From an archaeon (GTDB taxonomy: Archaea; Nanobdellota; Nanobdellia; SCGC-AAA011-G17; GW2011-AR17): a DNA stretch of 64,000 nucleotides. The stretch lies in the NCBI GenBank assembly GCA_018653605.1, contig JABHYY010000041.1, forward strand, positions 2,874-66,873, in the 5' to 3' direction. Position numbers and translations under genes: made by a program. The first letter of the stretch is position 1. The number at the start of each line of letters is the position of its first letter. The notes beneath the pieces were generated by a model. It made no database searches and was not told the DNA's origin. It worked only from the letters and a program-made list of their open reading frames with translations. Below, piece after piece: positions 1 to 64,000 of the stretch.

Positions 1-387
1 GTTCATCTACTTCTGGTCTATTTAATATGTTTAATTTCTCTCCAATCTCTTGGTCTTGTTCTCTTGTTAACCAACCTTGCCTAATATTCATTTCTCTGTA
101 AATTTGTGAATCATATATGCACCTATCTCCAATTATTAATTTTTCTGGATGTTTTAGTGCTTGGATAAAGTATTCATAACTTTCAAATGCTCTTTGGGCA
201 TGTTTTAATGCTTGTCTGTGAAAAAAATCAGTTTCAATAACTTCTTCAGCACCTCCCCAATAAAATTGTGGACTTTTTGTTATTGTTTCTGGTGAAATTG
301 CATAAGGTATTTCTTGAATAAGCCTTCTTATGAAAGTAGACTTTCCAGAAGCTTGCGGACCTGATACAAAAACTAGGTTGTTTAATT
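1..387 (-). CDS. P-loop nucleoside/nucleotide kinase-like protein (N-terminal part; gene runs off window start)
   Basis: Manual reverse-complement translation gives MKLNNLVFVSGPQASGKSTFIRRL... with a Walker A (GPQASGKST). About 80 aa further on there is a DRCIYDSQIY stretch resembling the ERS motif of deoxynucleoside kinases. It immediately follows the upstream gene with a 1-nt junction (ends 388, starts 387). Confidence 0.45.
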
Positions 388-1284
388 TCATTTTAGATAG
401 TCAAATTTCTTTTCTCTTGTGAATTGTGCATTTACAATTTTAGCATACCCACTTTCAACACCAATTGAAGCATTTTTTATTATTTGTGATAAAGCTAATA
501 ATTCTGAAACCATTTGCCTTTCAGATCTAAACTCTAAACCTTGATAGGAAGGATGAATACAACTACTATATTCTATTTCAATTTGAAATCTTTCAGAAGG
601 TTTTTTATTTCTTGGTTCTATTTCACAATAGTCAAAAAGGACCATAAATAGTCTTCCTGTTTCTACAGATATAAATTCTGTTCTTGCTCTGTTTCTTTTA
701 ATTCTACCTAAATATCTAGAACCTTCTAAGATAACTCTCTCAATTTCGCTAAAAACATCTGTTTGTGGAACTTCTCTAAGAACTCTTTCTTCTCTTTTTA
801 GAACATATTCTTCATCATCAAACCCAAATTTTGGAGTTTCTGTATCTTCTTTATATTTTAAACTACTTCTTCTTCCTCCTGCCATAATTACTAAAGATTC
901 TCCTTCTTCAGTTCCATAAAACAAGTTGGTAGAATTTCTTTCTTCAGCATCTAGATTAGAAATAAATTCCCCTTCAATACATCGCTCAAGGATAGCCTCT
1001 AAAAAATTATTCAAATAATGTCTTTGTTTATTTAATAAGGATCCAGTTATATCTAATTTTACTTCATATTCAAGACCTGGAAATTCAATTACTGCTTCTT
1101 GATCAGAATGGGAAATTACATGATCTACAAAATGGTATCCAGAGTGTTGTTCTCTTTCTTCAGCATAAAGAGCAAGGAAGGTCTCTTTATCTAAAGTAGA
1201 ATTGAAAACTTTATGTAATTTACCTAATTTTTCACATAACCTCTTACTTTCTTTAATTTCAGCCCTAGTACGTGGAACACCCAT
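388..1284 (-). CDS. Hypothetical protein, possibly CYTH/triphosphate-tunnel-like (weak)
   Basis: Long ORF. The track start at 1299 is TTG, so the ATG six codons in is the likelier start. EYEVKL near residue 78 and QIEIEY near residue 235 weakly resemble the ExExK/EhEhE signature of CYTH enzymes. Co-oriented with and abutting the downstream P-loop kinase. Confidence 0.5.
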   Translation of the reverse strand: MGVPRTRAEIKESKRLCEKLGKLHKVFNSTLDKETFLALYAEEREQHSGYHFVDHVISHSDQEAVIEFPGLEYEVKLDITGSLLNKQRHYLNNFLEAILERCIEGEFISNLDAEERNSTNLFYGTEEGESLVIMAGGRRSSLKYKEDTETPKFGFDDEEYVLKREERVLREVPQTDVFSEIERVILEGSRYLGRIKRNRARTEFISVETGRLFMVLFDYCEIEPRNKKPSERFQIEIEYSSCIHPSYQGLEFRSERQMVSELLALSQIIKNASIGVESGYAKIVNAQFTREKKFDYLK

Positions 1285-1335
1285 AAACACTAATAACAAT
1301 AAAGTTTATATATACTTTAAGTACTCTTTAAGTAC

Positions 1336-2085
1336 ATGAATAAACAAGAGTTTTTTGAATCATTAGGATTTTCTAAATATGAAACAAAAGCAATTATTTC
1401 TTTAATCAAACTTAAGGTAGCTAATTCTAAAGAGATTAGTTTTGATTCTGGAGTTCCACAAAACAAATTATATGAAATACTAAGAAGTTTTGAAAAAAAG
1501 GGGCTACTCGCTAAGGTTCCCCTTGATGTAAAAACATATAGATTGATCAATTTGAAAACATATGTTGATAAAAGGCTTAAAGAGAAGGAAGATAATCTGA
1601 AAAGTCTAAAATCTGAATCAAAACATATAAATGAGCAAGGTGATGAAGGTCATTTTATATTTTCTCTGATTAGAGGACAAAAAACTATTATGAACAAACT
1701 TGCTGAAAATAATATTAAAACAGAAAAAGAAATTTTGGGTGTACAAAGAAGTTGGAAGGTGTGGGGAAAGGGGATTGAAGCAATGAAAGAGGCTGTCAAA
1801 AATGGAGTTAAGGTTAAGTTAATTGGTGAGATTAATGAATCAACAAAAGAGAGAGCTATGGAATGGAAAAAGATTGGTTGTGAGATTAGAGGATATAATA
1901 AGAAATATGGTGAGTTCCCTCTAAGGTTTGGAATTTTTGATAAAAAAGAGGCAAGAATTACTATAGGTAAGCCAGAAATAGAAGATAGGAAAAATTATAT
2001 TACAATATGGACAAAATCCCAGCCATTGGTTAATGTATTACATGAACAGTTTATGGCTATGTGGAAGAATTCTAAGAAGTTTTAA
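1336..2085 (+). CDS. TrmB-family HTH transcriptional regulator
   Basis: N-terminal LGFSKYETKAIISLIKLKVANSKEISFDSGVPQNKLYEILRSFEKKGLL matches the TrmB-type HTH. Length and C-terminal domain are consistent with TrmB. Confidence 0.65.
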   Translation: MNKQEFFESLGFSKYETKAIISLIKLKVANSKEISFDSGVPQNKLYEILRSFEKKGLLAKVPLDVKTYRLINLKTYVDKRLKEKEDNLKSLKSESKHINEQGDEGHFIFSLIRGQKTIMNKLAENNIKTEKEILGVQRSWKVWGKGIEAMKEAVKNGVKVKLIGEINESTKERAMEWKKIGCEIRGYNKKYGEFPLRFGIFDKKEARITIGKPEIEDRKNYITIWTKSQPLVNVLHEQFMAMWKNSKKF

Positions 2086-2390
2086 TTTTAAGGAATTAAA
2101 GGGTATGGTGATTAAATACCTCATTTTATAGTTAATTTAGAATGGTGCCTAACTAACTATGAAAAGACCATTTCATCTATGACTCCTTTTCATATCATCT
2201 TTGTCCTCATTTAGGTGTTTTTGCTTTGCTTAAAAGTTTTAAGAAAACCTTGCTTAAATATTTTAATCAATTAAATATTGCTTAACCTATATATAGGATC
2301 TGAAATATATTTGAAGACCTATAGATTTTATGTCCAATATATAGTGTATACAATATATATATTTATATACTATTCAATTATCTATATTGT

Positions 2391-2705
2391 ATGTCTAACG
2401 AATCACCTCAAATCATCTCTCTGAAAGGTTTCCTTACCTTTCAAATATTACATGAATTAACTAAAGCCAAGCTGTGTGGGGATGAATTAGCAGATATCAT
2501 TGGTTCCAAAAAGGGGTCAAAGTTAACTCCTGGAACCATATATCCTGCTTTAAAATTCTTAAGGAAAAAGAAGCTAGTAAAGCATAAAAAAATAGGGCGA
2601 AAAAAAATCTATACAATTACTGAAAAAGGAACAAAAGAGTGTGAAATTGTAAGAAAAAATTTCTTGAAAATATTCAAAACTGTGCTTAAAACATCTAAGA
2701 AATGA
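2391..2705 (+). CDS. PadR-family winged-helix transcriptional regulator
   Basis: The GTIYPALKFLRKKKLV motif is typical of the PadR recognition helix/wing. Size 104 aa. Confidence 0.65.
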   Translation: MSNESPQIISLKGFLTFQILHELTKAKLCGDELADIIGSKKGSKLTPGTIYPALKFLRKKKLVKHKKIGRKKIYTITEKGTKECEIVRKNFLKIFKTVLKTSKK

Positions 2706-2753
2706 TTAAATATTTTAACAACACAATTTTTAAGTTTTGATCAAAAGTTTTAG

Positions 2754-3611
2754 TCACTTCTTTTTTTCATTTTTCCAAACATCACCTGCTCTTTCAAAAG
2801 CCATTTTACCCTGATACTTGGAAGCCTTTACATAAATCTGGGTTGTTGCAATATCACTGTGACCTGCATAGGATTTTATCAAGAAAGAATCAACACCTTG
2901 ATCAGCCATATGCTGTAATCTTGTGTGTCTAAGCATGTGAGGCCTTAAATCACGCGAAATTAGCTCTTTCCCTAGCTTTTTTAGGTTATACCATACAGTG
3001 ATGGGCTTTATTTTGAAAATAAGCTCATTTGGGCTTGCAATTTGCTCTGATTTCAAATACTTTTTTAGAATTTTTGCTGTAGTTTTCTGAAAAAATACTG
3101 TTCTTGGTTTGTTTCCTTTACCTAAAAGGAACACTTCTCTCGTCGATAAATCTAGATCTTTTAACTTTAAATTTGTTAATTCTGAAACTCTTGCACCTGT
3201 ATCGTACAACATTCTAATTATCAAATTGTCTCTTAAATTTTCTATGTTCTCAACAAGATAGAGCAGTTCTTTTTTGGATAAAACTGATTTAGCTAGCTTT
3301 TGTTGATCTGTTAGGGCTGTTGAGGTGGTTCTTTCAAAGCTTACAATCTCTTTGATGTCTCTTTCTTCATAGCCTAAAGATTTCAAGTATAACCAAAGTG
3401 CATATCTTGCTATGGGATAGCCCCTTTTACGCAGGTAAGCTGCATACTTAAGTTTTAATTCTTTAACATTTTCACCTGGGAAAGACTCTGGGATGTGCTT
3501 AGCTAAGGTAAAGACTCCATGAATGGTCCTTTTTCCTAGTTTTTTTCCAGATTTCTCTCTGCTAAAATCTTTTAAGTAATGCTCGAATAGTTTTAGTTGG
3601 TGTGTTTCCAT
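2754..3611 (-). CDS. xerA: Tyrosine recombinase (XerA/XerCD-like integrase)
   Basis: The C-terminal catalytic region reads RPHMLRHTRLQHMADQG...LIKSYAGHSDIATTQIYVKA, which carries the R-H-R-Y signature. At 285 aa it is typical of archaeal XerA. Confidence 0.8.
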   Translation of the reverse strand: METHQLKLFEHYLKDFSREKSGKKLGKRTIHGVFTLAKHIPESFPGENVKELKLKYAAYLRKRGYPIARYALWLYLKSLGYEERDIKEIVSFERTTSTALTDQQKLAKSVLSKKELLYLVENIENLRDNLIIRMLYDTGARVSELTNLKLKDLDLSTREVFLLGKGNKPRTVFFQKTTAKILKKYLKSEQIASPNELIFKIKPITVWYNLKKLGKELISRDLRPHMLRHTRLQHMADQGVDSFLIKSYAGHSDIATTQIYVKASKYQGKMAFERAGDVWKNEKKK

Positions 3612-3742
3612 GGTAAGTGATTAAATTATAGATTGTATATAATTTAAAGCTTTCGGTTTAGCTTTTTGGAGTTTTATCGACGATAAAGGGTGTTTTTATA
3701 GGTTTTATTGTGTTTGTATTTTTTTAAGTTTTTTGAAAAAAA

Positions 3743-4201
3743 TTAATTTTTTGTTTTTAGAAAACCACCATGATAATACAAAAAATAAACCAATTCACCT
3801 TTGTAAAAAATTTCTTCTTTCCCTTCAAACATCTCTAATGTTCCATTGTTAACATCAACATATTTGAAGTCACCTTCTTCTAATTCGGAAGGGCCTCTGA
3901 ATGGCCTTTTTTCTTCAACTAAATTAAGAGCTTTTTTTAAGAAAGTGTAGATCTCTTTTGCTGGGACTTGTTCCCCAAATATCTTCCCATAGTAATTCAT
4001 TGCCCAGATTAATTGGTCTTCTTTCCATACAATTTCTTCACCTACAAAAGGATCAAATCCAAAATATCTATCCCTATATTTGAAAGTAGCTTCTTTGAAA
4101 ATTAACTCTTTTGATCCATCTTCCAATACTTTTTCTCCACCTTCTCCAGTACTAGCATATGTTGCTTTTTTTGCTTTAATTAAGAACTCTTTTAATTCCA
4201 T
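3743..4201 (-). CDS. DUF5680-like protein
   Basis: Motifs KKATYASTGEGG and WAMNYYGKIFGE plus PFRGPSE...GDFKY resemble the DUF5680 family as I remember it. Confidence 0.45.
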   Translation of the reverse strand: MELKEFLIKAKKATYASTGEGGEKVLEDGSKELIFKEATFKYRDRYFGFDPFVGEEIVWKEDQLIWAMNYYGKIFGEQVPAKEIYTFLKKALNLVEEKRPFRGPSELEEGDFKYVDVNNGTLEMFEGKEEIFYKGELVYFLYYHGGFLKTKN

Positions 4202-4202
4202 T

Positions 4203-4772
4203 TTATTCTTGTTTTTTCTTCTTTCTTAAAGTAGATTTTTTTATATTTTCTAGAAATATATCTTGATCTTTTTTAAGATGGACATAAGCACATTTCTTTA
4301 TAACTTTCTTTGTAACATAATCTTTTTCTTCTAACTTTTTGATTAATTGTGCCATAGCAGAACGAGATTTTGAATACTCTTTATCAGGATAAACTTCTGC
4401 AGCTAATTGTCTTAAAGTTATCCAATCATTATTATCTCTATTAAGCAAAGCAAGTTTTTCACAGACATCATTTTCTGCTAAAGACAATTCTTTATGAGGC
4501 CCTATTTCAGGGATATTTTCAAGAAAATCTTCTTCAGAAAAGGATTCTTTTTGTTCCTTTTCTTGTGATTGTGATGTTAAAAAAGCCTCTAATTTCTCTA
4601 ACCTGCCAAGCACATCTTGGAGATCTTTATCATGAGAATCATGCTTATCTTTAAAATGGTTTATCCATTTTCCAAGATGACTCATATCTTTTTTTATGTT
4701 AGAAAAAGAACCTTTAATTGCTTCATGAGAAACCTCATTATTACCTCTTTTTTTAAATAACCACCAAACCAT
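4203..4772 (-). CDS. Hypothetical coiled-coil + C-terminal winged-helix protein
   Basis: Central charged coiled-coil-like segment, and C-terminal ITLRQLAAEVYPDKEYSKSRSAMAQLIKKLEEKDYV resembling a wHTH. Sits next to a repeat-dense intergenic region. Confidence 0.45.
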   Translation of the reverse strand: MVWWLFKKRGNNEVSHEAIKGSFSNIKKDMSHLGKWINHFKDKHDSHDKDLQDVLGRLEKLEAFLTSQSQEKEQKESFSEEDFLENIPEIGPHKELSLAENDVCEKLALLNRDNNDWITLRQLAAEVYPDKEYSKSRSAMAQLIKKLEEKDYVTKKVIKKCAYVHLKKDQDIFLENIKKSTLRKKKKQE

Positions 4773-4805
4773 ATTTTATTTCAAGTAAGACTTATTTATT
4801 AACTT

Positions 4806-5110
4806 TTTGGATGGTTTAGCAATGGTTTAGTAGTTGTCAAGTTAACGTTTACTAACGTTAGCATGTACGTCAACTTGACGTCAAGTTGACAACTACTTGA
4901 CAAAAACTATACCTAAAAAGAGCTAAGAATGAAGAATTTTAAAGAATAAAAAATAAAGAGATAATTATTGTTTAGTTATTGTTTAGTTATTGTTTAGAAA
5001 TGGTTTAGTAGAGTTATAGACACTCATAGACACTAGCAAAAAAAACAAGAATATGTGCCTAAGTGCCCAATGTATATATAAGATATAACAAGTGTGTGCC
5101 TAATGAATTA
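4806..5110. repeat. Repeat-dense intergenic region (GTTTAG direct repeats, 22-bp perfect palindrome, gtgcctaag motifs)
   Basis: atggtttag occurs 3 times and ttattgtttag 3 times in tandem (4966-4998). A perfect palindrome gtcaacttgacgtcaagttgac lies at about 4869-4890, flanked by partial inverted arms gtagttgtcaagtt and aagttgacaactac. atagacactc is repeated twice. gtgcctaag is at 5054 and a similar gtgcctaat at 5096. Confidence 0.7.
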
Positions 5111-5138
5111 AACACATAAAAAACAATAGAAATGAGAG

Positions 5139-5825
5139 TTAAAAGTCATCTGAAAGGTTTCTTTGTGAGGGATCTAACCTATAGAAAATATTCATAAGCT
5201 TCTTTTTGAGACTTAAATTCCTTATTTCTTCAGGTATTCTGAGGATCACAATTTTATTATTATATTTGCCTTTCTCGACGGGAAAACCCTTTTTTATTAG
5301 GGCACTGACATAAGTTCTAATGCATCCAGGAGTGATTTTAAGGGCATTAGCGACAGTATCATATGTAACTTGGCCTATGTCATCTTCTTGTTGGAAGATT
5401 GTCATGAATGTAATGAATTCTTGCTTTGATAGGAGGGAAAGAAGCCTCGGAAGGTCCTCTTGAAACCCCTTAAAATCATGTGAATAAGGAGTGAATGAAT
5501 AACCAGCAAGTGAATAACCATCTAATGAACCCCCCTTTCTTCCACTGGAGTCTTCACTCTTTAGTGGTTTTTCAAGAATCTGGCCTAATTCTTCAGAATT
5601 TTGGAGATTCAAGTCATTTTTAGGCCTAAAATCATCTATTTTTTGCAAAAGTGAGAGTATTTTGCTATTTTGAGCCTCAATTTGCTTGTTTTGTACCTTA
5701 ATTTGCTCATTTTGAGAAATAATAAACTCTCTATTTTGCTTAATTTCCCCCTCTAAAGCCTCTATATCCTCTCTAACATGCTGAAATGAGACTTTAATTG
5801 ATTTTTTTAGATTAGAATCTAGCAT
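5139..5825 (-). CDS. Hypothetical coiled-coil + C-terminal wHTH DNA-binding protein
   Basis: N-terminal heptad-like Q/N/E/K-rich segment (EALEGEIKQNREFIISQNEQIKVQNKQIEAQNSKILSLLQKI). C-terminal VTYDTVANALKITPGCIRTYVSALIKKGFPV looks like an HTH. Same architecture as 4203..4772. Confidence 0.45.
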   Translation of the reverse strand: MLDSNLKKSIKVSFQHVREDIEALEGEIKQNREFIISQNEQIKVQNKQIEAQNSKILSLLQKIDDFRPKNDLNLQNSEELGQILEKPLKSEDSSGRKGGSLDGYSLAGYSFTPYSHDFKGFQEDLPRLLSLLSKQEFITFMTIFQQEDDIGQVTYDTVANALKITPGCIRTYVSALIKKGFPVEKGKYNNKIVILRIPEEIRNLSLKKKLMNIFYRLDPSQRNLSDDF

Positions 5826-5873
5826 TATTACCCCCAGAAAACTATGAAGTGAGAGTTAATATAAATAAATTAT

Positions 5874-6000
5874 GTGTCCAGAGTGTGCATAATGATGTGT
5901 ATATAAGTGTCCAGAGTGTGTCCAGAGTGTGTCCAGAGTGTGTCCAGAGTGTGTCCAGAGTGTGCCTAAGTGCCTAGAGTGTGTCCAGGATGTGCCTAAG
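5874..6000. repeat. 11-bp tandem direct repeats (gtgtccagagt x5 perfect plus degenerate copies) ending in gtgcctaag motifs
   Basis: Five perfect head-to-tail copies at 5907-5961, one degenerate copy at 5874-5888, followed by gtgcctaagtgcctagagtgtgtccaggatgtgcctaag. Lies in the promoter region of the minus-strand gene 5139..5825. Confidence 0.85.
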
Positions 6001-6043
6001 AAGTGAATAAGTGAATAACTAAGTGTTTAAAATAAAGAAAAAA

Positions 6044-6499
6044 TTATCCAGTGTATTCACTAACTGGACTTTTAGGTTTTTGTTTAGGAGGCTCTCCTGC
6101 TTTAAGAATGGGTAGTCTTATATGAGGTGGTAAACCTACTTCTTGAGTTAATAGAAGTGTTTTAATATTACATCTCATTAGAACATTATTCATTACTAAT
6201 TGAGTTATTTCAGGATCGAATTTCTTATCCTTTTTCCAACCATTAAATACTTCATCTACCTTCTTAGCACTCTCAGCAAATAACAAATGTCCTTCAATAA
6301 GAACTTCTGCTTGTTGGGGATCATACTTTACAGAGAACTCGTAATTAAATCTTAATGCGGGTTCTTTTTTCCCTCCCACTGAAAGGTCTTGTTTTTTTAC
6401 GTCTAAAATTTTCATTCCAGAGTCCACTTTTATAGGGGGCTCTAATTCTTTTTTCTTTTCAACTAAAAACTTGTCAAAGTTAAATCCTATTATTGGCAT
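6044..6499 (-). CDS. Hypothetical protein
   Basis: 151-aa ORF with normal local codon usage. No motif recognised. Confidence 0.4.
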   Translation of the reverse strand: MPIIGFNFDKFLVEKKKELEPPIKVDSGMKILDVKKQDLSVGGKKEPALRFNYEFSVKYDPQQAEVLIEGHLLFAESAKKVDEVFNGWKKDKKFDPEITQLVMNNVLMRCNIKTLLLTQEVGLPPHIRLPILKAGEPPKQKPKSPVSEYTG

Positions 6500-6549
6500 T
6501 TCATATCACCACTATAAAAGAAAATTAAAGTGTTTTTAAAGATTATGGT

Positions 6550-8217
6550 TTACATTTGCTCTACTGTTTCTATGCCTAATAACCACAAACAAGAGCCCAT
6601 TATATTGATGTAGGAATCAACAAGAATATATCTTGCTTTTTGTAACTCATCATTCTCTGCTTTTATTACAGGACATAGTTCATAGAACCTATTAAATGAA
6701 GAAGCAAGATTGTAAGCATATACTGTAATTGCATGAGGGCTATAAGTCTTTGCTGCTTTCTCTAATACAGAAGATAATTCACTAAACTCCCTTACTAGCC
6801 CTTGCTCTGCAGGATGTATTAAAAGATTATAATTGATCTTAGAACTCTTTTTTAATTGTTTTTTTATCTTCTTAGCCCTTACTAAAGAGTATTGTAAATA
6901 AGGACCTGTCTCACCCTCAAAAGATATTGATTCTTTAGGGTTAAATGTAAAATCCTTATGTGCTGAATGTTTTAATAAGTAAAATTTTAATGCAGATAAA
7001 GAAATCTTTCTAGCTAATTCTTCTGTTTTTGTCTTGCTTAATTTGTTTCTTTTTTCTACTTCTTTCCTTGCAAGATTAAACAAATCATCCATAAGGTCGT
7101 CAGCATCTACAACAGTACCTTCTCTAGATTTCATTTTACCTTCTGGAAGAGATACCATACCATAACTTAAATGGTAACAGTCTTTTGCATATTTGTAGCC
7201 TAGTAGATCTAATATTTTGAAAAGGACTTTGAAGTGATAATTCTGTTCGTTCCCAACTACATAAACAGATTTGTTGAATTTGAATTCATTGTATTTTAAA
7301 TTGGCAAGATAAAGGTCTTGAGTAATATATACAGAAGTTCCATCTGCCCTTAGAAGAATCTTTTCTCCTAACTCTCCTCCAAGGTCAATCAGAGTTGCAC
7401 CTGTATCATCTTTCTTAAACAAACCTTTTTTTGTGTTCTCAAGTACTATCTCCTTTCCTTTAAAGTAAGTTTTACTCTCATAATATTCTTTATCAAATTT
7501 TATCCCAAAAGTTTTGTATGTTTCTTTGAACCCTTCAAAAGCCCACTTGTTCATCTTTTTCCAAAGCTTGATTGTTTCTTTGTCTCCTAGTTCCCATTTC
7601 CTTAACATCTCTCTTGCTTCATCTTCTAGCTTTGGTTCTTTTTTTGCTTTTTGTGCAAATAAAACATAATAATCCCCTATGAAATGGTCTGATTTCTTGT
7701 TTGGTTCTTTGCCTTTACCCCACTTTTGGTAGGCTAACATAGACTTACATATATGTATCCCTCTATCATTGTTTAGGTTTAATCTTTTAATTTTGGAACC
7801 TTGAGATTCTAAAATTCTTGAAACTGATTCTCCTAGTGCCATATTCCTTAAGTGGCCTAGATGTAAAGGTTTGTTTGTGTTTGGAGATGGGAATTCTACA
7901 AGAGTTGTTTTCTTATTGTTATTTTTGAAAGCGTATTTCTCTTTGGTTGTTTGCTTTAGAATTGCTTCACTTCTTTTTGTTTTGTTAACAAAGAAGTTTA
8001 AGTATGGACCTGTTGCTTTGATCTCTTTAATATTAGTATTGGGCTTGATTTTTTTTGCTAAATCTTGTGCTATTTGCTGGGGAGCCTTTTTGTAAGCTTT
8101 AGCTAATGTAAAACAAGGTAAGGCATAATCTCCCATTTCTGGATTAGATGGAACTTCTAATAAATCTTCTTTTATTTCTTTTTTTAATAATTTTAATATT
8201 TCTTTTCTGAAATCCAT
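6550..8217 (-). CDS. argS: Arginine--tRNA ligase
   Basis: Class I HIGH-type motif PSPNTNKPLHLGHLRN, KMSKS-like GKMKSREGT, C-terminal DALR-like anticodon-binding region. 555 aa. Confidence 0.85.
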   Translation of the reverse strand: MDFRKEILKLLKKEIKEDLLEVPSNPEMGDYALPCFTLAKAYKKAPQQIAQDLAKKIKPNTNIKEIKATGPYLNFFVNKTKRSEAILKQTTKEKYAFKNNNKKTTLVEFPSPNTNKPLHLGHLRNMALGESVSRILESQGSKIKRLNLNNDRGIHICKSMLAYQKWGKGKEPNKKSDHFIGDYYVLFAQKAKKEPKLEDEAREMLRKWELGDKETIKLWKKMNKWAFEGFKETYKTFGIKFDKEYYESKTYFKGKEIVLENTKKGLFKKDDTGATLIDLGGELGEKILLRADGTSVYITQDLYLANLKYNEFKFNKSVYVVGNEQNYHFKVLFKILDLLGYKYAKDCYHLSYGMVSLPEGKMKSREGTVVDADDLMDDLFNLARKEVEKRNKLSKTKTEELARKISLSALKFYLLKHSAHKDFTFNPKESISFEGETGPYLQYSLVRAKKIKKQLKKSSKINYNLLIHPAEQGLVREFSELSSVLEKAAKTYSPHAITVYAYNLASSFNRFYELCPVIKAENDELQKARYILVDSYINIMGSCLWLLGIETVEQM

Positions 8218-8235
8218 AGAAGTAATAAAGAATCT

Positions 8236-8718
8236 CTAATTATTAAGCTTTTTGTAGATCTTTATGAAAAGATCGTCTTCAATATTTAATCCTAATTGTA
8301 AAAGAGTGTTTGCTAACTCCTTTGCTCTATCTTTAAGCTCTGTTTTTTTGAACCTGAAGTTGTATGCTTTGTTTAATGTATAGTTGCATAGAAAGCCCTC
8401 ATTTAACTCAAAATTGAAAGAAGGTACTAGGTAAGGATTTAGTCTGAACTTTATTGGTTGGAAATATCTTTTGTTCTTTTCTATCCCATGGTTCTTTAGC
8501 TCGTGTTCTATTAGATCTTGTATAATTGTTCTATAGGGAGTTAGTTTAAAGTATTTTATTGGTTTTTCAAAAGGTATACTGTCTGTTTTCTCTAGTCTAG
8601 TGCACTTTCCAAGGTATTTTGTAGCTCTTTGTCGGGTTGCTTTTTTCCTTTTATACCATTTGTTCTCAATGGCATATAAATAGCTGTTTCCCTTGATAAT
8701 TTTTGTTCTTAGAAACAT
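8236..8718 (-). CDS. Hypothetical basic protein
   Basis: 160-aa ORF with a K/R-rich N-terminus. No recognised domain. Confidence 0.4.
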   Translation of the reverse strand: MFLRTKIIKGNSYLYAIENKWYKRKKATRQRATKYLGKCTRLEKTDSIPFEKPIKYFKLTPYRTIIQDLIEHELKNHGIEKNKRYFQPIKFRLNPYLVPSFNFELNEGFLCNYTLNKAYNFRFKKTELKDRAKELANTLLQLGLNIEDDLFIKIYKKLNN

Positions 8719-8759
8719 CCTTTCATGGTGCCTAACTTAATTTATAAGAATTTCGGTGT

Positions 8760-9206
8760 TTAGGGGTTTTTCCAGTCGTCGACAAATATTTCATGATAAC
8801 CATCAGGGAGTTTTGTTATTATCCTCGATATGCCTGCGTTGATTATCATCCTTTTACAGAAGACACAGGGTTTTGATAAAGCAACTGTTTTGTTCTTAGT
8901 GTTCTCTCCATACATGTAAAGTGTTGAACCTATCATCTGTTCTCTTGGTGCGAAAATGATTGCGTTTGCTTCTGCATGAACTGATTTGCACAGTTCATAC
9001 TTTTCACCTGAAGGAATGTTTAAGTTTTCTCTTTCACAGAAACCAATGTCTATGCAGTGAGGGATGCCTGAAGGGGTTGATGCCCAACCTGTGCTTATGA
9101 TCTTATTATCATTTACTATGATTGTTCCAAACTTTCTTCTGATGCAAGTAGATTTTTGTGCTACTTCTCTTGCAATGTTTAGATAAAATTCATCTTTGTT
9201 TCCCAT
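8760..9206 (-). CDS. dCMP deaminase (cytidine/deoxycytidylate deaminase family)
   Basis: Zinc-ligand motifs HAEANAI and PCVFCKRMI (H-A-E ... P-C-x-x-C). 148 aa, typical of ComEB/dCMP deaminase. Confidence 0.8.
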   Translation of the reverse strand: MGNKDEFYLNIAREVAQKSTCIRRKFGTIIVNDNKIISTGWASTPSGIPHCIDIGFCERENLNIPSGEKYELCKSVHAEANAIIFAPREQMIGSTLYMYGENTKNKTVALSKPCVFCKRMIINAGISRIITKLPDGYHEIFVDDWKNP

Positions 9207-9267
9207 GTTTTAATATATGTATTGAAAGTATAAAAAGATTTATATGGTTTGAAAAAAAATCAAAGTT

Positions 9268-11562
9268 ATGAAATTTCCTGTTGTTGATGCTTTTTTGATT
9301 GAAAGGGGTTCTGGAAAGATTGGTGTTTGTTGTAACACTCTTTCTCCTGACTCTGTTGAGGTTGAGAGTGATGATGTTGCTGTGATTGGTAGATTGGTTG
9401 TAAATAGAGATGGGGCTGAAAGAATGATTATTAACTCTCTTGTTCATCCTCAGATTGAATATTTAATTCTGTTTGGTGAAGAGAGTGCAAGTTTTTGTCC
9501 GAGCACTAATCTATTGTTAGCTATTATGGATGGTTATGAAGATGGTAGAATTAAAGGAGGGAGAGGATTGGCTGCACTCTATCCTAACATAAGTGTTGAA
9601 TTGTTAGAAAAATTTAAAGAAAATGTTATTGTTTTACCTATGTTCTTGAATAAAGATACAAAAGATGTTGTTGGAAAGTATTTGGATTGGTTAAAAGGAA
9701 AGGTTGGTGATGAAATTTATAGTAAATTGGTTGAAATTAATTCTAAGAAAAAAATTTATTTTGATTCTTTGAATGAAATGGTTGGATTGATCGAAAAAGT
9801 TCCTGCTAAAAAAATTAAGGAATTTGCTTTAGATCCTAAAGAGTTTCAACATTTGCAACCACCTATTATAGTTTTGGAAGGGGATGATGAAATTCAAGAT
9901 GTTAAATTTAAAGTTGTTAGAGTTGATGATGGGATCTTGTTGAATATATATATAGGTGAATGGGTTTATTCTTTGAAAGGGAATGATAGTTTTTTGATGG
10001 CTTATTCCTTAAATGAATTTTTGAATAAAAAAAAAGTTAAGTTAAATGTTGTTGATTGTTTGTTAATTGGTACTGAATTGTCTCGTATTGAAGTTGAGAT
10101 TAGAAGTGGTATCAAAAGTGAAGGCTTTGTTCAATCTAATCTATCTGAAGGAGAGGTAATTCCATTGCTTAAGGAAACTGATTTGAAAGCTGATAAAGAG
10201 TATTATTATAAGGTTGGTTTGAAAGATGATAAGGTTTATGTACAAAGTTTAGCAAATGATAATTCTAAAGAGGCTTATGAGTATCGATGTGATAAATTGT
10301 GGCCTTTGGTTCAAAAGATTGCTGAAGATTCTAGGTTTGAAGATTATGAACAAAAAACTTTGCATTGTATTGATGTTGGGATTGAAATGGCTAGGGCTTG
10401 TATTGCTTTGAATAATGGAATGAACTATTTTCAAGACTTTAGGAATTTGTTTAAAGTGAATAAAGATAAACTGCCTTTATTGATTGTTAAAGGGAATAAT
10501 TTCTTGGGTACACATCAAAAGATAATTACTGAATTGTATACAAAAGGGTTAACTATGACTCACCCAGATAATCATAAAGGTACAATGAGGTCTGGTTGTG
10601 TTCTTGCTGTGTATAGAAATTCTGATAAGGTGTTTGATGTAATGCCTGATGTGTATGCTTCTGATAATCAAAGTACTTCTGAAATGAGAAGGTTGTATAG
10701 GGAACAGTTGTTGTCTGCTGATTGTGCTGGAACTTATACTTATGGTGAAAGAACTAGAAAGTATTTTGGGAAGGATCAGTTAGTGGAAGCTGTTAGGGTT
10801 CTGAAGGAAAAGAAAGTGTTTGTTGTTCAAAGGTTTGATTTTAATGAGGATATGGGTGTAAAGGAAGTTGATGGGAATTTGAAGTTTACTAAAGACCCTT
10901 GTTTAACTCATGATATTTATTTTGTGTTGGGTGGGAAGTTACATAGTCTTCATATAGCAAGAGCACATAATATTGTTAATGCTTATCCTGAGAACCTTTT
11001 TGGGTTGCATGATTCTTATGATTCATTTGTAGCTAAGGAATTAGGTGTGGAGTTAGGTGATTTGTTTATGTTGTCTAATAGAGCAAATATTTTACTTTTG
11101 ACTGAAGAGCAGAAGACTCGAAAGTTTATTGCTGAGGTTTCTAAAGAAATGAAAGATCTGGAAAGTCCTGTTGGCCCTAACAAAGAGTTTGGAAAAGGTA
11201 TTAGTTATGGTGAGTTTGTTATGGAAGAGGTTTTTGAAGTTGAACATAGTGATTTGGAAAGGTTGGAGAATTATAATGGTGAAGATATTATTGCGAGAGC
11301 TATTAAGTATTTGAAATTGAAAGGTAATTGTCATAATAATCCTATATTAGGTACTTATGATCCTAGGAAAGGTTCTTGTGGAAGGTTATTATTTTTTCAA
11401 GCTAATGAAAGAGGAGGAAAGTTGTTTGCAAGTGCTGTATTCTTAGGAAAGGGAGAGAAGGATAAAGAATTATGTGATTATATTGCAACAAAGTACAAAA
11501 AAGAGTTGGGTGTTGAATTAGGTGATGTCTTTATGTTTCACATTGGAGTTGAAAATGATTAA
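9268..11562 (+). CDS. Fusion protein: N-terminal MtrA-like (H4MPT methyltransferase subunit A homology) domain + central region + thymidylate synthase (ThyA/dCMP-hydroxymethylase) fold domain + C-terminal extension with partial duplication
   Basis: Residues about 10-130 align with the MtrA N-domain as recalled (IGVCCNTLS..., [36 protein letters not shown]..., [24 protein letters not shown]). Residues about 390-650 align with E. coli ThyA: YGERTRKY vs [35 protein letters not shown] vs [50 protein letters not shown] vs [35 protein letters not shown] vs CDLEVGDFVWTG. The catalytic Cys is conserved (codon 10900-10902). The ELGVELGD(L/V)FM element recurs at the extreme C-terminus. Confidence 0.6.
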   Translation: [764 protein letters not shown]

Positions 11563-12181
11563 AGTTATTGGATTTGATTTAGATCAGACTTTGTATCCAA
11601 AATCTTATCATATTGATGAAGCTATTCAGCTTTATATTTATGAAAAAATTTCTGAATTTAAAAAATGTAGTTTAGAAGAGGCTAAGGAATTGTTTTGTAG
11701 TTATTATCCTGAATTAAGTGGTAGTAAGGCTTTGATGAAGTTAGGTGTGCCCGATGCAAGGAATATTATACAAGAGGCTTTGGAGAGAGCTGATATTGAC
11801 AAATATTTAGAACCTAATGAAGAATTGAAAAAATTGTTGCTGAAATTGAAAGATAAGTATATTGTTGATTTGATTACTGGTTCTAATAAAGGAATTGCTT
11901 TGAAAAAGTTAGCAAGGTTAGATATTCCTATTGAATTGTTTAATGTTGCGATCACTGGAGAGATTGCTAAATCAGATGGAACGGCTTATAGAGAATGGTT
12001 AAAAAATTATGGTTATGATGCTTCTGAGTTTCTTTATATTGGAGATAGAAAAAGTACTGATGTTGATGTTCCTAAAGAATTAGGAATAAATTCTTTTTTG
12101 GTTAATGTGACTAAATTTGATGAAAATCTTGAAATTAAGCAATTTAAATCTATACTTGATATAGGCGAAGTTCTACTATAG
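11555..12181 (+). CDS. HAD-superfamily hydrolase (phosphatase)
   Basis: Starts MIKVIGFDLDQTLY, which carries HAD motif I DxDxT. The ATG at 11555 overlaps the upstream stop (ATGATTAA). The track start at 11522 is probably too far 5-prime. Confidence 0.7.
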   Translation: MIKVIGFDLDQTLYPKSYHIDEAIQLYIYEKISEFKKCSLEEAKELFCSYYPELSGSKALMKLGVPDARNIIQEALERADIDKYLEPNEELKKLLLKLKDKYIVDLITGSNKGIALKKLARLDIPIELFNVAITGEIAKSDGTAYREWLKNYGYDASEFLYIGDRKSTDVDVPKELGINSFLVNVTKFDENLEIKQFKSILDIGEVLL

Positions 12182-12196
12182 AAATGCTTTTAATAT

Positions 12197-13114
12197 TTGA
12201 AGTCAGAATTGTTTTATATGGCTCCTAATATTACTTTTGAAAAAATTCTTCCAAAAGAAGACATTCTTAAGATGCTTAATAATATTGTTTTTAGAGGAGT
12301 TTATGATTCTGAAGGAAACCCTTTGAGGCCTTATGAAGGAGCTAAATTTTCAATGGTCAAGATCCTACCACCTGAAAGACCTACATCTTTTCCTAGAATT
12401 ATGCATAATTTTCAGCAACATCCTTTGTTTACTGCACAGCCTACTATTTATGCTGATCAAACAGAGATTATGGATAATGTTGATAATTTTTTGAAAACAA
12501 TTGATAAGAGGATTTTTAATATTGGTTTTGAAGGTGTACAATATTATTGGGAAGGTAGGGGAAGATTTCATATTATCCCTCCAATTATTGAAAAACATGT
12601 TTACCCTTTGAAAGATGGTTTTTTAGATTTTGAAAAAATGTCTAAGAGATTTGAAGGAGCATTTGTTAAAGATGCTAAAGGTGAGTTGCATCCTTTGTTT
12701 GAAAAAGTAATTAGAGATTTTTATATTGACCATGGAAGTAAGGTCAGTTACATGAATGTATTTCATCATAATGCAGAATTGATTAATTATGGCTTGAGGT
12801 TTAATGGAAATCATGAATTTTTTATTATTTGTGATGGTAGCCATAGAATAGATTTTGCTTTAGAACATTTAGATGAACCAACTAATGCTATTGTTGTTGA
12901 ATCTGATAATCTTCTCCCATACTATGCTTTTCCTATGCCCTTTAGACCTGTAACAAGATTGACTAGTAAAAAAGCTGAAAGAATGTATCCAAGATTAGAA
13001 AGAGATAAAGTGCATCTTCTTAATTCTTTTATTAAAAAGGTGTTACATTATGATTGGGTTAAGGGAGGATTACATGTTAGCTCATTACGAAATAAAAAAT
13101 TTCAACCTTGGTAA
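12197..13114 (+). CDS. ParB/sulfiredoxin-like (DGxHR motif) domain protein
   Basis: HEFFIICDGSHRIDFALEHLDEPTNAIVVE at about 12826-12900 resembles the ParB-like nuclease/Srx motif (LIDGHHRxxAAxxLGLxxIPAIVV). The N-terminal 200 aa are unassigned. Confidence 0.5.
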   Translation: MKSELFYMAPNITFEKILPKEDILKMLNNIVFRGVYDSEGNPLRPYEGAKFSMVKILPPERPTSFPRIMHNFQQHPLFTAQPTIYADQTEIMDNVDNFLKTIDKRIFNIGFEGVQYYWEGRGRFHIIPPIIEKHVYPLKDGFLDFEKMSKRFEGAFVKDAKGELHPLFEKVIRDFYIDHGSKVSYMNVFHHNAELINYGLRFNGNHEFFIICDGSHRIDFALEHLDEPTNAIVVESDNLLPYYAFPMPFRPVTRLTSKKAERMYPRLERDKVHLLNSFIKKVLHYDWVKGGLHVSSLRNKKFQPW

Positions 13115-13928
13115 GTTAAAAGAAAGTTTGGATAGGTGTTGGTTGAATAAGGGTAAGTTTCATTCTAGTTCTGTTGCAATAACTTCAAATGGTGAATATT
13201 ATTCTGGGTTAATGGAATCAAAAACTCATTTGTTGGATATAAGTTCTGAGCAAGGTGCTTTGGTTTGTGCTGTATCTTGTAAAGATCCTCATGTTAAGGA
13301 AATTGTAACTTTGGTTGCTGGAGAGTTTAGTTTGAATCCTATTATTGTTAAGGTGTTATGTGATCATGTTCGAAGAACTGGAACTTATATTAAATATAAA
13401 GTTTACAATTTGGAAGGTTCTGAGTTGTTGAATTTGGATGTGATGGATACTTATTATAGGCCTGAGATTAAGGTGTTAGAAAAAATTAGTTCCTGGGAAA
13501 AAAGAGAGTGTAAAAAGAAGTATGATGAGTCAAAAGATTTGAAAGAGCAATTAAAAGAGTGTGCTCTTTTGGGTATGGAGACTCATTTTTCTTCAAGTAC
13601 AAAAACATGTTATGGGGGTTCTGTTTTATCTGGTGGTTGGATTTATTTTGGTGGAGTGTACAGTAGTTTTGATCATAGGATGAATTTGCATTCTGAGATG
13701 AGTGCTTTTTTTTGTGCTTTGGCTGATGGTTGTAAGGATGTTGAAGCTATTGGATTGGTTAGTACTAAATTTGTTTCAGAAGTTCCACAAATGTGTGGGT
13801 GTTGTAGGCAGTTTTTTTCTGAAATAAATAAAGAAGTTATGTTTTATGGATTTAGTATGGATGGTACAAAAGTGTTTGAGAAAAATTTGAAAGAGTATTT
13901 GCCTTCTGCTTGGGATTCTAATATTTAG
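13050..13928 (+). CDS. Tandem cytidine-deaminase-fold protein (degenerate N-terminal copy + intact C-terminal CDA domain)
   Basis: C-terminal half: [11 protein letters not shown] ... [13 protein letters not shown] ... EYLPSAW aligns with B. subtilis Cdd (CAERTAL ... PCGACRQ ... ELLPGAF). N-terminal half keeps the fold spacing ([21 protein letters not shown]) but lacks the Zn ligands. Overlaps the upstream gene by about 65 nt, so the start is uncertain. Confidence 0.6.
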
Positions 13929-15799
13929 TTCTTACCATTTAACTTTTTTAATAATCTTTCTTTGCCTTTCCAAACCAAAGCTTGTTTTAGAACTTGTGAA
14001 ATGTTTGAAACAGGAATTATTTTAATTTTCTTTTGATCTTCTTTGGATAATACTAAATCTTGTTCATTTGATTTTGGGATTATAACTCTTTTAATACCTG
14101 CATCTATTGCTGCTTCTACCTTTGCTGTAACCCCTCCGATAGCAAGTACTTCTCCTCTAATAGATAATGATCCAGTCATTGCTGTATCTTGTCTTATTGG
14201 AACTTGTTTAAGTGCTGAAACTATTGATGTTGCTACTGCTATTGAAGCTGAATCTCCTTCAACACCACCATCTGCTGTTTGTAAAAATTGTACAAAAATA
14301 TCATAATTTTCTTTTACATCTTCATTAAAATATTTTAGGATTATAACTGAAACATTTTTTACTGCTTCTTTTGCAATCTCTCCAAGCTTACCTGTTGCAA
14401 CAAACTCTGTTTTTTTACCACCAAGTGTAACTTCTGATTCAATGGGTAATACAATTCCTGAAAAAGCTGCATCTGAACCAATTACTGCTAAACCATTTAC
14501 TCTTCCAACTTGAACACCTTTTGTTTTAATTACTTCATATTTCTTTTTTGCTTCAATATACTTATCTGCAATTTGTTGTTCCAAAGTTCTTGAAAGTTTT
14601 TTTGCTTGGTTTACATGAATAGGTTTAACATATTTTTCATTTTCTTCTAAAGCTAGGTCACCTGCAGCCCTTACTAAACCACCAAGTTCTCTTAATCTAA
14701 CTGTTAACTTTCCTGAGGTTGAAGCCATCTTCTTTGCTTCATTAATAATTACTTCAACAGCTTGTTTGGTAAAGTGAGGAATTTTTCCATCTTTGATAAC
14801 TTCTTGTGCAACAAACATTGCAAGCTTTTCTTTATTTTCCTTTGTGTCATCCATTGTATCATTCATATAAACTTCATAACCATAACCTCTTATTCTTGAT
14901 CTTAAAGCTGGATGCATGTGTTTGACTGTTTCATAGTTTCCTGCTGCAACTAAAACAAAATCACATGGAACTGGTTGTGATCTTGTCATTGCACCTGAAG
15001 ATCTTTCTGATTGTCCTGTGATGGAATATTTTTTTTCTTGAATTGCTGAAAGTAATTCTTGTTGTGAATGTGGATTTAATGTTGAAATTTCATCTATGAA
15101 TAAAACTCCACCTGATGCTCTATGAATCATTCCTGGAACAAGCCTTTCATGTGCAGGTGTTCCTAAACCTCCTGATTGTAAAGGATCATGAAGACAGTCA
15201 CCTAATAATGCACCTGCATGTGCACCTGTTGCTTCTAAGAAAGGTGCTTTTTTCTTATTTGAATTATCAAGTAATAATTTTGGTGTTTGGGTTTTGTTCA
15301 TTCCACCCATTTTTTTACTTAAGTTTAAGAAAATCATGAAACCTATTATGAATACAATACTAGTTATCATGGATGCTGCGTATACAATAGGTGAATCAAA
15401 TGGAAATATCTCTTTTGCGTATAAATAGTATGGTAAAATTGATGCTATGATTACGAAAATGAAAAGTATTATGTTTTGGTTTCTGAATGTTCCCATAGAT
15501 TGAAGTTTTGCTTGAGTTACTATTTGTTTACCTTTACCTTTTGAAACTGTTCTGATTAAAGGGACATTTTCATCTGTTTGATTATGGTAAGATAAGATGT
15601 CTTTTAATTTTTCATTTGGTAGAAGTTCGGCTAGTGCTTGGCCAATCATTGACTTTCCTGTACCTGGAGAACCTATTAATAATACATGCCTTCTTTGCTT
15701 TGATGCTTTTTTTATTATTTTTGTTGCATCTTCTTGACCTATAATTTGATTTACTATTTCTTTTGATACTTTTAGATCGGCTGTTGTCTTATATTGCAT
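13925..15799 (-). CDS. lonB: Archaeal membrane-bound Lon protease (LonB)
   Basis: Walker [13 protein letters not shown]; two TM helices inserted in the AAA domain ([18 protein letters not shown]..., [14 protein letters not shown]); C-terminal Lon proteolytic domain with DGDSASIA (catalytic Ser) and a downstream Lys. 624 aa. Confidence 0.9.
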
Positions 15800-15875
15800 G
15801 ATTTAGAGGAGAAGTAAGGTTTTCTTTATATAGTTTGTGATGGGTGTTTTGTTTGTTTGACGCCTATGTTAGCTA

Positions 15876-16130
15876 TTATTTATACTTCAATTTTAAATAT
15901 AATATTGATCCTGCTAAAATTAAACCAATTCCATTCATTATAGCTACTGGACCATTTTTAATTAATATTGCATAAGTTATCCATAATATTAATCCAGCAA
16001 CATATATTATATATCTTGATAGAGACAAATCTTTTGTTGATTTGGTTTTCCAACTTTTTATTGTTTGAGGTAATAAAGAAATAACTACTAATGTTCCTGC
16101 TAAATAACCTAAAATATCAATAAAAAACAT
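15876..16130 (-). CDS. PQ-loop / SemiSWEET-like 3-TM membrane protein
   Basis: 84 aa with three predicted TM helices and LPQTIKSWKTKSTKDLSLS, a PQ-loop motif as in bacterial SemiSWEETs. Confidence 0.55.
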   Translation of the reverse strand: MFFIDILGYLAGTLVVISLLPQTIKSWKTKSTKDLSLSRYIIYVAGLILWITYAILIKNGPVAIMNGIGLILAGSILYLKLKYK

Positions 16131-16140
16131 AAGAAAAAAA

Positions 16141-16401
16141 TTAAACTATGTCGTCTTCTGAAACTACTACAAAGTCACCTACTGCGATAACTGCTGAAAA
16201 AGGTACACACCAGTTTCCATTCTTATCTTGTTCAATATCTAATTGATCTATGTAGCTTGTAGGATTCTTAAGAATAATCTGCATTAATTCACCTGTTCTT
16301 GTTTCAAAATTAATATTTCCAACCACACCAAATTTTTTACCTGATTTGGTTACAACTGTTTTATCCATAAGATGTTTTGAGTATTTTTTATCGTCTTCCA
16401 T
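16141..16401 (-). CDS. PRC-barrel domain protein
   Basis: LMDKTVVTKSGKKFGVVGNINFETRTGEL is typical of PRC-barrel proteins. 86 aa. Confidence 0.55.
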   Translation of the reverse strand: MEDDKKYSKHLMDKTVVTKSGKKFGVVGNINFETRTGELMQIILKNPTSYIDQLDIEQDKNGNWCVPFSAVIAVGDFVVVSEDDIV

Positions 16402-16450
16402 TTGAGTTCCTCCTAGTTAAGCTAATTGTATAAGTCATTTAAATAGTTTA

Positions 16451-16765
16451 TTATTCTTCAATGTTCTTATCTACAAAATCTTCTGCCTCTTCTTTGGCAT
16501 CTTCAAAGATTTCAATCTCATCCCAGGCTGGTAAATCTACATTATCCTTTAATGCATCTACTACAGCTGCTCCTGTTTGAGTAAAACTGTTTTCTGGTGC
16601 AAAAAATTCACCTAAATCTATGTATGCTGCTCCAACAAGCAACAATATAACTCCAATTACTAAATATAATAAAATCTGTGAAACACTTTTACCTATTCTA
16701 TGCTTAAAAATCTCTAATAATACAATAATTACTACAAATGCTATTAATAATATAAGTACTTTCAT
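16451..16765 (-). CDS. Small membrane protein (2 TM) with acidic C-terminal tail
   Basis: Hydrophobic helices MKVLILLIAFVVIIVLL and LLYLVIGVILLLVGAAYI, then an acidic tail. Confidence 0.4.
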   Translation of the reverse strand: MKVLILLIAFVVIIVLLEIFKHRIGKSVSQILLYLVIGVILLLVGAAYIDLGEFFAPENSFTQTGAAVVDALKDNVDLPAWDEIEIFEDAKEEAEDFVDKNIEE

Positions 16766-16813
16766 ATTTACTATATGTGTTGTAATGGTATAAATAGTTT
16801 ACTGTGGTTTTTA

Positions 16814-17245
16814 TTGACCCCCTCACACCTTGATTGCGTATGGAGATTTGGTTTTGGTTTTGGTTGTTGTGTTTGTATTAATTTTATTAGTTGTTTCTTA
16901 TGGAAATAAGTTAAATTAAATAGGTTTTAGAGAGGGAAAAGAGGGTAAAATAATATAATATATTGCTTCATTATTATTATTATTATTATTATTCTAATTC
17001 TTTAATATATTTATAATAGAAGCTCTAATTCTCAAGAATTTTATTTTCTCTTTTTTATTTTATTTATATGTTTTTCTATATTATATTATATTATATTATA
17101 TTAGTATTAATATAATATATATATTGTATTGTGTTATCATTATATAGTTCTATTGGAAACAAAGGGGTTGATTTAAAAAGGGATGAATTTGGTGATCCAT
17201 TATTTATGTTGAAATGATTTCCATAGGAAATGATGGAGGGGGTGT
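16814..17245. promoter_or_regulatory. oriC: Predicted chromosomal replication origin (oriC): three ORB/G-string-like elements flanking an AT-rich DUE, adjacent to orc1/cdc6
   Basis: Element 1 at about 16814-16834 is inverted: its reverse complement reads atcaaggtgtgaGGGGGTcaa. Element 2 at about 17153-17171 is ttggaaacaaaGGGGTtga. Element 3 at about 17224-17245 is ataggaaatgatggaGGGGGTg. Between them, 16930-17140 is very AT-rich with (tta)n and (attat)n microsatellites. Genes to the left are all on the minus strand and genes to the right on the plus strand. orc1/cdc6 starts 52 bp downstream. Confidence 0.6.
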
Positions 17246-17296
17246 TTATTTTTAATAATGAAAATGCTTAAATAGTTTATTTGTGTATTTGGAGAT

Positions 17297-18508
17297 ATGG
17301 TAAAAAAAGGAGTTGATAGTTTTTTTGATGATTTTCTGAAAAAGGAACCTTTGTTTAAAGATAAGTCTGTATTGCAAGCTAATTATAGTCCAGATAATAT
17401 TCCTCATAGGGAAGAACATATTGAAAAGGTTGCTGGAATATTAGCTCCTGCTCTTAGAGTTGAAAAGCCATCTAATATGTTTATTTATGGGAAAACAGGT
17501 TCTGGCAAGACTTTAGTTGTTAAGCATGTAACTGAAAGTATGGAAAAGATTGCTGAAAAAAATGGTCTTGCTATAAAAATATTTTATTTGAATTGTAAAA
17601 TGAAAAGAGTTGCTGATACTGAATATAGGTTGATTGCTGAAATGGCTAGAGCTTTAGGTGTTGAAATACCTGCAACTGGTTTGCCTACAGATGAAGTTTA
17701 TAGAATTTTTGTTGATAATTTAGAGAAGAGAAAGATTTTGTTAGTTTTAATATTAGATGAGATTGATCAGTTGGTTTCAAAAGCAGGAGATCAAGTTTTG
17801 TATTCTTTAACTAGGTTTAATTCTGAATTAAAAAATAGTTTGATTTCAATTGTTGGAATAAGTAATGATTTAATGTTTACAAATTATTTAGATCCGAGAG
17901 TTAAAAGTTCTTTATCTGAAGAAGAGTTGGTTTTTCCTCCTTATAATGCAATTCAATTGCAAGCAATATTGAAAGAAAGAGCTAAAGATGCTTTTAGGGA
18001 AGGAGTTATTGTTGATGGGGTTTTAGAAAAGTGTGCTGCATATGCTGCAAGGGAACATGGTGATGCAAGAAGAGCTTTAGAATTATTAAGGGTTGCTGGT
18101 GAATTAACTGAAAGAAAAAATAGTAAACAAATTAGTATAGATATATTAGATGAAGCTGAAGAGAAGGTTGAAAGAGATAGAGTTCATGATATTATTTTAA
18201 GTCAACCTAAACAATCACAAATTACTTTGTTAGCAATATTTGAAGCTGTAAAACAAATTGGTAACAAACCTTTATTTACAGGGGATGTATATGAGTTGTA
18301 TAAAGAATTATGTTTTAAAGTAAAGATTAAACCTCTTACACAAAGGCGTATTTCGGATCTTGTTGCTGAGCTTGATATGCTTGGAATAATTCATGCAAAA
18401 GTTATTAGTAAAGGAAGATATGGTCGAACAAGACAGTTTGGGTTGGGTGTACCTCCTTCAACAGTTCCGAAACTTGAAAAGTTGTTGAAAGAGGTTTTAA
18501 ATGTCTGA
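17297..18508 (+). CDS. cdc6: Orc1/Cdc6 replication initiator
   Basis: Walker A IYGKTGSGKTLVVKHV, Walker B LVLILDEIDQL, AAA+ lid and C-terminal winged-helix. 403 aa. A TATA-like ttaaatag lies about 25 bp upstream of the ATG, suggesting a leaderless transcript. Confidence 0.9.
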   Translation: MVKKGVDSFFDDFLKKEPLFKDKSVLQANYSPDNIPHREEHIEKVAGILAPALRVEKPSNMFIYGKTGSGKTLVVKHVTESMEKIAEKNGLAIKIFYLNCKMKRVADTEYRLIAEMARALGVEIPATGLPTDEVYRIFVDNLEKRKILLVLILDEIDQLVSKAGDQVLYSLTRFNSELKNSLISIVGISNDLMFTNYLDPRVKSSLSEEELVFPPYNAIQLQAILKERAKDAFREGVIVDGVLEKCAAYAAREHGDARRALELLRVAGELTERKNSKQISIDILDEAEEKVERDRVHDIILSQPKQSQITLLAIFEAVKQIGNKPLFTGDVYELYKELCFKVKIKPLTQRRISDLVAELDMLGIIHAKVISKGRYGRTRQFGLGVPPSTVPKLEKLLKEVLNV

Positions 18509-19964
18509 AATTAAAAAATTAGTTGGTTTTTTGTTTGAAAAGAATTACATAGTTACACCTGAAGTTTTGAAAAGTGTTCCGAGTGATTTTAATTTTGATA
18601 TTTTTTATGAAAATGTTGGTTCTACTATGAAAAGGCAAGATAAAGGGGTAGTTTTTGATAAAAGTTTGTTGTTTGTTGAGGAAGATGAAGTAAAAACTAA
18701 TTTGAAAATTGTTTGGAATTATGATAAAGAACCTGGTAAAGTTGAAGTAAAAGATTTTGTAACTTATTATAAGAATAGATATAATCAATTAAAAAAAATT
18801 TTAATGCAAAGAGAAGGGTTACAAGGTTGTGTTTCAATTTCAAGGGCTTTAAGAAAAGGTTCTGATGAAGTTGTTTCAATAATTGGTTTTGTTTATAATG
18901 TTGGAATTACAAAGTCAGGTCATATTATGTTGGAGTTAGAAGATCCTACTGGAAAAATAAAAGTTTTGTTGAGTAATAAAAATAAAGAGCTAATGGAACT
19001 TGGTAAGGAGATTGTTCACGACGAGGTTATTGGTGTTAGTGGAGGAACAGGGAGTGATATTATTTTTGCAAGAGATGTTTATTTACCAGATATTGCTTTG
19101 AAAGAATATAAAAAATGTGCTGATGATGTTAATGTAGTTTTTGCAGCCGATATGCATATTGGTAGTACTTTATTTATTCCTGAAGATTTTGAAAGGTTTG
19201 TTAAGTGGTTGAATATGGAATATGGTGATGAAGAACAAAAAGAGATAGCAAAAAAAGTGAAGTATTTATTTTTTGCTGGAGATATTGTTGATGGTGTTGG
19301 AATTTATCCTGGGCATGAGAAGGAAACAAATATTACAGATATTGTTGAACAGTATAATGTTTGTTTTGATTATATTTCTAGAATTAGAAAAGATATTAAG
19401 ATTGTTATTTGTGGTGGGAATCATGATGCTTTAAGATTGTCTGAACCTCAACCTGCTTTGAATAGAGAGTTTGCAGCAAAGTTGTATAGTTTGCCTAATG
19501 TACATATGGTAACAAATCCTTCTATAATAAATATTCATGCTGTTGATGGATTTGTTGGGTTTGATGTTTTATTATATCATGGAATGGGTTTTGATTATTA
19601 TGTTAACAATGTTGATTATATAAGAAATAATGGTGGATATGATAGAGCTGATTTAATGATGGAATTTTTGTTAAAGAAAAGGCACCTTTGTCCGACGCAC
19701 ATTGCAGGTTTGTCAATGCCTGATATAGAGAGTGATCCTTTAGTTATTGAACAAGTTCCTGACTTTTTTGTATCAGGACATATGCATCATGATGTGTTGG
19801 TTGGTAATTATAAAAATGTTTGTTTAGTTGGGTGTGGTAGTTTTCAAAGCATGTCTTCTTTTCAAGAAAAAATGGGACATGAAAACATAATCCCTTCAAA
19901 AGTTCCAATTATTAATCTTAAAACAAGAAAAATAAAAGTTTTAGATTTTAGTGAAACAGACTGA
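18501..19964 (+). CDS. polB: DNA polymerase II (PolD) small subunit DP1
   Basis: Calcineurin-like/Mre11-type phosphoesterase motifs (FAADMHIGS, FFAGDIVDG, ICGGNHDA) after an N-terminal OB-like region. Overlaps the orc1 stop by 8 nt, as in the operon form. Confidence 0.85.
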   Translation: MSEIKKLVGFLFEKNYIVTPEVLKSVPSDFNFDIFYENVGSTMKRQDKGVVFDKSLLFVEEDEVKTNLKIVWNYDKEPGKVEVKDFVTYYKNRYNQLKKILMQREGLQGCVSISRALRKGSDEVVSIIGFVYNVGITKSGHIMLELEDPTGKIKVLLSNKNKELMELGKEIVHDEVIGVSGGTGSDIIFARDVYLPDIALKEYKKCADDVNVVFAADMHIGSTLFIPEDFERFVKWLNMEYGDEEQKEIAKKVKYLFFAGDIVDGVGIYPGHEKETNITDIVEQYNVCFDYISRIRKDIKIVICGGNHDALRLSEPQPALNREFAAKLYSLPNVHMVTNPSIINIHAVDGFVGFDVLLYHGMGFDYYVNNVDYIRNNGGYDRADLMMEFLLKKRHLCPTHIAGLSMPDIESDPLVIEQVPDFFVSGHMHHDVLVGNYKNVCLVGCGSFQSMSSFQEKMGHENIIPSKVPIINLKTRKIKVLDFSETD

Positions 19965-20083
19965 AACAAGAAAATTATTATATAATTATTTATTATTTTA
20001 TTTTAAGGTAAAGATTATAAAGTGCTTTTCATTATTTTATTTGATACTTATGTTAATTCATAAAAAAAGGGGGAAGTGTAAAA

Positions 20084-23000
20084 ATGAATTCTAAAAATAA
20101 AATAATAGTCGTAGCTATGTTAATTGTGTGTATGTCAATCTTAATGGTAAATTCTGTTGCCGCATTAAATTGTTGGGATAAAGATGGAACAACTATGGAT
20201 GAGTGTACAGATTATGATGTAAATGTTAATGGAGAAGCAGATGATTGTTGGTGGGATAGTTGGGGATCCTATTGTATGGAAAAAGGTTGTTGGGATCAAT
20301 CATCTCAAGAATCTTGTAATGCTGAAAACGATACTGGGTGTATTTGGAAATCAGAATCAGATATGGGATGGAATACTGGATGGTGTACTGATTTAGCTGA
20401 TTGTTGGAACCAATGGGATTATGATGGATGTACTGGTGTGAGTGGATGTGCTTGGAAAAATGCTTCTTGTCAAGGGCCTCCTGGTTGTGATGATGTTTTA
20501 AGTGAAACAAGTTGTTATGGTTCTTCTTTAGGATGTTGGTGGGATTATGGCTCTTATTGTTATTCTCCTGGATGTTGGGATTATGGAGGAAGTTCAGATT
20601 GTGGAAATGCTACTGGATGTAATTGGGTATCAGATGCTTATTGTACTGAATTAGGTGGAGGATCTTATTTTTTTAATAACCAAACATCTTGTGAAATAGC
20701 TGGATTTATTTGGGAAAGTTGGGGTAGTGGAGATGATGGATATTGTTATCAACCTAATTGTTATGATTATAGTGATACTTTAACTTGTAATAATGCATCA
20801 AGTGGAGATTGTGCTTGGAGTGTTTATGATTATTGTTATGAAAAGTCTTGTTGGAATTATTGGAATCAAACAGCTTGTACAGATAATGGTGATAGTGTAG
20901 TAGGTGGTTGTGATTGGACTAATTCTGGTTATTGTTCAGAACCAAGTTGTCCAAGTTTTGATGGGAATGCAACTGGTTGTAATGCAAGTGTAGGGTGTAT
21001 TTGGGATGCTGATAATAGTCAATGTCAATATGAAGGGTGTTGGAATTATTATGATACAGGATCTTGTGCAAATGTTACTGGTTGTCAATGGAAAGAAACT
21101 TCTTGTATGGGAAGTTCTGGTTGTGAAAATTTAGAGACATATGATGCTTGTTATGATTCTTCTTTATCTTGTTGGTGGGATTATGGAGATTATTGTGAAG
21201 AAACAGATTGTTGGGATTTTGATGATAATCAAAGTTATTGTGAAACAGATAGTTTGACATATAATTTAGATTGTACTTGGGATTCTTATTGGGGAGAATG
21301 TTGGGAAAATTGGTGTGGTGAGTATTCAACTGAAAACTCATGTAATGATAGTGTTTCTGGTGATTGTTATTGGGATGCAAATGCAAATTATTGTTATGAA
21401 GAAAATTGTTGGGGTTATTCTGATGAAACAAATTGTGAAAATAGAGGATGTGCTTGGGATGGAGATTATGGGTATTGTGAACAAGCATCTGCTGCAAGTT
21501 GTTATGATTTAACTCAAAGCGAATGTACTAATGGAACTTATAGTACAAGTTGTAAGTGGGATTATGGTTGGGGTGGAACTGATGGATGGTGTTCTGATAG
21601 AGGGTGTTGGGATCTTTATGATTCAACAAGTTGTTCAAATGCTAGTCTTGATGTAAGTTGTGAATGGGTAACTGATTCCGGTGGTTGGTGTGAAGAAGAA
21701 GGTACAAATTGTTGGGATTATTATACAGAAGAAAATTGTGGTGCAAATAATTGTACTTGGGATGCTGCTTATAATAGTTGTTATGAAAAAGGTTGTTGGG
21801 ACCATTGGACAAATTCAAGTTGTGCAGCTGATTCAAGTTGTCAATGGTCAACTGGTTCTGCTGACTGGGGATGGTGTGAAAAAGTTTCATGTTGGTCATG
21901 GGATAATACAAATGAATCTGGTTGTGAAAACAATAGCTATAGTTTAAGTTGTGAATGGGACAATAGTAGTAGTGGATGGTGTATGGGTCCATGGCAAAAT
22001 AACTGTTGGGAATTAGATGCTTGGCAAGGTGGAAATGCTTCTGCTTGTAATGCTTTAAACACAACTGGAGAAAATTGTACTTGGCAAGCAATGAGTGGAT
22101 GGTGTTATGAATCAAGCAAAACTTTTAGCGATTTTACATCAGAAGGTGAATGTTTGAGTAGTGGTTGGGGTAGTTGGAATGGAAGTGATTGTGTTGTTTC
22201 AGAACAAACTGATTTTCAAAACCCTGGTTGTTGGATATTTGATGGTAAACCAACTGAGTGTAATGGTATACAAGGATGTACTTATAATACAACAAGTACT
22301 GAATGTAGTGGCTTAGACATATTAGGAATACAGTGTGAAAATATTAGTAGTGTAATTGCAAATAATGTAACTAATACTACATTGTGTGAAGTTTTACCTA
22401 TGTTGTCAACTTGTTGTAAGTATCAAGGTGGACAGTGTGCAACAAGTTATGATACAGCTTGTTGGGATCAAATGGCTGATCCTCCAGAAGGTGCAACATT
22501 TTGTTCTGATTTTAATGTAATAGATAGTAGGCCTTTGTGTGATCAGATTTCAGGTGAACCTTGGTATATGCCTTGTACATGGAATAATGTAAGTACTGAA
22601 TGTGGATTTAAAGGTGATCTTACAGATGATTTAGATAATATTAAAACTAAGAAAGAGTGTGCGTTTGTAGGTGGAACTTGGAAAACTGAAAGTGTTTGTG
22701 ATGATGCATCTAATTGTCCTTATGCTGAAACTTGGTGTGAAATAGAAACAGGTTCATCTTTGTATGGATGTGATATGTCTTGTTGGGCTTGTAATACATC
22801 TACTTCTTGTCGTTCATCTACTAAAGGTTATTGTATGTGGGTGCAAGATACAAGTTTAACTCAAGGAGGATACTGTGATATTCCAGAAACTATAGAAACT
22901 TTTGGAGATTGTGATACATCTTGTCCTTCATGTGAATACTATAGTGGTGGTACTTTTACACCAGAAGAAGCTTGTTTAGCAAGTAAGAATCAATGTAAGT

Positions 23001-26000
23001 GGGATAATTCAACTGAAAGTTGTATTGAGAAAAAAAGTAAAGGTTGTGGAGATGATTGTTTCTATTGTTATAATCTAGATGATTGTAATATGAATGGTGG
23101 TGGAGCTCAAGGAACTTGTAAGTGGGATAATAGTGATGGAATGTGTACTCCTGCTAATTTTGATAGTGAGATTTGTTTTGATGGAAGTGACAACGACAAT
23201 GATGAATTAGTTGATTGTGAAGATCCAGAATGTACTTTTGATCCTTTCTGTGGAGGAGGAGAAATGGGAGAATGTTGGTTATACCAAGATAGTACTAGTT
23301 GTGGAATTCAAAGTGATTGTGAGTGGATACAAGATCCTTGGACAAGTGATTATAGATGTGGTATGAAAGGTGAATCTTGTTGGATGTATCAAACAAATGT
23401 TACTGGTTGTGGTTCAGATGTAAATTGTAAGTGGTATGAAAATACTTTTTGTGAAATAAATCACTCTTTATCTGAAACTTGTTTTCAAAAAACAACTGAG
23501 AGTGGTTGTGAGGCAGTAAGTTCTTGTAAGTGGCAAGCTGATCCATACAGTCCGCAAGATGGATGGTGTGACTTTGCAATGTTTGAATGTCATTGGAACT
23601 CTACATTAGGTGGAAGCAGAACTAATTGTGAATCTAATTCATTGTGTAGTTGGGTAACTGATCCTTGGTCCGGTAGTGGATGGTGTGATCCTAAATGCTT
23701 TGCAAAAGATAGTGATGGCGATGAGTTGTATACAACACAAAGTTCTTGTGAAGGTGCAGTAACAGGTGGACTTTGTGAATGGTCTTCTGGATGGTGTGAA
23801 CCAAATGTTACTTCTACTGGTTCTGTAGATGGAAGAGATTGTCCTTCATACGATGGTAACATGACTTCTTGTGAAGAGCAGCCTGGTTGTGCTTGGTTTG
23901 AACAACACATGTCTGGAAGTGATCATGTTGATAGTGAAGAAGGTGGTTTCTTTGGATCACAATGTGATGTTAAACATGAGTTAGCTGTAGATTGTTGGAT
24001 GTTGAGAAATCAAACAGAATGTAATTTTACCAATAGAACAAATGGATATAATAATACAGGTGATCAAGATGCATGTAGGTGGATTACTGAAGGTAGTTGG
24101 TCTTGGTGTGAACAAATAGGTTGGCATTGTGGTCCCACTTATTCACCATTTAATATGACTACTTATCAACCAGAAACTGATACAGCTGCATGTGCTGCAG
24201 ATCCTTATTGTATGGTTGATACAGATGAATATATGGGTAATCAAGAAGTTTGTGTCTCAAATTGTTTTAATGTTAGTTTGGGTCAGTCTGATTGTGAAAG
24301 TGTAAATACGCAATTAGGAAGTCAGATGTGTGTGTGGTATGGTTTTGGTGGAGGTGGTGGAGAATCTACTGGTGGATGGTGTGATCCAAAAGGTTCAGAA
24401 GCAATATTTGAAAGTATGGAAAGTGGTGTACCTTACATGTTAGGAAGTGATGTATGTGGTGCTGGTTCCGATGATGCTGCATTGAATGATTGGATAGATC
24501 TTTGTGGTGCTGGTATAAAAGAAACCAATGATGACTATATGATGGGTATGGGTTTGTCGTCTATGACTTATGCCGGAGTTTGTAATGGTGAATCACTTTG
24601 GGATGGAAGTACTGGAAGTGGAAGAAAAGCTACTAAAGGTTATTGGTATTTAGATACTGATGGAACTACAGACAATAATTGTTATTCAGATGATGGTGCA
24701 GAGAATGGATTTGAGTTTAAGTTGGTTGCTGAATGGACTTGGTCTGATGAAGGCTTAAAAGAAATGTTAAGTGCAAAGAGATGTTCTAATAGTAGTTGGG
24801 TTGCAGCAAATATTAGATTGGATACACATGCTAAAAAAATGTGTCAAGAAATGCAAGGAATGATTGTTACTGTTAAGAAAGCTGACTTGAATAATTTCCC
24901 TAGTTTGTTTGATATAAGTCATCCAATGAGAATATATTCTGTATCTGCAGGTGAAAATAATACTGCAACTGCTCCAGCCGATAGTGTGGGTCCAAATTAT
25001 TATAAATCTGGAACTGTAGATTTTAAGTTAGAACATTGTGATTCTATTGGTAAAGTTGACAAGGATGGCGATGGTTTTTATTCCTATGAAGATCCAGATT
25101 GTAAGCACATGTATATGGATGAAGAATTTGGTATGAAAGGAACTGAAGATTGTACAAACTTGATTGATGACGATAGAGATGGTGCAATAGATTGTACTGA
25201 TATACAATGTAAAGATGAAGTTGTTTGTGGTTCAGCATTTGCAGTTAATGCAACTGATAAAGAAGCACCTGAAGTAATTGAAATTGATGCAGATGAAAAT
25301 TCTAATACTGCACAAATTGTTGTTAAGACAGAAGAGAGAGCGAATGTTACTTTGAAGTTCTACAATAACGACAGTACTGGTTCAAGAATTAATTCAACAA
25401 TTAGAGCTGAAGGAATGCAGAAAGGAAACTTTACTGATGAAAGAGAAAGGTTTGTGTTTAATAGTGTAATTAGTCTAAATAACTTTACAACTAATACAGA
25501 TATGTTGAATTATACATTAGATAATGCAACCACCTATTATTATAGGGTTGAAGTTTGTGATGTGTCTGGTAATTGTGGAGAGTCTGGATTAAGAAACTTT
25601 ACAACAAAAGCTGTAACAGAAAGATCTACTATTAAAGTTACTGATAGTGATTCAGGACAGACTTGGCAAATAGATAATGGAAGTGGAACATATGCTAATC
25701 CAGGTAGTGCTTGTTCTTCATCAAGTACTTCAACATTAGGTGAGCCTATTGATCCGGATCAAATTAGTGAAGTTGATTTGAGAATGCAGTTGACTAATGC
25801 AGATAGTTTAGCAATGGAAGTAAGACTTGAAGGTGTTGAAACTGGTTCAGATGTTATTGCTCCTTTAGATTTAGATATTGGAACTTTAACTGGTTCAGAG
25901 TCTGATGTAACTGAAGATTACTTTGCAATTGATGAAAGTGATTGGGGAGGTAATGATGGTATCTATAGTGTGGGTCATCCTGACACATTAGTGTTGAGTT

Positions 26001-26476
26001 ATCCTGGTGATGATACTGAGTTGTGGGATTGTGCAGCTTTATCTGGAAGCACTCCAATAAATTGTACTAACATTACTGGTTATGCAATAAGAAGTTATAG
26101 TTCAGGTACTGACATTACTGAATGGACAATTTCAAATCCACCAATACATATTTGGTCTTACATTATAGATCAAACACCTGTTGCAGCTGCGGCTGAAGAA
26201 AGTTCTAGTTCTTCTGGTGGTGGCGGTAGTGGTGGCGCTGGTTCAACTACAAGTGATGAAGAAGAGGAAGAAGAAAGCACAGATCCTGTAAGTGAAGTTA
26301 TTGATGGTGTTGTAGAAGATGTTGGAGATGTTGCTGGTGAAGCAGGACAAAGGGTAGCTGAGTTTGCAGAAGATGTAGGTGAAAGTTTTACTGACTTTGG
26401 TTGGTTATGGTTTGCACTTGCTTCAGTGATTGCAGTTGGAGTTGTGTTGTTTATAGTCTTTAGAAAAAAGGCTTAA
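20084..26476 (+). CDS. Giant (2130 aa) secreted Cys/Trp-rich repeat surface protein with TSP3-like Ca-binding motifs, FN3-like module and C-terminal acidic stretch + TM anchor
   Basis: N-terminal signal peptide MNSKNKIIVVAMLIVCMSILMVNSVAA. Dozens of C..W...GCW(D/N) repeats. DGSDNDNDELVDCEDPECTFDPFC and DDDRDGAIDCTDIQCKDEVVC motifs. FN3-like segment ...YYYRVEVCDVSGNCGESGLRNFTT. The C-terminus is a poly-Glu stretch, then QRVAEF, then a TM helix (GWLWFALASVIAVGVVLFIVF), then RKKA. Confidence 0.8.
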   Translation: MNSKNKIIVVAMLIVCMSILMVNSVAALNCWDKDGTTMDECTDYDVNVNGEADDCWWDSWGSYCMEKGCWDQSSQESCNAENDTGCIWKSESDMGWNTGWCTDLADCWNQWDYDGCTGVSGCAWKNASCQGPPGCDDVLSETSCYGSSLGCWWDYGSYCYSPGCWDYGGSSDCGNATGCNWVSDAYCTELGGGSYFFNNQTSCEIAGFIWESWGSGDDGYCYQPNCYDYSDTLTCNNASSGDCAWSVYDYCYEKSCWNYWNQTACTDNGDSVVGGCDWTNSGYCSEPSCPSFDGNATGCNASVGCIWDADNSQCQYEGCWNYYDTGSCANVTGCQWKETSCMGSSGCENLETYDACYDSSLSCWWDYGDYCEETDCWDFDDNQSYCETDSLTYNLDCTWDSYWGECWENWCGEYSTENSCNDSVSGDCYWDANANYCYEENCWGYSDETNCENRGCAWDGDYGYCEQASAASCYDLTQSECTNGTYSTSCKWDYGWGGTDGWCSDRGCWDLYDSTSCSNASLDVSCEWVTDSGGWCEEEGTNCWDYYTEENCGANNCTWDAAYNSCYEKGCWDHWTNSSCAADSSCQWSTGSADWGWCEKVSCWSWDNTNESGCENNSYSLSCEWDNSSSGWCMGPWQNNCWELDAWQGGNASACNALNTTGENCTWQAMSGWCYESSKTFSDFTSEGECLSSGWGSWNGSDCVVSEQTDFQNPGCWIFDGKPTECNGIQGCTYNTTSTECSGLDILGIQCENISSVIANNVTNTTLCEVLPMLSTCCKYQGGQCATSYDTACWDQMADPPEGATFCSDFNVIDSRPLCDQISGEPWYMPCTWNNVSTECGFKGDLTDDLDNIKTKKECAFVGGTWKTESVCDDASNCPYAETWCEIETGSSLYGCDMSCWACNTSTSCRSSTKGYCMWVQDTSLTQGGYCDIPETIETFGDCDTSCPSCEYYSGGTFTPEEACLASKNQCKWDNSTESCIEKKSKGCGDDCFYCYNLDDCNMNGGGAQGTCKWDNSDGMCTPANFDSEICFDGSDNDNDELVDCEDPECTFDPFCGGGEMGECWLYQDSTSCGIQSDCEWIQDPWTSDYRCGMKGESCWMYQTNVTGCGSDVNCKWYENTFCEINHSLSETCFQKTTESGCEAVSSCKWQADPYSPQDGWCDFAMFECHWNSTLGGSRTNCESNSLCSWVTDPWSGSGWCDPKCFAKDSDGDELYTTQSSCEGAVTGGLCEWSSGWCEPNVTSTGSVDGRDCPSYDGNMTSCEEQPGCAWFEQHMSGSDHVDSEEGGFFGSQCDVKHELAVDCWMLRNQTECNFTNRTNGYNNTGDQDACRWITEGSWSWCEQIGWHCGPTYSPFNMTTYQPETDTAACAADPYCMVDTDEYMGNQEVCVSNCFNVSLGQSDCESVNTQLGSQMCVWYGFGGGGGESTGGWCDPKGSEAIFESMESGVPYMLGSDVCGAGSDDAALNDWIDLCGAGIKETNDDYMMGMGLSSMTYAGVCNGESLWDGSTGSGRKATKGYWYLDTDGTTDNNCYSDDGAENGFEFKLVAEWTWSDEGLKEMLSAKRCSNSSWVAANIRLDTHAKKMCQEMQGMIVTVKKADLNNFPSLFDISHPMRIYSVSAGENNTATAPADSVGPNYYKSGTVDFKLEHCDSIGKVDKDGDGFYSYEDPDCKHMYMDEEFGMKGTEDCTNLIDDDRDGAIDCTDIQCKDEVVCGSAFAVNATDKEAPEVIEIDADENSNTAQIVVKTEERANVTLKFYNNDSTGSRINSTIRAEGMQKGNFTDERERFVFNSVISLNNFTTNTDMLNYTLDNATTYYYRVEVCDVSGNCGESGLRNFTTKAVTERSTIKVTDSDSGQTWQIDNGSGTYANPGSACSSSSTSTLGEPIDPDQISEVDLRMQLTNADSLAMEVRLEGVETGSDVIAPLDLDIGTLTGSESDVTEDYFAIDESDWGGNDGIYSVGHPDTLVLSYPGDDTELWDCAALSGSTPINCTNITGYAIRSYSSGTDITEWTISNPPIHIWSYIIDQTPVAAAAEESSSSSGGGGSGGAGSTTSDEEEEEESTDPVSEVIDGVVEDVGDVAGEAGQRVAEFAEDVGESFTDFGWLWFALASVIAVGVVLFIVFRKKA

Positions 26477-26605
26477 TTTTTTATTTTTTTATTTTTTATA
26501 GAGAACAAAGAGTTTTTATTTTTGTGAAACCAATTGAAACCAAATTCTTTTTATTTTTCAGAAAGTTTAGAAAACTTTATAAATCGCTTTGCTATAATTT
26601 AATGA

Positions 26606-29600
26606 ATGTTAAAAGGGGTGAGGGGTAATCTGCATAGTATTCTTTTAGTTGGTTTAATAGTTATAGTTTTCGCAGGTTTATTTTATGGTGGAATAACTGG
26701 ATTTTATACAAGTCCTTTTGGTGGTGGTCCAATACCTTTTAATAATTTTGATCAGTTTGATACTTCTGCAATTAACTTATCTCTTTATCAGTTGACTTTG
26801 GTTGTTGGTGATCCAGGAGTAAGTTCTACTCTTAATGTTTCTGTTAATAGTAATTTTCTTTTTAATGTAACTCATACTGGAACAACTGTAGGTAGTGGTG
26901 CAACAAAATTATATATTAATACAAATATTCAACAAGCAAATGTTTATACCTATATTAATATGACTGATACTAGTAGTACAGTTAGTGCAAGTGCCGAAGC
27001 TTCTTCTGGAATTGAATTATCAGATGATTCATTTACTCGTGGTGCTTGTTATTTAAATTTAGCAAACACTAGTCAGTTTAGATTGGTTGCTAGTAATATT
27101 ACTGGTCCAGTACCTTATGCAAATGTTGGTGCAGGAGTTGGAAATTTATCTTTACAATATGATGTGCCTACTACAATGATTAATTGTACTTTTAGGTGGG
27201 CAGGGGGAGTACAGTCTATTTTAGTTCCTACAAATTTAAATGTAATAAATATTAAGCCTAAATTATTTGCTGATTTAGATAGACCTGCTGGCGGTCCCGG
27301 TCCAATTAATGGCTCTGGTCAGGTTGAATCTTATTTTGATTTTTGGAATGTTACTGCAGTTTTACCTGCAGCTCCACCTCCACCTCCAGCAACAATGGAA
27401 CAACCTTTCTTTGAAACTTTTACAGGCCCTGGTGTTAATGTAAGTAGATTTACTATGCCTGCACAAATGAATGGATTTAATTTTAGTCAAAGTAATAATA
27501 TGATTGTTATGAATGGTACTACTACAAATACTGAACTTTTTATGAGTTTATCTAATGCAAATGCTATATCTATTTCTACACAACTTACTCTAAGTAGTGT
27601 ATTTAATTTAACTGGAAATATTGGGGTTGCTGGAACAGATTCTGTACTTTACAAATTAGGTTTGGCTGGAACTCCTACTTCTAGCTATTGTGCTATGGAT
27701 CTTAAATTTGATGGGACTTATTACTTTTGTGCTGATGGAAATTGTACTGTGGTTCCTAAGGGTTGGGGAAATTTGACTTTTGATTATCAACCTATCGGTA
27801 CTTTAGTTACTTGTACTTATACTAATAATATGACTGTTGTTGAAAGAACTACTGTTGGTGGTCATACAACTTCTACTATTACAAATACTTTGCATATTTC
27901 TAATGCAAGTGATTCTGGTTATGTTACAATTGATGATCTTAATTATACTGTTGCTGTTGCTCCTCCTGTTGTTGTTTTTGAAAATCCTTTTTTTGAAACT
28001 TTTACTCCTCCTGTTGTTAATGTAAGTAGGTTTACTGTGCCTACTCCTGTTCCTGGTTTTAATTTTAGTCAAAGTGCTGGTATGATAGTAATGAATGGTA
28101 CTGCTGTTGGATTGAATCCAGTTACAATTTTGGATAATGTAAATGCTATCAGCATTGTTTCATCAACTATTTTAAGTAGTGTTTTTAATTTGACAGGTAG
28201 TGTTGCAAATGTTGGAACAGATGCAACTACTTATAGATTTGGTTTATTTAGTGGTTCTCCTAGCTTTTGTAATGTTGCTCTTAAGCAAAGTGGAAGTTAT
28301 CAATTCTGTGCTAATAAGAATTGTACTGGAATTCCTAAGGGGTGGGGTAATTTAACTTTTACTTTTGATCCTGCAGGAGGTTTGGTAACTTGTACTTTTA
28401 CTAACAATGTAACTGTTGTTTCTAGAACAATTACAGGGTCACATACTTCATCTACAATTAGAAATGGGTTAATAATTTCAAATGTTAGTGATTCTGGTTA
28501 TCTTACTATTGATGATTTGAATTATAGTATTGTTGTTGCTGCTCCTCCTGTTTCTGAACAACCTTTTTATGACACCTTTACAGGTGTTTTGAATAATAGT
28601 AGGTGGACTGGAGCTAATCCTCTTGCTCCTGGTTTTAATTTTAGTTTAGGTAATAATATGATTGTAATGAATGGTACTGCTGTAGGGCTTGCTGCTTTTT
28701 CAGCTTTCAGCAGTAAAATAAATATAAATGTTGTGAATCCTATTGAAGTTAGAAGTGATTTTAATTTAACTGGGAATATTGCTAATGTTGGAACTGATAG
28801 TGTTCGTTATTTGTTAGTATTGACTAATGGTGCTGGCCCTTCAACTTTTTGTACAATTAATATTGATAATGTTAGTCAGTTAGTGTGTGCAAATTCAAAC
28901 TGTACTGCTATTACTAGTACAACTGGTACTCTTTCAGCATACTATAATCATGGATCTAATTTAGCAAATTGTTCTTTTATTGATGGTGAAACTGTTGTTG
29001 GTAGAACTATTGCTGCTAATCATGGAACAATTACTATTTCAAATCAATTGTCTATCTCTAATATAAGTGATTCTGGTTATTTGACTGTTGATAATTTGAA
29101 CTATAGTAGCAATGTTCCTAATCCTCCTAGTGCAGCTGCTGCTCCAGATACACTTGGAGAATTTACAGAAGCTTTTACTGGAAAAAATATTGATGGGAAT
29201 TTTTTTAATGCTCCAAGTAATTCAAAAGGTTTAGTGATTACTCAAAATAATACTTTGATTATTACTGGTGCTACTGTGGGTAGTGATGCTTTTGCTTATC
29301 TTAATTCTCAAGATGTAACTGATGCTACTGATGATTATGTTTTTAGTGTTGTTACTAATTTAACTGGAACTGTTACTGGAGGAAAAAAAGTTCGTGCTGA
29401 ACTTTATACACGACCAGATGAAGCTTCTCCTAGGGATGGATGTAGATTACAACTTAGTGATAATGTATATACTATTTGCCATAGAGATAGTGGTAATTGT
29501 AGTGTTGTACCTTCTGGTGTTGGGACAATGATTTATTCTTATGATAAATCTGTAGCTTTGCTTTCTTGTGCTTTTAATAGTACTAATTATACTGTTGTTA

Positions 29601-32600
29601 GTAATCTTTCAATTGCAGTTGAAGATGGTCCTGTTTATCTTGCTGGATATGTTCAAAGTACCGGTGATACTTTAAATTTAACTTTTGATGATTTAAGTTA
29701 TCTTCCAGGTGAACAAGCAAGTCTTTTGACTGAATTTTATGAAACTTTTGATGGTGCTTCTCCAAATTTTGGTTTGTTTGATTCTGGTGATACTGTTGGA
29801 TCTGGAATTAATGCTATTCAAAATAATGCTTTAATTGTTTCAGGAACTGCTTCTTCTACTAATTCAAATTTCCATTTACCTACAACTAATGCTGTTGATG
29901 TTTCAGATTCCTTTATTGTATCAGCTTATGTAAATGTTACTAGTGTTGTGCCTTCTGGTTTGATTGCAGCTGAATTATTTAATGAAGATGTAGCAGAAGA
30001 TAATTATGGTTGTATGCTTCTTAGTACAGATGGAAGTAGTTATTCTGTATGTACTGATGGAGGAGCTTTAAATTGTAGTATTGTTAGTGCGAGTGAAGGA
30101 AATTTGACTTATTACCGTCATAAAACTTCAAATAAAGTTTATTGTTTATTTGATCCTGTTGGTGCTGGAAGTACTGTAGTTGTTTCTGAAACTTTAAATG
30201 TGCAAGTTGGTCCTATTTATATGAGAGGGTATGTACAAAATTCAGGAGCTAGTATTGTTGCAATTTATGATAATTTAAATTATACTACTGGTGAGATGAC
30301 TCTTCCGGGTGGTAGTCCTCCTGAACCTGATGAAGGTTTTGGAATGTGTTCAAGTTTTAATGGTAATCAAGCTTCTTGTTTGAGCTCTTCAGATAATGTT
30401 GTTTGTGCTTGGTTAAATCCTGGTCAAGAATGGTGTTCTCCTACAAGTAGTGGTTGTTGTGACCAAGTTTCTTGTCAAGCTTATAATGGAGATATAACTG
30501 GATGTAATAATGTTGCTAGTGACTTGGGTTGTAGTTGGAATGATAATCAGTATAATCAAAATATGTGGTGTCCAATAAGTTCATCAAATCCTTACATGCC
30601 AAATGGTATGCCTGTTATTGGAACTAATATTGGTTGTTGTACATCAGAGATGTGTAGTGATGCTGCTGGAACTAATCAAACTTATTGTGATGGTAGTGAG
30701 ACTAATTTTATGAATAGTATTTGTAGTTGGGAAACTCAAGCTACAAATCCTTATTGTCCTGATGCAACTGGTTGTTGTGGGTTGCCTGATTGTGGTGATG
30801 TAACAACTCAAACTGATTGTGAATATTTAATGTCAAAAGGACAGTCTTGCGATTGGAGTGGTTCTATTTGTTCAAGTGGTGGATATGATAGTTATGATGG
30901 TGCTGATAGTTGTGTTGATGGAGGAGGAACTTGGAATGGAACTGCTTGTGAAACTCCTGATTATACTGATGAAGCAAGTAATGCAAGGTGTTGGTTTGCT
31001 GATAATCAAGTAAGTGTATGTGGTAATATAACTGGTTGTGTATATTGTGTTGCTGGAAGTGGTTATGCTGGAATTGCAAATGAAACTAGTTTTTGTTTTA
31101 ACAAACAAGCTAATTGGTGTGAAGGACATTCACCTGGTGCTTTTGCAGAGGGTGATCCTGAAGCTATGACTTGTTCTGATATTCAATTAGGTGTGACTTG
31201 TGATTGTGGTCCTGTGCCTGGTTGTCATTGGACAAATAGTAGTGCTACAACTGGAGCTTTTTGTTCTTCAGGTGTGCCTCAATGTGATTTAGATTATGAT
31301 AGTTTAGAATTTCAACAGTGTGAAGATGCAACAACTTCAGGTGATTGTAACAATTTAGCTGCTGATTATTTCTTACCTTGTACTTGGAATACTGGTGAGA
31401 ATGCATGTTTATTTGATTTTATGGCTGGAGGTTCTGGTGATCAAAAAGGAAGTATGGATTTTGAATTTACAGATATTATGGATGAAGAAAATTGTCAGTT
31501 TGCTGGAGGAAGTTGGAATAATGTTGTGATTGATTCTTATGGTAATACTGATAGTTGGTGTGACTTTGGATTTGGTGCTGGAATGGATACTTGTAATAAT
31601 TCTTGTTGGGCATGTGAGATGCAAAGTGATGGAACTGGTTGGGGTAGTTCTACTTTAGCACAAAATGAATGTGAAACTTCAAATGCAGTTGTAAATGGTT
31701 GTGAATTTATTTCTTTTGGTGGAACTCAAGGAATGGGAGATAGGTGGGGATGGTGTGATTATCCTGGTGGTTCTGAGTTCTTTGGTGGAAGTTGTGAGAC
31801 TATGTGTTATGATTGTTTTGGTGATGATATGTGTACAACTAGTGCAGCTGATTGTGGTTGGACAGAGGATCCTTATGGTGGGGGTTGGTGTGATCCTAGT
31901 TCATTAGCTAATTTACAAGATCCTACTTTGAATTGTCTTGCTGCAAAAACTGAAACTCAATGTGGAACTTTAGCAGATGAAACTGTTTGTCAATGGAATA
32001 GTACTTATGTAATAGATCCATTTAATGGTCAAAGTATGTCTGTTTGTATTGAAGATGGTGCAAGTCCTGAGATTTGTTTTATGCCTGGTGATGAAGATGA
32101 AAATGGTTTAGCAGATTGTCAAGATCCAGTTTGTAGTTCAGATCCAATGTGTGGATTTGGAATGGGCTTTGGTGGTGAAATGATGACTGATAGTTTTATG
32201 TTGCCACCTGGTATGGAACAAGATCTTTGTTTTGCTTATGATGATACAAATCAATCTACTTGTGAAGCTTATGTAATAAACCAAACACTTGTATTTAATG
32301 GTAGTACAAGAGGATTTGCTGGATTGCCTGCTCACTTGAATAATCAAGTGCTTTGTTATTATCATACAGCTCCATCTGGTGCTCAAGAAACCGAATGGTG
32401 TGATCCTGTATTCCATGAAATGATGATGGGTGATATGGATAATGCTCCACCTATTATGCTTGGAACTGATGCAACTGGTGATGCTTCATCTATAGATTGT
32501 TTGGACATTACTGAATTAGGTATTAAAAATGAAATGCAAAAAATGGTTATAGGTGTTCCTGTTGTAAATATTACTGACTTTGCTGGATGTGATAAAAAGA

Positions 32601-34447
32601 TTCCTGGAAACTCTACACAGAATGGAACTTTCTATAGATATTTAGATACTGATGATAATGGAGCTACTGGTTGTACTGCGAATGGTGGTAGTGAAGGTGA
32701 TATTGATTTAGATGGATATGATTATAAAATTGTAATGCAAGGTACTTGGAATGGAACTAGTAGTAACAATGTTTTAAGTGCATATGAATGTGCTGATTCA
32801 ACAGCGAATACTTGGGCGCCTAAGAGTGCAGCTTTAACATTTAAAGATGACTTCTGTTTAATGGAAGGTGGTCCTGGTTCTCAAGGGATTAATGCAGTTA
32901 TTTTAACTAAAAATGATTTTGGAATTGGTAGTGATAATTTAAGAATTTATATTACAACTGTGTTTGATGATGAAACAGATCCTATTGATACATTAGGTCC
33001 ATTTTATTTTACTCCTGGATCTATTGATTTTATAGGTGAGGATTGTTTTGGATTTGTTGATAAGGATGGAGATGGTGATCTTCCAAGTGATGATGCTGAT
33101 TGTTCATTTATTAATAATTTAGGATTTATGCCTTTTGAAGATTGTGGAGATGGTATTGATAACAATGCAGATGGTTTAACTGATTGTAATGATTATATGT
33201 GTACTTTTACACCAATGTGTAATGGGAATTTTGGATTTAGTGCAAGTGGAACTGATAATACTGCACCACAAGTAATTTATCATACAGTTGATGCTTTTGA
33301 TATAGGTGCATTTGTTAAGTTTGATACAAATGAACCTGCAAATGGAAGTGTGTTGTTTTATTCAAATGATTCAACTTGTACAACCTTGAATAAGAGTTTA
33401 CATGACACTGGTGACCCTATGTGTATTGGTGCATGGTGTGACTTTGATGATTATAAATTATGGCATGATTTACCAATTGATAATTTTGCTGGAGCACCGC
33501 CTGCTTGGAAATTAGGTTATGATTTGACTAATGGAACAACTTATTTCTATAGGTATAAAGTATGTGATCCTGATAGTAACTGTGCTACAAGTGCTTGTGT
33601 TAACTTTACAACTAAAGGAATTCAGCCTCAATATTATTTTGATATGGAACCACCTACAGGATTTTCTGTAAAAATGCCTTGGGATATTGAAGGAAGTGGT
33701 TTTGCAAAACAAGTTAATTTTAGTGTTGCAAAAAATATTGATATTAATATTACATGTGCTGATGCTGGTTATGAAATTAGATTAGTTGGTGCTGACATTA
33801 AAGGTGCACAAGATCTTGATGTAAGTAGTATTGTTTGTAGTGGATCAACTGGTTTGATTGGTATGACTTCAACTGTTTGGAATCAGTTATTGTTTGGATT
33901 GAGTGTTGATTATGTTGAAATTACTTGGGCTGTTGAAGAAGGTGCGACAACTGCACAACACTGTGATAATGATGGTTTGAATTGTGTTGATGTAAATGAT
34001 TATTTAGATTGTGTTACTACTGATACTTCCTGGACATGTAAAATTCCTTTAACTTTAGGATTCTCTACTTACAAAGTTGTAACTCCTACAGGTGAGGTTG
34101 CGTCTGCTACTGTTTCTGCTGGAAGTGGTGGAGCTACTGCAGAAGGTCTTTCTAATGATGAAGAGGAAGAAGAGGAAGAGGCTGATAATATTGTTGAAGA
34201 AGTTGTTGATGATGTAGCTGAAGCTGTTGATGAAGGTGTACAAAGAGTTAGTGAGTTTGTTGGAGATATTGTTGGTGAGGAAGTTGTTCAGAATACTTGG
34301 GTTTGGGTTGTTGTAGGTGGGTTGCTTGGATTAGGTGTTATAACTTTTGTTGTTTTGAAAAAAACAGGTTGTTGTAAACCTAAGAAAAAAGCTAAGAAGA
34401 AAGTTAGTAAGAAAGTGTCTAAGAAGAGAAAGGTTAAAAAACATTAA
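26606..34447 (+). CDS. Giant (2613 aa) surface protein: N-terminal signal-anchor, five tandem ~190-aa sequon-rich modules, Cys-rich region, TSP3-like motifs, FN3-like module, C-terminal acidic stretch + TM + polybasic tail
   Basis: Repeated modules each start FFETFTGPGVNVSRFT / FFETFTPPVVNVSRFT / FYDTFTGVLNNSRWT... and end GY(V/L)T(I/V)DDLNY. There are many NxS/T sequons. The Cys-rich region is paralogous to the previous gene (DCQDPVCSSDPMC, DCNDYMCTFTPMC). The C-terminus is a poly-Glu stretch (DEEEEEEEADN), then QRVSEF, then a TM helix (WVWVVVGGLLGLGVITFVV), then a KK-rich tail. Confidence 0.8.
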   Translation: MLKGVRGNLHSILLVGLIVIVFAGLFYGGITGFYTSPFGGGPIPFNNFDQFDTSAINLSLYQLTLVVGDPGVSSTLNVSVNSNFLFNVTHTGTTVGSGATKLYINTNIQQANVYTYINMTDTSSTVSASAEASSGIELSDDSFTRGACYLNLANTSQFRLVASNITGPVPYANVGAGVGNLSLQYDVPTTMINCTFRWAGGVQSILVPTNLNVINIKPKLFADLDRPAGGPGPINGSGQVESYFDFWNVTAVLPAAPPPPPATMEQPFFETFTGPGVNVSRFTMPAQMNGFNFSQSNNMIVMNGTTTNTELFMSLSNANAISISTQLTLSSVFNLTGNIGVAGTDSVLYKLGLAGTPTSSYCAMDLKFDGTYYFCADGNCTVVPKGWGNLTFDYQPIGTLVTCTYTNNMTVVERTTVGGHTTSTITNTLHISNASDSGYVTIDDLNYTVAVAPPVVVFENPFFETFTPPVVNVSRFTVPTPVPGFNFSQSAGMIVMNGTAVGLNPVTILDNVNAISIVSSTILSSVFNLTGSVANVGTDATTYRFGLFSGSPSFCNVALKQSGSYQFCANKNCTGIPKGWGNLTFTFDPAGGLVTCTFTNNVTVVSRTITGSHTSSTIRNGLIISNVSDSGYLTIDDLNYSIVVAAPPVSEQPFYDTFTGVLNNSRWTGANPLAPGFNFSLGNNMIVMNGTAVGLAAFSAFSSKININVVNPIEVRSDFNLTGNIANVGTDSVRYLLVLTNGAGPSTFCTINIDNVSQLVCANSNCTAITSTTGTLSAYYNHGSNLANCSFIDGETVVGRTIAANHGTITISNQLSISNISDSGYLTVDNLNYSSNVPNPPSAAAAPDTLGEFTEAFTGKNIDGNFFNAPSNSKGLVITQNNTLIITGATVGSDAFAYLNSQDVTDATDDYVFSVVTNLTGTVTGGKKVRAELYTRPDEASPRDGCRLQLSDNVYTICHRDSGNCSVVPSGVGTMIYSYDKSVALLSCAFNSTNYTVVSNLSIAVEDGPVYLAGYVQSTGDTLNLTFDDLSYLPGEQASLLTEFYETFDGASPNFGLFDSGDTVGSGINAIQNNALIVSGTASSTNSNFHLPTTNAVDVSDSFIVSAYVNVTSVVPSGLIAAELFNEDVAEDNYGCMLLSTDGSSYSVCTDGGALNCSIVSASEGNLTYYRHKTSNKVYCLFDPVGAGSTVVVSETLNVQVGPIYMRGYVQNSGASIVAIYDNLNYTTGEMTLPGGSPPEPDEGFGMCSSFNGNQASCLSSSDNVVCAWLNPGQEWCSPTSSGCCDQVSCQAYNGDITGCNNVASDLGCSWNDNQYNQNMWCPISSSNPYMPNGMPVIGTNIGCCTSEMCSDAAGTNQTYCDGSETNFMNSICSWETQATNPYCPDATGCCGLPDCGDVTTQTDCEYLMSKGQSCDWSGSICSSGGYDSYDGADSCVDGGGTWNGTACETPDYTDEASNARCWFADNQVSVCGNITGCVYCVAGSGYAGIANETSFCFNKQANWCEGHSPGAFAEGDPEAMTCSDIQLGVTCDCGPVPGCHWTNSSATTGAFCSSGVPQCDLDYDSLEFQQCEDATTSGDCNNLAADYFLPCTWNTGENACLFDFMAGGSGDQKGSMDFEFTDIMDEENCQFAGGSWNNVVIDSYGNTDSWCDFGFGAGMDTCNNSCWACEMQSDGTGWGSSTLAQNECETSNAVVNGCEFISFGGTQGMGDRWGWCDYPGGSEFFGGSCETMCYDCFGDDMCTTSAADCGWTEDPYGGGWCDPSSLANLQDPTLNCLAAKTETQCGTLADETVCQWNSTYVIDPFNGQSMSVCIEDGASPEICFMPGDEDENGLADCQDPVCSSDPMCGFGMGFGGEMMTDSFMLPPGMEQDLCFAYDDTNQSTCEAYVINQTLVFNGSTRGFAGLPAHLNNQVLCYYHTAPSGAQETEWCDPVFHEMMMGDMDNAPPIMLGTDATGDASSIDCLDITELGIKNEMQKMVIGVPVVNITDFAGCDKKIPGNSTQNGTFYRYLDTDDNGATGCTANGGSEGDIDLDGYDYKIVMQGTWNGTSSNNVLSAYECADSTANTWAPKSAALTFKDDFCLMEGGPGSQGINAVILTKNDFGIGSDNLRIYITTVFDDETDPIDTLGPFYFTPGSIDFIGEDCFGFVDKDGDGDLPSDDADCSFINNLGFMPFEDCGDGIDNNADGLTDCNDYMCTFTPMCNGNFGFSASGTDNTAPQVIYHTVDAFDIGAFVKFDTNEPANGSVLFYSNDSTCTTLNKSLHDTGDPMCIGAWCDFDDYKLWHDLPIDNFAGAPPAWKLGYDLTNGTTYFYRYKVCDPDSNCATSACVNFTTKGIQPQYYFDMEPPTGFSVKMPWDIEGSGFAKQVNFSVAKNIDINITCADAGYEIRLVGADIKGAQDLDVSSIVCSGSTGLIGMTSTVWNQLLFGLSVDYVEITWAVEEGATTAQHCDNDGLNCVDVNDYLDCVTTDTSWTCKIPLTLGFSTYKVVTPTGEVASATVSAGSGGATAEGLSNDEEEEEEEADNIVEEVVDDVAEAVDEGVQRVSEFVGDIVGEEVVQNTWVWVVVGGLLGLGVITFVVLKKTGCCKPKKKAKKKVSKKVSKKRKVKKH

Positions 34448-34463
34448 ATTCTTTATTATTTGT

Positions 34464-36293
34464 ATGAGGTGGTACTTAATTATTTGTTTTATAGTAATAT
34501 TAATGTTTAGTGTTAGTGCTCTTCCTGCACAGCCTTTTACTTTTGTTTGTGATGGTGAAATTTGTGATGAGGAAGATAGTGGGGATTATGAAATTCTTTT
34601 TAATACTGGTGGAAGAGGTGACTCCTATGCTGAAACAGAAGATGGTTATCCTGTAATGCTTGATAAGAAAAAGATTTATTTTGCTGAGCAGGGTTCTGAT
34701 GGGAAGTTAAGACCTACAAGGCATAAGATGGGAACTGCTGATCCTGAAAAGTTGAAGTTAATTAAAATTGCTGAGATGGATAGAAAAAGATTGATGGAGA
34801 TACCACCTGAGTTCCGTCCTGAAAGACCTTTGGATGATAGGCAAGAAGCTTTGAGGAAAAAGATTTTGCGTGAGAGAAGGTTGATGGAAGAGAACAGTGT
34901 TACTGGTGGGGTGGTTGCTGAGGAAGGAAGTTCTTTGAAAGTGTTAGTTGTGTTTATGGAATTTTCTGATCAAAAACATTCTGTTGATTTTGATTCTTTT
35001 GATAGTTATTTAGAAGGGTTGTCTGATTATTATTATTCTGAATCTAATGGAGATTTATTGTTAGATTTTTATCCTGTAAAGAATTGGTATTTGGCGCAAA
35101 ATGAGATGGGTTATTATGGTGGTGATTATGAAAGTAAAGCGGATGATCTGGTTGATGAGGCTGTTAATATGATTGATTTGTCTGGTGGTTATGATGATGA
35201 TGGAGATGGTGTTTTAGATGGGCCTTTATTAGTTATACATGCTGGTGCTGCTGATGAAACTGTTGGAGGTAATACTGATTTGATTTGGAGTTTTTATTCT
35301 TCTACTGGAGGTTTGGAATCAAATGGTGTTGAAGTGTTGGATTATGTTCTTTTGAGTGAAGAGTTTGTTCTTGGTACTGCTGCACATGAGTTTGGACATT
35401 TTTTGGGTTTGCCTGATTTGTATGATACTGATCCTGATGATGGTGAGTCAAAAGGTTGTGGTTTTTTTTGTTTGATGGGTTATGGTTGTTATCTTAGTGA
35501 GATTTCTGGGTTGAGTCCTTGGAGTCAATATTATTTAAGTTGGGATGGTGGGTTGCTTGAGGTTGATGGTTCTGGTACTTTTGAAATTGGTTATAGTGGT
35601 TCTTTGAAAGTTCCTATTGATGTTAATGAATATTTTTTAGTTGAGAATAGAGAAGAAAGTTCTTTTTTTGGTGAAAAAGTTGGTGGAGTTTTTATTTGGC
35701 ACATTGATGAGGCTGTTATGGAAGAACAAGGTAGTTGGATGGGTTGTAAAGGTTCTAGATTGGATTGTAATGTTGTTAATGCAAATGAAGTTCATAAGTT
35801 AGTTGATTTTGAAGAGGCTGATAATTTTGGATTGGATGAGGATAGTGATGTGAGTGATTATGGTGGTGAGGATGATGTGTGGGGTAGTAGTGCTGTATTT
35901 TATTCTGGTTCAGCTCCAAGTACTTTTACTTATGCTGGCGTTGAAAGTGGAGTTTCAATTGAGGTTTTGAGTTCTATTGGAGAGTTGATGGAGGTAGGTG
36001 TTAGTTTTGGTGGTGAGGAGAGTGTTGCTGAAGGAGTAAGTGGTGTTTCAAGTCCTGAGGTTAGTGGTGAAGATTATTCTGATGATCGTGATGTTATGCA
36101 GTTTGCTGGTTCTATTGATGGTGAAGATGTAGATGATGTTCCTTTTGAAGAAGAAGAGGAAGTTAGTGGAGATAGGGATGGTACTACAACTTCTGAAGAA
36201 GGTGGTTCTAATTTGTTAATATGGATAATTATTGGGGTTATTATTTTAATTGTTATTTCTATTATTAGTATTTTGTTTTTGTCTAAAAGCTGA
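34464..36293 (+). CDS. Secreted, membrane-anchored zinc metallopeptidase (HEFGHFLGLPD motif; M6/M7-like)
   Basis: Signal peptide MRWYLIICFIVILMFSVSALPA. AAHEFGHFLGLPDLYD is a HExxHxxGxxD zinc motif as in snapalysin/InhA-type peptidases. C-terminal poly-Glu then a TM helix (LLIWIIIGVIILIVISIISILFL). Confidence 0.7.
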   Translation: MRWYLIICFIVILMFSVSALPAQPFTFVCDGEICDEEDSGDYEILFNTGGRGDSYAETEDGYPVMLDKKKIYFAEQGSDGKLRPTRHKMGTADPEKLKLIKIAEMDRKRLMEIPPEFRPERPLDDRQEALRKKILRERRLMEENSVTGGVVAEEGSSLKVLVVFMEFSDQKHSVDFDSFDSYLEGLSDYYYSESNGDLLLDFYPVKNWYLAQNEMGYYGGDYESKADDLVDEAVNMIDLSGGYDDDGDGVLDGPLLVIHAGAADETVGGNTDLIWSFYSSTGGLESNGVEVLDYVLLSEEFVLGTAAHEFGHFLGLPDLYDTDPDDGESKGCGFFCLMGYGCYLSEISGLSPWSQYYLSWDGGLLEVDGSGTFEIGYSGSLKVPIDVNEYFLVENREESSFFGEKVGGVFIWHIDEAVMEEQGSWMGCKGSRLDCNVVNANEVHKLVDFEEADNFGLDEDSDVSDYGGEDDVWGSSAVFYSGSAPSTFTYAGVESGVSIEVLSSIGELMEVGVSFGGEESVAEGVSGVSSPEVSGEDYSDDRDVMQFAGSIDGEDVDDVPFEEEEEVSGDRDGTTTSEEGGSNLLIWIIIGVIILIVISIISILFLSKS

Positions 36294-36347
36294 TATGTAT
36301 GTTTAACTATAGGAAAGTTTAATTAATGTTTTTTAGATTGTATTGAT

Positions 36348-39300
36348 ATGGCTGAATTTTCTGAGAGAATAGGGAAGTATTTGGAGACGATTAATGTAGA
36401 GGTTCTAAAGTGTTATGATATTGCTAATGAAGCCAAAAGCAAAGGATTTGACCCAAATAAGAGGGTTATGATGCCTCTTGCTAAGAACATGGCAGAGAGA
36501 GTAGAGGGTTTGATTGGTTCTGTTGCTCCAGAGATTTTGGGTAAGGGTGTGCCTAAGAGGATTCAAGAGCTTGAGAAAGAGTATGGGATGCAGGATTGGA
36601 GAGTTGCTCTCAAAATTGCTGAAGAGGTTGCTCTTGAAAAATTTTGTAAGTTTGAAGATAAAATTCGTGCAATGGAGATTGGTATTAGGACAGGGTTTGC
36701 ATATGTTACTGTTGGTGTTGTTGCTTCACCTTTAGAAGGTTTTATTGGATTAAAAGTTCGTGAAAGGATGGATGGACAGGGTGAGTATCTTGCTTTGATT
36801 TATGGTGGTCCGATTCGTAGTGCTGGTGGAACTGGTGCTAGTGTTTCTATTTTGATTGCTGATTATGTTAGAAAGATAATGGGGTATAAAGAGTATGATG
36901 CAACTGAGAAGGAAGTTAAAAGAGCTTATTCTGAATTGTGTGATTATCATGAGCGAGTTACTAACTTGCAGTATTTTCCTTCTGAAGAAGAGATAAAGTA
37001 TTTGGTTGAACATTTGCCTATTCAGTTAGATGGTGATCCTTCTGAAAAATGGGATGTTTCAAATTATAAAGATCTTTCTCGTCGTGTTGCTAATAGAATT
37101 AGTAATGGGTTTTGTTTGATTACTGCTGAATGTTTGGGTTTGAAAGCTCCTAAAGTTTGGAAACAATTGGCTAAGTGGGGAAAGGACATGGATATGGAAC
37201 AATGGAATTTTATGAAAGATTTTGTTGATTTACAAAAAGAGGTTAGGGCTCGTGGTGTTAAGGTTAGTAAAAAAGTTGAAGCAAAATTAAAGCCTGATAC
37301 AAATTACATTAAAGATTTGGTTGCTGGTCGTCCTGTGTTTACTCATCCTATGAGAAATGGTGGGTTTAGGTTGCGTTATGGTCGTGGTCGGGTTTCTGGT
37401 TTTTCTGCTGATAGTGTTAATCCTGCAACAATGGTTGTTAGTGATGATTTTATTGCTGTTGGTACACAGTTTAAAGTTGAAAGGCCAGGTAAAGCAACTG
37501 TTGCAAATGTTTGTGATACTATTGATGGGCCAATTGTTAAATTGAAAAATGGTTCTGTTGTTTGTTTGAATACTTATGAAGATGCTCGGTTGGTTGCGAA
37601 AGAAGTTGATGAAATAATTTATCTTGGTGATTTGTTAGTGAACTATGGTGATTTTTTGGATAGAGCACATAAGTTGATCCCTTGTGGTTTTGTTGAAGAA
37701 TGGTGGGCTATGCTTGTTGAGAAAAAAATAAGTGAAGGTAGTCAAAGTATTGATGGTGTTGAAGATGTGATTAAGTTCCCTCTGAAAAATAGATTAAGTT
37801 TAGATCAAGCTATTGAATATAGTGAGAAGTTAGGTGTTCCTTTGTATCCAAAGTATATTTATTTCTGGGATTCAATTTCTGTTGATGATTTTAAAAAATT
37901 GTATCTTGTTTTGAAGGATTCTTCTTTTGATGGAATGAAGATGGTTGTTGCTGATCTTTCTGTGAAAAGAAGTTTGGAGTTGATTGGTTGTGAACATAAG
38001 TTGGTTGGTGATGAACATTTAATTATTGATGATGCTAGAGCTTTGGTTTTCAATCTTGGTGGGTTTGAGAAAGAGTTGGTTGTAAAGGATGATGTTTTGG
38101 AGATGGTGAATTCTTTGTGTAAGTTTGAAGTTAAAGATAAGTGTGGAACTTTTGTTGGTGCTCGGATGGGTCGACCTGAAAAAGCTAAGATGAGAAAGAT
38201 GAAAGGTAGTCCTCATGTTTTGTTTCCTGTTGGTGATGAGGGTGGAAGGTTGAGATGTTTCCAGAGTTCTTTAGAGGCTGGAAAAGTTTCTAGCAATTTT
38301 CCTTATTATATTTGTGAGTGTGGGAAGCAAACAATTTATCCTGTTTGTGAAAATTGTGGTAAGAGAGGGAAGCAAAAATTTTGGTGTAGAGGTTGTAAGG
38401 AGTTGAAGGATGAAGAAGAGTGTGAAAAACATGATAAGTGTTCTAAGTCTGTTTATCAACAGATTGATATTAAACATTATTTTTATAAGGCACTTGAGGT
38501 GATTGGTTCTCGTCAGTATCCTAGTTTGATTAAAGGTGTTCGTGGTATGAGTAGTGTTGGAAAGATTCCTGAACATTTGGTTCGTGGTATTTTAAGAGCA
38601 AAAAATTCTGTGCATGTGAATAAAGATGGAACTATTCGGTATGATATGATTGAATTGCCATTGACTCATTTTAAACCTAAGGAGATTGGAACTCCTATTG
38701 AAAAATTGAAAGAGTTAGGGTATTTGAAAGATGTTTATGGTGAAGATTTGGTTAATGATGAACAAATTTTGGAGTTGATTGCACAGGATGTTGTTTTGCC
38801 TGCACCTGTTGATGCTCCTGAACAAGGTGCTGATGAAGTTTTGTTTAGGGTTGGTGGGTTTATTGATGATTTGTTGGTTCATTTGTATAAAATGGATCCT
38901 TATTATAAGTTTGAAAAGAAAAGTGATTTGATTGGACATTTGATTGTTGCAATGAGTCCGCATACTTCTGCTGGTATTGTTTCTCGGATAATTGGTTTTT
39001 CTAAAGCTCAAGGTTTGTATGCTCATCCTTTGTTGCATAGTATTATGCGTAGAGATTGTGTGCATCCAAGTACTGAATTGGTTATTGGTGAAGACAAAAA
39101 ATTAGTTAAAATTGGAGATTATGTTGAAGATTTGATAAAAAGGGGTGCAAAAACAAAAAGAATTGATCTGGTTGGCACTTTGTCTGTTGAAAATATTGAT
39201 GATGTTTGTGTTTATGGTGTTGATTCTAAAACTTTTGAGTTTAAAGAAAAAAAAGTTAAGTCTTTTATTAAAGGACCTGTTAACAATAAATGGGTTGTTG

Positions 39301-40310
39301 TAAAATCTTTGAAGGGGAAGGAATTTGTTATGACGCCAGATCATAATCACCTTTCAATTGTTAATGGAAACTTTAAAATTATTAAGGCTAAAGAGGTTTC
39401 TGTAAAGGATAAGTTGATTGTGTGGGATGGAAAAGTGTTGTCAGAGCAAATAGTTGAAGTAAGTAGTTTATCTGACCCTGTGAATAGTTATTGTTTGGAT
39501 GTTGAAGATGAAGAGTTGATTGAAAAGAGTGTTCTTTGGGGAGATAATATAATTAATCTTAGATGTGATGGTGATGAAGCAGGGTGTATGTTGTTAATGG
39601 ATTGTTTATTGAATTTTTCAATGAAATATTTGCCTAACACTCGAGGGATTAGTCAGGATGCTCCTTTGGTTTTAACTTCTAGGTTAGTTCCTTCTGAAGT
39701 TGATGATATGGTGTTTAATATGGATATTTGTGATCATTATCCTTTAGAGTTGTATGAGGCTGCTGAAGAGTATAAGTATCCTTGGGATATTAAGATACAT
39801 ATTTTAGAGAATGATTTGGGTACTGAGAAACAGTATGAAGGTATGATGTTTACACATGATACTTCTGATTTTAATAATGGTGTGTTGGTTAGTGCGTATA
39901 AGACTTTGCCTTCAATGAGGGAGAAAGTGTTGGGTCAAATGGAAGTTGGTCGGAAGATTCGTGCTGTTGATGTTGATGATGTTGCTCGGTTGGTTATTGA
40001 AAGGCATTTTATTCGTGATATTAAAGGTAACTTGCGTAAGTTTTCTCAGCAAGGTTTTAGATGTGTAAAGTGTAATGAAATTTATCGTCGTCCTCCTTTA
40101 GCTGGAAAGTGTTTAGCTTGTTCTGGAAAGTTAGTGTTTACAATTGCTGAGGGTTCTATTTGTAAATACTTACAGCCTGCATTGGATCTTGCTAAGAAAT
40201 ATAATCTTCCTGCTTATTTGCAACAGAGTTTGGTTTTGCTTAAGAATAGAATTGAAAGTGTGTTTGGAAAAGATCCTGAAAAGCAAGAAGGTTTGGGTAA
40301 GTGGTTCTAG
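36348..40310 (+). CDS. polC: DNA polymerase II (PolD) large subunit DP2, with intein-like insertion
   Basis: 1320 aa. Conserved DP2 N-terminus (MAEFSERIGKYLETINVEVLKCYDIANEA...), a Zn-finger cluster (CECGKQTIYPVCENCG...), the catalytic-region motif ...HSIMRRD | insertion | LRCDGDEAGCMLLMDCLLNFS, and C-terminal Zn-binding (CVKCNEIYRRPPLAGKCLAC). Confidence 0.9.
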   Translation: MAEFSERIGKYLETINVEVLKCYDIANEAKSKGFDPNKRVMMPLAKNMAERVEGLIGSVAPEILGKGVPKRIQELEKEYGMQDWRVALKIAEEVALEKFCKFEDKIRAMEIGIRTGFAYVTVGVVASPLEGFIGLKVRERMDGQGEYLALIYGGPIRSAGGTGASVSILIADYVRKIMGYKEYDATEKEVKRAYSELCDYHERVTNLQYFPSEEEIKYLVEHLPIQLDGDPSEKWDVSNYKDLSRRVANRISNGFCLITAECLGLKAPKVWKQLAKWGKDMDMEQWNFMKDFVDLQKEVRARGVKVSKKVEAKLKPDTNYIKDLVAGRPVFTHPMRNGGFRLRYGRGRVSGFSADSVNPATMVVSDDFIAVGTQFKVERPGKATVANVCDTIDGPIVKLKNGSVVCLNTYEDARLVAKEVDEIIYLGDLLVNYGDFLDRAHKLIPCGFVEEWWAMLVEKKISEGSQSIDGVEDVIKFPLKNRLSLDQAIEYSEKLGVPLYPKYIYFWDSISVDDFKKLYLVLKDSSFDGMKMVVADLSVKRSLELIGCEHKLVGDEHLIIDDARALVFNLGGFEKELVVKDDVLEMVNSLCKFEVKDKCGTFVGARMGRPEKAKMRKMKGSPHVLFPVGDEGGRLRCFQSSLEAGKVSSNFPYYICECGKQTIYPVCENCGKRGKQKFWCRGCKELKDEEECEKHDKCSKSVYQQIDIKHYFYKALEVIGSRQYPSLIKGVRGMSSVGKIPEHLVRGILRAKNSVHVNKDGTIRYDMIELPLTHFKPKEIGTPIEKLKELGYLKDVYGEDLVNDEQILELIAQDVVLPAPVDAPEQGADEVLFRVGGFIDDLLVHLYKMDPYYKFEKKSDLIGHLIVAMSPHTSAGIVSRIIGFSKAQGLYAHPLLHSIMRRDCVHPSTELVIGEDKKLVKIGDYVEDLIKRGAKTKRIDLVGTLSVENIDDVCVYGVDSKTFEFKEKKVKSFIKGPVNNKWVVVKSLKGKEFVMTPDHNHLSIVNGNFKIIKAKEVSVKDKLIVWDGKVLSEQIVEVSSLSDPVNSYCLDVEDEELIEKSVLWGDNIINLRCDGDEAGCMLLMDCLLNFSMKYLPNTRGISQDAPLVLTSRLVPSEVDDMVFNMDICDHYPLELYEAAEEYKYPWDIKIHILENDLGTEKQYEGMMFTHDTSDFNNGVLVSAYKTLPSMREKVLGQMEVGRKIRAVDVDDVARLVIERHFIRDIKGNLRKFSQQGFRCVKCNEIYRRPPLAGKCLACSGKLVFTIAEGSICKYLQPALDLAKKYNLPAYLQQSLVLLKNRIESVFGKDPEKQEGLGKWF
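39057..39557 (+). mobile_element. Hint-domain (mini-intein-like) insertion in PolD DP2 catalytic motif
   Basis: About 167 aa inserted between RRD and (LR)CDGDE. It starts with Cys (CVHPSTELVIGEDKKLVKIGDYVEDLI, block A-like), contains VMTPDHNHLSIV...KDKLIVWDG (block B TxxH) and a block F/G-like YCLDVEDEE...SVLWGDNIIN. No LAGLIDADG/HNH endonuclease domain is evident. The C-terminal junction is non-canonical (IIN then L-R then C). Confidence 0.45.
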
Positions 40311-40642
40311 TGAATTATTCCTAACCAAGTTCCTTTTTGAGTTATTCCTGAGATGCAAATAATATCTCCTTTTTCAAAACTTTTTAGATCTATATTTGGA
40401 GTAATCCTTAATTCTGGTTCTTTAACTCTTTTTGCTAATGTTTTATATTTGATTATGTACTCTATTGTTCCCCAAGGGTTTTCTTCTTCTTTTCCATCAA
40501 TAATTCTAAAAAGAGTTGGGATGTTACTTTGGTCTATTTTTACTCTAGCTTCTTCTTTAGTAATTCTTGTTTCTCTAGTTGAGATTAAGAATGAAATAGT
40601 TTTTTTAATTGAAGAACTTATATGTTTTATCTTTGTAGGCAT
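40307..40642 (-). CDS. Hypothetical small beta-rich protein
   Basis: 111-aa ORF overlapping the DP2 stop by 4 nt. No confident domain, possibly a PUA/ASCH-like barrel. Confidence 0.35.
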   Translation of the reverse strand: MPTKIKHISSSIKKTISFLISTRETRITKEEARVKIDQSNIPTLFRIIDGKEEENPWGTIEYIIKYKTLAKRVKEPELRITPNIDLKSFEKGDIICISGITQKGTWLGIIH

Positions 40643-40754
40643 ATATTTTTATAATACTTTTTTGTTTATATATTTTTTGTATGTGTAGGGAGTTTATTTG
40701 TGTTGACTGCAGTGTTAGCATAGTTTTATATATTTTGACTTACTTTTTTTTGTT

Positions 40755-41276
40755 ATGATAGAATGTAGAGCAATTATTAAGGATGTTTTAGAAGCTAGGA
40801 AAGTAGTTGAATCACTTGGTGGAAACTTTTTGAGTAATTATGCCTTTAAAGATATAATTTTTGTTCCTTCTGTTGGAGATTTTAATTTAACAGATGATTT
40901 TGTTCGGGTTAGAGTTTATTCTAAAACAAATTGGCCTACTAAAAATGTGATTGTTGTTAGAAAGCAAACAAAATTTGTAGAAGGTGGGAAAGTTAGTGAT
41001 GTTGTTCTGAAAAAAGAGTTTGATACTGAAGAGGAGGCTCTTTCTTTTCTTGAAAAGAATGTTTCTGGTTTTGAAAAAGGATTTGAATATTCTCGAGAAG
41101 GTTGGCAGTATGAGTTGAATGGATTAAAAATATTTATTGAAGATGTTGAAGGGTTTAAACCTTCTGTTGAAGTTATTTCTAAAGATGAGAAAAGTTTGGA
41201 AGAAATATTTAGTAAATTAAATGTTTTAGAAAGGTGTAATGAATCTCTTCCAGAATTAATAAAGAAAAAAAATTAA
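40755..41276 (+). CDS. CYTH-domain protein (CyaB/thiamine-triphosphatase-like triphosphate tunnel enzyme)
   Basis: N-terminal MIECRAIIKD (ExExK-like) and C-terminal SVEVISKDE (EhEhS/E), in a 173-aa size typical of CYTH. Confidence 0.45.
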   Translation: MIECRAIIKDVLEARKVVESLGGNFLSNYAFKDIIFVPSVGDFNLTDDFVRVRVYSKTNWPTKNVIVVRKQTKFVEGGKVSDVVLKKEFDTEEEALSFLEKNVSGFEKGFEYSREGWQYELNGLKIFIEDVEGFKPSVEVISKDEKSLEEIFSKLNVLERCNESLPELIKKKN

Positions 41277-41647
41277 AGCAATTGCTTTATTTTCTCAATA
41301 TTTTCTGCTACCTTGTTACCTGTGTCTGTTAAGGAAATTGTTTTTATTCTTCCTTGCTTTTCAAAACTAACAAGACTTGCTTTTTCCATTTCTTGGAGAA
41401 TCTTTACTGCATGTGAATAAGTGCAGTCTACTTCTTTTGCAAGGACACTACCATATTTATTCCTTGTGTTTTGTCTTAGCGCAACTAATATCATTGCTGG
41501 TTTTTTTCTGAAGAAAACTTCGAAAATTTCTTTATCTTTTTTTACCATTTTTTTACCCTCTCCGTGTTTATCTCCCTCTTTTATCACTTCTCTTTTATAT
41601 ATGTTAAAGAATATGTATCTGGTATTTAAAGGTTTGGTTGTAATCAT
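41273..41647 (-). CDS. Winged-helix transcriptional regulator (MarR/ArsR-like)
   Basis: PAMILVALRQNTRNKYGSVLAKEVDCTYSHAVKILQEMEKASLVSFEKQGRIKTISLTDTG is an HTH plus wing. Confidence 0.5.
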   Translation of the reverse strand: MITTKPLNTRYIFFNIYKREVIKEGDKHGEGKKMVKKDKEIFEVFFRKKPAMILVALRQNTRNKYGSVLAKEVDCTYSHAVKILQEMEKASLVSFEKQGRIKTISLTDTGNKVAENIEKIKQLL

Positions 41648-41694
41648 TAGAAAGTAGTTTCTCCAATATATTTAAAAAGAAATGGTGATTTATA

Positions 41695-42978
41695 ATGGTT
41701 ATGTTTGACATTAAAATTATTAGAAATGATATTGAAATTGCCAAGAAAGACCTTGAGAAGCGAGGAGATAAAGAAAAATTAGATTGGTTACAAAATGTTT
41801 CTGATAAAGATGTTGAGTTTAGAAAGTTGAAAGTTGAGCTGGATGGGTTGCGAAAGGAGAGGAATAAGATTTCTTTGAGTATTGCTGAAGCAAAGAAAAA
41901 GGGTGATGATGTTAAAAAAATATTAGCTGATGCAAAAGAGTTGCCTAAAAAAATTGCTGATATTGAATTAAGAGTTGGAAAGTTACAAGATGATACTAAA
42001 TTTTATTTAATGAGGTTGCCAAACATTTTACACGAGAGTGTTCCTAAAGGAAAAGATGATACTGAGAATGTTGAAATTAAAACTGTTGGTAAAATCCCTA
42101 AGTTTACTTTTGATATAAAAAATCATGTTGATATTGTTGAAGGGTTAGGGTTGGCTGATTTTGATCGGAGTGGAAAGATTGCTGGTAATGGTTTTTATTT
42201 TTTGAAAGGTGATTTAGTGTTTTTAGAGCAAGCTCTTATTAGGTTTGCTTTGGATATAGTTTCTAAGAAAGGTTATTTGCCTGTTTATCCGCCCTTAATG
42301 ATGAGACGAAAGGCTTACGAAGGTGTAACTGATTTAAGTGATTTTGAAACTATGATGTATAAGATTGAAGATGATGATGAGTATTTGATTGCAACTTCAG
42401 AACATCCTTTAGTTGGTCAACATATGGATGAGATTTTTGAGTCTGGTGTGTTACCTGTTAAGTATGCTGGTATAAGTCCTTGTTTTAGAAAAGAGATTGG
42501 TTCACATGGTGTTGATGAAAAAGGGATTTTTAGAGTTCATCAATTTAACAAAGTTGAACAGATTATATTTTGTAAGCCAGCTGATAGTTGGAAGTTGCAT
42601 GAAGAGTTAATTAAGAATGCTGAAGAAATTTTTAAGAAGCTAGCATTGCCTTATAGGGTTGTTAATATTTGTACTGGTGACATTGGTACTGTTGCTGCAA
42701 AGAAGTATGATTTAGAAGCTTGGTTGCCACATCAGAAAAGGTATAGAGAGATGGTAAGTTGTAGTAATTGTACTGATTACCAAGCTCGAAGGTTGAGGAT
42801 TCGGTATAATAGTAAAGATGGAGTTAAGTTGGTCCATACTTTGAATTCTACTGCTATTGCTCTTGGTCGTGTTATGGTTGCTATTATTGAGAACAATCAG
42901 TTGAAAGATGGTTCTGTTAAGATTCCTAAAGTTTTAGTTCCTTATATGGGTGGCAAAACTAAGTTAGAGAAAATATAA
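41695..42978 (+). CDS. serS: Serine--tRNA ligase
   Basis: N-terminal coiled-coil tRNA-binding arm (MFDIKIIRNDIEIAKKDLEKRG...). Class II core includes FRKEIGSHGVDEKGIFRVHQFNKVEQ and motif 3 GRVMVAIIEN. The ATG at 41701 may be the true start. Confidence 0.85.
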   Translation: MVMFDIKIIRNDIEIAKKDLEKRGDKEKLDWLQNVSDKDVEFRKLKVELDGLRKERNKISLSIAEAKKKGDDVKKILADAKELPKKIADIELRVGKLQDDTKFYLMRLPNILHESVPKGKDDTENVEIKTVGKIPKFTFDIKNHVDIVEGLGLADFDRSGKIAGNGFYFLKGDLVFLEQALIRFALDIVSKKGYLPVYPPLMMRRKAYEGVTDLSDFETMMYKIEDDDEYLIATSEHPLVGQHMDEIFESGVLPVKYAGISPCFRKEIGSHGVDEKGIFRVHQFNKVEQIIFCKPADSWKLHEELIKNAEEIFKKLALPYRVVNICTGDIGTVAAKKYDLEAWLPHQKRYREMVSCSNCTDYQARRLRIRYNSKDGVKLVHTLNSTAIALGRVMVAIIENNQLKDGSVKIPKVLVPYMGGKTKLEKI

Positions 42979-43011
42979 ATTCTTTTAAAGTTTTATTTTT
43001 ATATATTATTT

Positions 43012-43461
43012 ATGAGTTTGATTGAACATATTGTTCCAGATGTAAATGTATTACAAAGTTTGATTGATGATTTAGAAGGAGCTCTTTTAGTTATTGCTCA
43101 TGCTGATGGACATTTAGATCCTAAGTGGATTGATGAAAGGCAAAGAGAGATTGCGGAGGAGTATGGAGGTGTTGCTGATGCAATACCTGTCCTTAAACCT
43201 ACAGAAGGACTATCTGCTAGAGGTTTTTTTTTCATAGGTGAAGCTTATGATGGTTTTATGGGTCTTGCAAGTGTAGTTTATGGTTATGAATGTGAAGCCA
43301 CTAGATCACAGAGTAAAGGTTGTGATGCTATTTGTGGTTCTTGTGAATTTGGTCATTATGATCCTGAGGTAGTTAGAGAGGAAGCTGAAAATATAGTTAA
43401 TGAATATATACTTATTCCTCCACCAGAAGATCCTATTTGGCAAGAAGAGGAAGTTGCTTAG
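43012..43461 (+). CDS. Hypothetical acidic protein
   Basis: 149-aa ORF with a CDAICGSCEFGH Cys cluster. No assignable family. Confidence 0.4.
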   Translation: MSLIEHIVPDVNVLQSLIDDLEGALLVIAHADGHLDPKWIDERQREIAEEYGGVADAIPVLKPTEGLSARGFFFIGEAYDGFMGLASVVYGYECEATRSQSKGCDAICGSCEFGHYDPEVVREEAENIVNEYILIPPPEDPIWQEEEVA

Positions 43462-43504
43462 AAGTACAATAATTCTTTTAAAGTTTATTTAGATTTTTGT
43501 TAGT

Positions 43505-45928
43505 ATGGATCCAAATAATTTAACACCTGCAATGAGACAGTATGCTGATCTTAAACAGAAGTATGCTGATTGTGTAATTATGTTTAGAATGGGTGATTTT
43601 TATGAAATGTTTTATGAAGATGCTAAGACTGCATCAAAAGAGTTAGAGATTACTTTGACATCTAGGGGAAAGGGTGAGAAAAAAGCTCCTTTGGCTGGAA
43701 TACCTCATCATGCTTTGGAACAGTATTTAGGTAGGCTTGTTAAGAAAGGTTATAAAGTTGCAATTTGCGAACAGTTAGAAGATCCTAAGTTAGCAAAGGG
43801 TTTGGTTAAACGAGGTGTTGTTCGAGTTGTTACACCTGGAACACTTATTGGGTCTGGTGATCTTGATGCTAGTTCTAATAATTATTTGATGTCAGTGTTT
43901 GCAAATGGTGATGAGTATGCTGCAAGTTTTTGTGATGTTTCAACTGGAGAGTTTTTTGTTTTTTCTGGTGGTTTTGATTTGGTTAAGGATGAGGTTTTGA
44001 GGTTTAGACCTGCTGAGTGTGTTTTGCCTGAAAGTTTGTTGGTTGATCAGGAGTTGGTTAAGAATTTGAAAAGGTTGGGTGTGTTTGTGACTGATCATAG
44101 TGATAGGTTTTTTGGTTTTGATTATGCAAAGTCTACTTTGTTAAGACATTTTAAAGTTCTTGGTTTGGATGGGTTTGGAGTTTCTAATGATATTGAGGTA
44201 AAAGTTGCTGGTGGGTTGTTGAATTATGTTTTGTCTACTCAAATGAATGATTTGTTGCACATTAAAAGTTTGAAAAAAGTTGTTAAGCAAGATAGAATGT
44301 TTTTGGATGCTGTTGCAATTAAGAATTTGGAGTTGGTTGAGGGTGTTTCTGAGAAAGGAAGTTTGTTTTATGTTTTGAATAGGACTTGTACTAACATGGG
44401 TGTTAGGTTGTTAAAGAAATGGTTGAAAAGTCCTTTAATGAATAGAGTTAAGATTGAAGAGAGGTATGATGCTGTTGAGTTTTTTGTTAAAAATTTAATT
44501 GTTAGGGGTGATTTGCAGAATGTTTTGAAAGGTGTTGGTGATGTTGAAAGGTTGGTTGGTAAGGTTGGTTATGGTAATTGTGGTGGTCGTGATTTGGTTG
44601 CTTTGAAAAATTCTCTTTTGAATGTTCAAAAAATTAATTTTGATTCTGGGTTGTTGAAGGAGTTGAGTTGTTTTGGTGATTTTCAAGGTGTTATTGATAT
44701 TGTTTCTGAGTCAATAAAAGATGATTGTGCTGTTTCTATTAGGGAAGGTGGAGTGATTAAGTTAGATTATAATTCTAGGTTGAAAGAGTTACATGATATT
44801 AAGTTTGGTGGGAAAAAGTTTATTTCTCGTTTAGAGGCTCAAGAGAGGGAGAGGACTGGGATTAAGAATCTTCGTATTGGTTTTAATCGTGTTTTTGGAT
44901 ATTATATTGATGTTTCTAAGTCTAATTTGCATCTTGTTCCTAAAGATTATATTCGAAAACAAACTCTTGTTAATAATGAGAGGTATGTTACTGAAGATTT
45001 GAAGAAAGAGGAAGAGAAAATCTTGACTGCTGAAGAGAAGATTAAAAATTTGGAGTATGAATTGTTTATGGCTGTTGTTGAAAAGATTAAGGATTATATT
45101 TCTGTTCTTCAGGATGTTGCTTCTAAAGTTGCTGAGTTGGATGTTCTTTTGAGTTTTGCTTTTGTTAGTGTTGAGAATAATTATGTTCGTCCTGTTTTAG
45201 ATGATTCTGATGTTTTGGAGATTAAAGATGGTAGGCATGCTGTTGTTGAGCTTGAAGAGGATTATGTTCCTAATGATACTAGTTTGAATGTTGGTGAGGT
45301 TATGATTATTACTGGGCCTAACTTTGCTGGTAAAAGTTGTTATATGAGACAGGTTGCTTTGATTGTTATTATGGCACAGGTTGGTTGTTTTGTTCCTGGT
45401 GTTGTTAAAATGGGGTTGGTTGATAGAGTTTTTACTAGGGTTGGTGCGCAAGATGATTTGTTTTCTGGGAAAAGTACTTTTATGGTTGAAATGGAAGAGG
45501 TTGCTAATATTTTGAATAATGCTTCTTCTAAAAGTTTGATAGTGTTTGATGAGGTTGGAAGGGGAACTTCTACTTATGATGGTGTTTCAATTGCATGGGC
45601 TGTTGTTGAGTATGTTTATAATAAAGTTAAAGCTAAAACTATGTTTGCAACTCATTATCATGTTTTGAATTCTATGGCTAGTGATTTAGATGGTGTTAAG
45701 AATTATAATATTTCTGTGAAAGAAGAGAAGGATGAGATTGTGTTTTTGCGAAAGTTGGTTGCTGGTGGTACTGATAAGAGTTTTGGTGTTTATGTTGCTA
45801 AGTTGGCTGGTGTTCCTTTGGATGTTGTTTCTCGTGCTCGGGAGATTCAGGAGAAGCTTGAGTCAAAAGATAAGTTTTCTGGTCGGGTTGGTGGGAAGAT
45901 GTTGGATAAGCAGAAGAGTTTGTTTTAA
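43505..45928 (+). CDS. mutS: DNA mismatch repair protein MutS (bacterial type)
   Basis: N-terminal mismatch-binding domain TPAMRQYADLKQKYADCVIMFRMGDFYEMFYEDA. ATPase domain with GPNFAGKS, STFMVEMEE, FDEVGRGTSTYDG and FATHYH. Confidence 0.9.
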   Translation: MDPNNLTPAMRQYADLKQKYADCVIMFRMGDFYEMFYEDAKTASKELEITLTSRGKGEKKAPLAGIPHHALEQYLGRLVKKGYKVAICEQLEDPKLAKGLVKRGVVRVVTPGTLIGSGDLDASSNNYLMSVFANGDEYAASFCDVSTGEFFVFSGGFDLVKDEVLRFRPAECVLPESLLVDQELVKNLKRLGVFVTDHSDRFFGFDYAKSTLLRHFKVLGLDGFGVSNDIEVKVAGGLLNYVLSTQMNDLLHIKSLKKVVKQDRMFLDAVAIKNLELVEGVSEKGSLFYVLNRTCTNMGVRLLKKWLKSPLMNRVKIEERYDAVEFFVKNLIVRGDLQNVLKGVGDVERLVGKVGYGNCGGRDLVALKNSLLNVQKINFDSGLLKELSCFGDFQGVIDIVSESIKDDCAVSIREGGVIKLDYNSRLKELHDIKFGGKKFISRLEAQERERTGIKNLRIGFNRVFGYYIDVSKSNLHLVPKDYIRKQTLVNNERYVTEDLKKEEEKILTAEEKIKNLEYELFMAVVEKIKDYISVLQDVASKVAELDVLLSFAFVSVENNYVRPVLDDSDVLEIKDGRHAVVELEEDYVPNDTSLNVGEVMIITGPNFAGKSCYMRQVALIVIMAQVGCFVPGVVKMGLVDRVFTRVGAQDDLFSGKSTFMVEMEEVANILNNASSKSLIVFDEVGRGTSTYDGVSIAWAVVEYVYNKVKAKTMFATHYHVLNSMASDLDGVKNYNISVKEEKDEIVFLRKLVAGGTDKSFGVYVAKLAGVPLDVVSRAREIQEKLESKDKFSGRVGGKMLDKQKSLF

Positions 45929-46006
45929 TTTTTGGGCTTGCTGTTGTTTAGCTTAGAATGCTATGTTTAGAAAAAGTTTATATACTATCTGTTCTTTTTA
46001 CTTATT

Positions 46007-46465
46007 ATGGGATTATGGAAAAGAATATTTGGATCAAAAAAAACTGAAGATCAGAAACAACCAGAAGAGGAAACTGTGCAAGTTATCCAAATTGATCAAA
46101 AAGTTATTGATTTTATCCCTCAATTAATACTTTTAATTGATAGATTCTTAGAGTCATTGTCTCATGGTTTAGAATTACAACATAGTGGAACAAAGAGAAT
46201 GGCTAATGCCGGATTAAGAGGTATGAAAAAGGTATTGAATAAGATATTGAAAACAAAAAGAATTTCATCAGATTATGCAGAGATTAGAGATCTTATGGCT
46301 TTTTGGGCCACATTAATGCAAAGATTGCGTAAACTACCTTATTTTGAGACTAGTTTTGGTGATGAGGCTGGAGAAATTAGGGATGGACTTGGTATGCTTG
46401 AAAGGTTGTTAGGGCTTGAAAATTCTATTTTAAAAGAAACATTTAGTAATCTTAAAAAAGAATAA
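46007..46465 (+). CDS. Hypothetical protein
   Basis: 152-aa ORF, no recognised domain. Confidence 0.4.
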   Translation: MGLWKRIFGSKKTEDQKQPEEETVQVIQIDQKVIDFIPQLILLIDRFLESLSHGLELQHSGTKRMANAGLRGMKKVLNKILKTKRISSDYAEIRDLMAFWATLMQRLRKLPYFETSFGDEAGEIRDGLGMLERLLGLENSILKETFSNLKKE

Positions 46466-46470
46466 TTTTT

Positions 46471-46680
46471 TTAGTAATATTTCTTCCAGATTTTCCAAAC
46501 TATCAATAAGAGAACTATTAGTGCAACATATAGATACCAACTAAATTCTAATGCATCACTTAGGAATCGTGGCCAAATATTTATCAATAAAAGTGTAGAA
46601 AGTAATGTAATTATAATTATGCCTTTTATTTCATAATATCTTAAAGTATATTTTTTTTCAAACAATTCTTTTATTTTCAT
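46471..46680 (-). CDS. Small 2-TM membrane protein
   Basis: 69-aa hydrophobic ORF. Confidence 0.3.
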   Translation of the reverse strand: MKIKELFEKKYTLRYYEIKGIIIITLLSTLLLINIWPRFLSDALEFSWYLYVALIVLLLIVWKIWKKYY

Positions 46681-46738
46681 TACTATTATGTGTGTCTTAT
46701 GAAGTTTATAATCTTTGTGAATAAAAAAAGAAAATAAT

Positions 46739-46936
46739 TTACATTCCTAGGAATTTAAGTGCTTCAAATACTAGAAAAGTTGGCCAAACTATTGCTTTTA
46801 AGAATCCCAATACACCTGCCCAAAAACCTGTTGCAGTTGATATATAGTATATTACTGCACCAATAAATCCAAAAAAGTATATTGCACTTCCTGTACATGA
46901 ACCAGCCATTTCGTGTTTACATTTTGTTTTTTTCAT
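46739..46936 (-). CDS. Small 2-TM membrane protein
   Basis: 65-aa hydrophobic ORF. Confidence 0.3.
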   Translation of the reverse strand: MKKTKCKHEMAGSCTGSAIYFFGFIGAVIYYISTATGFWAGVLGFLKAIVWPTFLVFEALKFLGM

Positions 46937-47135
46937 TTAATTTTACCTCTTATTTTAATTAGTGTATATACTATTTAAATATTTTCTTTGATTAGAGATG
47001 AATAGAAGAGTTATTTGTTTTTAATATAATGCCTGTAGTATCCAATAAAATTACTTATTAAAAATGTTCCTTCTGCTATAGCTCCTACTGGTGAAAAAAT
47101 AATCTTGAGGTGAAAAAATAAAGTTTATTTTTCAA

Positions 47136-48506
47136 TTACTTTTTTAATAATTTTAACTCATTATGACTATAATCTATGGATTTTTCAGTTTTATTGTATA
47201 ATGCCTTAAAATTTTTATAGGAATCTGTTTTTGCAAGCATATTTAAAAATTTTGACTTTAATTGCTGATTTGCAAGAGCATATTTTGTTGGTGGAAGTTT
47301 TAATAAAAATCCGATAAATTTCTTTAAAATATCCTGAGTAATTGAATTATTCCCTTCAAAAAGATAATTTTGTAATCTATTTTTATCTATAGCTTCTAGA
47401 ATCATTAGTTCGAAATTATCTTTAGGAACAGGACTAATTTTTTCTTTTCTAATCATGGTTAGGTTCTTGACTTGACAGGAATTAACACAAACACCACAAC
47501 CAATACAAATGTTTTGATTTATTTTGATATATTCTTTATTCTTATTTTTGATAATCTTTATTGCATCCACAGGACATTTTTTGATACAAGTTTCACAAAG
47601 AGTACAAGTTTTCATTGAATTTTTTGCAACGAAATTACTAGTAAGATCTATCCCTGCCCTATATCTTTTATAAAATCCTATTGCTTCACAACAGCAAGAA
47701 CAACAATTACATATCCAATTAACGTTGTTTTGGACATTGTCCCCTATTTGAACAAGGCCTAATTTAACACATCTGTCTAAGTTTTCAAGTGCTTTTTTCT
47801 TAGATATTTTTTTAGCAATACCATGTTTATGCAAATTCTCTGCAGCTTTATTAAAAGACATACAAGTATTCTGAGGGAAATTACATTTTTTCCCTTCATG
47901 TTCTTTTTTATGTCTACAATAGCATCTACCAAGAGTTATACAGCTGGAAGTAGAAATTACTTTTTTAGCCCTTTCATAATCTAATATTAATGTTTTGGGT
48001 TTAAGTGTATCCTCTTGAATAAAAACTCTATAAAATAAAGGATATACACTAATCCCTTTTTTTAAATACTCATCATCTTTATCAAGATAATCTGCTAGCA
48101 GTTCAGATAAAACTTGTTCATTAAATTTTCCATCAGTTCTCATTAAAGCTAATTCAAAAAATCCTACCATTGGAGGAGCTAAAAAATAATACTGTTCTTT
48201 TCCATTATACATATCTACTAATAAACCTTTATCAGCCATTTGATTTAATTCTTTTTTTGTTTCAGTTATATTTTTCCCCCATAGTTTACTAGCATCAGTA
48301 GCAGTAAAAAGATTTAATGGAAGAAGAGAAGCGTCTTTAGCTTCTTTTTCAGAGAATAATATTTTTAGAATTTTAAATAAGATTTTACTTTCTGGGGCAG
48401 ATTGAGGATTTTCATCAAGCCTCTTTTGTAAATCATAATATGCTTTTGATGTTAAATGACCCATACTTTTTAAAACCCAGTCTTTGTTTATAAATCTTTT
48501 TAACAT
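47136..48506 (-). CDS. Fe-S protein: N-terminal unknown domain + Cys cluster (CNCCSCCC) + 2x[4Fe-4S] ferredoxin domain
   Basis: CTLCETCIKKCP and CIGCGVCVNSCQ are CxxCxxCxxxCP ferredoxin motifs. An additional NWICNCCSCCCEAIGFY cluster is present. 456 aa. Confidence 0.6.
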   Translation of the reverse strand: MLKRFINKDWVLKSMGHLTSKAYYDLQKRLDENPQSAPESKILFKILKILFSEKEAKDASLLPLNLFTATDASKLWGKNITETKKELNQMADKGLLVDMYNGKEQYYFLAPPMVGFFELALMRTDGKFNEQVLSELLADYLDKDDEYLKKGISVYPLFYRVFIQEDTLKPKTLILDYERAKKVISTSSCITLGRCYCRHKKEHEGKKCNFPQNTCMSFNKAAENLHKHGIAKKISKKKALENLDRCVKLGLVQIGDNVQNNVNWICNCCSCCCEAIGFYKRYRAGIDLTSNFVAKNSMKTCTLCETCIKKCPVDAIKIIKNKNKEYIKINQNICIGCGVCVNSCQVKNLTMIRKEKISPVPKDNFELMILEAIDKNRLQNYLFEGNNSITQDILKKFIGFLLKLPPTKYALANQQLKSKFLNMLAKTDSYKNFKALYNKTEKSIDYSHNELKLLKK

Positions 48507-48929
48507 TAAATTTTAGGCAGAAGATTATTTCTAATAAATTTTTTAAAACTTAAAGTTTTGACTATCTATCTTGGAAGGACTAAGTGTGTGCCAGTTTTAA
48601 AACTCAATTGAAACTAACATGTATTAAATCTAGTCCCACTCAAAAAGACTCATACTAATTCCTCAAAATTATAAAGAATTAACCCTTTTCTAAACTCCCC
48701 ACATATCTTTTTTCTATTTTGGATTATACTCTTTTTTGAGAATTAACTTTTATACTTTAACAATTTAAAGGAATTAACTTTTTAAAAAGAGACAAAAATC
48801 AATAAACTGGAATTAATCCCTTAGTAAATTAGGGAAATTCTTTGTATTGACTACATTTGAACATAGACTTCAAAGCAAGTACAAGCAAGCACAATAATTC
48901 TTTTAAACAAGATTTGAATATATAAAACT

Positions 48930-50579
48930 ATGATAAAAGTTCTAGATGAAAAGCTTGTAAACAAGATTGCTGCTGGTGAAGTTATTGAAAAACCTGTGAA
49001 TGTGGTAAAGGAGTTGGTAGAAAACAGTTTGGATTCTGGTGCTGATGATATTTTAATTGAAGTTAAGGAAAATTTGATCAAAATTGAAGATAATGGTTGT
49101 GGAATGAGTAAAGAGGATTTGGTTCTTTGTATGAAAAGGCATGCTACTAGTAAGATTAGTTCTTTTGATGATTTGAATGGAGTTAGGAGTATGGGTTTTA
49201 GAGGTGAGGCTTTGAGTAGTATTGCTGCTGTTTCTGATATTAGTATTGTTTCTAAACAAAGTGGTGCGATGGAAGGTGGGATGGTGCATGTTGAGTTTGG
49301 TTTTCTTAGAGAGAGTAAAACTGTTGGTTCTTCTGAAGGTACTAAAATTGAAGTTAGGGATTTGTTTCATAACACTCCTGTTAGAAAAAAGTTTTTGGAT
49401 ACAAAAGAGAGTGAGAGGATTGTTGAGTGTGTGATGAAGATTGCTTTAGGGAATGAAGGAGTTAGGTTTAAGTTGGTTAAAGATGATAAAATTATTTTTG
49501 ATGTGTACAAAGGAAGTTTGTTAGATAGGGTTGTTGGGTTGTATGGTTCTGATTTTGTTAAGGATTTGGTTGAAATTGAGTTTGAAGATAAAGGGATTAG
49601 TATTTCTGGTTATGTTTCAAAACCTTCTTTGTTAAGAAAGGATAAAAGTATGCAAAGTTTTTTTGTGAACAATAGGTTGGTGGATGGTGCTGAAGCTTCT
49701 ATTGCTTTGTATGATGCTTACAAAAGTTTGTTGTTTGTGAATAGGCATCCTGTTGTTGTTTTGCATTTGAAAATGGAGGGTGTTGATGTTAATGTGCATC
49801 CTACTAAGAGAGAGATTCGGTTTGAAAATCCTAATTTGGTGTATAAGGTTATGTTTGATGCGATTCGAAGTGTGTTTCAGGAACAAGAGATGGTTTTTGA
49901 TGTGCAGGATAAGTTTGATTTTGGTGAGCCTGAGAAAAAAGTTGTTGAAGAGAGAGTTGTTGAGGTTAGTAAGCAACAGGGTTTGGTTGAAAGTTCTGAA
50001 GAAGGGTTTGTTCGTTTGCCTAAGTTGAAGTTGTTGGGTTGTGTTGGAAAAACTTATTGGGTTGCTGAAAATTCTGAAGGGTTGTTGTTGATTGATCAGC
50101 ATGTTGTGCAGGAAAGAATTTTGTACGAAAAGTTTATGAAACAGTTTGTTGATAATTCAGTTGAGGTGCAAGAGTTGTTGAATGGTGAGGTTATGGATCT
50201 TGATCCAAAGAATGCTTGTGTTCTAAGAGGGAATTTGGAGAGGCTTGCTGAGTTTGGGTTTAAGATTGAAGAGTTTGGTGGTGATAGTTTTTTAATTAGG
50301 TCTGTGCCAGTTATTTTTGGTGATGTTTTTGGTAAAGAGTTGTTGTTGGATCTTTTTGTTGATATGAAAAGTGTTGTAGATTATAAAGAGAAGGTTGTGA
50401 CAAGAATGGCTTGTCGCGCTTCTATTAAAGCTGGGGATGAGGTGTCTGAATATCGGCTGATGAGTTTATTAAAAGAGTTGGATAAGTGTGAGTTGCCTTA
50501 CACTTGTCCACATGGTCGGCCAATTATTATTAAACTTTCAATGTCTGATTTGGAAAAGATGTTTAGAAGGAAAGCTTAG
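48930..50579 (+). CDS. mutL: DNA mismatch repair protein MutL
   Basis: GHKL ATPase N-terminus IAAGEVIEKPVNVVKELVENSLDSGADDILIEV...DNGCGM. The C-terminal dimerisation region has a CPHGRP-type motif. Confidence 0.85.
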   Translation: MIKVLDEKLVNKIAAGEVIEKPVNVVKELVENSLDSGADDILIEVKENLIKIEDNGCGMSKEDLVLCMKRHATSKISSFDDLNGVRSMGFRGEALSSIAAVSDISIVSKQSGAMEGGMVHVEFGFLRESKTVGSSEGTKIEVRDLFHNTPVRKKFLDTKESERIVECVMKIALGNEGVRFKLVKDDKIIFDVYKGSLLDRVVGLYGSDFVKDLVEIEFEDKGISISGYVSKPSLLRKDKSMQSFFVNNRLVDGAEASIALYDAYKSLLFVNRHPVVVLHLKMEGVDVNVHPTKREIRFENPNLVYKVMFDAIRSVFQEQEMVFDVQDKFDFGEPEKKVVEERVVEVSKQQGLVESSEEGFVRLPKLKLLGCVGKTYWVAENSEGLLLIDQHVVQERILYEKFMKQFVDNSVEVQELLNGEVMDLDPKNACVLRGNLERLAEFGFKIEEFGGDSFLIRSVPVIFGDVFGKELLLDLFVDMKSVVDYKEKVVTRMACRASIKAGDEVSEYRLMSLLKELDKCELPYTCPHGRPIIIKLSMSDLEKMFRRKA

Positions 50580-50606
50580 AGTATAATAATTTTTATAAAG
50601 AGTGTT

Positions 50607-50984
50607 TTGATTATTTCTTTTATGGTAAGTGTTGTTAGAACTATTGGTGGTATTGCTTTGGCAGTTGGGTTAGGTAGTGCTGTTGGTGGTTGTAGTTGGT
50701 TAAACGAGAATTATGAAAAGGCCGATAGGATTGAAGAAAAAGCTGCTGGTGCTGATAAAGTTTTAAGTTCTGCAGAATTAGTACAAATGGCTAGGGATTT
50801 GGGTTATGAAGGTGTAATTAGACATGGTGATCATATTTATATAGATTCTAATTCTCTTAAATTGTGTGTTGCTGGTAGTTGTACAAAACTTAGTGATGAA
50901 GTTGTTGGTGCTTATTTGGCAGAAAAAGCTGGTGATGATGATGATTCAGGTAAAGTGTATTCTACAGTAATTATTTTTCCTTAG
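50607..50984 (+). CDS. Small secreted/lipoprotein-like protein
   Basis: Signal-like N-terminus ending ...GSAVGGCSWL, possibly a lipobox-type Cys. 125 aa. Confidence 0.4.
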   Translation: MIISFMVSVVRTIGGIALAVGLGSAVGGCSWLNENYEKADRIEEKAAGADKVLSSAELVQMARDLGYEGVIRHGDHIYIDSNSLKLCVAGSCTKLSDEVVGAYLAEKAGDDDDSGKVYSTVIIFP

Positions 50985-51102
50985 TTTTAGAAGGGTCAAT
51001 AGTAGCTTTGACTACAATGGGTTTCTTTGTTAAAATATTTTAAAGAGTATGCAATTCAAGCCAATAGAAAGATTTATAAGTACTCGATAGTGACAAAAAA
51101 TT

Positions 51103-51696
51103 ATGAAATTACTAGTTGTAGGGGATATTCATGGAGATAAAGGTTTAGCTAAAGAGCTCTCTGAAAAAGCTGAGAAAGAGGGTGTTGATTTTGTTGTTTT
51201 ATGTGGTGATGTTTCTGAATCTGATGAAAATTTTGAGGGTATTGTTGGTTTGTTTAAACAAAAAGTGTTTTTGGTTCCTGGGAATCATGATTCTGATGCT
51301 ACTGTTGATTTTTTGGCTGAGTTGTATAAAGGTAAGAATTTGGAAGGGTATGGGTATAAGCTTGGTGATGTTGGATTGTTTGGTTCTGGTTCTGTTGTTC
51401 AAGGTATTTTTCAAAAACCTGAAGCTGAAATTTTTGATATGTTAAGAAAAGGTGCTGAGTATGTTAAAGATTGTAAAACTAAAATTTTGGTGAGTCACAC
51501 TCATCCTGTTGGTACAAAAATGGAAAGGTTTTCTGAGTTTGTGCATGGAAGTGAAGGTTTGAGAAAAGCTATTGATGTTTTGAAACCAAATATGGTTTTT
51601 TGTTCGCATGTGCATGAAGCTGAAGGTATTGAAGAGATGATTGGTGAGACAAGAGTGATTAATGTTGGTAGGAAAGGTAAGATTATTGAGGTTTAG
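51103..51696 (+). CDS. Metallophosphoesterase (calcineurin-like)
   Basis: Motifs VVGDIHGD, LCGDV, VPGNHD, SHTHP and CSHVHE. Confidence 0.7.
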   Translation: MKLLVVGDIHGDKGLAKELSEKAEKEGVDFVVLCGDVSESDENFEGIVGLFKQKVFLVPGNHDSDATVDFLAELYKGKNLEGYGYKLGDVGLFGSGSVVQGIFQKPEAEIFDMLRKGAEYVKDCKTKILVSHTHPVGTKMERFSEFVHGSEGLRKAIDVLKPNMVFCSHVHEAEGIEEMIGETRVINVGRKGKIIEV

Positions 51697-51699
51697 AAA

Positions 51700-52548
51700 A
51701 TGATACTTTATACTGGTGGTTGTGATCTTGATGATTATATTACTGATGCAGAGAATGTGTTAGATGTTCAGGGTTGGTCTAAAGAAAATTTTCATGGTGC
51801 ATCTGCTTCTTTTTATTCTAATGAAACTTTTTTTGGTTTTAAATTTTTAATGAAATTGTTTAATGATACTTTTGCTGGTAGTGTCAGAAGACAACATTTG
51901 ATTAATAGAGAAATTAAAATTTTGAATGTTTGTACTGAAAATGATCTTTCAGGTTTTCCTAGACTTTATGGTTCTGGTGAAATTGAAGGGGATGATTATT
52001 TAATTATGAATTTTTTTCAAGGGAGAGAAGTTGTTAAATTAATTTCTGATCCAAATTTTGATAGATCTTCTTTTATTCCTTATTTGCCTCAATTGGCTGA
52101 TGATATTGGTGGATTACATGGTGTTGATTATATTCATAGAGATATTAAACCTGCAAATTTATTGTTATTAGAAGATGGATTTAGAATTGTTGATTTGGGA
52201 ATTGCTGTTTCTGTTGATGGAGATTTTAGAATTGGAAGAACTGCTGGAACTCCTGGTTACATGTCTCCTGAACATTGTGATGGTTTGAAATTGTCTCCTA
52301 CATCTGATGTTTATGCTTTGGGCATGACTTTGTATCAAATGCTTTTTGGTAAGCATCCCTTCTTCAAAGCTACTTCTACAAAAGAAGTAATGAATTGGCA
52401 AATTAATAAAATGCCTAGACCTTTGAGTGAATTTGTTTTTGTTCCTGAAGGTTTGAGTAGAGTTGTAATGAAAGCTTTGGCAAAATATCCTGATGATAGG
52501 TTTAGGAATGGTCATGAAATGGCTGATGCTTTAGCGAGGGTTTGTTGA
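51700..52548 (+). CDS. Hanks-type Ser/Thr protein kinase (atypical N-lobe)
   Basis: HRDIKPANLLL catalytic loop, DLG (DFG variant), GTPGYMSPE activation segment. No canonical GxGxxG loop. Confidence 0.7.
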   Translation: MILYTGGCDLDDYITDAENVLDVQGWSKENFHGASASFYSNETFFGFKFLMKLFNDTFAGSVRRQHLINREIKILNVCTENDLSGFPRLYGSGEIEGDDYLIMNFFQGREVVKLISDPNFDRSSFIPYLPQLADDIGGLHGVDYIHRDIKPANLLLLEDGFRIVDLGIAVSVDGDFRIGRTAGTPGYMSPEHCDGLKLSPTSDVYALGMTLYQMLFGKHPFFKATSTKEVMNWQINKMPRPLSEFVFVPEGLSRVVMKALAKYPDDRFRNGHEMADALARVC

Positions 52549-52549
52549 A

Positions 52550-53446
52550 ATGAGAAATTTTTTAACTGGGCTTTGGGAGGCAGCAAGAAAAGAAGATGAT
52601 TATTCTTTTGCTGATGTTAAAAGTTTTTTAGAAGATTTTGGTCCAAATTCTTGGGTTTATAGACCTGAGCTTAGAGGTGCAAATTCTAGAATTTTTACTC
52701 GTGAAAAGGAGTATGGGGATAGTGAACTAATGAAAGTTTTTCCTAAAGTGGCTATTACAAAACCCATTAAGCGTGAAGTGTTTAGAAGAGAGGTTGTTGC
52801 TTATATGAAATGTCAAGAATATTCTTTGTCAGGTTTTCCAATTTATACTCTCGAAGGGACTGTTATGGGAAGATTTTTTTTAGTTTTGCCTTATATTGAA
52901 GGAGATAATTTAGAACAAGCTTTGTGGAAAGAGGATTTTTCTCCTAAAGATGTTGAAGAATACTTGCCTAAACTTGCAAGAGATGTTGGTGGAGCTCATC
53001 TTGTTGAATTGGTTCATAGAGATCTTAAACCTGCAAACATTGTGGTTGGTTCTGATGGGTTATATATTGTTGATTTGGGTTTGATGATAAGTTCTGTAAG
53101 GGGAAGAGATTCTTTTTTTACTAGGAATTTGCTTGTTGGAACTCCTAGTAATATGGCACCTGAACAAATTAAAAGAGAACCTGTAAGTCCTAGGTCTGAT
53201 GTTTATTCTTTGGGTACTGTTTTATATCATATATATGCTGGTAGGAATCCTTTTAGAGAGAATAGTACTTTTGATCCAAGAAAAATTTTAAGAAGACAGT
53301 TGTATGGAAAAATGGAACCATTGGCAGATGTTTGTGATGTTTCAGTTGAGATGAATGATCTTGTTATGAAGTGTTTAGAGATTGAACCTTCTAAAAGACC
53401 TGCTGATGGATTGACTTTAAGTAGGGCTTTGGAAGAGGTTTTGTAG
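52550..53446 (+). CDS. Hanks-type Ser/Thr protein kinase paralog
   Basis: HRDLKPANIVV, DLG, GTPSNMAPE. Start is 2 nt after the previous stop. Confidence 0.7.
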   Translation: MRNFLTGLWEAARKEDDYSFADVKSFLEDFGPNSWVYRPELRGANSRIFTREKEYGDSELMKVFPKVAITKPIKREVFRREVVAYMKCQEYSLSGFPIYTLEGTVMGRFFLVLPYIEGDNLEQALWKEDFSPKDVEEYLPKLARDVGGAHLVELVHRDLKPANIVVGSDGLYIVDLGLMISSVRGRDSFFTRNLLVGTPSNMAPEQIKREPVSPRSDVYSLGTVLYHIYAGRNPFRENSTFDPRKILRRQLYGKMEPLADVCDVSVEMNDLVMKCLEIEPSKRPADGLTLSRALEEVL

Positions 53447-53447
53447 A

Positions 53448-54200
53448 ATGAGTTTTGAATTCCATCATAGTCATTTTAATGGATGTTTTGCTGATTTTGA
53501 AATTAGGGGAGATGATATTTTAAGAAAAAAAACTAAACTTAGAGGTTTAAGATATTTTTTAAATGAAGCAAAAACACATAAATTTTATTCTATGGCTGAG
53601 GTTTCATATGTACCAAATTTTTTAGGAGCTGGTGTGGAATGGAATTTGAGACCTTATATTGAAATGGAGTTAATTAAAGGATTAAATTTAGAAGAAATAA
53701 GTAAAGAAGAAGGGAGATTAGTGCGTAGGATTCCTTTGTTAGTTAAGATGGCTGATGTTGTTGCTGGTTTTCATTCTTTTGGGAAGTTGCATAGGGATCT
53801 TAAACCAAAAAATTTTTTAGAAGATGAACAAGGTAATGTTTATTTGATTGATTTGGGATTAGCTGCTTCCTTAGGCCATAAAGATCATTGGTTGGCTGAT
53901 GGTACACCCGCTTATATGTCACCGGAAGCAGTAAGTGCAAAACCTTTGTATGTTTCTTCTGACATTTATTCTTTAGGTATGATTTTTTATGCTTTGTTAG
54001 CTGGTCATCCCTTTCAAGATACTTCAAGTATTGAACAAATTATGAAGTGGCAAATTAAAAAAATGCCTAGACCTTTAATTGAAGTTGCTAATGTTTCTGA
54101 AAAAGTAAGTGATGCTGTTATGAAGTGTTTAAGGAAAGATCCTGATAGAAGATATAAGTCTGCAGAATACTTAAGAGATGATTTGGTAGCAGTTTTGTAG
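53448..54200 (+). CDS. Hanks-type Ser/Thr protein kinase paralog
   Basis: HRDLKPKNFL, DLG, GTPAYMSPE. Shares the C-lobe motif WQIKKMPRPL with the first paralog. Confidence 0.7.
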   Translation: MSFEFHHSHFNGCFADFEIRGDDILRKKTKLRGLRYFLNEAKTHKFYSMAEVSYVPNFLGAGVEWNLRPYIEMELIKGLNLEEISKEEGRLVRRIPLLVKMADVVAGFHSFGKLHRDLKPKNFLEDEQGNVYLIDLGLAASLGHKDHWLADGTPAYMSPEAVSAKPLYVSSDIYSLGMIFYALLAGHPFQDTSSIEQIMKWQIKKMPRPLIEVANVSEKVSDAVMKCLRKDPDRRYKSAEYLRDDLVAVL

Positions 54201-54353
54201 AAAGAAAAAAAATTGAAAGAAACGGGGGGAGGTGTGTTCTTTCTAATAGTAAAGATGTCTGATGCGGTTTATAAAGTGAAAGAAGTCTAAATATAGATCT
54301 ATAATCTATATTTTGGGAAAGGTTTTTATAAGGATGAGGGTTTTTGATAGGTA

Positions 54354-56411
54354 ATGACAGCTTTGATAATAGCAGAAAAACCATCAGCATGTAAGAAGAT
54401 AGCTGAAGCTTTAGCTGATAAAACTGTTGTGAAAAGCACTTATATGCGTAAAATACCTTATTATGAGATTGAGCATAAAGGGAAAAAGGTTATTGTTGTT
54501 TGTGCTGTTGGGCATTTGTATGGTGTTGCTGAGAAAAATAAAAAAGGTTGGACTTATCCTGTTTTTAATATTGAATGGAAACCTAGTTTTGAAGTTAGCA
54601 AGGGTAGTGCTTATACTAAACTGTATTTGAATTGTATTAAGAAGTGTGCAAAAGGTGCAAAAGAAATTATTTTGGCTACTGACTATGATGTTGAGGGTGA
54701 AACTATTGGTTGGAATATTGTAAGGTTTGGTTTGGGTAAGAAAAGTGCTGCAAGAATGAAGTTTTCTACTACTACAAAAGAAGATTTGTTAGGTGCTTAT
54801 GAAAATCAAAAGAAATCTTTAGATCTTAGGATGGCTGAGTCTGGTATTACAAGACATGAGTTAGACTTTTTTTGGGGTATTAACTTGTCTCGTGCTTTAA
54901 CTTTGGCTTTGAAAAGTGCAATGGGTGGGTTTAGGGTTCTTAGTTCTGGTCGAGTGCAAGGTCCTGCTTTGAAAATATTAGCTGAAAGAGAGAAAGAAAT
55001 TGCTAAATTTAAACCTGTTCCTTATTGGGAATTAGAATTGATTTGTAAAGAGTTATCAGCTTGGCATAAAGAGGGAAAATTTTGGGATAAAAAAAATGTT
55101 GATTTGATTGTTAAAAAGTGTAAAGGCAAGGATGCTAAAATATCTAAAGTTACAAGGAAAAGGTTTAAACATGATGCACCTCATCCGTTTGACCTGACTT
55201 CATTGCAAGTTGAGGCTTATAGGCTTTTCAGGATCCAGCCTAAGGAAACTTTATCAATTGCACAGGAGTTGTATTCAAATTCTTATATTTCTTATCCAAG
55301 AACTTCAAGTAATCAGTTGTCTGATAAGATTGGGTATTCTAAAATTTTGAAAGCAATGTCAAAACAAGATTTTTATAGGGATCTTTGTAAGGATTTGTTG
55401 AAGAAGAAAACTTTGAAACCTAATAATGGGAAGAAAAAGGATGCTGCACATCCTGCTATTTATTGTACTGGTGAGGTTCCTAAGAAGTTGGAAGAGAGAG
55501 AGAGAAAGATTTATGATTTGATTGTGAAAAGGTTTATGGCTACTTTTGCTGAGCCTGCTGTTAGAGAGAGTATGACTGTTACTGTTGATTGTGGTGGTGA
55601 AAATTTCCTTGCAAAAGGTGTTCGAACTGTTGAGGAAGGATGGTATAAGTATTATAGGCCTTATGTAAAAGTTGAAGAGCAAGAGTTTATTGTTAAGGAA
55701 GGTCAAGAATTGAATGTTAAAGAGTTGAAGTTGCATTCTAAAGAGACTCAACCTCCAAAAAGGTACACTCCTGCTTCTATAATTAAAGAGTTGGAGAAGA
55801 GAGGGTTGGGTACCAAGGCAACTAGGTCTGAAATTATTGAGCATCTGTTTGATAGAGGTTATTTGAAAAGGAATGGTTCAATTGCGGCTACTGGGTTGGG
55901 TATTAAGACTGTAGAGATTTTGGAAAAGTTTGTTCCTGAAATATTGGATGAAAAATTAACTCGAAGGTTTGAGAATGATATGGTTAATATTCAAGAGGGT
56001 AAAAAGAAAGAGAAGGATGTGTTGGATGATGCTGAGGCCTTTTTGGGTAAGTTGTTGAAGAAGTTTAAAGCTAATGAAAAAGAGATTGGTGAATTTTTGA
56101 AAGATGCTTTTGTGAAAACTCGTGATGAAGAGAGTTTTGTTATGGATTGTCCTGAGTGTAAAGGTAAGTTGCAGATTCGGTACACTCCTAGGTTTAAGAG
56201 TTATTTTATTGCTTGTTCAAGTTATCCTGATTGTAAGAAAAGTTTTAGTTTGCCTCGTGGTTTCTTAGCTCGTAGGTCAGATAAAGTTTGTGATGCTTGT
56301 GGGTTTCCAGAGGTTGTTTTGATTAGAAAGGGTAGTCGGCCTTGGCAGTTTTGTGTGAATCCTGAGTGTCAAAAGAAGAAAGAGTGGAAAGCTAAGCAAC
56401 AAAAAGAATAG
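54354..56411 (+). CDS. topA: Type IA DNA topoisomerase (TopA / Topo III-like)
   Basis: Toprim N-terminus (LIIAEKPSACKKIAEAL, DYDVEGE), active-site region SYISYPRTSS, and C-terminal Zn ribbons (CPECKGK...CSSYPDC; CDACGF...CVNPEC). Confidence 0.85.
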   Translation: MTALIIAEKPSACKKIAEALADKTVVKSTYMRKIPYYEIEHKGKKVIVVCAVGHLYGVAEKNKKGWTYPVFNIEWKPSFEVSKGSAYTKLYLNCIKKCAKGAKEIILATDYDVEGETIGWNIVRFGLGKKSAARMKFSTTTKEDLLGAYENQKKSLDLRMAESGITRHELDFFWGINLSRALTLALKSAMGGFRVLSSGRVQGPALKILAEREKEIAKFKPVPYWELELICKELSAWHKEGKFWDKKNVDLIVKKCKGKDAKISKVTRKRFKHDAPHPFDLTSLQVEAYRLFRIQPKETLSIAQELYSNSYISYPRTSSNQLSDKIGYSKILKAMSKQDFYRDLCKDLLKKKTLKPNNGKKKDAAHPAIYCTGEVPKKLEERERKIYDLIVKRFMATFAEPAVRESMTVTVDCGGENFLAKGVRTVEEGWYKYYRPYVKVEEQEFIVKEGQELNVKELKLHSKETQPPKRYTPASIIKELEKRGLGTKATRSEIIEHLFDRGYLKRNGSIAATGLGIKTVEILEKFVPEILDEKLTRRFENDMVNIQEGKKKEKDVLDDAEAFLGKLLKKFKANEKEIGEFLKDAFVKTRDEESFVMDCPECKGKLQIRYTPRFKSYFIACSSYPDCKKSFSLPRGFLARRSDKVCDACGFPEVVLIRKGSRPWQFCVNPECQKKKEWKAKQQKE

Positions 56412-56446
56412 AAATTGATTTAAATGGTTCTATTATTCTTTGGTTT

Positions 56447-56830
56447 ATGTTTGATCGTGCTGACTATGCAACACTTGCTGAAATTCCTGCTACTGCGGCT
56501 TCTGAGCTTGATAATTATAGACGAAGAATCCCTTTTGATTCTAGTGCAACAGACCAATTTGCTAGAATTCTTAAGAGTAGTATTCCTGTTATATCTCATT
56601 TAGATCATCATTTTGATGATAAATTGTATTGGGGTTTTGCTAGAGTTTGTAAACAAGTTGGTTATGCTATTGAAGATTTTGATGATCCTTCTGAATTATC
56701 TACTAGATTACAAATGGTTGTTAATGATTTGAAATATCCTTCTGGTTTGGATAGAGGTGAGTTGGATAATTTGGTTTCTTTTTGTAGACAATGTTCTGTA
56801 GAATTTATTGCTTTATCTGCTTCTGATTAA
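56447..56830 (+). CDS. Hypothetical protein (amino-acid composition atypical for this window)
   Basis: 127-aa ORF. It is R/A/D/S-rich, whereas neighbouring genes are K/I/N-rich. Confidence 0.4.
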   Translation: MFDRADYATLAEIPATAASELDNYRRRIPFDSSATDQFARILKSSIPVISHLDHHFDDKLYWGFARVCKQVGYAIEDFDDPSELSTRLQMVVNDLKYPSGLDRGELDNLVSFCRQCSVEFIALSASD

Positions 56831-56871
56831 AAGTTTTAGATTTTTGTGCATAACTCTTATATATAAGTTCC

Positions 56872-57261
56872 ATGTGCTATGCCATTAAGATGAGAGGTGT
56901 GATACTAGCAGGAATTATAGGTGTTTTGACTGTTCCTTCTTTTATGGTTAATGCTGGTGTTCAAAGTTCTAGGGCTTATGAAGCTCATCAAAATCAACAG
57001 ATTTTGCTTGCTTATGAACAAACTGATTTGAGTTCTCATGCTGAAATTTTTGGTGATTATGCTCGAGAATCTCTTGCTTTTTTGGCTACCCCTGATGCTT
57101 TTTTTCCAGGAACAAGTTTTTATAATGCTCCTGAAGCTCCTGTTTTTGGTCCAATGATGGATTGTATTGTTGATAGTGCTCTTGCTGGTGGAGAAACTAG
57201 AAGTTGTCTTGTTGAACCTGATGTTAAACCTTTAGAATTGGTTGCAAGCCTTCAGCAGTGA
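56872..57261 (+). CDS. Hypothetical secreted protein (composition atypical)
   Basis: Signal peptide MRGVILAGIIGVLTVPSFMVNA. Ala/Pro-rich mature part. Confidence 0.4.
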   Translation: MCYAIKMRGVILAGIIGVLTVPSFMVNAGVQSSRAYEAHQNQQILLAYEQTDLSSHAEIFGDYARESLAFLATPDAFFPGTSFYNAPEAPVFGPMMDCIVDSALAGGETRSCLVEPDVKPLELVASLQQ

Positions 57262-57790
57262 TTTTGAAAGGTAATTCTTTGTTGTTAGTTTTTAGAGTTC
57301 TTGGTTCTTTTGTTAATTCTATTGTGTACTTTGAAAAGTTTTTCCAGAGGTGGCCTGCTAAAGGAAGGTTTTGGCTTTTTTGGTTTGTGTAAACTTGTGA
57401 AGTTAGGATTACTGGTATTTTTAATTCTCTTAACATTTGTAATTGTCTTATTGTTGGTGGTGTGATTACTATTTTTTCTTGTACTTTTTTTCTGTAGTAG
57501 TGTGTGAATGAGTCTATTATTACTAGTGAAATGTTTTTCATGTCCTTTAGTGATTTTACTGTCTTGAATTGTTCGGAATATCTTTTTGGTTGTATTAAGA
57601 TTATATTGTCTAAGTTTGTTTCTGGGTTTATTTGTAGAAGTCTTTCTGGTGTGAATGAGTTTTCTGTGTCAATGAAAATAATTTTCCCTTTTGTGTGTGC
57701 TGCTTTTTGTAGGCATAGAGTAGTTTTACCTGTAGCTGGAGATCCGAATATTAAGCTGATATTATTTGGGAATTTTAGTTGTGATAGCAT
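57224..57790 (-). CDS. radB: RadB-like RecA-superfamily recombinase paralog
   Basis: Walker A LIFGSPATGKTTLCLQ, Walker B LVIIDSFT. Its roughly 190-aa size matches archaeal RadB. Confidence 0.65.
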   Translation of the reverse strand: MLSQLKFPNNISLIFGSPATGKTTLCLQKAAHTKGKIIFIDTENSFTPERLLQINPETNLDNIILIQPKRYSEQFKTVKSLKDMKNISLVIIDSFTHYYRKKVQEKIVITPPTIRQLQMLRELKIPVILTSQVYTNQKSQNLPLAGHLWKNFSKYTIELTKEPRTLKTNNKELPFKITAEGLQPILKV

Positions 57791-57888
57791 ATAATGTTCC
57801 TATGCTTTGGTTATTATATTGTTTTTGGTGTTAGAAATTTATTTAAATGAGTAATACTTAAAAAAAAGAATTAAAGGAGGGAATTATA

Positions 57889-58065
57889 ATGGTAAATAGT
57901 GCAAAAGTTAAGAAAGTTTTTAAAGCTTTATCAAGGGAAGGTGCTTATGTGAATATGAAGCTTGATGAGAATCGAGAGTTTGATGAGCAAGATACTGAGA
58001 TGTTACAAAATCTATTAACTACTTTACAAACTTTGACAAACAATTTAAGTAATGCTTTAAAATAA
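57889..58065 (+). CDS. Small hypothetical protein (58 aa)
   Basis: ATG preceded by ggaggg 8 nt upstream. Not in the supplied track because it is under 60 aa. Translation: MVNSAKVKKVFKALSREGAYVNMKLDENREFDEQDTEMLQNLLTTLQTLTNNLSNALK. Confidence 0.3.
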   Translation: MVNSAKVKKVFKALSREGAYVNMKLDENREFDEQDTEMLQNLLTTLQTLTNNLSNALK

Positions 58066-58068
58066 GTG

Positions 58069-58544
58069 TTATACAAAACAATCTAGGACTTTCCATCTTT
58101 GAAGGAATGCTGAACCTTCATCACTAACAATTAAGTGTTTTACATTTATTTGTCCTGTACTTATTGTTGAAACTCCCCATCTAATGTGTCCTTTGTCTTG
58201 TAGGTATTGTTGATCCTTAAGTTTTTCATCATATCCTCTAGAGAAATCTCTAAGTTCTCTATAATTTCTTAATAGGTCTTGTATGTATTCTATCATCTTA
58301 TTGGTCTTGTGCTTGATAACCCACAATCATTGCAAATGTAAGCATTAAATCTGTTTTGACTTCCATCTAGTCTTGTTGTATAACTTGGGCCCCATCTTTG
58401 TACATTTTGGTGTGGACAATTATTTTGTTGTAATTTTATTTCTTGAACAACCCTTTCTATGTCAACACCCTCTAAATTAAAATGTGGTAGAGGATTTGTT
58501 CTATCTGGATCTGGATGCCATAAGTTGTATAGTTGTTCTGTCAT
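58069..58544 (-). CDS. Zn-ribbon protein encoded by two overlapping frames (possible frameshift/pseudogene or overlapping gene pair)
   Basis: The upstream ORF (58293..58544) has CPHQN...CNDCG and ends 34 nt inside the downstream ORF (58069..58326), whose only available start is TTG. Confidence 0.35.
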
Positions 58545-58583
58545 AAATATGTAAGGTTAAGCTTGAATATATATTTTTGGGTG

Positions 58584-59051
58584 TTAGAAAAAATAAATTC
58601 CTATTAAAATTACTATATTTAAAATTAAAAAATAGTTTTCTGAAATACCTTTTTCTTTTTTGTACCATGAAGGTTTAGGAAATGGTTTGAAAAAACCTAT
58701 GTTAACATTTTTTTTTGAAAAAGGGGCTAATGGTGATACTTCATGTATTGTTAGGTAGTCTTGGATTATGTGTAGGGTGTAAGGTATGATAACTAAGAAA
58801 AAGTATTCTGGTTTTATTGTGCTAAGTATTAAGCCTAAAGGAATTCCTATAATGATTAAACTAAATGGTTCTTCAATCCAAGTCCTGTGGTGTTTTTTTG
58901 GTTTTTTCAAATAAATCCCAATTAATTGGTTTAAATCTAATAAGATGCTGAATATTAAGGAGAATATTAATATTTCAGTTGTTGAAATACTATTTTGAAA
59001 TATTAGGAACAATACTATGAATGATGTTAGGAAGTGGTTTAATGGATTCAT
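58584..59051 (-). CDS. Polytopic membrane protein (possibly membrane-bound metal-dependent hydrolase family)
   Basis: 4-5 predicted TM helices. Conserved His residues (HHRTW, YTLHIIQDY) are reminiscent of DUF457/YdjM-like proteins. Confidence 0.45.
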   Translation of the reverse strand: MNPLNHFLTSFIVLFLIFQNSISTTEILIFSLIFSILLDLNQLIGIYLKKPKKHHRTWIEEPFSLIIIGIPLGLILSTIKPEYFFLVIIPYTLHIIQDYLTIHEVSPLAPFSKKNVNIGFFKPFPKPSWYKKEKGISENYFLILNIVILIGIYFF

Positions 59052-59130
59052 GAATATGTTATGGTGGAATAGAATATATATGTTTTGATATTGTGTGTGT
59101 ATATAAATTTGTAAAAATAAATTTATTAAA

Positions 59131-60561
59131 ATGGATGAAAAGATACCTATTCCTGACTTGACTAGAGGAGAAGCTAGATGGGCAAGGTATAATGCTGAAA
59201 GAAAAAGGCTTTGGGAAGAGAATCAGTCTTTTGCTAAAAGGAGTATAGTTCATCGAGATTTTGATATAAGATCTGTTTTTGAACATCTTGATGTAGATCC
59301 TGATTTATTTTTAGGTTATTATCTTTTTGATGAAGCAATGTATAGGTGTGATTTTTTTGAAGAGTGGTTAGAAAATAAAAAAACAAGGGCACAGTTGAAT
59401 AAAATAATGAGGTTTTTGCCTAGTAATGATTTAGAAGATGTAGAAACAGAAAGTAGAGGTTTTTGGACTGAAGGAGAAAGACTTGGTGATAAAGTTATAA
59501 AAAGGCGAATTGCAATTGTTAAAAGATATATTGGATTGCCTGAAGCATTTGAATTAGTTGCTGAATATTCTGGGAGTTCTGAGGCTGGAAGAGATTTAGC
59601 TGAATTTGGAAGATTAGCAAGAAGAGAGCTTGGTGAATTTGAAAGATTTGTTAGGCCTATGAAAGAGACTATGCAATATAAACAAAAGGGATGTTTAGAT
59701 GATGAGTGGGCAAATGATTGTTATAGCAAAATGTATGGTTTTAGAAGATTATTACATCATCTTAGGGATGTAAAATTTAGATTAACTCGTTATAAAAAGA
59801 TGTGTAAACCATTTGAATTACAAATTAATGGCCAAAGAATTCCAATTTGTAAACCTGTTTTTCTTGATCCTGATAGAAGGGAGTGTCGTATTAAAGGTGC
59901 GTATAATCCTTTGCATTTTGTGTTTGAAAAGATTGAAGTGGGGGGAAGAAGGAAAAGAGTTCTTACAAGTTTGAATGTTCCAAATGATGTTTGTATAGAT
60001 GACAAGCATAGGCACACTTATATTTATGGGCCTAACAGTAGAGGAAAATCTGTTTATATTAATACTTCTGCTTTGAATATGCATCTTCCTATGAATGGAA
60101 GTTATTGTTTTGCTGAATCTTGTGAGATATCTTTTCCTGGAAGGTTGTATCCTTGTTTTGATTTGGGTGATACTGTTGGTCATGGACATTTTGCTACAGG
60201 TGGAAGAAAACTTGATGCAATGTTAGATGGTGTTAGAATAGATGATGTTGTTTTTTTAGATGAGCATGCTGGTGGTGCTGAGCCTGATCAAGAAGTTTTG
60301 ATTGCAAGGGGTATTACTGAAGCATTAACTAGGCATAGGATTACTTTTTTGCATGCAACTAATGATAGAAGGGTTTGGAGACATAAGGTTGGGAAAGGTA
60401 GAACAGAGGTTTTACAAGTTGCAGCTTATTCTGATGAAGAGAATAAGTTTAGGGTTTGGCCTGGTTTTGCTAAACCTGGATATTCTATGGAAATGGCTAA
60501 AGAAATGAGGATTGATCCCGAGTCTGCTTATAATAGATTGGCTGAAAGGTTTGGGAAGTAA
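59131..60561 (+). CDS. Divergent MutS-domain-V-like ABC ATPase with novel N-terminal domain
   Basis: The C-terminal 180 aa carry a MutS-type ATPase (details in the finding at 59131-60561). The N-terminal 300 aa are unassigned and R/D/E-rich. Confidence 0.55.
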   Translation: MDEKIPIPDLTRGEARWARYNAERKRLWEENQSFAKRSIVHRDFDIRSVFEHLDVDPDLFLGYYLFDEAMYRCDFFEEWLENKKTRAQLNKIMRFLPSNDLEDVETESRGFWTEGERLGDKVIKRRIAIVKRYIGLPEAFELVAEYSGSSEAGRDLAEFGRLARRELGEFERFVRPMKETMQYKQKGCLDDEWANDCYSKMYGFRRLLHHLRDVKFRLTRYKKMCKPFELQINGQRIPICKPVFLDPDRRECRIKGAYNPLHFVFEKIEVGGRRKRVLTSLNVPNDVCIDDKHRHTYIYGPNSRGKSVYINTSALNMHLPMNGSYCFAESCEISFPGRLYPCFDLGDTVGHGHFATGGRKLDAMLDGVRIDDVVFLDEHAGGAEPDQEVLIARGITEALTRHRITFLHATNDRRVWRHKVGKGRTEVLQVAAYSDEENKFRVWPGFAKPGYSMEMAKEMRIDPESAYNRLAERFGK

Positions 60562-60603
60562 TTTTAACATAATTTAATAAATGATTTGATATTATTTTAT
60601 GAT

Positions 60604-61170
60604 ATGAAAGCAATAATATTTGATTGGGGTGGTGTTCTTGCACCTTCTGATAACAAAGTAGCAATTATTAGGTTAAAGAAAAACTTTGATTTTGATGAGA
60701 ATGCTTTTCAGGATTATTTTAATAAACATGAAGATGATCTTTGTGATACTAATGAGTATAAAGATTTTTTATCTAAAGCTAGTAAAAAGTTTAATATTCC
60801 TAAAGAGTCAATTGTGAATGCTTTGAATGCAGATCCACCTGATGAAGATTTTGAAATTGCTAAAGAATTGTCTAAAAAATATAAACTGTATCTTTTATCT
60901 AATCAACTAAAGTTTAGAACTGATTATATTAAGAAAACTTTTGATTTGGATTTTTTTGATGAAGTGTTTTTTTCTAATGAAATTGGTTTAAAGAAGCCTT
61001 CTGAAAAAGCTTTTGAGTATGTTTTGAAAAAGATTGGTCAAAAATCTGAAGATTGTTTATTTATTGATGATTATTCTCCTAATATTGCTGTGGCTAAAAA
61101 ATTGGGATTCAACGTTATTCTGTTTAAGGGTTTTGAAGAGTTTAAGGTTGAGTTGGATAGGTTATTGTAG
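60604..61170 (+). CDS. HAD-like hydrolase (variant motif I FDWGGVL)
   Basis: MKAIIFDWGGVLAP resembles the HAD subfamily IA variant (YihX-like FDLGNVI). The ATG at 60604 is likelier than the track TTG at 60586. Confidence 0.6.
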   Translation: MKAIIFDWGGVLAPSDNKVAIIRLKKNFDFDENAFQDYFNKHEDDLCDTNEYKDFLSKASKKFNIPKESIVNALNADPPDEDFEIAKELSKKYKLYLLSNQLKFRTDYIKKTFDLDFFDEVFFSNEIGLKKPSEKAFEYVLKKIGQKSEDCLFIDDYSPNIAVAKKLGFNVILFKGFEEFKVELDRLL

Positions 61171-61302
61171 GGAAATTCTAAACTTTGACTACAAATTAAG
61201 CTTTAAATCCCTAAATTCTGCAAAATTAGCCGTCAAAACAAAAAATGACCCTAAACTACTGTTACGAAAAATTTATTAAAGCTCAATTAAATTTCTAGGG
61301 GT

Positions 61303-63585
61303 ATGAAAGACATTAGATTGAAGGTTATGGAAGCTCTTAGGGAGGAAGCCTATAAAGGTATTATTAGGATAGATTCTGAAACTATGCGAGAGATTGGAGT
61401 TAGGGTTGGAGATATTGTTGAGATTGAGGGTGGAAGGAAAACTTTAGGTATTGTAGATAGAGCTTATCCCACTGATGTTGGACAGACTGTTATTAGGATG
61501 GATGGAATTGTTAGGAGAAATGCTAAGACTGGGATTGGTGAGATTGTTGAAGTTAGAAAATCTGATGTTAGAGAGGCTAAGCAAGTTACTGTTGCTCCTG
61601 CACAGAAAGGTGTTACAATTAAAGTTGATCCTAGAATGTTTAAGAGAGGGTTGTTGGGTCGTGCTGTTTACAAAGGTGATATTTTTGCTTTAGGTGGAAC
61701 TAAAAGTAGGAAAAGGACTTTGTCTGATAGTCCATTTTTTGATGATGTTTTTCCACAAGAGATGCTTGAAGAGTTTATGGGGGTTGGTTCTTTTGGTATG
61801 GCTAGTTTGAAGTTTGTTGTTGCTGATACTGCTCCTAAAGATTCTGTTATTATTACTGAAGCTACTGAGTTGGTTGTGAAAGCTCGTGCTGTTGAGGTTA
61901 TTGAAGAAAGAATTCCTGATGTTTCTTATGAGGATATTGGTGGGTTGACTGAAGAGATTAAAAAAGTTAGAGAGTTGGTTGAGTTGCCTTTGAAACATCC
62001 TGAACTTTTTGAAAGGTTGGGTATTGAACCTCCTAAAGGTGTTCTTTTGCATGGGCCACCTGGTTGTGGAAAAACTCTTTTGGCAAAAGCTGTTGCTAAC
62101 GAGAGTGATGCTAATTTTATTTTAGTTAATGGTCCTGAAGTTATTAGTAAGTTTGTTGGTGAGGCTGAGAAAAAGATTAGACAAATCTTTGATGATGCTG
62201 AAAAAAAGTCACCTTCAATTATTTTTATTGATGAGATTGATGCAATTGCTTCAAAAAGAGAGGAAAGTTATGGTGAAGTTGAGAAAAGGGTTGTTGCACA
62301 GTTGTTGGCTGTTCTTGATGGTTTGAAATCTCGTGGTAAGGTTGTTATTATTGCTGCAACTAATCGTCCTAATGCAATTGATCCTGCTTTGAGAAGACCT
62401 GGGCGGTTTGATAGAGAGATTGTTATTGGTGTTCCTGATAAAAAAGGTAGATTGAATATTTTGAAAATTCATACTCGGACTATGCCTCTTGCTAAAGGTG
62501 TTAATTTGAAAAAGTGGGCAAACAAAACTCATGGTTTTGTTGGAGCTGACCTTTCTGCACTTTGTAAGGAAGCTGCATTGAATGTTGTTCGAAGAGTTTT
62601 GCCTGATATTAATATGAAAGATAATGGTTCTTTGAATCAAAAAGTTTTAGAAAAATTAATTATTGAAGATTCTGATTTTGAAGCTGCAATGAAGATGGTT
62701 TCACCTTCTGCAATGAGAGAGGTTGTTGTTGAAGCGCCTAATGTTGTTTGGAAAGATGTTGGTGGGTTGACTGCTTTGAAAAGAGATTTGAAAGAGGCTG
62801 TTGAGTGGCCAATGAAGTATGGTGCTCGGTTTAAAAAATTAGGAATTAGAAGTCCTAGAGGTGTTTTGTTGTATGGTCCACCTGGTTGTGGAAAAACTCT
62901 TTTAGCAAAAGCTGTTTCTAATGAATCAGAAGCTAACTTTATCTTAGTTAAAGGTCCTGAGTTGTTAAACAAATGGGTTGGAGAATCTGAAAAAGGTGTT
63001 CGTGAAATATTTAAGAAAGCTCGTCAGGTTTCACCTTGTATAATTTTCTTTGATGAAATTGATGCTATTGCTGGTGTTCGTGGTCGAGATAGTGGTAGCA
63101 ATGTTACTGAGAGAATTGTTAATACTATGTTAACTGAAATTGATGGGCTTGAAGAGTTGAATGATGTTGTTGTGATTGCTGCAACTAATAGACCTGATAT
63201 TTTAGATCCTGCTCTTTTGAGACCTGGGCGGTTTGATAGGATTTTGTTAGCTAATGTTCCTGATGTTAAGGCTCGTGAAGAGATCTTTAAAATCCATATA
63301 AAAAATATGCCTCTTGCTAAAGATGTTAAGTTGAAACAGTTGGTTGAGAAGACTGCTGGTTATGCAGGAAGTGATATTGAAGGTCTTGTTTGTGAGGCTG
63401 GAATGTTGGCTCTTAGAGAGGATCTTAGTGCTTCAGAAGTTGGAATGAAACATTTTGAAGAGGCTTTGACAAAAATTATTCCTTCAATCAGAGAGAAAGA
63501 TGTTGATAAGTATAAGAAGATTGAAGGTGAGTATATTAGGACTGCTCGTGGTGCTGCTATAAGTAAAGATTCTTATTTTGGTTGA
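61303..63585 (+). CDS. cdc48: Cdc48/VCP-like AAA+ ATPase
   Basis: N-terminal double-psi barrel domain, then two AAA modules: D1 ([29 protein letters not shown]) and D2 ([29 protein letters not shown]). Confidence 0.9.
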
Positions 63586-63638
63586 ATCCTTTAAGAAAGC
63601 ATTCATGGAAACATAGCGAACTTTTAGTTCACTTCTTT

Positions 63639-63917
63639 TTATTTATTTTTGAGCTTGCTATTTTTTGTGTTTAATGCTTTGGTTAGAATTGCTATTGCAA
63701 AATTAATTATTGCTGTTAGAAGAAATGCTAAGATTGCTTGTATTGCAAAATACTTTTCTGCAAAAAAATAGGCACCCAAGTTTGCTACTGCAAATAAAGC
63801 CCAAGCCAATGCACTTACTCCTTGTGCTTTTTTATTTTTTATAATTTTGTATAGTTGTATAGATGCTGCTGTGGGTAAAATTATTGCTGGTAACCATCCT
63901 ACTATGTCTATTAACAT
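63639..63917 (-). CDS. PQ-loop-like 3-TM membrane protein (second SemiSWEET-like)
   Basis: 92 aa and 3 TM. LPTAASIQLYKIIKNKKAQGVSALAWAL resembles the PQ-loop motif (compare LPQTIKSWKTKSTKDLSLS at 15876..16130). Confidence 0.4.
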   Translation of the reverse strand: MLIDIVGWLPAIILPTAASIQLYKIIKNKKAQGVSALAWALFAVANLGAYFFAEKYFAIQAILAFLLTAIINFAIAILTKALNTKNSKLKNK

Positions 63918-64000
63918 TTTGTTAGAATTACTGGTTTATCTTTTACTAACACTGTGTGCTCTGCTTGTGAAACTAAACCTTTTGTTTCTTCAATAAGTTG
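63911..64000 (-). CDS. C-terminal end of a minus-strand gene continuing beyond the window
   Basis: Reverse-complement reading gives ...QLIEETKGLVSQAEHTVLVKDKPVILTKC then a stop, overlapping the next gene start (ATGTTAA). Confidence 0.3.
   Translation of the reverse strand, partial: QLIEETKGLVSQAEHTVLVKDKPVILTKC

Follow-up and report, generated by a model that had tools for sequence, protein, structure and literature searches.

Does the 531-bp spacer at positions 16766-17296, which is located upstream of a gene for an Orc1-1-class initiator followed by the gene for the PolD small subunit DP1, represent a replication origin, and is the chromosome replicated from it in both directions? We analyzed the spacer in the context of the window, i.e. 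the whole 64-kb stretch of DNA, and in comparison with 80 Woesearchaeota/Nanoarchaeota loci, which together with the window amount to 884 kb of searched sequence. A preliminary description had presented the locus as a textbook archaeal origin. The layout of Orc1 boxes (ORBs), AT-rich duplex unwinding element (DUE) and orc1-dp1 genes on which this view was based proved to be real, specific and conserved, but it is not accompanied by a switch in strand skew.

Orc1 boxes, AT-rich DNA and flanking genes

Four ORB elements, three full ORBs and one mini-ORB, were identified in the spacer (Table 1). The minus strand carries one full ORB and the mini-ORB, and the plus strand carries the other two full ORBs. 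The three elements reported previously, E1, E2 and E3, were all recovered where they had been placed, with two of them (E2 and E3) facing one way and one (E1) the other, as claimed, while the mini-ORB at 16893-16907 is a fourth element that had been overlooked. The G-strings point outward throughout, and the cores are proximal to the AT-rich centre. The TTCC..GGAA(A) core is kept in E2 and E3, the core of E1 has two substitutions within GGAAA, and GGGG(G)T is found 3-8 nt downstream of the core in E1, E2 and E3. Inverted-repeat pairs were observed between E1 and E3 (I12), between the mini-ORB and E3 (I4, 82%) and between the mini-ORB and E2 (I16, 78%). The spacer contains 71 pairs of short inverted repeats.

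Table 1. Features of the spacer and of its flanking genes, with positions in the window.
Feature	Position	Strand	Sequence	Remarks
Divergent ORF	16451..16765	-		104 aa, no Pfam match; left edge of the origin spacer
Putative TATA-like sequence of the divergent ORF	~16790-16797		ATAAATAG	Candidate promoter, from sequence
ORB E1, full	16816..16848	-	ATCTCCATACGCAATCAAGGTGTGAGGGGGTC (minus strand)	3 mismatches to the consensus of the relatives
E1 G-string	16817-16822	-	GGGGGT	Distal to the AT-rich centre
E1 core	16833-16845	-	CTCCATACGCAAT	
Mini-ORB	16893..16907	-	GTTTCTTATGGAAAT (plus), ATTTCCATAAGAAAC (minus)	Core without G-string; nhmmer 6.8 bits, weak alone
DUE, predicted	16947..17146			89.5% AT, most AT-rich 200 bp of the window
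Repeat in DUE	16970-16993		(ATT)8	
Conserved motif in DUE, two copies	16994-17001, 17025-17032		CTAATTCT	
Runs in DUE	17038-17124		ATATT/TA	
Central element within DUE	17060..17091	+	TTATTTATATGTTTTTCTATATTATATTATAT; clade consensus TATATTnTAAGTTTTTCTATnnTATATTATAT	Conserved, oriented, ~30 bp
ORB E2	17146..17173	+	AGTTCTATTGGAAACAAAGGGGTTGA	nhmmer 14.6 bits, E = 0.025 over 884 kb
E2 core	17148-17160	+	TTCTATTGGAAAC	
E2 G-string	17164-17168	+	GGGGT	Distal to the DUE
ORB E3	17217..17246	+	ATTTCCATAGGAAATGATGGAGGGGGTGT	nhmmer 19.5 bits, E = 6e-4; 1 mismatch, best consensus match
E3 core	17219-17231	+	TTCCATAGGAAAT	
E3 G-string	17238-17243	+	GGGGGT	
Putative orc1 TATA box	17267..17275	+	CTTAAATAG	22-30 nt before the ATG, directly 3' of E3
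orc1/cdc6 initiator, Orc1-1 class	17297..18508	+		403 aa; Pfam Cdc6_C, Cdc6_lid, AAA_22
PolD small subunit DP1	18501..19964	+		Pfam DNA_pol_E_B, Metallophos, OB

The specificity of the boxes was examined with an ORB consensus, TTCCATAGGAAATNANGGNGT, which was built from the relatives without the window and searched on both strands with up to three mismatches. The consensus matched the 64-kb window three times, at E1, E2 and E3, as compared to 0.10 matches expected, and none of 100 shuffles reached three matches. Within the 64-kb window, the elements are thus enriched at the spacer. The only significant nhmmer matches in the window were E2 and E3, and the ORB profile identified nothing above 4.3 bits in 16 kb of additional flanking sequence. 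GGGGGT alone was not enriched in the window (7 found, 11.4 expected), from which we conclude that the signal resides in the composite element. The fixed-spacing pattern GGAAAY-N10-GGGGT gave no match because the spacing of the G-string varies, and the ORBs were not grouped as a direct-repeat family by the repeat search and TRF because the elements are too divergent.

The predicted DUE agrees in length, AT content and repeat structure, including (ATT)8 and the ATATT/TA runs, with the microsatellite-like AT-rich stretch of about 200 bp noted previously. The lowest duplex stability per 100 bp in the window was calculated for positions 17054-17153 (-91.4 kcal/mol, as compared to a mean of -121.7 and a standard deviation of 5.9). 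Contigs end inside the DUE in 18 of the 80 relatives and in three contigs of the same species. A profile of the central element, built without the window and searched over the 884 kb, gave 37 matches, 33 of which map to the plus strand between -330 and -150 relative to orc1. The single match in the window is located at 17064-17090. The element is off-centre, with a distance of 69 bp to E2 and 170 bp to the mini-ORB. No RNA family was identified in an Rfam scan of positions 16300-17500 at E <= 1, and the conserved central motif is therefore not a known RNA.

The Pfam domains of the two genes downstream of the spacer agree with their earlier naming as orc1/cdc6 followed by the PolD small subunit. 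The best PDB matches of the initiator were Sso Orc1-1 (2QBY_A, E = 4e-107) and Ape ORC1 (2V1U, E = 5e-99), whereas the match to Orc1-3 was weaker (7e-45), and the HTH TQRR and wing GRYG motifs are identical in the alignment with the PDB matches. By sequence similarity, the initiator is thus assigned to the Orc1-1 class, the class that binds such boxes. The reading frames of orc1 and dp1 overlap by 8 nt at the orc1 stop codon, suggesting that the two genes are probably co-transcribed, and the order orc1 to dp1 was also found in relatives. The dp2 gene is located at 36348-40310, 16 kb downstream, with two giant ORFs in between, whereas it directly follows dp1 in L012, the one relative tested. 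A block similar to TTTAAATA at the position of the putative orc1 TATA box is kept in a six-genome alignment (A1), consistent with a promoter role.

The genes at 13925-16765 are on the minus strand and those from 17297 onward on the plus strand. The claim that gene orientation flips exactly here thus holds locally, at 16765/17297, but the region 9268-13928 is again on the plus strand. In 42 of 50 relatives, orc1 has a divergent ORF as its nearest upstream neighbour, and the length of the spacer is conserved, with a median of 525 bp. Small ORFs of 23-57 aa within the spacer were all considered spurious; one of them crosses E2 and reads SSIGNKGV. The neighbourhood encodes ArgRS, SerRS, LonB, DP2, MutS, MutL, TopA and Cdc48 on a contig of 275 kb, and the context is chromosomal, neither plasmid nor virus. 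No tRNA genes were found within the 64-kb window.

Conservation among relatives and comparison with known origins

The same layout recurs in the relatives, with minus-strand ORBs at about -460 and -400 and plus-strand ORBs at about -138 and -66, the G-strings again being directed outward. All four elements, at -462, -398, -138 and -66, were seen in L002, L014, L016, L021 and L076, among others. Among the ORB matches of at least 10 bits, 83 were plus-strand matches between -200 and 0 and 44 were minus-strand matches between -500 and -300, and some 50-60 divergent Woesearchaeota/Nanoarchaeota genomes share the positions and orientations of the boxes. When six genomes were aligned, the boxes stood out as conserved blocks from a spacer that is otherwise divergent. 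E1 aligns with the conserved block GACCCCCTCACACCTTGATTTCCTATGGAGA, E2 matches the block TTCTATnGGAAnnnAGGGGT, and E3, located 84 nt before the orc1 ATG at the modal ORB position of the relatives, is also kept. The TTTC..ATGGA of the mini-ORB is invariant in six of six aligned genomes. Thus, the boxes, the AT-rich element and the central motif are present, specific to the site, oriented and deeply conserved. ORB-like DNA was also observed off-origin in relatives, within a wHTH gene.

The order origin-orc1-dp1 and the inverted full ORBs around AT-rich DNA, with an extra mini-ORB, are shared with the oriC of Pyrococcus and other Thermococcales. E3 has the TTCCAnnGGAAATGA core with a G-string a few bases downstream, like ORB1 and ORB2 of P. 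furiosus, oligonucleotides of which bind Cdc6 (PMC1904270). The spacing of the G-string differs by about 2 nt from that in the Pyrococcus ORBs. Unlike in Thermococcales, there is no second cluster of ORBs or mini-ORBs inside dp1: a scan of this gene in the window gave only about 5.2 bits, at 19620-19635, and in the relatives a single ORB match of at least 10 bits was located in the 100-bp bin at +2400. The gene order in Thermococcales is oriC-cdc6-dp1-dp2, as compared to a dp2 gene 16 kb away in the window. In Pyrococcus, the skew switches at oriC, whereas no such switch is seen at the spacer.

The locus also resembles oriC1 of Sulfolobus, in that the initiator is nearest to Sso Orc1-1 and inverted ORBs flank a DUE beside orc1-1 (PMC12141716). 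In the ORB3-DUE-ORB2 unit of Sulfolobus, each ORB is taken to bind one monomer with a defined polarity, and a conserved, essential motif (ucm), which is bound by UBP, is located inside the DUE (PMC12141716). The central element is analogous to ucm by position, being a short conserved motif in the DUE between inverted ORBs, but it has another sequence, is about 30 bp long, oriented and off-centre. The ucm sequence ATTATACAAAC, with at most one mismatch, is absent from the spacer and has two matches elsewhere in the window (4.4 expected), and UBP has been reported in Sulfolobales and Desulfurococcales only (PMC12141716). The DUE is about 240 bp long here, as compared to about 130 bp for the entire ORB3-DUE-ORB2 unit. 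Among DPANN archaea, 'Forterrea' (Diapherotrites) likewise has a small genome and a predicted origin next to cdc6 (PMC5905446). That origin was called by the minimum of the cumulative GC skew, whereas the spacer has explicit ORBs and a local skew without a switch.

Strand asymmetry around the spacer

The minimum of the raw cumulative GC skew is located at about 8 kb. The raw skew was dropped, since this minimum merely tracks gene orientation, and was replaced by an analysis of four-fold degenerate sites split by gene class. At these sites, the plus strand displayed an excess of G over C and of T over A in all four gene classes and on both sides of the spacer, with GC4 values of 0.38 (left/plus), 0.46 (left/minus), 0.60 (right/plus) and 0.31 (right/minus). 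A bidirectional, skew-generating origin would equalise the left minus-strand and right plus-strand classes. Their coding-strand G:C counts were 34:92 and 307:77, respectively (Fisher p = 1e-26), which argues against a switch. Transcription as the only cause of the skew was ruled out by the opposite coding-strand preferences of genes in opposite orientation.

The polarity is unchanged from -7 kb to +73.6 kb, a distance of about 80 kb, and the plus strand contains 21.4% G as compared to 11.4% C in a genome of 33% GC. Thus, no polarity switch was found at 17 kb or anywhere in the approximately 80 kb around the spacer, despite a very strong asymmetry. The skew check that had been set beforehand, once corrected for gene orientation, therefore turned out against the original proposal, and the strand-polarity test speaks against bidirectional chromosome replication starting at the spacer.

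The relatives displayed a similar pattern. In 41 relatives, the plus-strand GC4 values of right-plus and left-minus genes were correlated with r = +0.61, whereas a switch predicts a value of about -1, and strongly asymmetric relatives of either sign keep the asymmetry on both sides. The sign relative to orc1 is positive in the window and in L012, L015 and L033, and negative in L017, L030 and L065. A Pyrococcus-type dif core is absent from the 64-kb window, and a terminus beside the origin therefore gains no support.

An excess of G over C on one strand, whatever the gene orientation, has been described for the CPR bacterium Ch65 and its relatives (PMC7143001), which also represent an ultra-small, host-dependent lineage. 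Ch65 differs in being a bacterium with DnaA and in having a disparity that covers the complete chromosome and lacks a T/A component. Here, T over A joins G over C, and the asymmetry is seen over about 80 kb within a contig that measures at least 275 kb.

Function of the locus and alternative readings

The locus is a member of the already known oriC1-type origin class, and, as judged from its sequence, an origin-type Orc1 binding site is well supported. We consider it probable that the spacer 16766-17296 serves a Woesearchaeota (DPANN) chromosome as a replication origin of the oriC1 type, and we infer Orc1 binding, MCM loading, autoregulation and firing at this site. Monomers of the neighbouring Orc1-1-class protein would occupy the four boxes with a fixed polarity. 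If the known structures of Orc1-ORB complexes are a guide, the winged-helix domain would be placed on the TTCCAnnGGAAA core and the AAA+/ISM over the G-string. Monomers on E1 and the mini-ORB would be opposite those on E2 and E3, with the cores proximal to the unwinding element of about 200 bp and 89.5% AT, and ATP-bound Orc1 on the boxes would recruit MCM to the AT-rich DNA in between. The central element at 17060-17091 probably either determines where melting occurs or acts by binding the T-rich single strand or an accessory factor. Since E3 abuts the putative orc1 TATA box, Orc1 probably also autorepresses.

A more far-reaching proposal, which we put forward as possible but doubtful, is that this Woesearchaeal lineage and several relatives do not replicate bidirectionally from the orc1 origin, replication being either unidirectional or started elsewhere or origin-free, and that the central element is the DPANN counterpart of ucm with its own binding factor. 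One-way firing, in that proposal, might be directed by the asymmetric boxes and the oriented central element.

The unbroken keto (G+T) excess of the plus strand on both sides of the spacer, whatever the gene orientation, could mean that the boxes constitute a genuine Orc1 site that is crossed by forks from left to right, while bulk replication begins elsewhere, at another origin or in a recombination-dependent manner, and the site is dormant, secondary or condition-specific. The varying sign of the asymmetry among relatives would then be expected, because orc1 would occupy variable places and orientations in the replichore, and Thermococcus kodakarensis reportedly retains a conserved ORB/cdc6 origin which it can do without under laboratory conditions. 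Such a bypassed site is nevertheless rather unlikely, given that strong purifying selection acts clade-wide on where the boxes and the central element are located and how they are oriented, which is hard to explain if they are unused, that no other ORB cluster was found within the 80 kb examined, and that the local genes diverge away from the spacer. Moreover, skew is an unreliable guide to origins in most archaea, with the bacterial-type pattern found in only 18 of 224 RefSeq genomes (PMC7111523). An active origin that fires one way, or that has the terminus immediately adjacent, with one strand leading chromosome-wide as proposed for Ch65, would also account for an asymmetry without a switch at an otherwise canonical origin. 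Its structure is asymmetric, with two full ORBs on the orc1 side as compared to one full ORB and a mini-ORB on the other and a central element that is oriented and off-centre, and the G and C contents of the plus strand resemble the 15%/30% disparity of Ch65 (PMC7143001). We regard such firing as quite improbable, since the asymmetry differs in sign from relative to relative with respect to the conserved polarity of the origin, no Pyrococcus-type dif site is located near the origin, and the genes on the left side are not co-oriented with a rightward fork. We know of no precedent for one-way chromosomal replication from Orc1/MCM origins. In Sulfolobus, bidirectional firing requires both flanking ORBs (PMC12141716).

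The location of E3 directly before the putative orc1 TATA box, and of E1 near the TATA-like sequence of the divergent gene, would also be consistent with boxes that are mere operators for the control of orc1-dp1 and the divergent gene by Orc1, with no role as an origin, as would the ORB-like DNA in the wHTH gene of relatives. However, autoregulation needs neither inverted boxes 300-400 bp apart nor 200 bp of conserved DNA with an AT content of about 90% nor an oriented central element, and the same layout has been demonstrated for the origins of Pyrococcus and Sulfolobus (PMC1904270, PMC12141716), making a purely regulatory role very improbable. A chance likeness in low-complexity, AT-rich intergenic DNA might be suspected from the 33% GC of the genome, the lack of enrichment of G-strings alone and the 71 short inverted-repeat pairs, but the three matches were not reproduced in any of the 100 shuffles and dozens of genomes have the elements at conserved positions and in conserved orientations. 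A plasmid or viral replication region, an alternative raised in the preliminary description, is rejected by the housekeeping neighbours on the 275-kb contig. Shuffles, conservation among relatives and gene content thus already refute these last two explanations, and their probability is practically negligible.

To our knowledge, replication in DPANN archaea is experimentally unstudied because almost none of them have been cultivated. Complete Nanobdellota genomes are currently rotated to ORC1 by mere convention (preprint 10.64898/2026.05.13.725050). An explicit clade-wide origin architecture, in which four boxes at fixed spacing are combined with an oriented central motif, is usable for origin annotation, and it explains the frequent assembly breaks at the spacer. 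Dhanaraju et al. 2025 asked whether ucm-like origin elements occur outside Sulfolobales, and the central element offers a concrete candidate. Finally, the analysis exposes a clear mismatch between origin architecture and strand asymmetry in this lineage.

Architecture of the orc1 spacer

The spacer upstream of orc1/cdc6 is best explained as a predicted oriC1-type Orc1/ORB origin, a reading that we regard as probable. All three elements of the preliminary description were recovered, one on the minus and two on the plus strand, as full Orc1-box (ORB) elements E1, E2 and E3. The AT-rich stretch reported between them was borne out at 16947-17146, the presumed unwinding element (DUE), which at 89.5% AT has the highest AT content of any 200 bp in the window, and the downstream order of orc1/cdc6 and the PolD small subunit agreed with the Pfam matches. 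The original observation is thereby confirmed and enlarged to four boxes, including a mini-ORB (a core without G-string), plus a conserved central element inside the DUE. Microsatellite-like (ATT)8 and ATATT/TA runs are situated between the box groups, and the window's lowest-stability 100-bp duplex, approximately 5 sd below the window mean, lies at 17054-17153. Two copies of CTAATTCT, kept in an alignment of six genomes, were observed within the DUE (16994-17001 and 17025-17032), and a purine-rich tandem of AGAGGGAAA (x2) at 16931-16949, between the mini-ORB and the DUE.

Features of the predicted origin and the adjoining genes, in window coordinates
Feature	Position	Strand	Description
Divergent ORF	16451-16765	minus	104 aa
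Origin spacer	16766-17296		531 bp, between the divergent 104-aa ORF and the 403-aa ORF
E1	core 16833-16845; GGGGGT 16817-16822	minus	core CTCCATACGCAAT
Mini-ORB (fourth element)	16892-16907	minus	weak profile HMM match
Central element	17060-17091	oriented	window sequence TTATTTATATGTTTTTCTATATTATATTATAT; clade consensus TATATTnTAAGTTTTTCTATnnTATATTATAT
E2	core 17148-17160; GGGGT 17164-17168	plus	core TTCTATTGGAAAC
E3	core 17219-17231; GGGGGT 17238-17243	plus	core TTCCATAGGAAAT
orc1/cdc6	17297-18508	plus	403-aa ORF; Pfam Cdc6_C, Cdc6_lid, AAA
PolD small subunit DP1	18501-19964		overlaps the preceding orc1 ORF; Pfam

The ORB signal resides in a composite, variably spaced element. G-strings by themselves were not enriched in the window, and a fixed-spacing ORB pattern gave zero matches. 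A search of both strands of the 64-kb window for TTCCATAGGAAATNANGGNGT with at most 3 mismatches returned 3 matches, namely E1, E2 and E3, versus 0.10 expected, a number attained in 0 of 100 shuffles. The ORB consensus built from the orc1-nearest box of relatives was aGTTCCATAGGAAATagAGGtstgGGTgT; this box usually lies about 84 nt upstream of the ATG, and E3 exactly at -84. In a profile HMM of the relatives' boxes, E2 (14.6 bits) and E3 (19.5 bits) were the only significant window matches, with weak matches to the mini-ORB and to the G-string half of E1. No ORB profile match above 4.3 bits was found in 16 kb of flanking DNA from other contigs.

The Orc1 protein was most similar to S. solfataricus Orc1-1 (2QBY_A, E = 4e-107) and to A. 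pernix ORC1 (2V1U, E = 5e-99), which are the two initiators with crystal structures on ORB DNA; Orc1-3 matched far more poorly (E = 7e-45). The helix-turn-helix TQRR and wing GRYG motifs were identical in the alignment to the crystallised initiators. The P. furiosus ORB1 and ORB2 oligonucleotides, with the reverse complements GGTTCCAGTGGAAATGAAACTCTGGGGGG and GGCTCCAGTGGAAATGAAACTCTGGGGGA, bind Cdc6 (PMC1904270). They have TTCCAnnGGAAATGA in common with E3 and also its G-string, although this is 2 nt closer in E3. In Pyrococcus an ORB cluster lies inside dp1, whereas the window's dp1 is without such a cluster.

Conservation in relatives

In 884 kb comprising the window and 80 orc1-bearing loci of relatives, ORB matches of at least 10 bits were concentrated in two intervals, counted from the orc1 start: -200 to 0, with 83 plus-strand matches, and -500 to -300, with 44 minus-strand matches. 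The window's layout, with minus-strand boxes at -462 and -398 (the latter the mini-ORB) and plus-strand boxes at -138 and -66, was found again in many genomes (e.g., loci L002, L014, L016, L021 and L076), in every case with the cores turned towards the AT-rich centre and the G-strings away from it. When the window was aligned with the five nearest genomes still having the spacer, blocks of conservation stood out at the four boxes and at a TATA-like TTTAAATA before orc1, the remaining spacer sequence being divergent. The median spacer length in relatives is 525 bp, versus 531 bp in the window, 42 of 50 relatives have a divergent ORF as the closest one upstream, and the spacer is identical in six further assemblies of the same species.

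A profile of the central element, built with the window left out, gave 37 matches in the 884 kb, including 33 plus-strand matches between -330 and -150 relative to orc1; the window's single match was at 17064-17090. The element was rejected as a known RNA, with no known RNA family matched, and as an ORF, with no plausible one there. In position it resembles the Sulfolobus oriC1 ucm, which lies within the DUE, is essential and is bound by the MCM-interacting protein UBP, but by its sequence the element is not a ucm; whether other lineages possess ucm analogues is a question posed by the ucm authors (PMC12141716). Alternatively, we infer that Orc1 could contact the T-rich strand of the element in single-stranded form (PMC8287685).

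Contigs ended within the microsatellite-like DUE (window ~16950-17080) in 18 of the 80 relatives (including L001, L004, L006, L009-L011, L025 and L034) and in three same-species contigs (L084-L086); the predicted origin is a systematic break point of short-read metagenome assemblies. In locus L032 the upstream boxes are missing, but two divergently oriented ORBs lie ~7.0-7.1 kb past the start of orc1, on its downstream side. In L036, with boxes at -1781 and -1382, ~1.1 kb separates the boxes from orc1 residue 69, and an insertion may have disrupted the orc1 5' end. Several relatives carry near-perfect ORB DNA (GTTCCATAGGAAATAAAGGGGTC) inside a ~210-aa gene 4-6 kb upstream of orc1 (at ~163 in L012, ~195 in L019, ~2063 in L054, ~1924 in L062, ~845 in L065, ~1315 and ~1640 in L038, and in others). 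The gene, absent from the window, encodes a coiled coil and a winged-helix domain, and its ORB DNA encodes S-(I/T)-G-N-(K/D/E)-G-V, the one part of a variable linker that is conserved and a peptide also obtained by translating E2 (ORF 17131-17217). This may be an ORB within a coding region, as known from Pyrococcus dp1, or a coincidence.

Genomic context

The nearest Orc1 relatives (58-77% identity) all belong to Woesearchaeota/Nanoarchaeota (DPANN) metagenome-assembled genomes, and 18 contigs encode an identical Orc1. Neighbours include ArgRS, dCMP deaminase and LonB on the left and DP2, SerRS, MutS, MutL, topoisomerase I, a RadB-like protein and Cdc48 on the right, with PolB and FEN1 directly past the window's right edge. 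A plasmid or virus was rejected because these housekeeping and replication/repair neighbours are chromosomal and the gene at the window's right end is carried by a 275-kb contig.

The gap between dp1 and dp2 (20084-36293) holds two giant ORFs without Pfam match (2130 and 2613 aa) and an M6-family peptidase; dp1 directly adjoins dp2 in L012, the single relative checked, and the gap looks like surface-protein genes inserted into the replication operon. The PolD large subunit DP2 (36348-40310) has 1320 aa, versus 1191 aa in L012, and may contain an intein: its catalytic domain was matched in two stretches, with a weak Intein_splicing match at residues 950-1025. Three tandem Pkinase genes lie beside a metallophosphoesterase gene at 51700-54200, upstream of topoisomerase I, and a tyrosine recombinase (Phage_integrase, MrpR_C_cat) is encoded at 2754-3611 on the minus strand, ~14 kb left of the origin.

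Strand asymmetry and use of the predicted origin

The raw cumulative GC skew had its minimum near 8 kb and tracked gene orientation only. Genes were therefore split by origin side and strand, and four-fold degenerate sites were analyzed in terms of the plus-strand base. The GC and TA skews were 0.38 and 0.40 for left plus-strand genes, 0.46 and 0.08 for left minus-strand genes, 0.60 and 0.48 for right plus-strand genes, and 0.31 and 0.10 for right minus-strand genes, showing a G- and T-rich plus strand on both sides for either gene orientation. A skew-causing bidirectional origin would make the coding-strand G:C equal in left minus-strand and right plus-strand genes; the counts were 34:92 and 307:77, respectively (Fisher p = 1e-26). 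Within each orientation, genes left and right of the origin did not differ significantly (p = 0.07 and 0.40). The two genes directly left of the origin retain the plus-strand bias (G:C 13:1 and 2:0), the polarity is unchanged out to -7 kb (L088) and +73.6 kb (L091) in same-species contigs, and no switch was found at four-fold sites anywhere in the ~80 kb of window and extensions. The disparity is extreme (plus strand A 30.2, C 11.4, G 21.4, T 37.1%), with the classical leading-strand signature of G>C and T>A.

Across relatives, where a polarity switch at the origin predicts a correlation of about -1, the plus-strand four-fold-site GC skews of right plus-strand and left minus-strand genes correlated positively (r = +0.61, p = 2e-5), as did the matching TA skews (r = +0.68). 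In strongly asymmetric genomes the sign was constant on both sides, including interleaved genes of both orientations; relative to orc1, L017, L030 and L065 had a negative sign, and L012, L015 and L033 a positive one. In several relatives the asymmetry, of one sign or the other relative to orc1, was as strong as in the window. The preliminary description had held that a skew minimum elsewhere would count against an origin, and locally the skew does so, because the four-fold-site polarity does not switch here.

Because the asymmetry is continuous across the origin, the data suggest one of four readings: the asymmetry is not produced by replication from the orc1 spacer, the origin there fires in a single direction, forks from elsewhere dominate, or the cause is non-replicative. 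Skew is an origin marker in no more than a minority of archaea (18 of 224 RefSeq genomes; PMC7111523), and in one DPANN genome it did put the origin beside cdc6 (PMC5905446). A disparity similar in size to the window's spans the whole chromosome of the CPR bacterium Ch65, where it was tentatively attributed to unidirectional replication (PMC7143001). Conserved unidirectional firing is, however, at odds with the sign of the asymmetry, which differs among relatives when set against the conserved origin polarity, and with the lack of a dif-like site near the origin; no Pyrococcus-type dif core (GATATAA-N6-TTATATC, at most 2 mismatches) occurs in the window. An unused origin is argued against by the local divergence of genes away from the site and by strong purifying selection, which acts on the central element as well as on the boxes and the distances between them. 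The literature searched does not describe the origins of this lineage but places them by assumption where ORC1 lies.

Follow-up and report, generated by a model that had tools for sequence, protein, structure and literature searches.

The window which we have analysed is a stretch of 64 kb from a small marine DPANN archaeon, similar to Woesearchaeota. It contains an island of surface proteins: three genes, for p1, p2 and p3, are located between both PolD genes (Table 1). All three genes are genuine, as an earlier note on this DNA had proposed: the linker, poly-Glu and TM ends of p1 and p2 and the poly-Glu and TM end of p3 were read again by direct translation. A hydropathy scan finds exactly two hydrophobic segments in each protein, one N-terminal and one C-terminal. 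In p1 and p2 the features of type-I proteins are present: an N-terminal export signal, a single C-terminal helix of about 20 residues and a positive C-terminal side. Since p3 starts 16 nt past p2, both genes are probably co-transcribed. The scan for promoters and terminators was uninformative: it uses a sigma-70 model, the DNA is archaeal and the result was no better than in shuffled sequences.

Table 1. Genes and features of the island between the PolD genes (nucleotide positions in the window, or residues where aa is given)
Feature	Position	Strand	Basis or remark
PolD small subunit (DP1), left border of surface-protein island	18501..19964	+	Pfam annotation of 93%-identical orthologue in L011
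p1, giant Cys/Trp-rich surface protein, 2130 aa	20084..26476	+	ORF, translation
p1 signal peptide	aa 1-27		
p1 Cys-rich repeats	aa ~28-1400		
p1 conserved beta-sandwich core	aa ~1450-1645		AF2 models
p1 FN3-like beta domain	aa ~1730-1840		AF2 models
p1 anchor module, whole	26201..26473	+	translation, hydrophobic moment, AF2
p1 module G/S linker	26201-26254	+	
p1 module poly-Glu	26255-26278	+	
p1 module acidic amphipathic helix	26288-26401	+	QRVAEF at 26348-26365
p1 module TM helix, W-L-W cap	26402-26461	+	
p1 module RKKA tail	26462-26473	+	
p2, giant surface protein, 2613 aa	26606..34447	+	ORF, translation, hydrophobic segments
p2 N-terminal hydrophobic signal or anchor	N-terminus		
p2 repeated ~200-aa N-glycan-rich units	aa ~260-1230		
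p2 Cys-rich region	aa ~1240-1850		
p2 region paralogous to p1	C-terminal ~700 aa		
p2 anchor module, whole	34115..34444	+	translation, hydrophobic moment
p2 module G/S-type linker	34115-34156	+	
p2 module poly-Glu	34157-34183	+	
p2 module acidic amphipathic helix	34190-34297	+	QRVSEF at 34241-34258
p2 module TM helix, W-V-W cap	34298-34357	+	
p2 module Lys-rich tail with CC	34358-34444	+	
p3, membrane-anchored M6 (immune inhibitor A-like) zinc metalloprotease, 609 aa	34464..36293	+	PF05547, TIGR03296
p3 signal peptide	34464-34520	+	
p3 HEFGH	35385-35399	+	
p3 Glu run	36144-36164	+	
p3 TM	36213-36281	+	SKS tail follows
PolD large subunit (DP2), right border of island	36348..40310	+	Pfam PolC_DP2 domains on identical gene in L001-L004

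In the first giant protein, p1, we count 174 Cys, 102 Trp and 54 N-x-S/T sequons. Its C-terminus reads SSSSSGGGGSGGAGSTTS-DEEEEEE-...QRVAEF (aa 2089-2094)...FG-WLWFALASVIAVGVVLFIVF-RKKA. The motif DxDxDG is found twice in p1 and twice in p2, and both seem to have an acidic four-Cys repeat: the model of the acidic double-disulfide repeat (NF033662, about 32 aa) gives 39.3 bits in p1 and 22.7 bits in p2, for a cut-off of 41. These features agree with the earlier description of giant, Cys/Trp-rich, secreted glycoprotein-like proteins beside a protease. No Pfam family was found in p1 or p2, whole or in halves, and in particular neither TSP_3 nor fn3. A sequence search of the PDB gave a weak match with a Teneurin-4 chain (7plp, E=0.007), the rest being noise from the G/S linker (scFv linkers). 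The AF2 model of the conserved region of p1 has a pLDDT of 70.2, with 80–94 in its core; the comparison with PDB folds gave nothing significant, the best being glucodextranase (E=1.5e-3, TM 0.29) and then CBM74. The second beta domain in Table 1 is predicted as all-beta in AF2 (pLDDT 70–88) and may be FN3-like. In the literature we found no description of the giant family or of a signal of the WLW type.

For p1, 65 homologues were found in DPANN archaea, with identities from 62% to about 25%. A C-terminal TM is present in 61 of them, and at the end of nearly all the TM stands between a low-complexity linker and a basic tail. They belong to the uncharacterised giant proteins of DPANN annotated as "PGF-pre-PGF domain-containing" or "hypothetical". 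While p1 belongs to this family over its full length, p2 has only its C-terminal ~700 aa in common with it. In most of the family the G/S linker and the TM are separated by a further domain, either PGF_pre_PGF or another beta domain; in p1, in p2 and in the orthologues nearest to them, a module of poly-Glu and amphipathic helix takes this place. At E<=10 the PGF_pre_PGF model (TIGR04213) matches neither p1 nor p2; in the p1 homologues P0007 (E=2e-24) and P0019 (E=1e-21) it is an inserted domain.

The second giant protein, p2, is identical to the database protein P0066. Its C-terminus reads ...SAGSGG...-DEEEEEEE-...QRVSEF (aa 2546-2551)...-WVWVVVGGLLGLGVITFVVL-KKTGCCKPKKKAKKKVSKKVSKKRKVKKH. No AxA cleavage site is obvious in the N-terminal segment, which might therefore stay uncleaved as a second anchor. 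An orthologue, P0068, has 69% identity; the CC/poly-Lys tail is not conserved in it, with 29 residues in p2 and 14 in the orthologue. The search for tandem repeats gave a single find, a 24-nt repeat of 1.9 copies within the acidic helix of p2.

In the case of p3 the assignment as an M6 protease is given by PF05547 (E=1.3e-13, 51.4 bits, cut-off 22) and TIGR03296 (111.3 bits, cut-off 110.8), together with a zinc-binding HEXXH motif, HEFGH, at aa 308. Its C-terminus is FEEEEEV...LLIWIIIGVIILIVISIISILFL-SKS. The tail is not basic, either here or in the L010 orthologue, where it is WNRDFSD. The hydrophobic moment before the TM is reached by 3596 of 5000 shuffles: there is no amphipathic helix. Probably p3 is an ecto-protease with an anchor of its own, made of an acidic linker of generic type and a TM helix. 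It shares with the M6 peptidases, such as Bacillus immune inhibitor A and Vibrio PrtV, the HEXXH motif and a catalytic domain above the curated cut-offs. It differs from them by being archaeal, by its C-terminal TM anchor and by its gene, which is paired in operon-like fashion with that of a giant surface protein between the PolD subunit genes. The M6 gene beside a giant gene is kept in L010, L011-L013 and L015. Another relative has an S8 protease adjoining the giant gene.

The module itself is made of a Gly/Ser linker, poly-Glu, an acidic amphipathic helix with QRV(A/S)EF, a TM capped by W(L/V)W and a basic tail. An HMM built from 8 sequences, all with an invariant W-x-W, was searched against all six-frame ORFs of the window: it finds only p1 (E=2.5e-30) and p2 (2.7e-26). 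With filters off and a threshold of E<=100 the frame of p3 was still not detected, which excludes it as a carrier; the earlier note had counted all three proteins. The helical periodicity is significant for p1 (hydrophobic moment 1.82, with 0 of 5000 shuffles as high), for p2 (38 of 5000 shuffles as high) and for P0069, a protein of relatives described below; it is absent in p3. In the AF2 model of p1 aa 1692-2130, of low confidence (pLDDT 55.8), the linker is disordered and helices are predicted in aa 2086-2098 and, for the TM, in 2103-2129.

The ectodomains of p1 and p2 had been taken as unrelated. They are 33% identical over the last ~700 aligned residues, in an alignment which reaches into the module. 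By this similarity p1 and p2 are paralogues, and common descent accounts for the module they have in common. A recent gene conversion between both modules was ruled out, with 41% identity in the module against 33% in the flank.

The search for further proteins ending in the module, suggested in the earlier note, was run on databases. Its profile has 9 matches among 1.84 billion representative proteins, with E-values from 1e-13 down to 1e-21. With alignment A3 the module was found at one locus, in one of 185,579 species genomes (GTDB), and nothing was found in JGI metagenome contigs; alignment A2 was too divergent for the locus search. The module alone (76 aa) gave nothing in a word index of 5.8e9 proteins. 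In relatives the module is also carried by a small CARDB-like surface protein (P0069 and P0074) with a different, unrelated ectodomain, ending in GS-polyE-...IESAIEF..ESFKEYGWLW-TM-RKK; its BLAST similarity with p1 is restricted to the module. The pattern ExAxEF...ESFxE[FY]GWLW...G.V.YF.T[KR]KK is also present on a non-homologous protein. In L014 the adjacent genes P0099 and P0003 have LTWLWILII... in common, with 27 identical nucleotides, a sign of cassette exchange. The possibility that the motif is confined to two paralogues thus holds in the window and fails in the relatives. As the module is also found on the CARDB-like protein, it is an anchor cassette, portable inside a narrow clade.

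Its conservation is uneven. QRVxEF varies in p1 orthologues with 62% identity (VEKAGEF, VERAAEF), and in P0002, P0004, P0005 and P0007, which are 48–58% identical, the whole C-terminus is replaced by other linker, TM and tail ends. Four homologues (P0027, P0041, P0044 and P0054) have a conserved cytoplasmic domain past the TM. On the other hand the helix and TM of p2 and P0068 are 87% identical by manual count, above the 69% of the whole protein, and between unrelated proteins they are 52–57% identical, with a rate of identical codons not above the orthologue background. By these values the module sequence itself is under selection, for which a purely generic anchor would have no need; this counts against the anchor reading given below. 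An acidic linker followed by a TM is found on nearly all surface proteins of the related loci. Two neighbouring genes in the relatives recall SlaA/SlaB: the first codes for a large protein without TM, the next for a small one anchored by a TM.

We consider it likely that the ends of p1 and p2 serve as stalk and permanent membrane anchor of type I, a cassette present in both by paralogy and portable in a narrow clade, and that p3 has a separate generic anchor. Both giants would be Sec-exported, heavily N-glycosylated and rich in disulfides, and kept in the cytoplasmic membrane as type-I proteins. The flexible Gly/Ser linker and the poly-Glu spacer would be followed by a strongly acidic amphipathic helix of ~30 residues, of which QRV(A/S)EF would be one turn, and by a TM helix with two interfacial Trp as a cap and small-residue (Gly/Ala) faces; the basic tail would stop transfer at the cytoplasmic side. 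Through an exchange of 3' ends in the narrow clade, at least one small surface protein of unrelated type would also have received the same cassette, and the M6 protease would act on p1 and p2 or on the surface of a partner. The TM should be retained in mature p1 and p2: the exchange of C-termini in orthologues and the cytoplasmic domain past the TM of four homologues point to a retained anchor, not to a cleaved signal. The helix and TM might serve for homo- or hetero-oligomerisation, or for spacing the ectodomain from the membrane, and p1 and p2 may take part in cell-cell or host attachment.

A true sorting signal (W-L/V-W or EF...ESF...GWLW, TM, basic tail), cleaved and re-attached to a lipid or the envelope by an unknown sortase-, archaeosortase- or rhombosortase-like enzyme, is very unlikely. 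The earlier note was correct in that this is not PGF-CTERM or PEF-CTERM: in the C-terminal 380 aa of p1 and of p2 and the C-terminal 200 aa of p3 no NCBIfam sorting model (PGF-CTERM, PEF-CTERM, LPXTG and others) was found at E<=10, and the residues before the TM are FG-WLW in p1 and NT-WVW in p2, with no PGF or PEF; these ends are a membrane-anchoring module. The tripartite layout, the invariant W-x-W, a conservation beyond mere hydrophobicity and the carriers with unrelated ectodomains in relatives (P0069/P0074, and P0099 beside P0003) would suit such a signal. However, the aromatic cap is the sole motif at the TM, QRVxEF is not conserved in orthologues and the basic cluster past the TM (RKKA in p1, a Lys-rich tail of 29 aa in p2) is a generic trait of type-I membrane proteins. 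The two carriers in the window are paralogues, the module is extremely rare globally, its tail differs in length between p2 and its orthologue, and in orthologues other anchors readily take its place, in some cases with a long conserved domain on the cytoplasmic side. There is no multi-TM or sortase-like membrane enzyme of suitable size in the 64-kb window, and the reported archaeosortases come from part of the Euryarchaeota (PMC6098224). The sortase-like system proposed for these genes finds no support here, and the correction of this idea is the main outcome of this work; an ordinary type-I anchor is a plausible description of the C-termini of p1 and p2.

The opposite reading, in which the module is mere composition (an acidic low-complexity linker with any hydrophobic helix, QRVxEF and WxW being left over from the p1/p2 duplication), is rather unlikely. 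It agrees with the abundance of acidic linkers before the TM in related loci, with the loss of QRVxEF in p1 orthologues and with p3, which mimics the module by composition alone; but it does not agree with the profile E-values, the recurrence of the long pattern on a non-homologous protein, the significant amphipathic periodicity or the modules of p2 and P0068, more conserved than the remaining protein. We also find it quite unlikely that the acidic juxtamembrane segment is a docking or cleavage site for the M6 protease, which would shed or mature the giant ectodomains, so that a common module means a common substrate site. In all close relatives examined the M6 gene directly follows the giant, whether p1-like or p2-like, the gap after p2 is short, both partners would sit at the same membrane and the S8 protease of another relative has a similar place. 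The argument is one of synteny, and a 14.8-kb contig (L014) has a module-bearing giant without M6 gene, P0069 in L008 has no adjacent protease, and the protease could equally target host or partner surfaces, as proposed for the thermopsin-like peptidases of Nanobdella (bioRxiv 10.1101/2023.10.27.564410).

The helix-TM cassette (ExAxEF...ESFxE[FY]G-W[LV]W) could be a clade-specific recognition element, either for anchor-mediated co-assembly of unrelated surface proteins (giants of p1 and p2 types, small CARDB-like proteins) or for handling by a dedicated factor, the M6 protease or an undiscovered sortase-like enzyme. We think this unlikely; if true, it would be a new sorting or assembly code for archaeal surface proteins in DPANN. 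These archaea probably rely on direct contact with the cells of their hosts, and to our knowledge their envelope proteins are almost entirely uncharacterised. The island between the PolD genes is hypervariable and holds a giant, fast-evolving family of Cys-rich glycoproteins without Pfam or PDB relatives, consistently paired with a membrane-anchored protease, and its C-terminal stalk and anchor behave like a cassette open to exchange. Should this cassette serve for co-assembly or processing, it would offer a way to learn how DPANN cells build their contact surface.

The signals of archaeosortase A (PGF-CTERM) and of exosortases or sortases resemble the ends of p1 and p2: they lie at the very C-terminus, where a low-complexity linker precedes a TM with basic residues after it; PGF_pre_PGF (TIGR04213) is carried by p1 homologues in other DPANN. 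In contrast with the archaeosortase system, p1 and p2 have no PGF/PEF motif, no HMM match and no PGF_pre_PGF, and the enzyme is absent from the window. Sortase-type signals differ from the module, which has few carriers, variable and sometimes long tails, and a motif not kept across orthologues. A likeness is also found in archaeal envelope proteins with a C-terminal TM anchor, such as SlaB with its coiled coil and the tetrabrachion/STABLE protease of Staphylothermus. Anchoring of glycosylated surface proteins and peptidases by a C-terminal TM is reported in the cultivated DPANN Nanobdella (bioRxiv 10.1101/2023.10.27.564410) and also, without archaeosortase, in Sulfolobales (PMC6098224). SlaB of Sulfolobales, tetrabrachion and the surface proteins of Nanobdella aerobiophila have in common with p1 and p2 a Sec signal, an N-glycosylated beta-rich ectodomain, a helical stalk, a single C-terminal TM with a short basic tail and a protease associated or encoded nearby. 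However p1 and p2 have no detectable homology with them in sequence or fold. Their helix is short (~30 aa), extremely acidic and preceded by G/S and poly-Glu spacers, and their ectodomains are giant Cys/Trp-rich arrays.

The C-termini of the two giant Cys-rich surface proteins, p1 and p2, are as the earlier note described, as seen on direct translation. In p1 a Gly/Ser-rich linker is followed by poly-Glu, an acidic V/D/E-rich stretch with QRVAEF, WLW, a hydrophobic helix of about 20 residues and the tail RKKA. The layout of p2 is parallel, with QRVSEF, WVW, again a hydrophobic helix of about 20 residues, and a Lys-rich tail of 29 residues which contains CC. The Glu run has six or seven residues. 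The neighbouring protein p3 belongs to the M6 (immune inhibitor A-like) zinc metalloproteases (PF05547, E=1.3e-13; TIGR03296, 111.3 bits with a cut-off of 110.8), with the zinc motif HEFGH at residue 308; at its C-terminus five Glu and a linker precede a long hydrophobic helix, and the last residues are SKS.

The same note had all three proteins share one module on unrelated ectodomains, and this part did not stand. An HMM of the module, made from eight sequences, was run on all six-frame ORFs of the window: p1 (E=2.5e-30) and p2 (E=2.7e-26) are its sole matches, and the p3 frame is not recovered even with filters off and E<=100. We also compared the alpha-helical hydrophobic moment of the 36 residues ahead of the TM helix with 5000 shuffles. 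The value is reached by none of them for p1, by 38 for p2 and by 27 for P0069, a small protein of a related archaeon; all three are significant. For p3 it is reached by 3596 of the 5000. The tail of p3 is not basic, and those of its orthologues are SKR or WNRDFSD. For these three reasons p3 has in common with p1 and p2 only a generic architecture, an acidic linker plus a TM helix. The giants themselves are paralogous: they have 33% identity over the last ~700 aligned residues, the alignment continues directly into the module, and their Cys-rich regions are also connected by BLAST.

Genes of the surface-protein island and its borders
Feature	Position	Setting	Length
p1	20084-26476	co-directional with p2 and p3	2130 aa
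p2	26606-34447	co-directional with p1 and p3	2613 aa
p3	34464-36293	co-directional with p1 and p2	609 aa
PolD small-subunit gene	18501-19964	one border of the p1-p2-p3 interval	
PolD large-subunit gene	36348-40310	other border of the p1-p2-p3 interval	

Around these genes we find archaeal housekeeping genes (Cdc6, LonB, SerRS, MutS/MutL, topoisomerase) and a GC content of ~30-36%. The organism is a marine DPANN archaeon, since the p3 gene is found identical on marine-metagenome contigs and in GCA_018651505.1, and the closest species-representative genome is a Candidatus Woesearchaeota MAG. The gap between p2 and p3 is 16 nt, here and in the related contig L011. Downstream of p1 come an oligo-T run and, ahead of p2, a TTTATAAA box; they point to separate transcription of p1 and of p2-p3 as two units. 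At 51700-54200 the window also has three tandem paralogous genes (282, 298 and 250 aa), with C-terminal halves which look protein-kinase-like by eye.

The island between the PolD genes (18501-40310) is hypervariable in the relatives compared (L010, L011-L013, L015). The window contains p1, p2 and M6. Three Tara contigs (L011-L013), with housekeeping proteins 91-97% identical, contain nothing but a p2 orthologue, shorter at 1828 aa (69%), and M6 (78%). In the more distant L010 and L015, where PolD/DP2 have 81-84% identity, there are only a p1 orthologue (62%) and M6 (45%). Divergence is much faster in the surface genes than in those around them, and M6 is always found behind a giant gene. In another locus, L007 (7215-9911), from a more distant relative, a TM-anchored subtilisin-like (S8) protease, not M6, precedes the giant p1 homologue P0005; further TM-anchored surface proteins follow, all with acidic linker, TM helix and basic tail. 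Genes around the island vary as well: DP2, the PolD large subunit, has 1320 aa and a weak Intein_splicing match in the window vs 1152 aa without it in L011, and Cdc6 has 403 aa in the window (17297-18508) vs 769 aa with intein and LAGLIDADG domains in L011 (5482-7791 and 16766-20224 for the two L011 genes). This appears to be an intein presence/absence polymorphism among close relatives.

Both giants are rich in disulfide and glycosylation candidates. There are 174 Cys in p1 and 113 in p2, with 54 and 69 N-x-S/T sequons respectively, and p1 has 102 Trp; by our own calculation from composition, each protein has about twice the sequons expected. A hydropathy scan gives exactly two hydrophobic segments in each of p1, p2 and p3, one per terminus. 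DxDxDG motifs are present in p1 and in p2. Both have an acidic four-Cys repeat, CxDGxDNDxDxxxDCxDxxC (23168-23251 and 33137-33220), with a score slightly under the NCBIfam NF033662 cut-off; PDB sequence searches give a weak match to a Teneurin-4 chain (7plp) and nothing else. It may be a calcium-binding disulfide knot which they share. The N-terminal ~1200 residues of p2 (26606-30300) are repeated N-glycan-rich units of ~200 aa (FxETFTG...NGT...LNY), with no Pfam match. Its orthologue P0068 has fewer of them, which explains the difference in length, 2613 vs 1828 aa. The N-terminus of p2 (26606-26695, MLKGVRGNLHSILLVGLIVIVFAGLFYGGI), kept in P0068, has K-G/R-G ahead of a long hydrophobic stretch, and an AxA site for signal peptidase is not obvious in it. 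Either a class III-like signal or a signal anchor that stays uncleaved could be present, and p2 would then be tethered at both ends.

AF2 modelled p1 residues 1692-2130 with low confidence overall (pLDDT 55.8). An all-beta domain (~1730-1840) and a disordered G/S-polyE stretch are predicted, as are a short helix over EAGQRVAEFAEDV (2086-2098) and the TM helix (2103-2129). The core common to p1, p2 and all homologues (p1 residues ~1450-1645) is a confident beta-sandwich, pLDDT 80-94, with no significant PDB fold match: the best is glucodextranase (E=1.5e-3, TM 0.29), then CBM74.

The p1 family comprises proteins of ~1800-3000 aa from Woese-, Pace-, Aenigm- and Nanoarchaeota. A C-terminal TM helix is found in 61 of the 65 homologues; the remaining four look truncated. 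In nearly all of them the C-terminus is a basic tail behind a TM helix, which is itself preceded by a low-complexity linker of acidic, Pro/Thr-rich or Gly/Ser-rich type. In P0027, P0041, P0044 and P0054 a conserved cytoplasmic domain of ~45 residues (..K.L...GW....V[DE]......K) lies behind the helix. Such a domain can be understood only with a TM helix that serves this family as a permanent anchor. The anchoring reading of the earlier note holds. The specific module is confined to the nearest relatives. QRVxEF becomes VEKAGEF or VERAAEF in P0001 and P0006 (orthologues, 62-63% identical) and QRAAEF in P0067; GWLWF is retained. Other orthologues with 48-58% identity (P0002, P0004, P0005, P0007) have unrelated C-termini. 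In P0068, 69% identical to p2, helix and TM are 87% identical by our own count, with QRVSEF and TWVW kept. Its tail is shorter, different and without CC, so that the CC/poly-Lys feature is not conserved.

The module is rare. An exhaustive search of 1.84 billion representative proteins with its profile gave nine matches: p2 itself, its orthologue, p1-type orthologues and four others (P0069, P0071, P0072, P0073). The back-translated pattern was found at a single locus, L010, in 185,579 species genomes, and at none in JGI metagenome contigs. P0069 (~336 aa, 86% identical to P0074) has its own signal peptide once the start codon is corrected. Apart from the module nothing in it resembles p1 or p2, and the ectodomain gives a weak CARDB-like signal. 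The protein ends GGGGG-FTSDEEEEEEE-...IIESAIEFIEDIQESFKEYGWLWAILGAIVVIGIVVYFTTRKK; helix and TM are 52-57% identical to those of p1-type orthologues. Within its family, 110 proteins of ~430 aa, the usual ending is an extra beta domain, linker, TM and tail; only P0069 and P0074 have the p1-like module. Confinement of the motif to two paralogues, which the earlier note considered, is thus true of the window only, as the unrelated P0069 and P0074 carry it in relatives.

Identical residues of P0069 and the giants use the same codon in 54-59% of cases, not above the orthologue background of 67%, so their sharing of the module is old and maintained at the protein level. In L014 P0099, of the P0069 family, lies directly upstream of P0003, a p1 orthologue. 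These otherwise unrelated proteins both have LTWLWILII at the TM start, with 27 identical nucleotides (~1580-1610 and ~8010-8040). Codon bias alone would give this at roughly 5e-4 by our own rough calculation, which is unlikely, and an exchange of the 3'-end cassette or gene conversion between the neighbouring genes is therefore suggested. The cassette is portable in a narrow clade, and there is some selection on its sequence.

Other explanations have to be weighed. Mere composition plus paralogy has the variation of QRVxEF among p1 orthologues in its favour; it is unlikely in view of the significant helical moments and of the module in P0069. That the M6 protease docks at the module or cuts it would agree with the constant position of the M6 gene behind a giant gene and with the S8 protease next to P0005; we hold this to be very unlikely. 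The least probable is a genuine sortase-type signal, even if linker, helix and basic tail have the order expected of one. At E<=10 the NCBIfam models for PGF-CTERM, PEF-CTERM, LPXTG and other C-terminal sorting signals match none of p1, p2 and p3, nor does the PGF_pre_PGF domain, and the module was rejected as a known sorting signal. NCBI gives many p1 homologues the name 'PGF-pre-PGF domain-containing protein' on account of TIGR04213, an additional domain which they have after the G/S linker and ahead of the linker-TM-tail end (P0007, E=2e-24; P0019, E=1e-21); these likewise have no PGF-CTERM match. The 64-kb window has no multi-TM candidate for an archaeosortase, exosortase or rhombosortase. 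With p1 and p2 paralogous and p3 outside the module, a novel sorting signal over three unrelated proteins is not supported.

We favour a stalk-anchor. The giants would be exported, glycosylated, disulfide-bonded and kept as type-I membrane proteins, with a spacer, flexible and negatively charged, made of the G/S linker and poly-Glu run. Next, the acidic amphipathic helix would run on into the Trp-capped TM helix, with small-residue faces such as GGLLGLG in p2, and together they may build a stalk which forms oligomers or is packed with like anchors. This would explain the conservation of sequence, not mere hydrophobicity, and the sharing by different ectodomains. The basic tail would set topology. 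The M6 protease, anchored alongside, may trim p1 and p2 or attack the envelope of a partner. What retains a mild interest is a clade-specific, exchangeable cassette on a rapidly evolving, uncharacterised family of giant surface proteins paired with a protease.

Two loci, L008 (4564-10954) and L014 (2-8094), encode a large N-glycan-rich protein that lacks a TM helix (1793 aa in L008) and, behind it, a small TM-anchored member of the P0069/P0099 family, with ectodomains 55-60% identical and a weak CARDB-like signal; the next gene in L014 is the giant p1 orthologue. The gene pair resembles SlaA/SlaB. A role similar to that considered here for M6 has been suggested for the membrane-anchored peptidases of the cultivated DPANN Nanobdella (bioRxiv 10.1101/2023.10.27.564410). 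C-terminal TM anchoring without archaeosortase is the known mode in Sulfolobales; reports of archaeosortases come from part of the Euryarchaeota (PMC6098224).

What the first reader, a model, noticed from the sequence alone, without database searches (positions are those of the whole stretch)
39057..39563. Hint/intein-like insertion in the PolD DP2 catalytic CDGDE motif with a non-canonical C-terminal junction
About 167 residues interrupt the conserved RR(N/D)-CDGDE catalytic motif. The insert starts with Cys, has a canonical block B (TPDHNH) and a block F/G-like end (WGDNIIN), but lacks any endonuclease domain: it is a mini-intein. Residues L-R then lie between the terminal Asn and the CDGDE cysteine. 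Either the intein uses an unusual C-terminal boundary, or the local extein motif differs from my recollection (RRNCDGDED), or this is a decaying, non-splicing intein retained inside an essential catalytic loop. The last would be remarkable.
Basis: partly seen in the sequence, partly recalled or inferred. Interest (0 to 1): 0.6.

Follow-up and report, generated by a model that had tools for sequence, protein, structure and literature searches.

The report
PolD intein ending in arginine
The replicative DNA polymerase gene of this DPANN archaeon carries a well-conserved 169-residue mini-intein in its catalytic loop that ends in arginine, not the asparagine (or glutamine or aspartate) that every studied intein uses to cut itself out, and dozens of uncultured archaea carry relatives with the same arginine.

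Summary
Window 39057-39563 encodes a 169-aa Hint-fold mini-intein inserted between RRD and CDGDE of PolD DP2.

The "extra" Leu-Arg are the intein's own last two residues (block G positions 6 and 7). The intein therefore ends Leu-Arg|Cys instead of His-Asn|Cys.

This is neither an error nor decay:
- The identical 1320-aa protein is on 11 independently assembled contigs.
- dN/dS of the insert (0.19) matches the extein (0.17).
- 17 clusters from an unbiased HMMER search and 54 metagenome loci end in Arg|CDGDE. All six Arg codons are used.
- Hosts include Woesearchaeota, Pacearchaeota, Nanoarchaeia and Thermoplasmatota.
- Cys1, block B Thr-x-x-His, a block F Tyr-Cys and Cys+1 are invariant.
- Many members carry LAGLIDADG endonucleases under purifying selection.
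- Some inteins are more alike than their host genes.
- An Asn-ending intein nests inside the clade, and an intein-free allele exists in the same host lineage.

Most likely this is an active, mobile intein lineage whose last cleavage step cannot be canonical Asn cyclisation. I found no description of it in the literature. The chemistry is untested.

The parts
36348..40310 (+). PolD large subunit DP2 gene (1320 aa precursor, stop codon included)
   Evidence: Pfam PolC_DP2_N, PolC_DP2_central and PolC_DP2_cat, with the catalytic domain split in two by the insert. NCBIfam NF003103/TIGR00354 above cutoff.
36348..39056 (+). N-extein, ending ...HPLLHSIMRRD
   Evidence: Identical local motif in the intein-free homologue P0003.
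39057..39563 (+). 169-aa mini-intein (Hint domain, no endonuclease), Cys1 to Arg169
   Evidence: sequence; PDB intein hits; AF2 pLDDT 94.8, TM about 0.8 to solved mini-inteins; TIGR01445.
39057..39089 (+). Block A, CVHPSTELVIG. Cys1 (39057-39059) is the N-terminal nucleophile
   Evidence: Cys1 is invariant in 44/44 distinct Arg-type and 7/7 Asn/Gln-type inteins at this site.
39333..39344 (+). Block B, Thr93-Pro-Asp-His96 (B:7 Thr, B:10 His)
   Evidence: Thr and His are invariant in every Arg-type sequence that covers the column (43/43) and in 25/25 in A2.
39489..39494 (+). Block F, Tyr145-Cys146. The Cys occupies the place of the usual block F Asp (F:4)
   Evidence: Invariant in 44/44 Arg-type inteins. 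Positional assignment is by alignment to canonical block F (YDIEV in P0039).
39546..39563 (+). Block G, Asn164-Ile-Ile-Asn-Leu168-Arg169. G:6 is Leu in place of His, and G:7 is Arg (AGA, 39561-39563) in place of Asn
   Evidence: Gap-free alignment with Asn- and Gln-ending inteins of the same site. Arg is encoded by all six codons in relatives. TIGR01443 intein_Cterm does not match.
39564..39578 (+). Cys+1 and the catalytic CDGDE motif of the C-extein (the two Asp correspond to D956 and D958 of P. abyssi DP2)
   Evidence: The role of the loop is taken from PMC4996933.
39564..40310 (+). C-extein (rest of the catalytic domain, Zn finger, C-terminus)
18501..19964 (+). Context: PolD small subunit DP1 (OB fold, calcineurin-like phosphoesterase, DNA_pol_E_B), intact
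   Evidence: Pfam. An intact partner subunit argues that PolD is in use.

Best explanation
The insert is a functional mini-intein of a previously undescribed, widespread lineage of PolD-DP2 inteins whose last residue is an invariant arginine.

Inferred mechanism. The precursor DP2 cannot polymerise, because the intein sits in the solvent-exposed catalytic loop. The intein removes itself after translation. Steps 1 and 2 are canonical class-1 chemistry: an N-S acyl shift at Cys1, helped by block B Thr93 and His96, followed by trans-thioesterification to Cys+1. Step 3, cleavage of the Arg169-Cys+1 peptide bond, cannot be the usual Asn succinimide formation and must use another route.

The route I consider most likely is cyclisation of the arginine itself. 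The side-chain N-epsilon would attack its own backbone carbonyl and form a six-membered delta-lactam. That ring has the same size and geometry as the glutarimide formed by the C-terminal Gln of the Pyrococcus PolII inteins at this same site. Gln to Arg is one nucleotide change (CAR to CGR).

Two alternative routes for step 3:
- An N-S acyl shift at Cys+1 followed by hydrolysis or aminolysis, as in type A BILs or Ntn autoprocessing.
- Attack by the invariant block F Cys146.

What is shown: homology, fold, exact junctions, selection, clade-wide conservation, and signs of mobility. What is inferred: that the intein splices, and all of the step-3 chemistry.
For: 1. It is an intein.
- PDB and NCBIfam sequence hits.
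- AF2 pLDDT 94.8 with full-length superposition on TvoVMA, Pab/PhoCDC21-1, PhoPolII (7oec) and PhoRadA inteins.
- Longer clade members pass Pfam Intein_splicing and LAGLIDADG_3 gathering scores.

2. The sequence is real: the same protein is on 11 independent contigs.

3. The Arg is selected.
- In an HMMER search of 1.84 billion representatives that was unbiased for the terminal residue, 17 clusters at this site end in Arg, 4 in Asn, 5 in Gln and none in Lys.
- 54 metagenome loci use AGA, AGG, CGA, CGC, CGT and CGG.
- Within the window's own subclade the codon is AGA or CGT.

4. The splicing machinery is kept. Cys1, Thr93, His96, Tyr145-Cys146 and Cys+1 are invariant over 44 distinct sequences that are only 23-78% identical.

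5. Purifying selection.
- Omega of the intein is 0.19 against 0.17 for the extein (window vs L008), and 0.28 against 0.15 (window vs L001).
- Other pairs give Hint 0.07-0.22 and endonuclease or linker region 0.08-0.26.

6. Behaviour of a mobile element.
- 39 complete inteins of 169-518 aa, with several independent endonuclease losses.
- Intein identity of 74-75% exceeds the 57-60% of the flanking extein in L012/L068 and L062/L065.
- The intein-free allele P0003 is 72-76% identical to the window group's exteins, as close as the group members are to each other.

7. Arg and Asn interchange. P0009, which ends in SSN, nests inside the Arg clade and has the same extein type as L026.

8. The host enzyme is in use. 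The extein is under purifying selection and DP1 is intact in the window. The catalytic loop lies in the DNA-binding crevice (PMC4996933), so a retained domain of 169-518 aa should block it.

9. Chemical precedent. Known inteins at this site already use Gln (PMC8229266; PMC4031507). Arg delta-lactam formation onto its own activated carbonyl is the main side reaction of Arg in peptide synthesis (PMC7352207).
Against: - No splicing assay exists for any member.
- In the intein literature I could search, only Asn, Gln and Asp at G:7 support C-terminal cleavage (PMC4031507).
- A guanidinium group (pKa about 13.8, general knowledge) is a poor nucleophile unless it is deprotonated.
- The lineage also lacks both histidines (F:13 is Lys or Arg; G:6 is aliphatic, Thr, Phe or Pro) that usually assist step 3.
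- The curated C-terminal motif model TIGR01443 does not match.
- Arg invariance among the 54 metagenome loci is partly by construction, because the search pattern required MGN.
- dS is saturated in many pairs, so the omega values are rough.
- The NJ tree is crude.
- All carriers are uncultured MAGs.
Confidence: 0.65

Rival explanations
1. Domesticated, non-splicing Hint insertion. The Arg-ending domain stays in the mature DP2, or splices only under rare conditions, and is conserved for a structural or regulatory role rather than for excision.
For: - Arg cannot perform the known cyclisation chemistry, and TIGR01443 is not matched.
- Strong purifying selection would also fit a domain with a host function.
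- Mini-inteins at conserved sites have been proposed to develop mutualism with their hosts (PMC8229266).
Against: - The insert varies from 169 to 518 aa, with or without an endonuclease.
- It is absent from a closely related allele.
- It is sometimes more conserved than its host gene. These three points describe a mobile element, not a fixed domain.
- Cys1 and Thr-x-x-His are invariant, although a non-splicing domain would not need them.
- It sits in the catalytic loop, inside the DNA-binding crevice.
Confidence: 0.15
2. Cleavage-only autoprocessing, as in BIL or Hedgehog domains. The domain performs the N-S acyl shift and N-terminal cleavage (or forms a stable branched species) without ligation, so DP2 works as two associated fragments.
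For: The step-1 residues are invariant while the canonical step-3 residues are missing. Type B BILs lack block G similarity and only cleave (PMC4031507).
Against: - Cys+1 is present, whereas BILs lack the +1 nucleophile.
- The cut would fall inside the catalytic loop, and the Hint domain would stay attached to the catalytic Asp motif.
- Close relatives at the same site end in Asn or Gln and are ordinary inteins.
- The only apparent two-piece form (L001) is a single-nucleotide variant.
Confidence: 0.07
3. A decaying, dead intein or pseudogene, with replication carried by another polymerase.
For: Non-canonical G:6 and G:7. Loss of the endonuclease.
Against: - The ORF is open.
- Omega of intein and extein is about 0.17-0.19.
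- The same Arg occurs in at least 17 deeply diverged clusters and in 54 loci with six codons.
- Catalytic residues are invariant.
- DP1 is intact.
Confidence: 0.03
4. A sequencing or assembly error, a misplaced junction, or codon reassignment at 39555-39566.
For: None beyond the oddity itself.
Against: - The exact protein is on 11 contigs from different samples and assemblers.
- Relatives at 58-78% identity keep NLR|C.
- The Arg is encoded by both the AGR and CGN codon families.
- Only the given register leaves a nucleophile at +1.
- P0003 fixes the extein junction.
Confidence: 0.01

Closest known systems
Pyrococcus PolII (DP2) mini-inteins: Pab PolII (PDB 2LCJ) and Pho PolII (PDB 7OEC)
   Same: - Same host protein and same insertion point (RRN|CDGDE).
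- Mini-inteins of 166-185 aa without an endonuclease, starting with Cys1 and followed by Cys+1.
- The same Hint fold: the AF2 model against 7oec gives TMq 0.81 and rmsd 2.0 A.
- They already deviate from Asn at the last position.
   Different: - They end His-Gln. Gln can cyclise to glutarimide, and splicing has been demonstrated experimentally.
- They keep the block F and G histidines.
- Sequence identity to the window intein is low (about 17% in the structural alignment; phmmer E 5e-4).
- The window intein ends Leu-Arg and has Cys at the block F Asp position.
Canonical class 1 inteins (e.g. PhoCDC21-1, TvoVMA, PhoRadA)
   Same: Fold, Cys1, block B Thr-x-x-His, Cys+1, insertion in a catalytic motif of a replication protein, and association of relatives with LAGLIDADG homing endonucleases.
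   Different: The C-terminal Asn (G:7) that defines step 3 is replaced by Arg. The penultimate His and the block F His are also absent. TIGR01443 is not matched.
Class 3 inteins (block F Cys nucleophile, WCT triad)
   Same: An invariant Cys at the block F position normally held by Asp.
   Different: The window intein has Cys1, which class 3 inteins lack. B:12 is His98, not Trp. G:5 is Asn167, not Thr. Class 3 inteins still end in Asn.
Bacterial intein-like (BIL) domains and Hedgehog Hint domains
   Same: Hint fold. Some lack block G similarity and use ligation by a free amine (type A BIL) or cleavage only. This is a possible analogy for a step 3 that does not use Asn.
   Different: BILs lack the +1 nucleophile, occur in variable bacterial proteins, and are not tied to homing endonucleases. 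Here Cys+1 is present and the element behaves as a homing intein in an essential archaeal gene.

Membership tests
Intein (Hint superfamily, protein-splicing element) | Hint fold with N- and C-termini brought together | tested here: met
   AF2 pLDDT 94.8 and pTM 0.89. Foldseek top hits are all mini-inteins, with TM about 0.8 and rmsd 2.0-2.8 A over about 175 columns.
Intein (Hint superfamily, protein-splicing element) | In-frame insertion in a conserved host motif, with intein-free homologues that define both junctions | tested here: met
   P0003 reads HPLLHSIMRRD|CDGDEA without an insert. Its extein is 72-76% identical to the window group's.
Class 1 intein | N-terminal Cys/Ser nucleophile and block B Thr-x-x-His | tested here: met
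   Cys1, Thr93 and His96 are invariant in the clade. TIGR01445 scores 31.9 bits against a cutoff of 24.5.
Class 1 intein | Cys/Ser/Thr at +1 of the C-extein | tested here: met
   Cys+1 of CDGDE.
Class 1 intein | C-terminal Asn (rarely Gln or Asp) able to cyclise (block G position 7) | tested here: not met
   Arg169 is at the homologous position. TIGR01443 intein_Cterm gives no hit for the window or for Arg-type P0008, but does hit canonical P0039.
Class 1 intein | Penultimate His (G:6). Usual, but about 5% of active inteins lack it | tested here: not met
   Leu168. Across the clade this position is I/V/L/M/T/A/F/P. The dispensability figure is from PMC4031507.
Class 1 intein | Demonstrated excision and extein ligation | not testable with these tools
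   Needs an expression and mass-spectrometry assay, or metaproteomics.
Homing intein lineage | Relatives carry a homing endonuclease, and the distribution is sporadic or horizontally transferred | tested here: met
   - LAGLIDADG_3 above the gathering score in P0005, P0008, P0013, P0015 and P0021.
- Omega of the middle region is 0.08-0.26.
- Intein identity exceeds extein identity in two pairs.
- An intein-free allele exists.
Class 3 intein | No N-terminal nucleophile, plus the Trp(B:12)-Cys(F:4)-Thr(G:5) triad | tested here: not met
   Only the block F Cys is present. Cys1 is present, B:12 is His98 and G:5 is Asn167.
Bacterial intein-like (BIL) domain | Lacks the +1 nucleophile and sits in non-conserved bacterial proteins | tested here: not met
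   Cys+1 is present and the host is the essential archaeal DP2.
Naturally split intein | Host gene and intein divided into two ORFs | tested here: not met
   The window ORF is continuous. The TAA-ATG in relative L001 is CAA-ATG in L025 and L027, which are 99.8-99.9% identical to it.

The most novel reading that the evidence does not exclude
Arg-ending DP2 inteins splice by a step-3 chemistry never seen in proteins. The C-terminal arginine cyclises (N-epsilon attacks its own carbonyl and forms a six-membered delta-lactam), cutting the Arg-Cys bond. That would be an 'arginine peptide lyase', derived by one nucleotide change from the Gln-ending PolII inteins. Alternatively, the invariant block F Cys or Cys+1 does the cutting in a protease-like step.
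Probability: 0.3. Interest if true: 0.9.

Novelty: new variant of a known kind. Interest (0 to 1): 0.72.

Why it matters
Cyclisation of a C-terminal Asn (rarely Gln or Asp) is treated as the near-universal last catalytic step of protein splicing, and it defines the 'asparagine peptide lyase' class. Here a large, selected and apparently mobile intein lineage in an essential replicative polymerase has an invariant Arg at that position and lacks both helper histidines.

If it splices, inteins have a further, unknown way to break the C-terminal junction. That is of mechanistic interest and could be useful for engineered cleavage and ligation tools. If it does not splice, DPANN and Thermoplasmatota archaea replicate with a polymerase that carries a Hint domain in its active-site loop, which would be just as unexpected.

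Either outcome can be tested directly with one small (169-aa) construct. The result also shows that motif-based intein annotation (TIGR01443, 'HN' ends) misses this lineage's C-terminal boundary.

Tried and rejected
1. Split intein or split DP2. Relative L001 has an in-frame TAA followed by ATG inside the intein. L025 and L027, from contigs of 113 kb and 39 kb and 99.8-99.9% identical to L001, read CAA there. It is a single-nucleotide variant or error, so the idea is rejected.

2. Shifted junctions. Every cyclic shift of the junctions gives a product of the same length, but only the given register leaves a nucleophile at +1 and reproduces RRD-CDGDE as in P0003. Rejected.

3. Codon reassignment or editing of the Arg codon. 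Rejected, because all six Arg codons occur.

4. Class 3 intein. Only the block F Cys fits (see the membership test).

5. Homologous-protein searches.
- With the 52-aa block F/G profile A1: no hit, because the profile is too short for a database of 5.8 billion sequences.
- With the full Hint profile A2: only 2 partial hits.
- The first search gave 3 hits.
- The census therefore rests on the HMMER representative search and on a DNA-pattern scan.

6. Single-sequence AF2 failed (pLDDT 36.6). A3, built from permitted exact substrings, worked.

7. Literature. Searches for Arg-terminated, atypical, non-canonical or new-class inteins found nothing relevant. Absence from this open-access library is not proof of absence from the literature or from InBase.

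8. Rfam scan of the window: no hits.

Full report
**What is there**

The finding lies inside a 1320-aa ORF (window 36348..40310, + strand). This ORF is the large, catalytic subunit DP2 of archaeal family-D DNA polymerase. Pfam finds the N-terminal, central and catalytic DP2 domains, with the catalytic domain split in two. NCBIfam DP2 equivalog models score above their cutoffs.

The split falls in the sequence ...HPLLHSIMRRD | CVHPSTELVIG ... WGDNIINLR | CDGDEAGCML.... An intein-free DP2 fragment found in the first homology search, P0003, reads HPLLHSIMRRD|CDGDEA, which fixes both junctions. The insert is therefore 169 residues, exactly window 39057-39563:
- Cys1 is TGT at 39057-39059.
- Arg169 is AGA at 39561-39563.
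- Cys+1 is TGT at 39564-39566.

**It is a Hint-fold mini-intein**

- The insert alone hits solved inteins by sequence: PhoCDC21-1 6rpq (E 1.8e-8), PabCDC21-1 6rpp (3.9e-7) and Pab PolII 2lcj (4.8e-4).
- It passes the NCBIfam intein N-terminal splicing model (TIGR01445, 31.9 bits against a cutoff of 24.5).
- It scores just under the Pfam Intein_splicing cutoff (30.9 against 35.8).
- A single-sequence AlphaFold run was useless (pLDDT 36.6).
- With a 41-row alignment of relatives (A3) the model reached pLDDT 94.8 and pTM 0.89.
- That model superposes over its whole length on archaeal mini-inteins: TvoVMA 4o1s, Pab/PhoCDC21-1, PhoPolII 7oec (TMq 0.81, rmsd 2.0 A) and PhoRadA.
- The insert has no endonuclease domain.

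**The C-terminal junction**

Inteins at the same DP2 site that end canonically align to the window intein without gaps from block F to the junction. For example, P0039 HNFLMNHSILSKN|C aligns with window KSVLWGDNIINLR|C. In that register Asn167 is block G position 5, Leu168 is G:6 (usually His), and Arg169 is G:7, the position of the catalytic Asn. The Leu-Arg are therefore not extra residues between a terminal Asn and the extein. They are the end of the intein.

No other register works. Every cyclic shift gives a product of the same length, but only this one puts a nucleophile at +1 and regenerates RRD-CDGDE.

**Not an error**

The identical 1320-aa protein is called on 11 contigs from different samples and assemblers (ENA, NCBI GCA_018651505.1, Logan), always in the same gene neighbourhood. 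Relatives keep the same ending:
- A Woesearchaeota MAG (L008, intein 77% identical) reads WGDDIINLR|CDGDE.
- A groundwater contig (L001, 58% identical) reads WGDNILNLR|CDGDE, with CGT instead of AGA for the Arg.

**Not an isolated oddity: a large Arg-ending lineage**

I ran an exhaustive HMMER search with the intein plus 10-aa flanks against 1.84 billion cluster representatives. It returned 48 proteins. Where the junction at this DP2 site is visible:
- 17 clusters (each below 50% identity to the others) end in [ILVMTP]-Arg|C.
- 4 end in Asn.
- 5 end in Gln.
- None ends in Lys.

Related inteins in MCM and RFC genes from the same search end in the canonical His-Asn.

Source names place the Arg-type carriers in Thermoplasmatota, Pacearchaeota and Nanoarchaeia MAGs, besides the Woesearchaeota MAG.

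A DNA-pattern scan of JGI and ENA metagenome contigs for N-x-L-(8 codons)-MGN-TGY GAY GGN GAY GAR gave 66 loci. Of these, 54 are genuine DP2 Arg|CDGDE junctions. All six Arg codons are used, and none of the AGY (Ser) matches is a real intein.

Including the window, L001 and L008, 39 of the Arg-type loci contain the complete intein:
- Lengths run from 169 to 518 aa.
- All are open reading frames, apart from one variant discussed below (L001).
- All have Cys1 and Thr-x-x-His.

One caveat: the scan required an MGN codon, so Arg invariance in this set is by construction. The unbiased evidence is the 17:4:5:0 count above, together with the codon diversity.

**Conservation pattern**

Over 44 distinct Arg-type inteins, and in the 25-row alignment A2 (identity to the window 23-78%), the invariant columns are Cys1, Trp79, Thr93, His96, Ala111, Tyr145, Cys146 and Arg169. 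In the block F/G alignment A1 the only invariant columns are Tyr-Cys and the terminal Arg.

The residues for step 1 (Cys1, block B Thr and His) and step 2 (Cys+1) are therefore all kept. The residues that normally help step 3 are all replaced:
- The block F His is Lys or Arg in the clade (Lys156 in the window).
- G:6 His is aliphatic, Thr, Phe or Pro (Leu168 in the window).
- G:7 Asn is Arg.

The curated C-terminal motif model TIGR01443 accordingly does not match the window intein or Arg-type P0008, although it matches canonical P0039.

The Cys at the block F 'Asp' position is the second most common residue there in inteins generally (PMC4031507). It is shared with the neighbouring Asn/Gln-type inteins at this site. 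The class 3 signature is not met: Cys1 is present, B:12 is His and G:5 is Asn.

**Selection and mobility**

Nei-Gojobori estimates:
- Window vs L008: omega 0.19 for the intein, 0.17 for the extein.
- Window vs L001: omega 0.28 for the intein, 0.15 for the extein.
- Other Arg-type pairs where dS is not saturated: 0.07-0.22 for the Hint domain and 0.08-0.26 for the endonuclease or linker region.

The long members carry LAGLIDADG_3 domains above Pfam's gathering score, and they pass Intein_splicing.

A rough NJ tree shows several independent endonuclease losses. It also places an Asn-ending, endonuclease-bearing intein (P0009...LILSSN|C) inside the Arg clade. P0009 has the same extein type as Arg-type L026.

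In two pairs (L012/L068 and L062/L065) the inteins are 74-75% identical while the flanking, highly conserved extein segments are only 57-60% identical. That is the signature of horizontal transfer.

The intein-free allele P0003 is 72-76% identical to the exteins of the window group, the same range as within that group.

Together these are the marks of a homing intein lineage that goes through invasion, endonuclease loss and removal. Such a lineage can persist in an essential gene only if the intein is removed from the protein.

**Host context**

According to the P. abyssi structure paper, the two Asp of the CDGDE motif (D956 and D958) lie on a solvent-exposed catalytic loop of the second double-psi beta-barrel, inside the DNA-binding crevice. 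The same paper notes that this loop is an intein insertion site in several species (PMC4996933). A retained domain of 169-518 aa there should block the enzyme.

The DP2 extein is under purifying selection, and the partner subunit DP1 is intact 16 kb upstream (window 18501-19964). PolD is therefore evidently in use.

**How it most likely works**

Shown:
- Homology, fold and exact junctions.
- Conservation of the step 1 and step 2 residues.
- Selection on the terminal Arg.
- Behaviour of a mobile element.

Inferred:
- The intein splices.
- Steps 1 and 2 are canonical class-1 chemistry.
- Step 3 is non-canonical.

My preferred route for step 3 is cyclisation of Arg169 through N-epsilon to a six-membered delta-lactam. 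The reasons:
- The atom count from the backbone carbonyl to the attacking nitrogen is the same as for Gln (established stereochemistry). Gln is the natural, experimentally active terminal residue of the Pyrococcus and Methanoculleus PolII inteins at this same site (PMC4031507; PMC8229266).
- Gln-ending relatives exist in the same intein family (P0002, P0023, P0024, P0030, P0044, P0051).
- CAR to CGR is one transition.
- Arg is never replaced by Lys.
- Delta-lactam formation of Arg onto its own activated carbonyl is a well-known reaction in peptide chemistry (PMC7352207).

Against this route: guanidinium is a very weak nucleophile unless it is deprotonated, and no protein example is known to me.

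Two alternatives:
- An N-S acyl shift at Cys+1 followed by hydrolysis or aminolysis, as in type A BILs and Ntn-type autoprocessing.
- Attack of the invariant block F Cys146 on the Arg169 carbonyl.

The sequence data cannot discriminate between these routes.

**Rivals**

- Domesticated non-splicing domain (confidence 0.15). Invariant Cys1 and Thr-x-x-His, variable size, sporadic presence and horizontal transfer are hard to reconcile with it.
- Cleavage-only processing (0.07). It would leave the Hint domain on the catalytic motif.
- Decay (0.03) and error (0.01). Both are effectively excluded.

**Dead ends**

- The apparent split intein in L001 is a single-nucleotide difference, TAA against CAA, relative to two near-identical long contigs.
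- Two of the three word-indexed protein searches gave almost nothing.
- Rfam found nothing in the window.

**Comparison with the known, and novelty**

The closest known elements are the Pab and Pho PolII mini-inteins. They share the host, the site, the fold and the mini-intein architecture, and they are already atypical in ending with Gln. The window intein differs in three ways: it ends Leu-Arg, it lacks both helper histidines, and it has a block F Cys.

The review literature I could read lists only Asn, Gln and Asp at this position. Six full-text searches found no mention of Arg-terminated inteins. This does not exclude an entry in InBase or in a subscription journal.

I therefore rate it a new variant of a known kind. 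It is an intein by descent, fold and position, but it fails the defining C-terminal Asn/Gln/Asp criterion of class 1 (and of classes 2 and 3).

**Verdict**

- Observation: confirmed.
- Interest: 0.72.
- The decisive experiment is a simple splicing assay with mass spectrometry on a 169-aa construct and R169 and C146 mutants.

Noticed in passing
window 20084-26476 and 26606-34447 (+): Two adjacent giant ORFs (2130 and 2613 aa) with no Pfam hit at E<=1e-3. They lie between the DP1 and DP2 genes and are followed by an M6-family peptidase (34464-36293). The same arrangement is seen on the other contigs that carry this DP2. They may be DPANN surface or host-interaction proteins.
   Followed up: no
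window 36000-40300: Very strong GC skew on the coding strand, (G-C)/(G+C) about +0.4 to +0.6, at 30-40% GC. It falls to about 0 in the short non-DP2 stretch after 40300. C is strikingly depleted in the sense strand.
   Followed up: no
P0007, P0014, P0017, P0030 (proteins; junctions): Some DP2 genes with inteins at this site have deviant catalytic motifs after the junction...QPR|CDGEQD...QIR|CDSDED...MPR|CDGDQD and ...ISQ|CDSDE, instead of CDGDE(D/A). These are either diverged DP2 paralogues or tolerated variation next to the catalytic Asp residues.
   Followed up: no
L001 680-685 versus L025 and L027: One short groundwater contig has TAA-ATG inside the intein, which mimics a split intein. Two contigs that are 99.8-99.9% identical read CAA-ATG. 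This is a population variant or an assembly error. The gene caller split the DP2 there.
   Followed up: yes
window 43505-45928, 48930-50579, 59131-60561 (+): A full MutS (domains I-V) and MutL pair, plus a further protein with only MutS domain V, close to DP2 in a DPANN-like genome.
   Followed up: no
window 9268-11562 (+): A 764-aa ORF with weak MtrA-like (PF04208, 28 bits, just above cutoff) and pterin-binding DUF4346 (below cutoff) matches. This is unexpected for a small symbiotic archaeon.
   Followed up: no
NCBIfam NF011302 (PRK14714) and NF011303 (PRK14715): Two NCBI DP2 'equivalog' models include an intein within the model itself. Positions 922-1110 of NF011302 align to the window intein with its 10-aa extein flanks, E 6.7e-21. 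Intein-bearing DP2s are therefore named as plain DP2, and the intein boundary is not annotated.
   Followed up: partly
whole window: No Rfam family reaches its gathering score anywhere in the 64 kb, so no tRNA, rRNA or other known RNA was detected.
   Followed up: no
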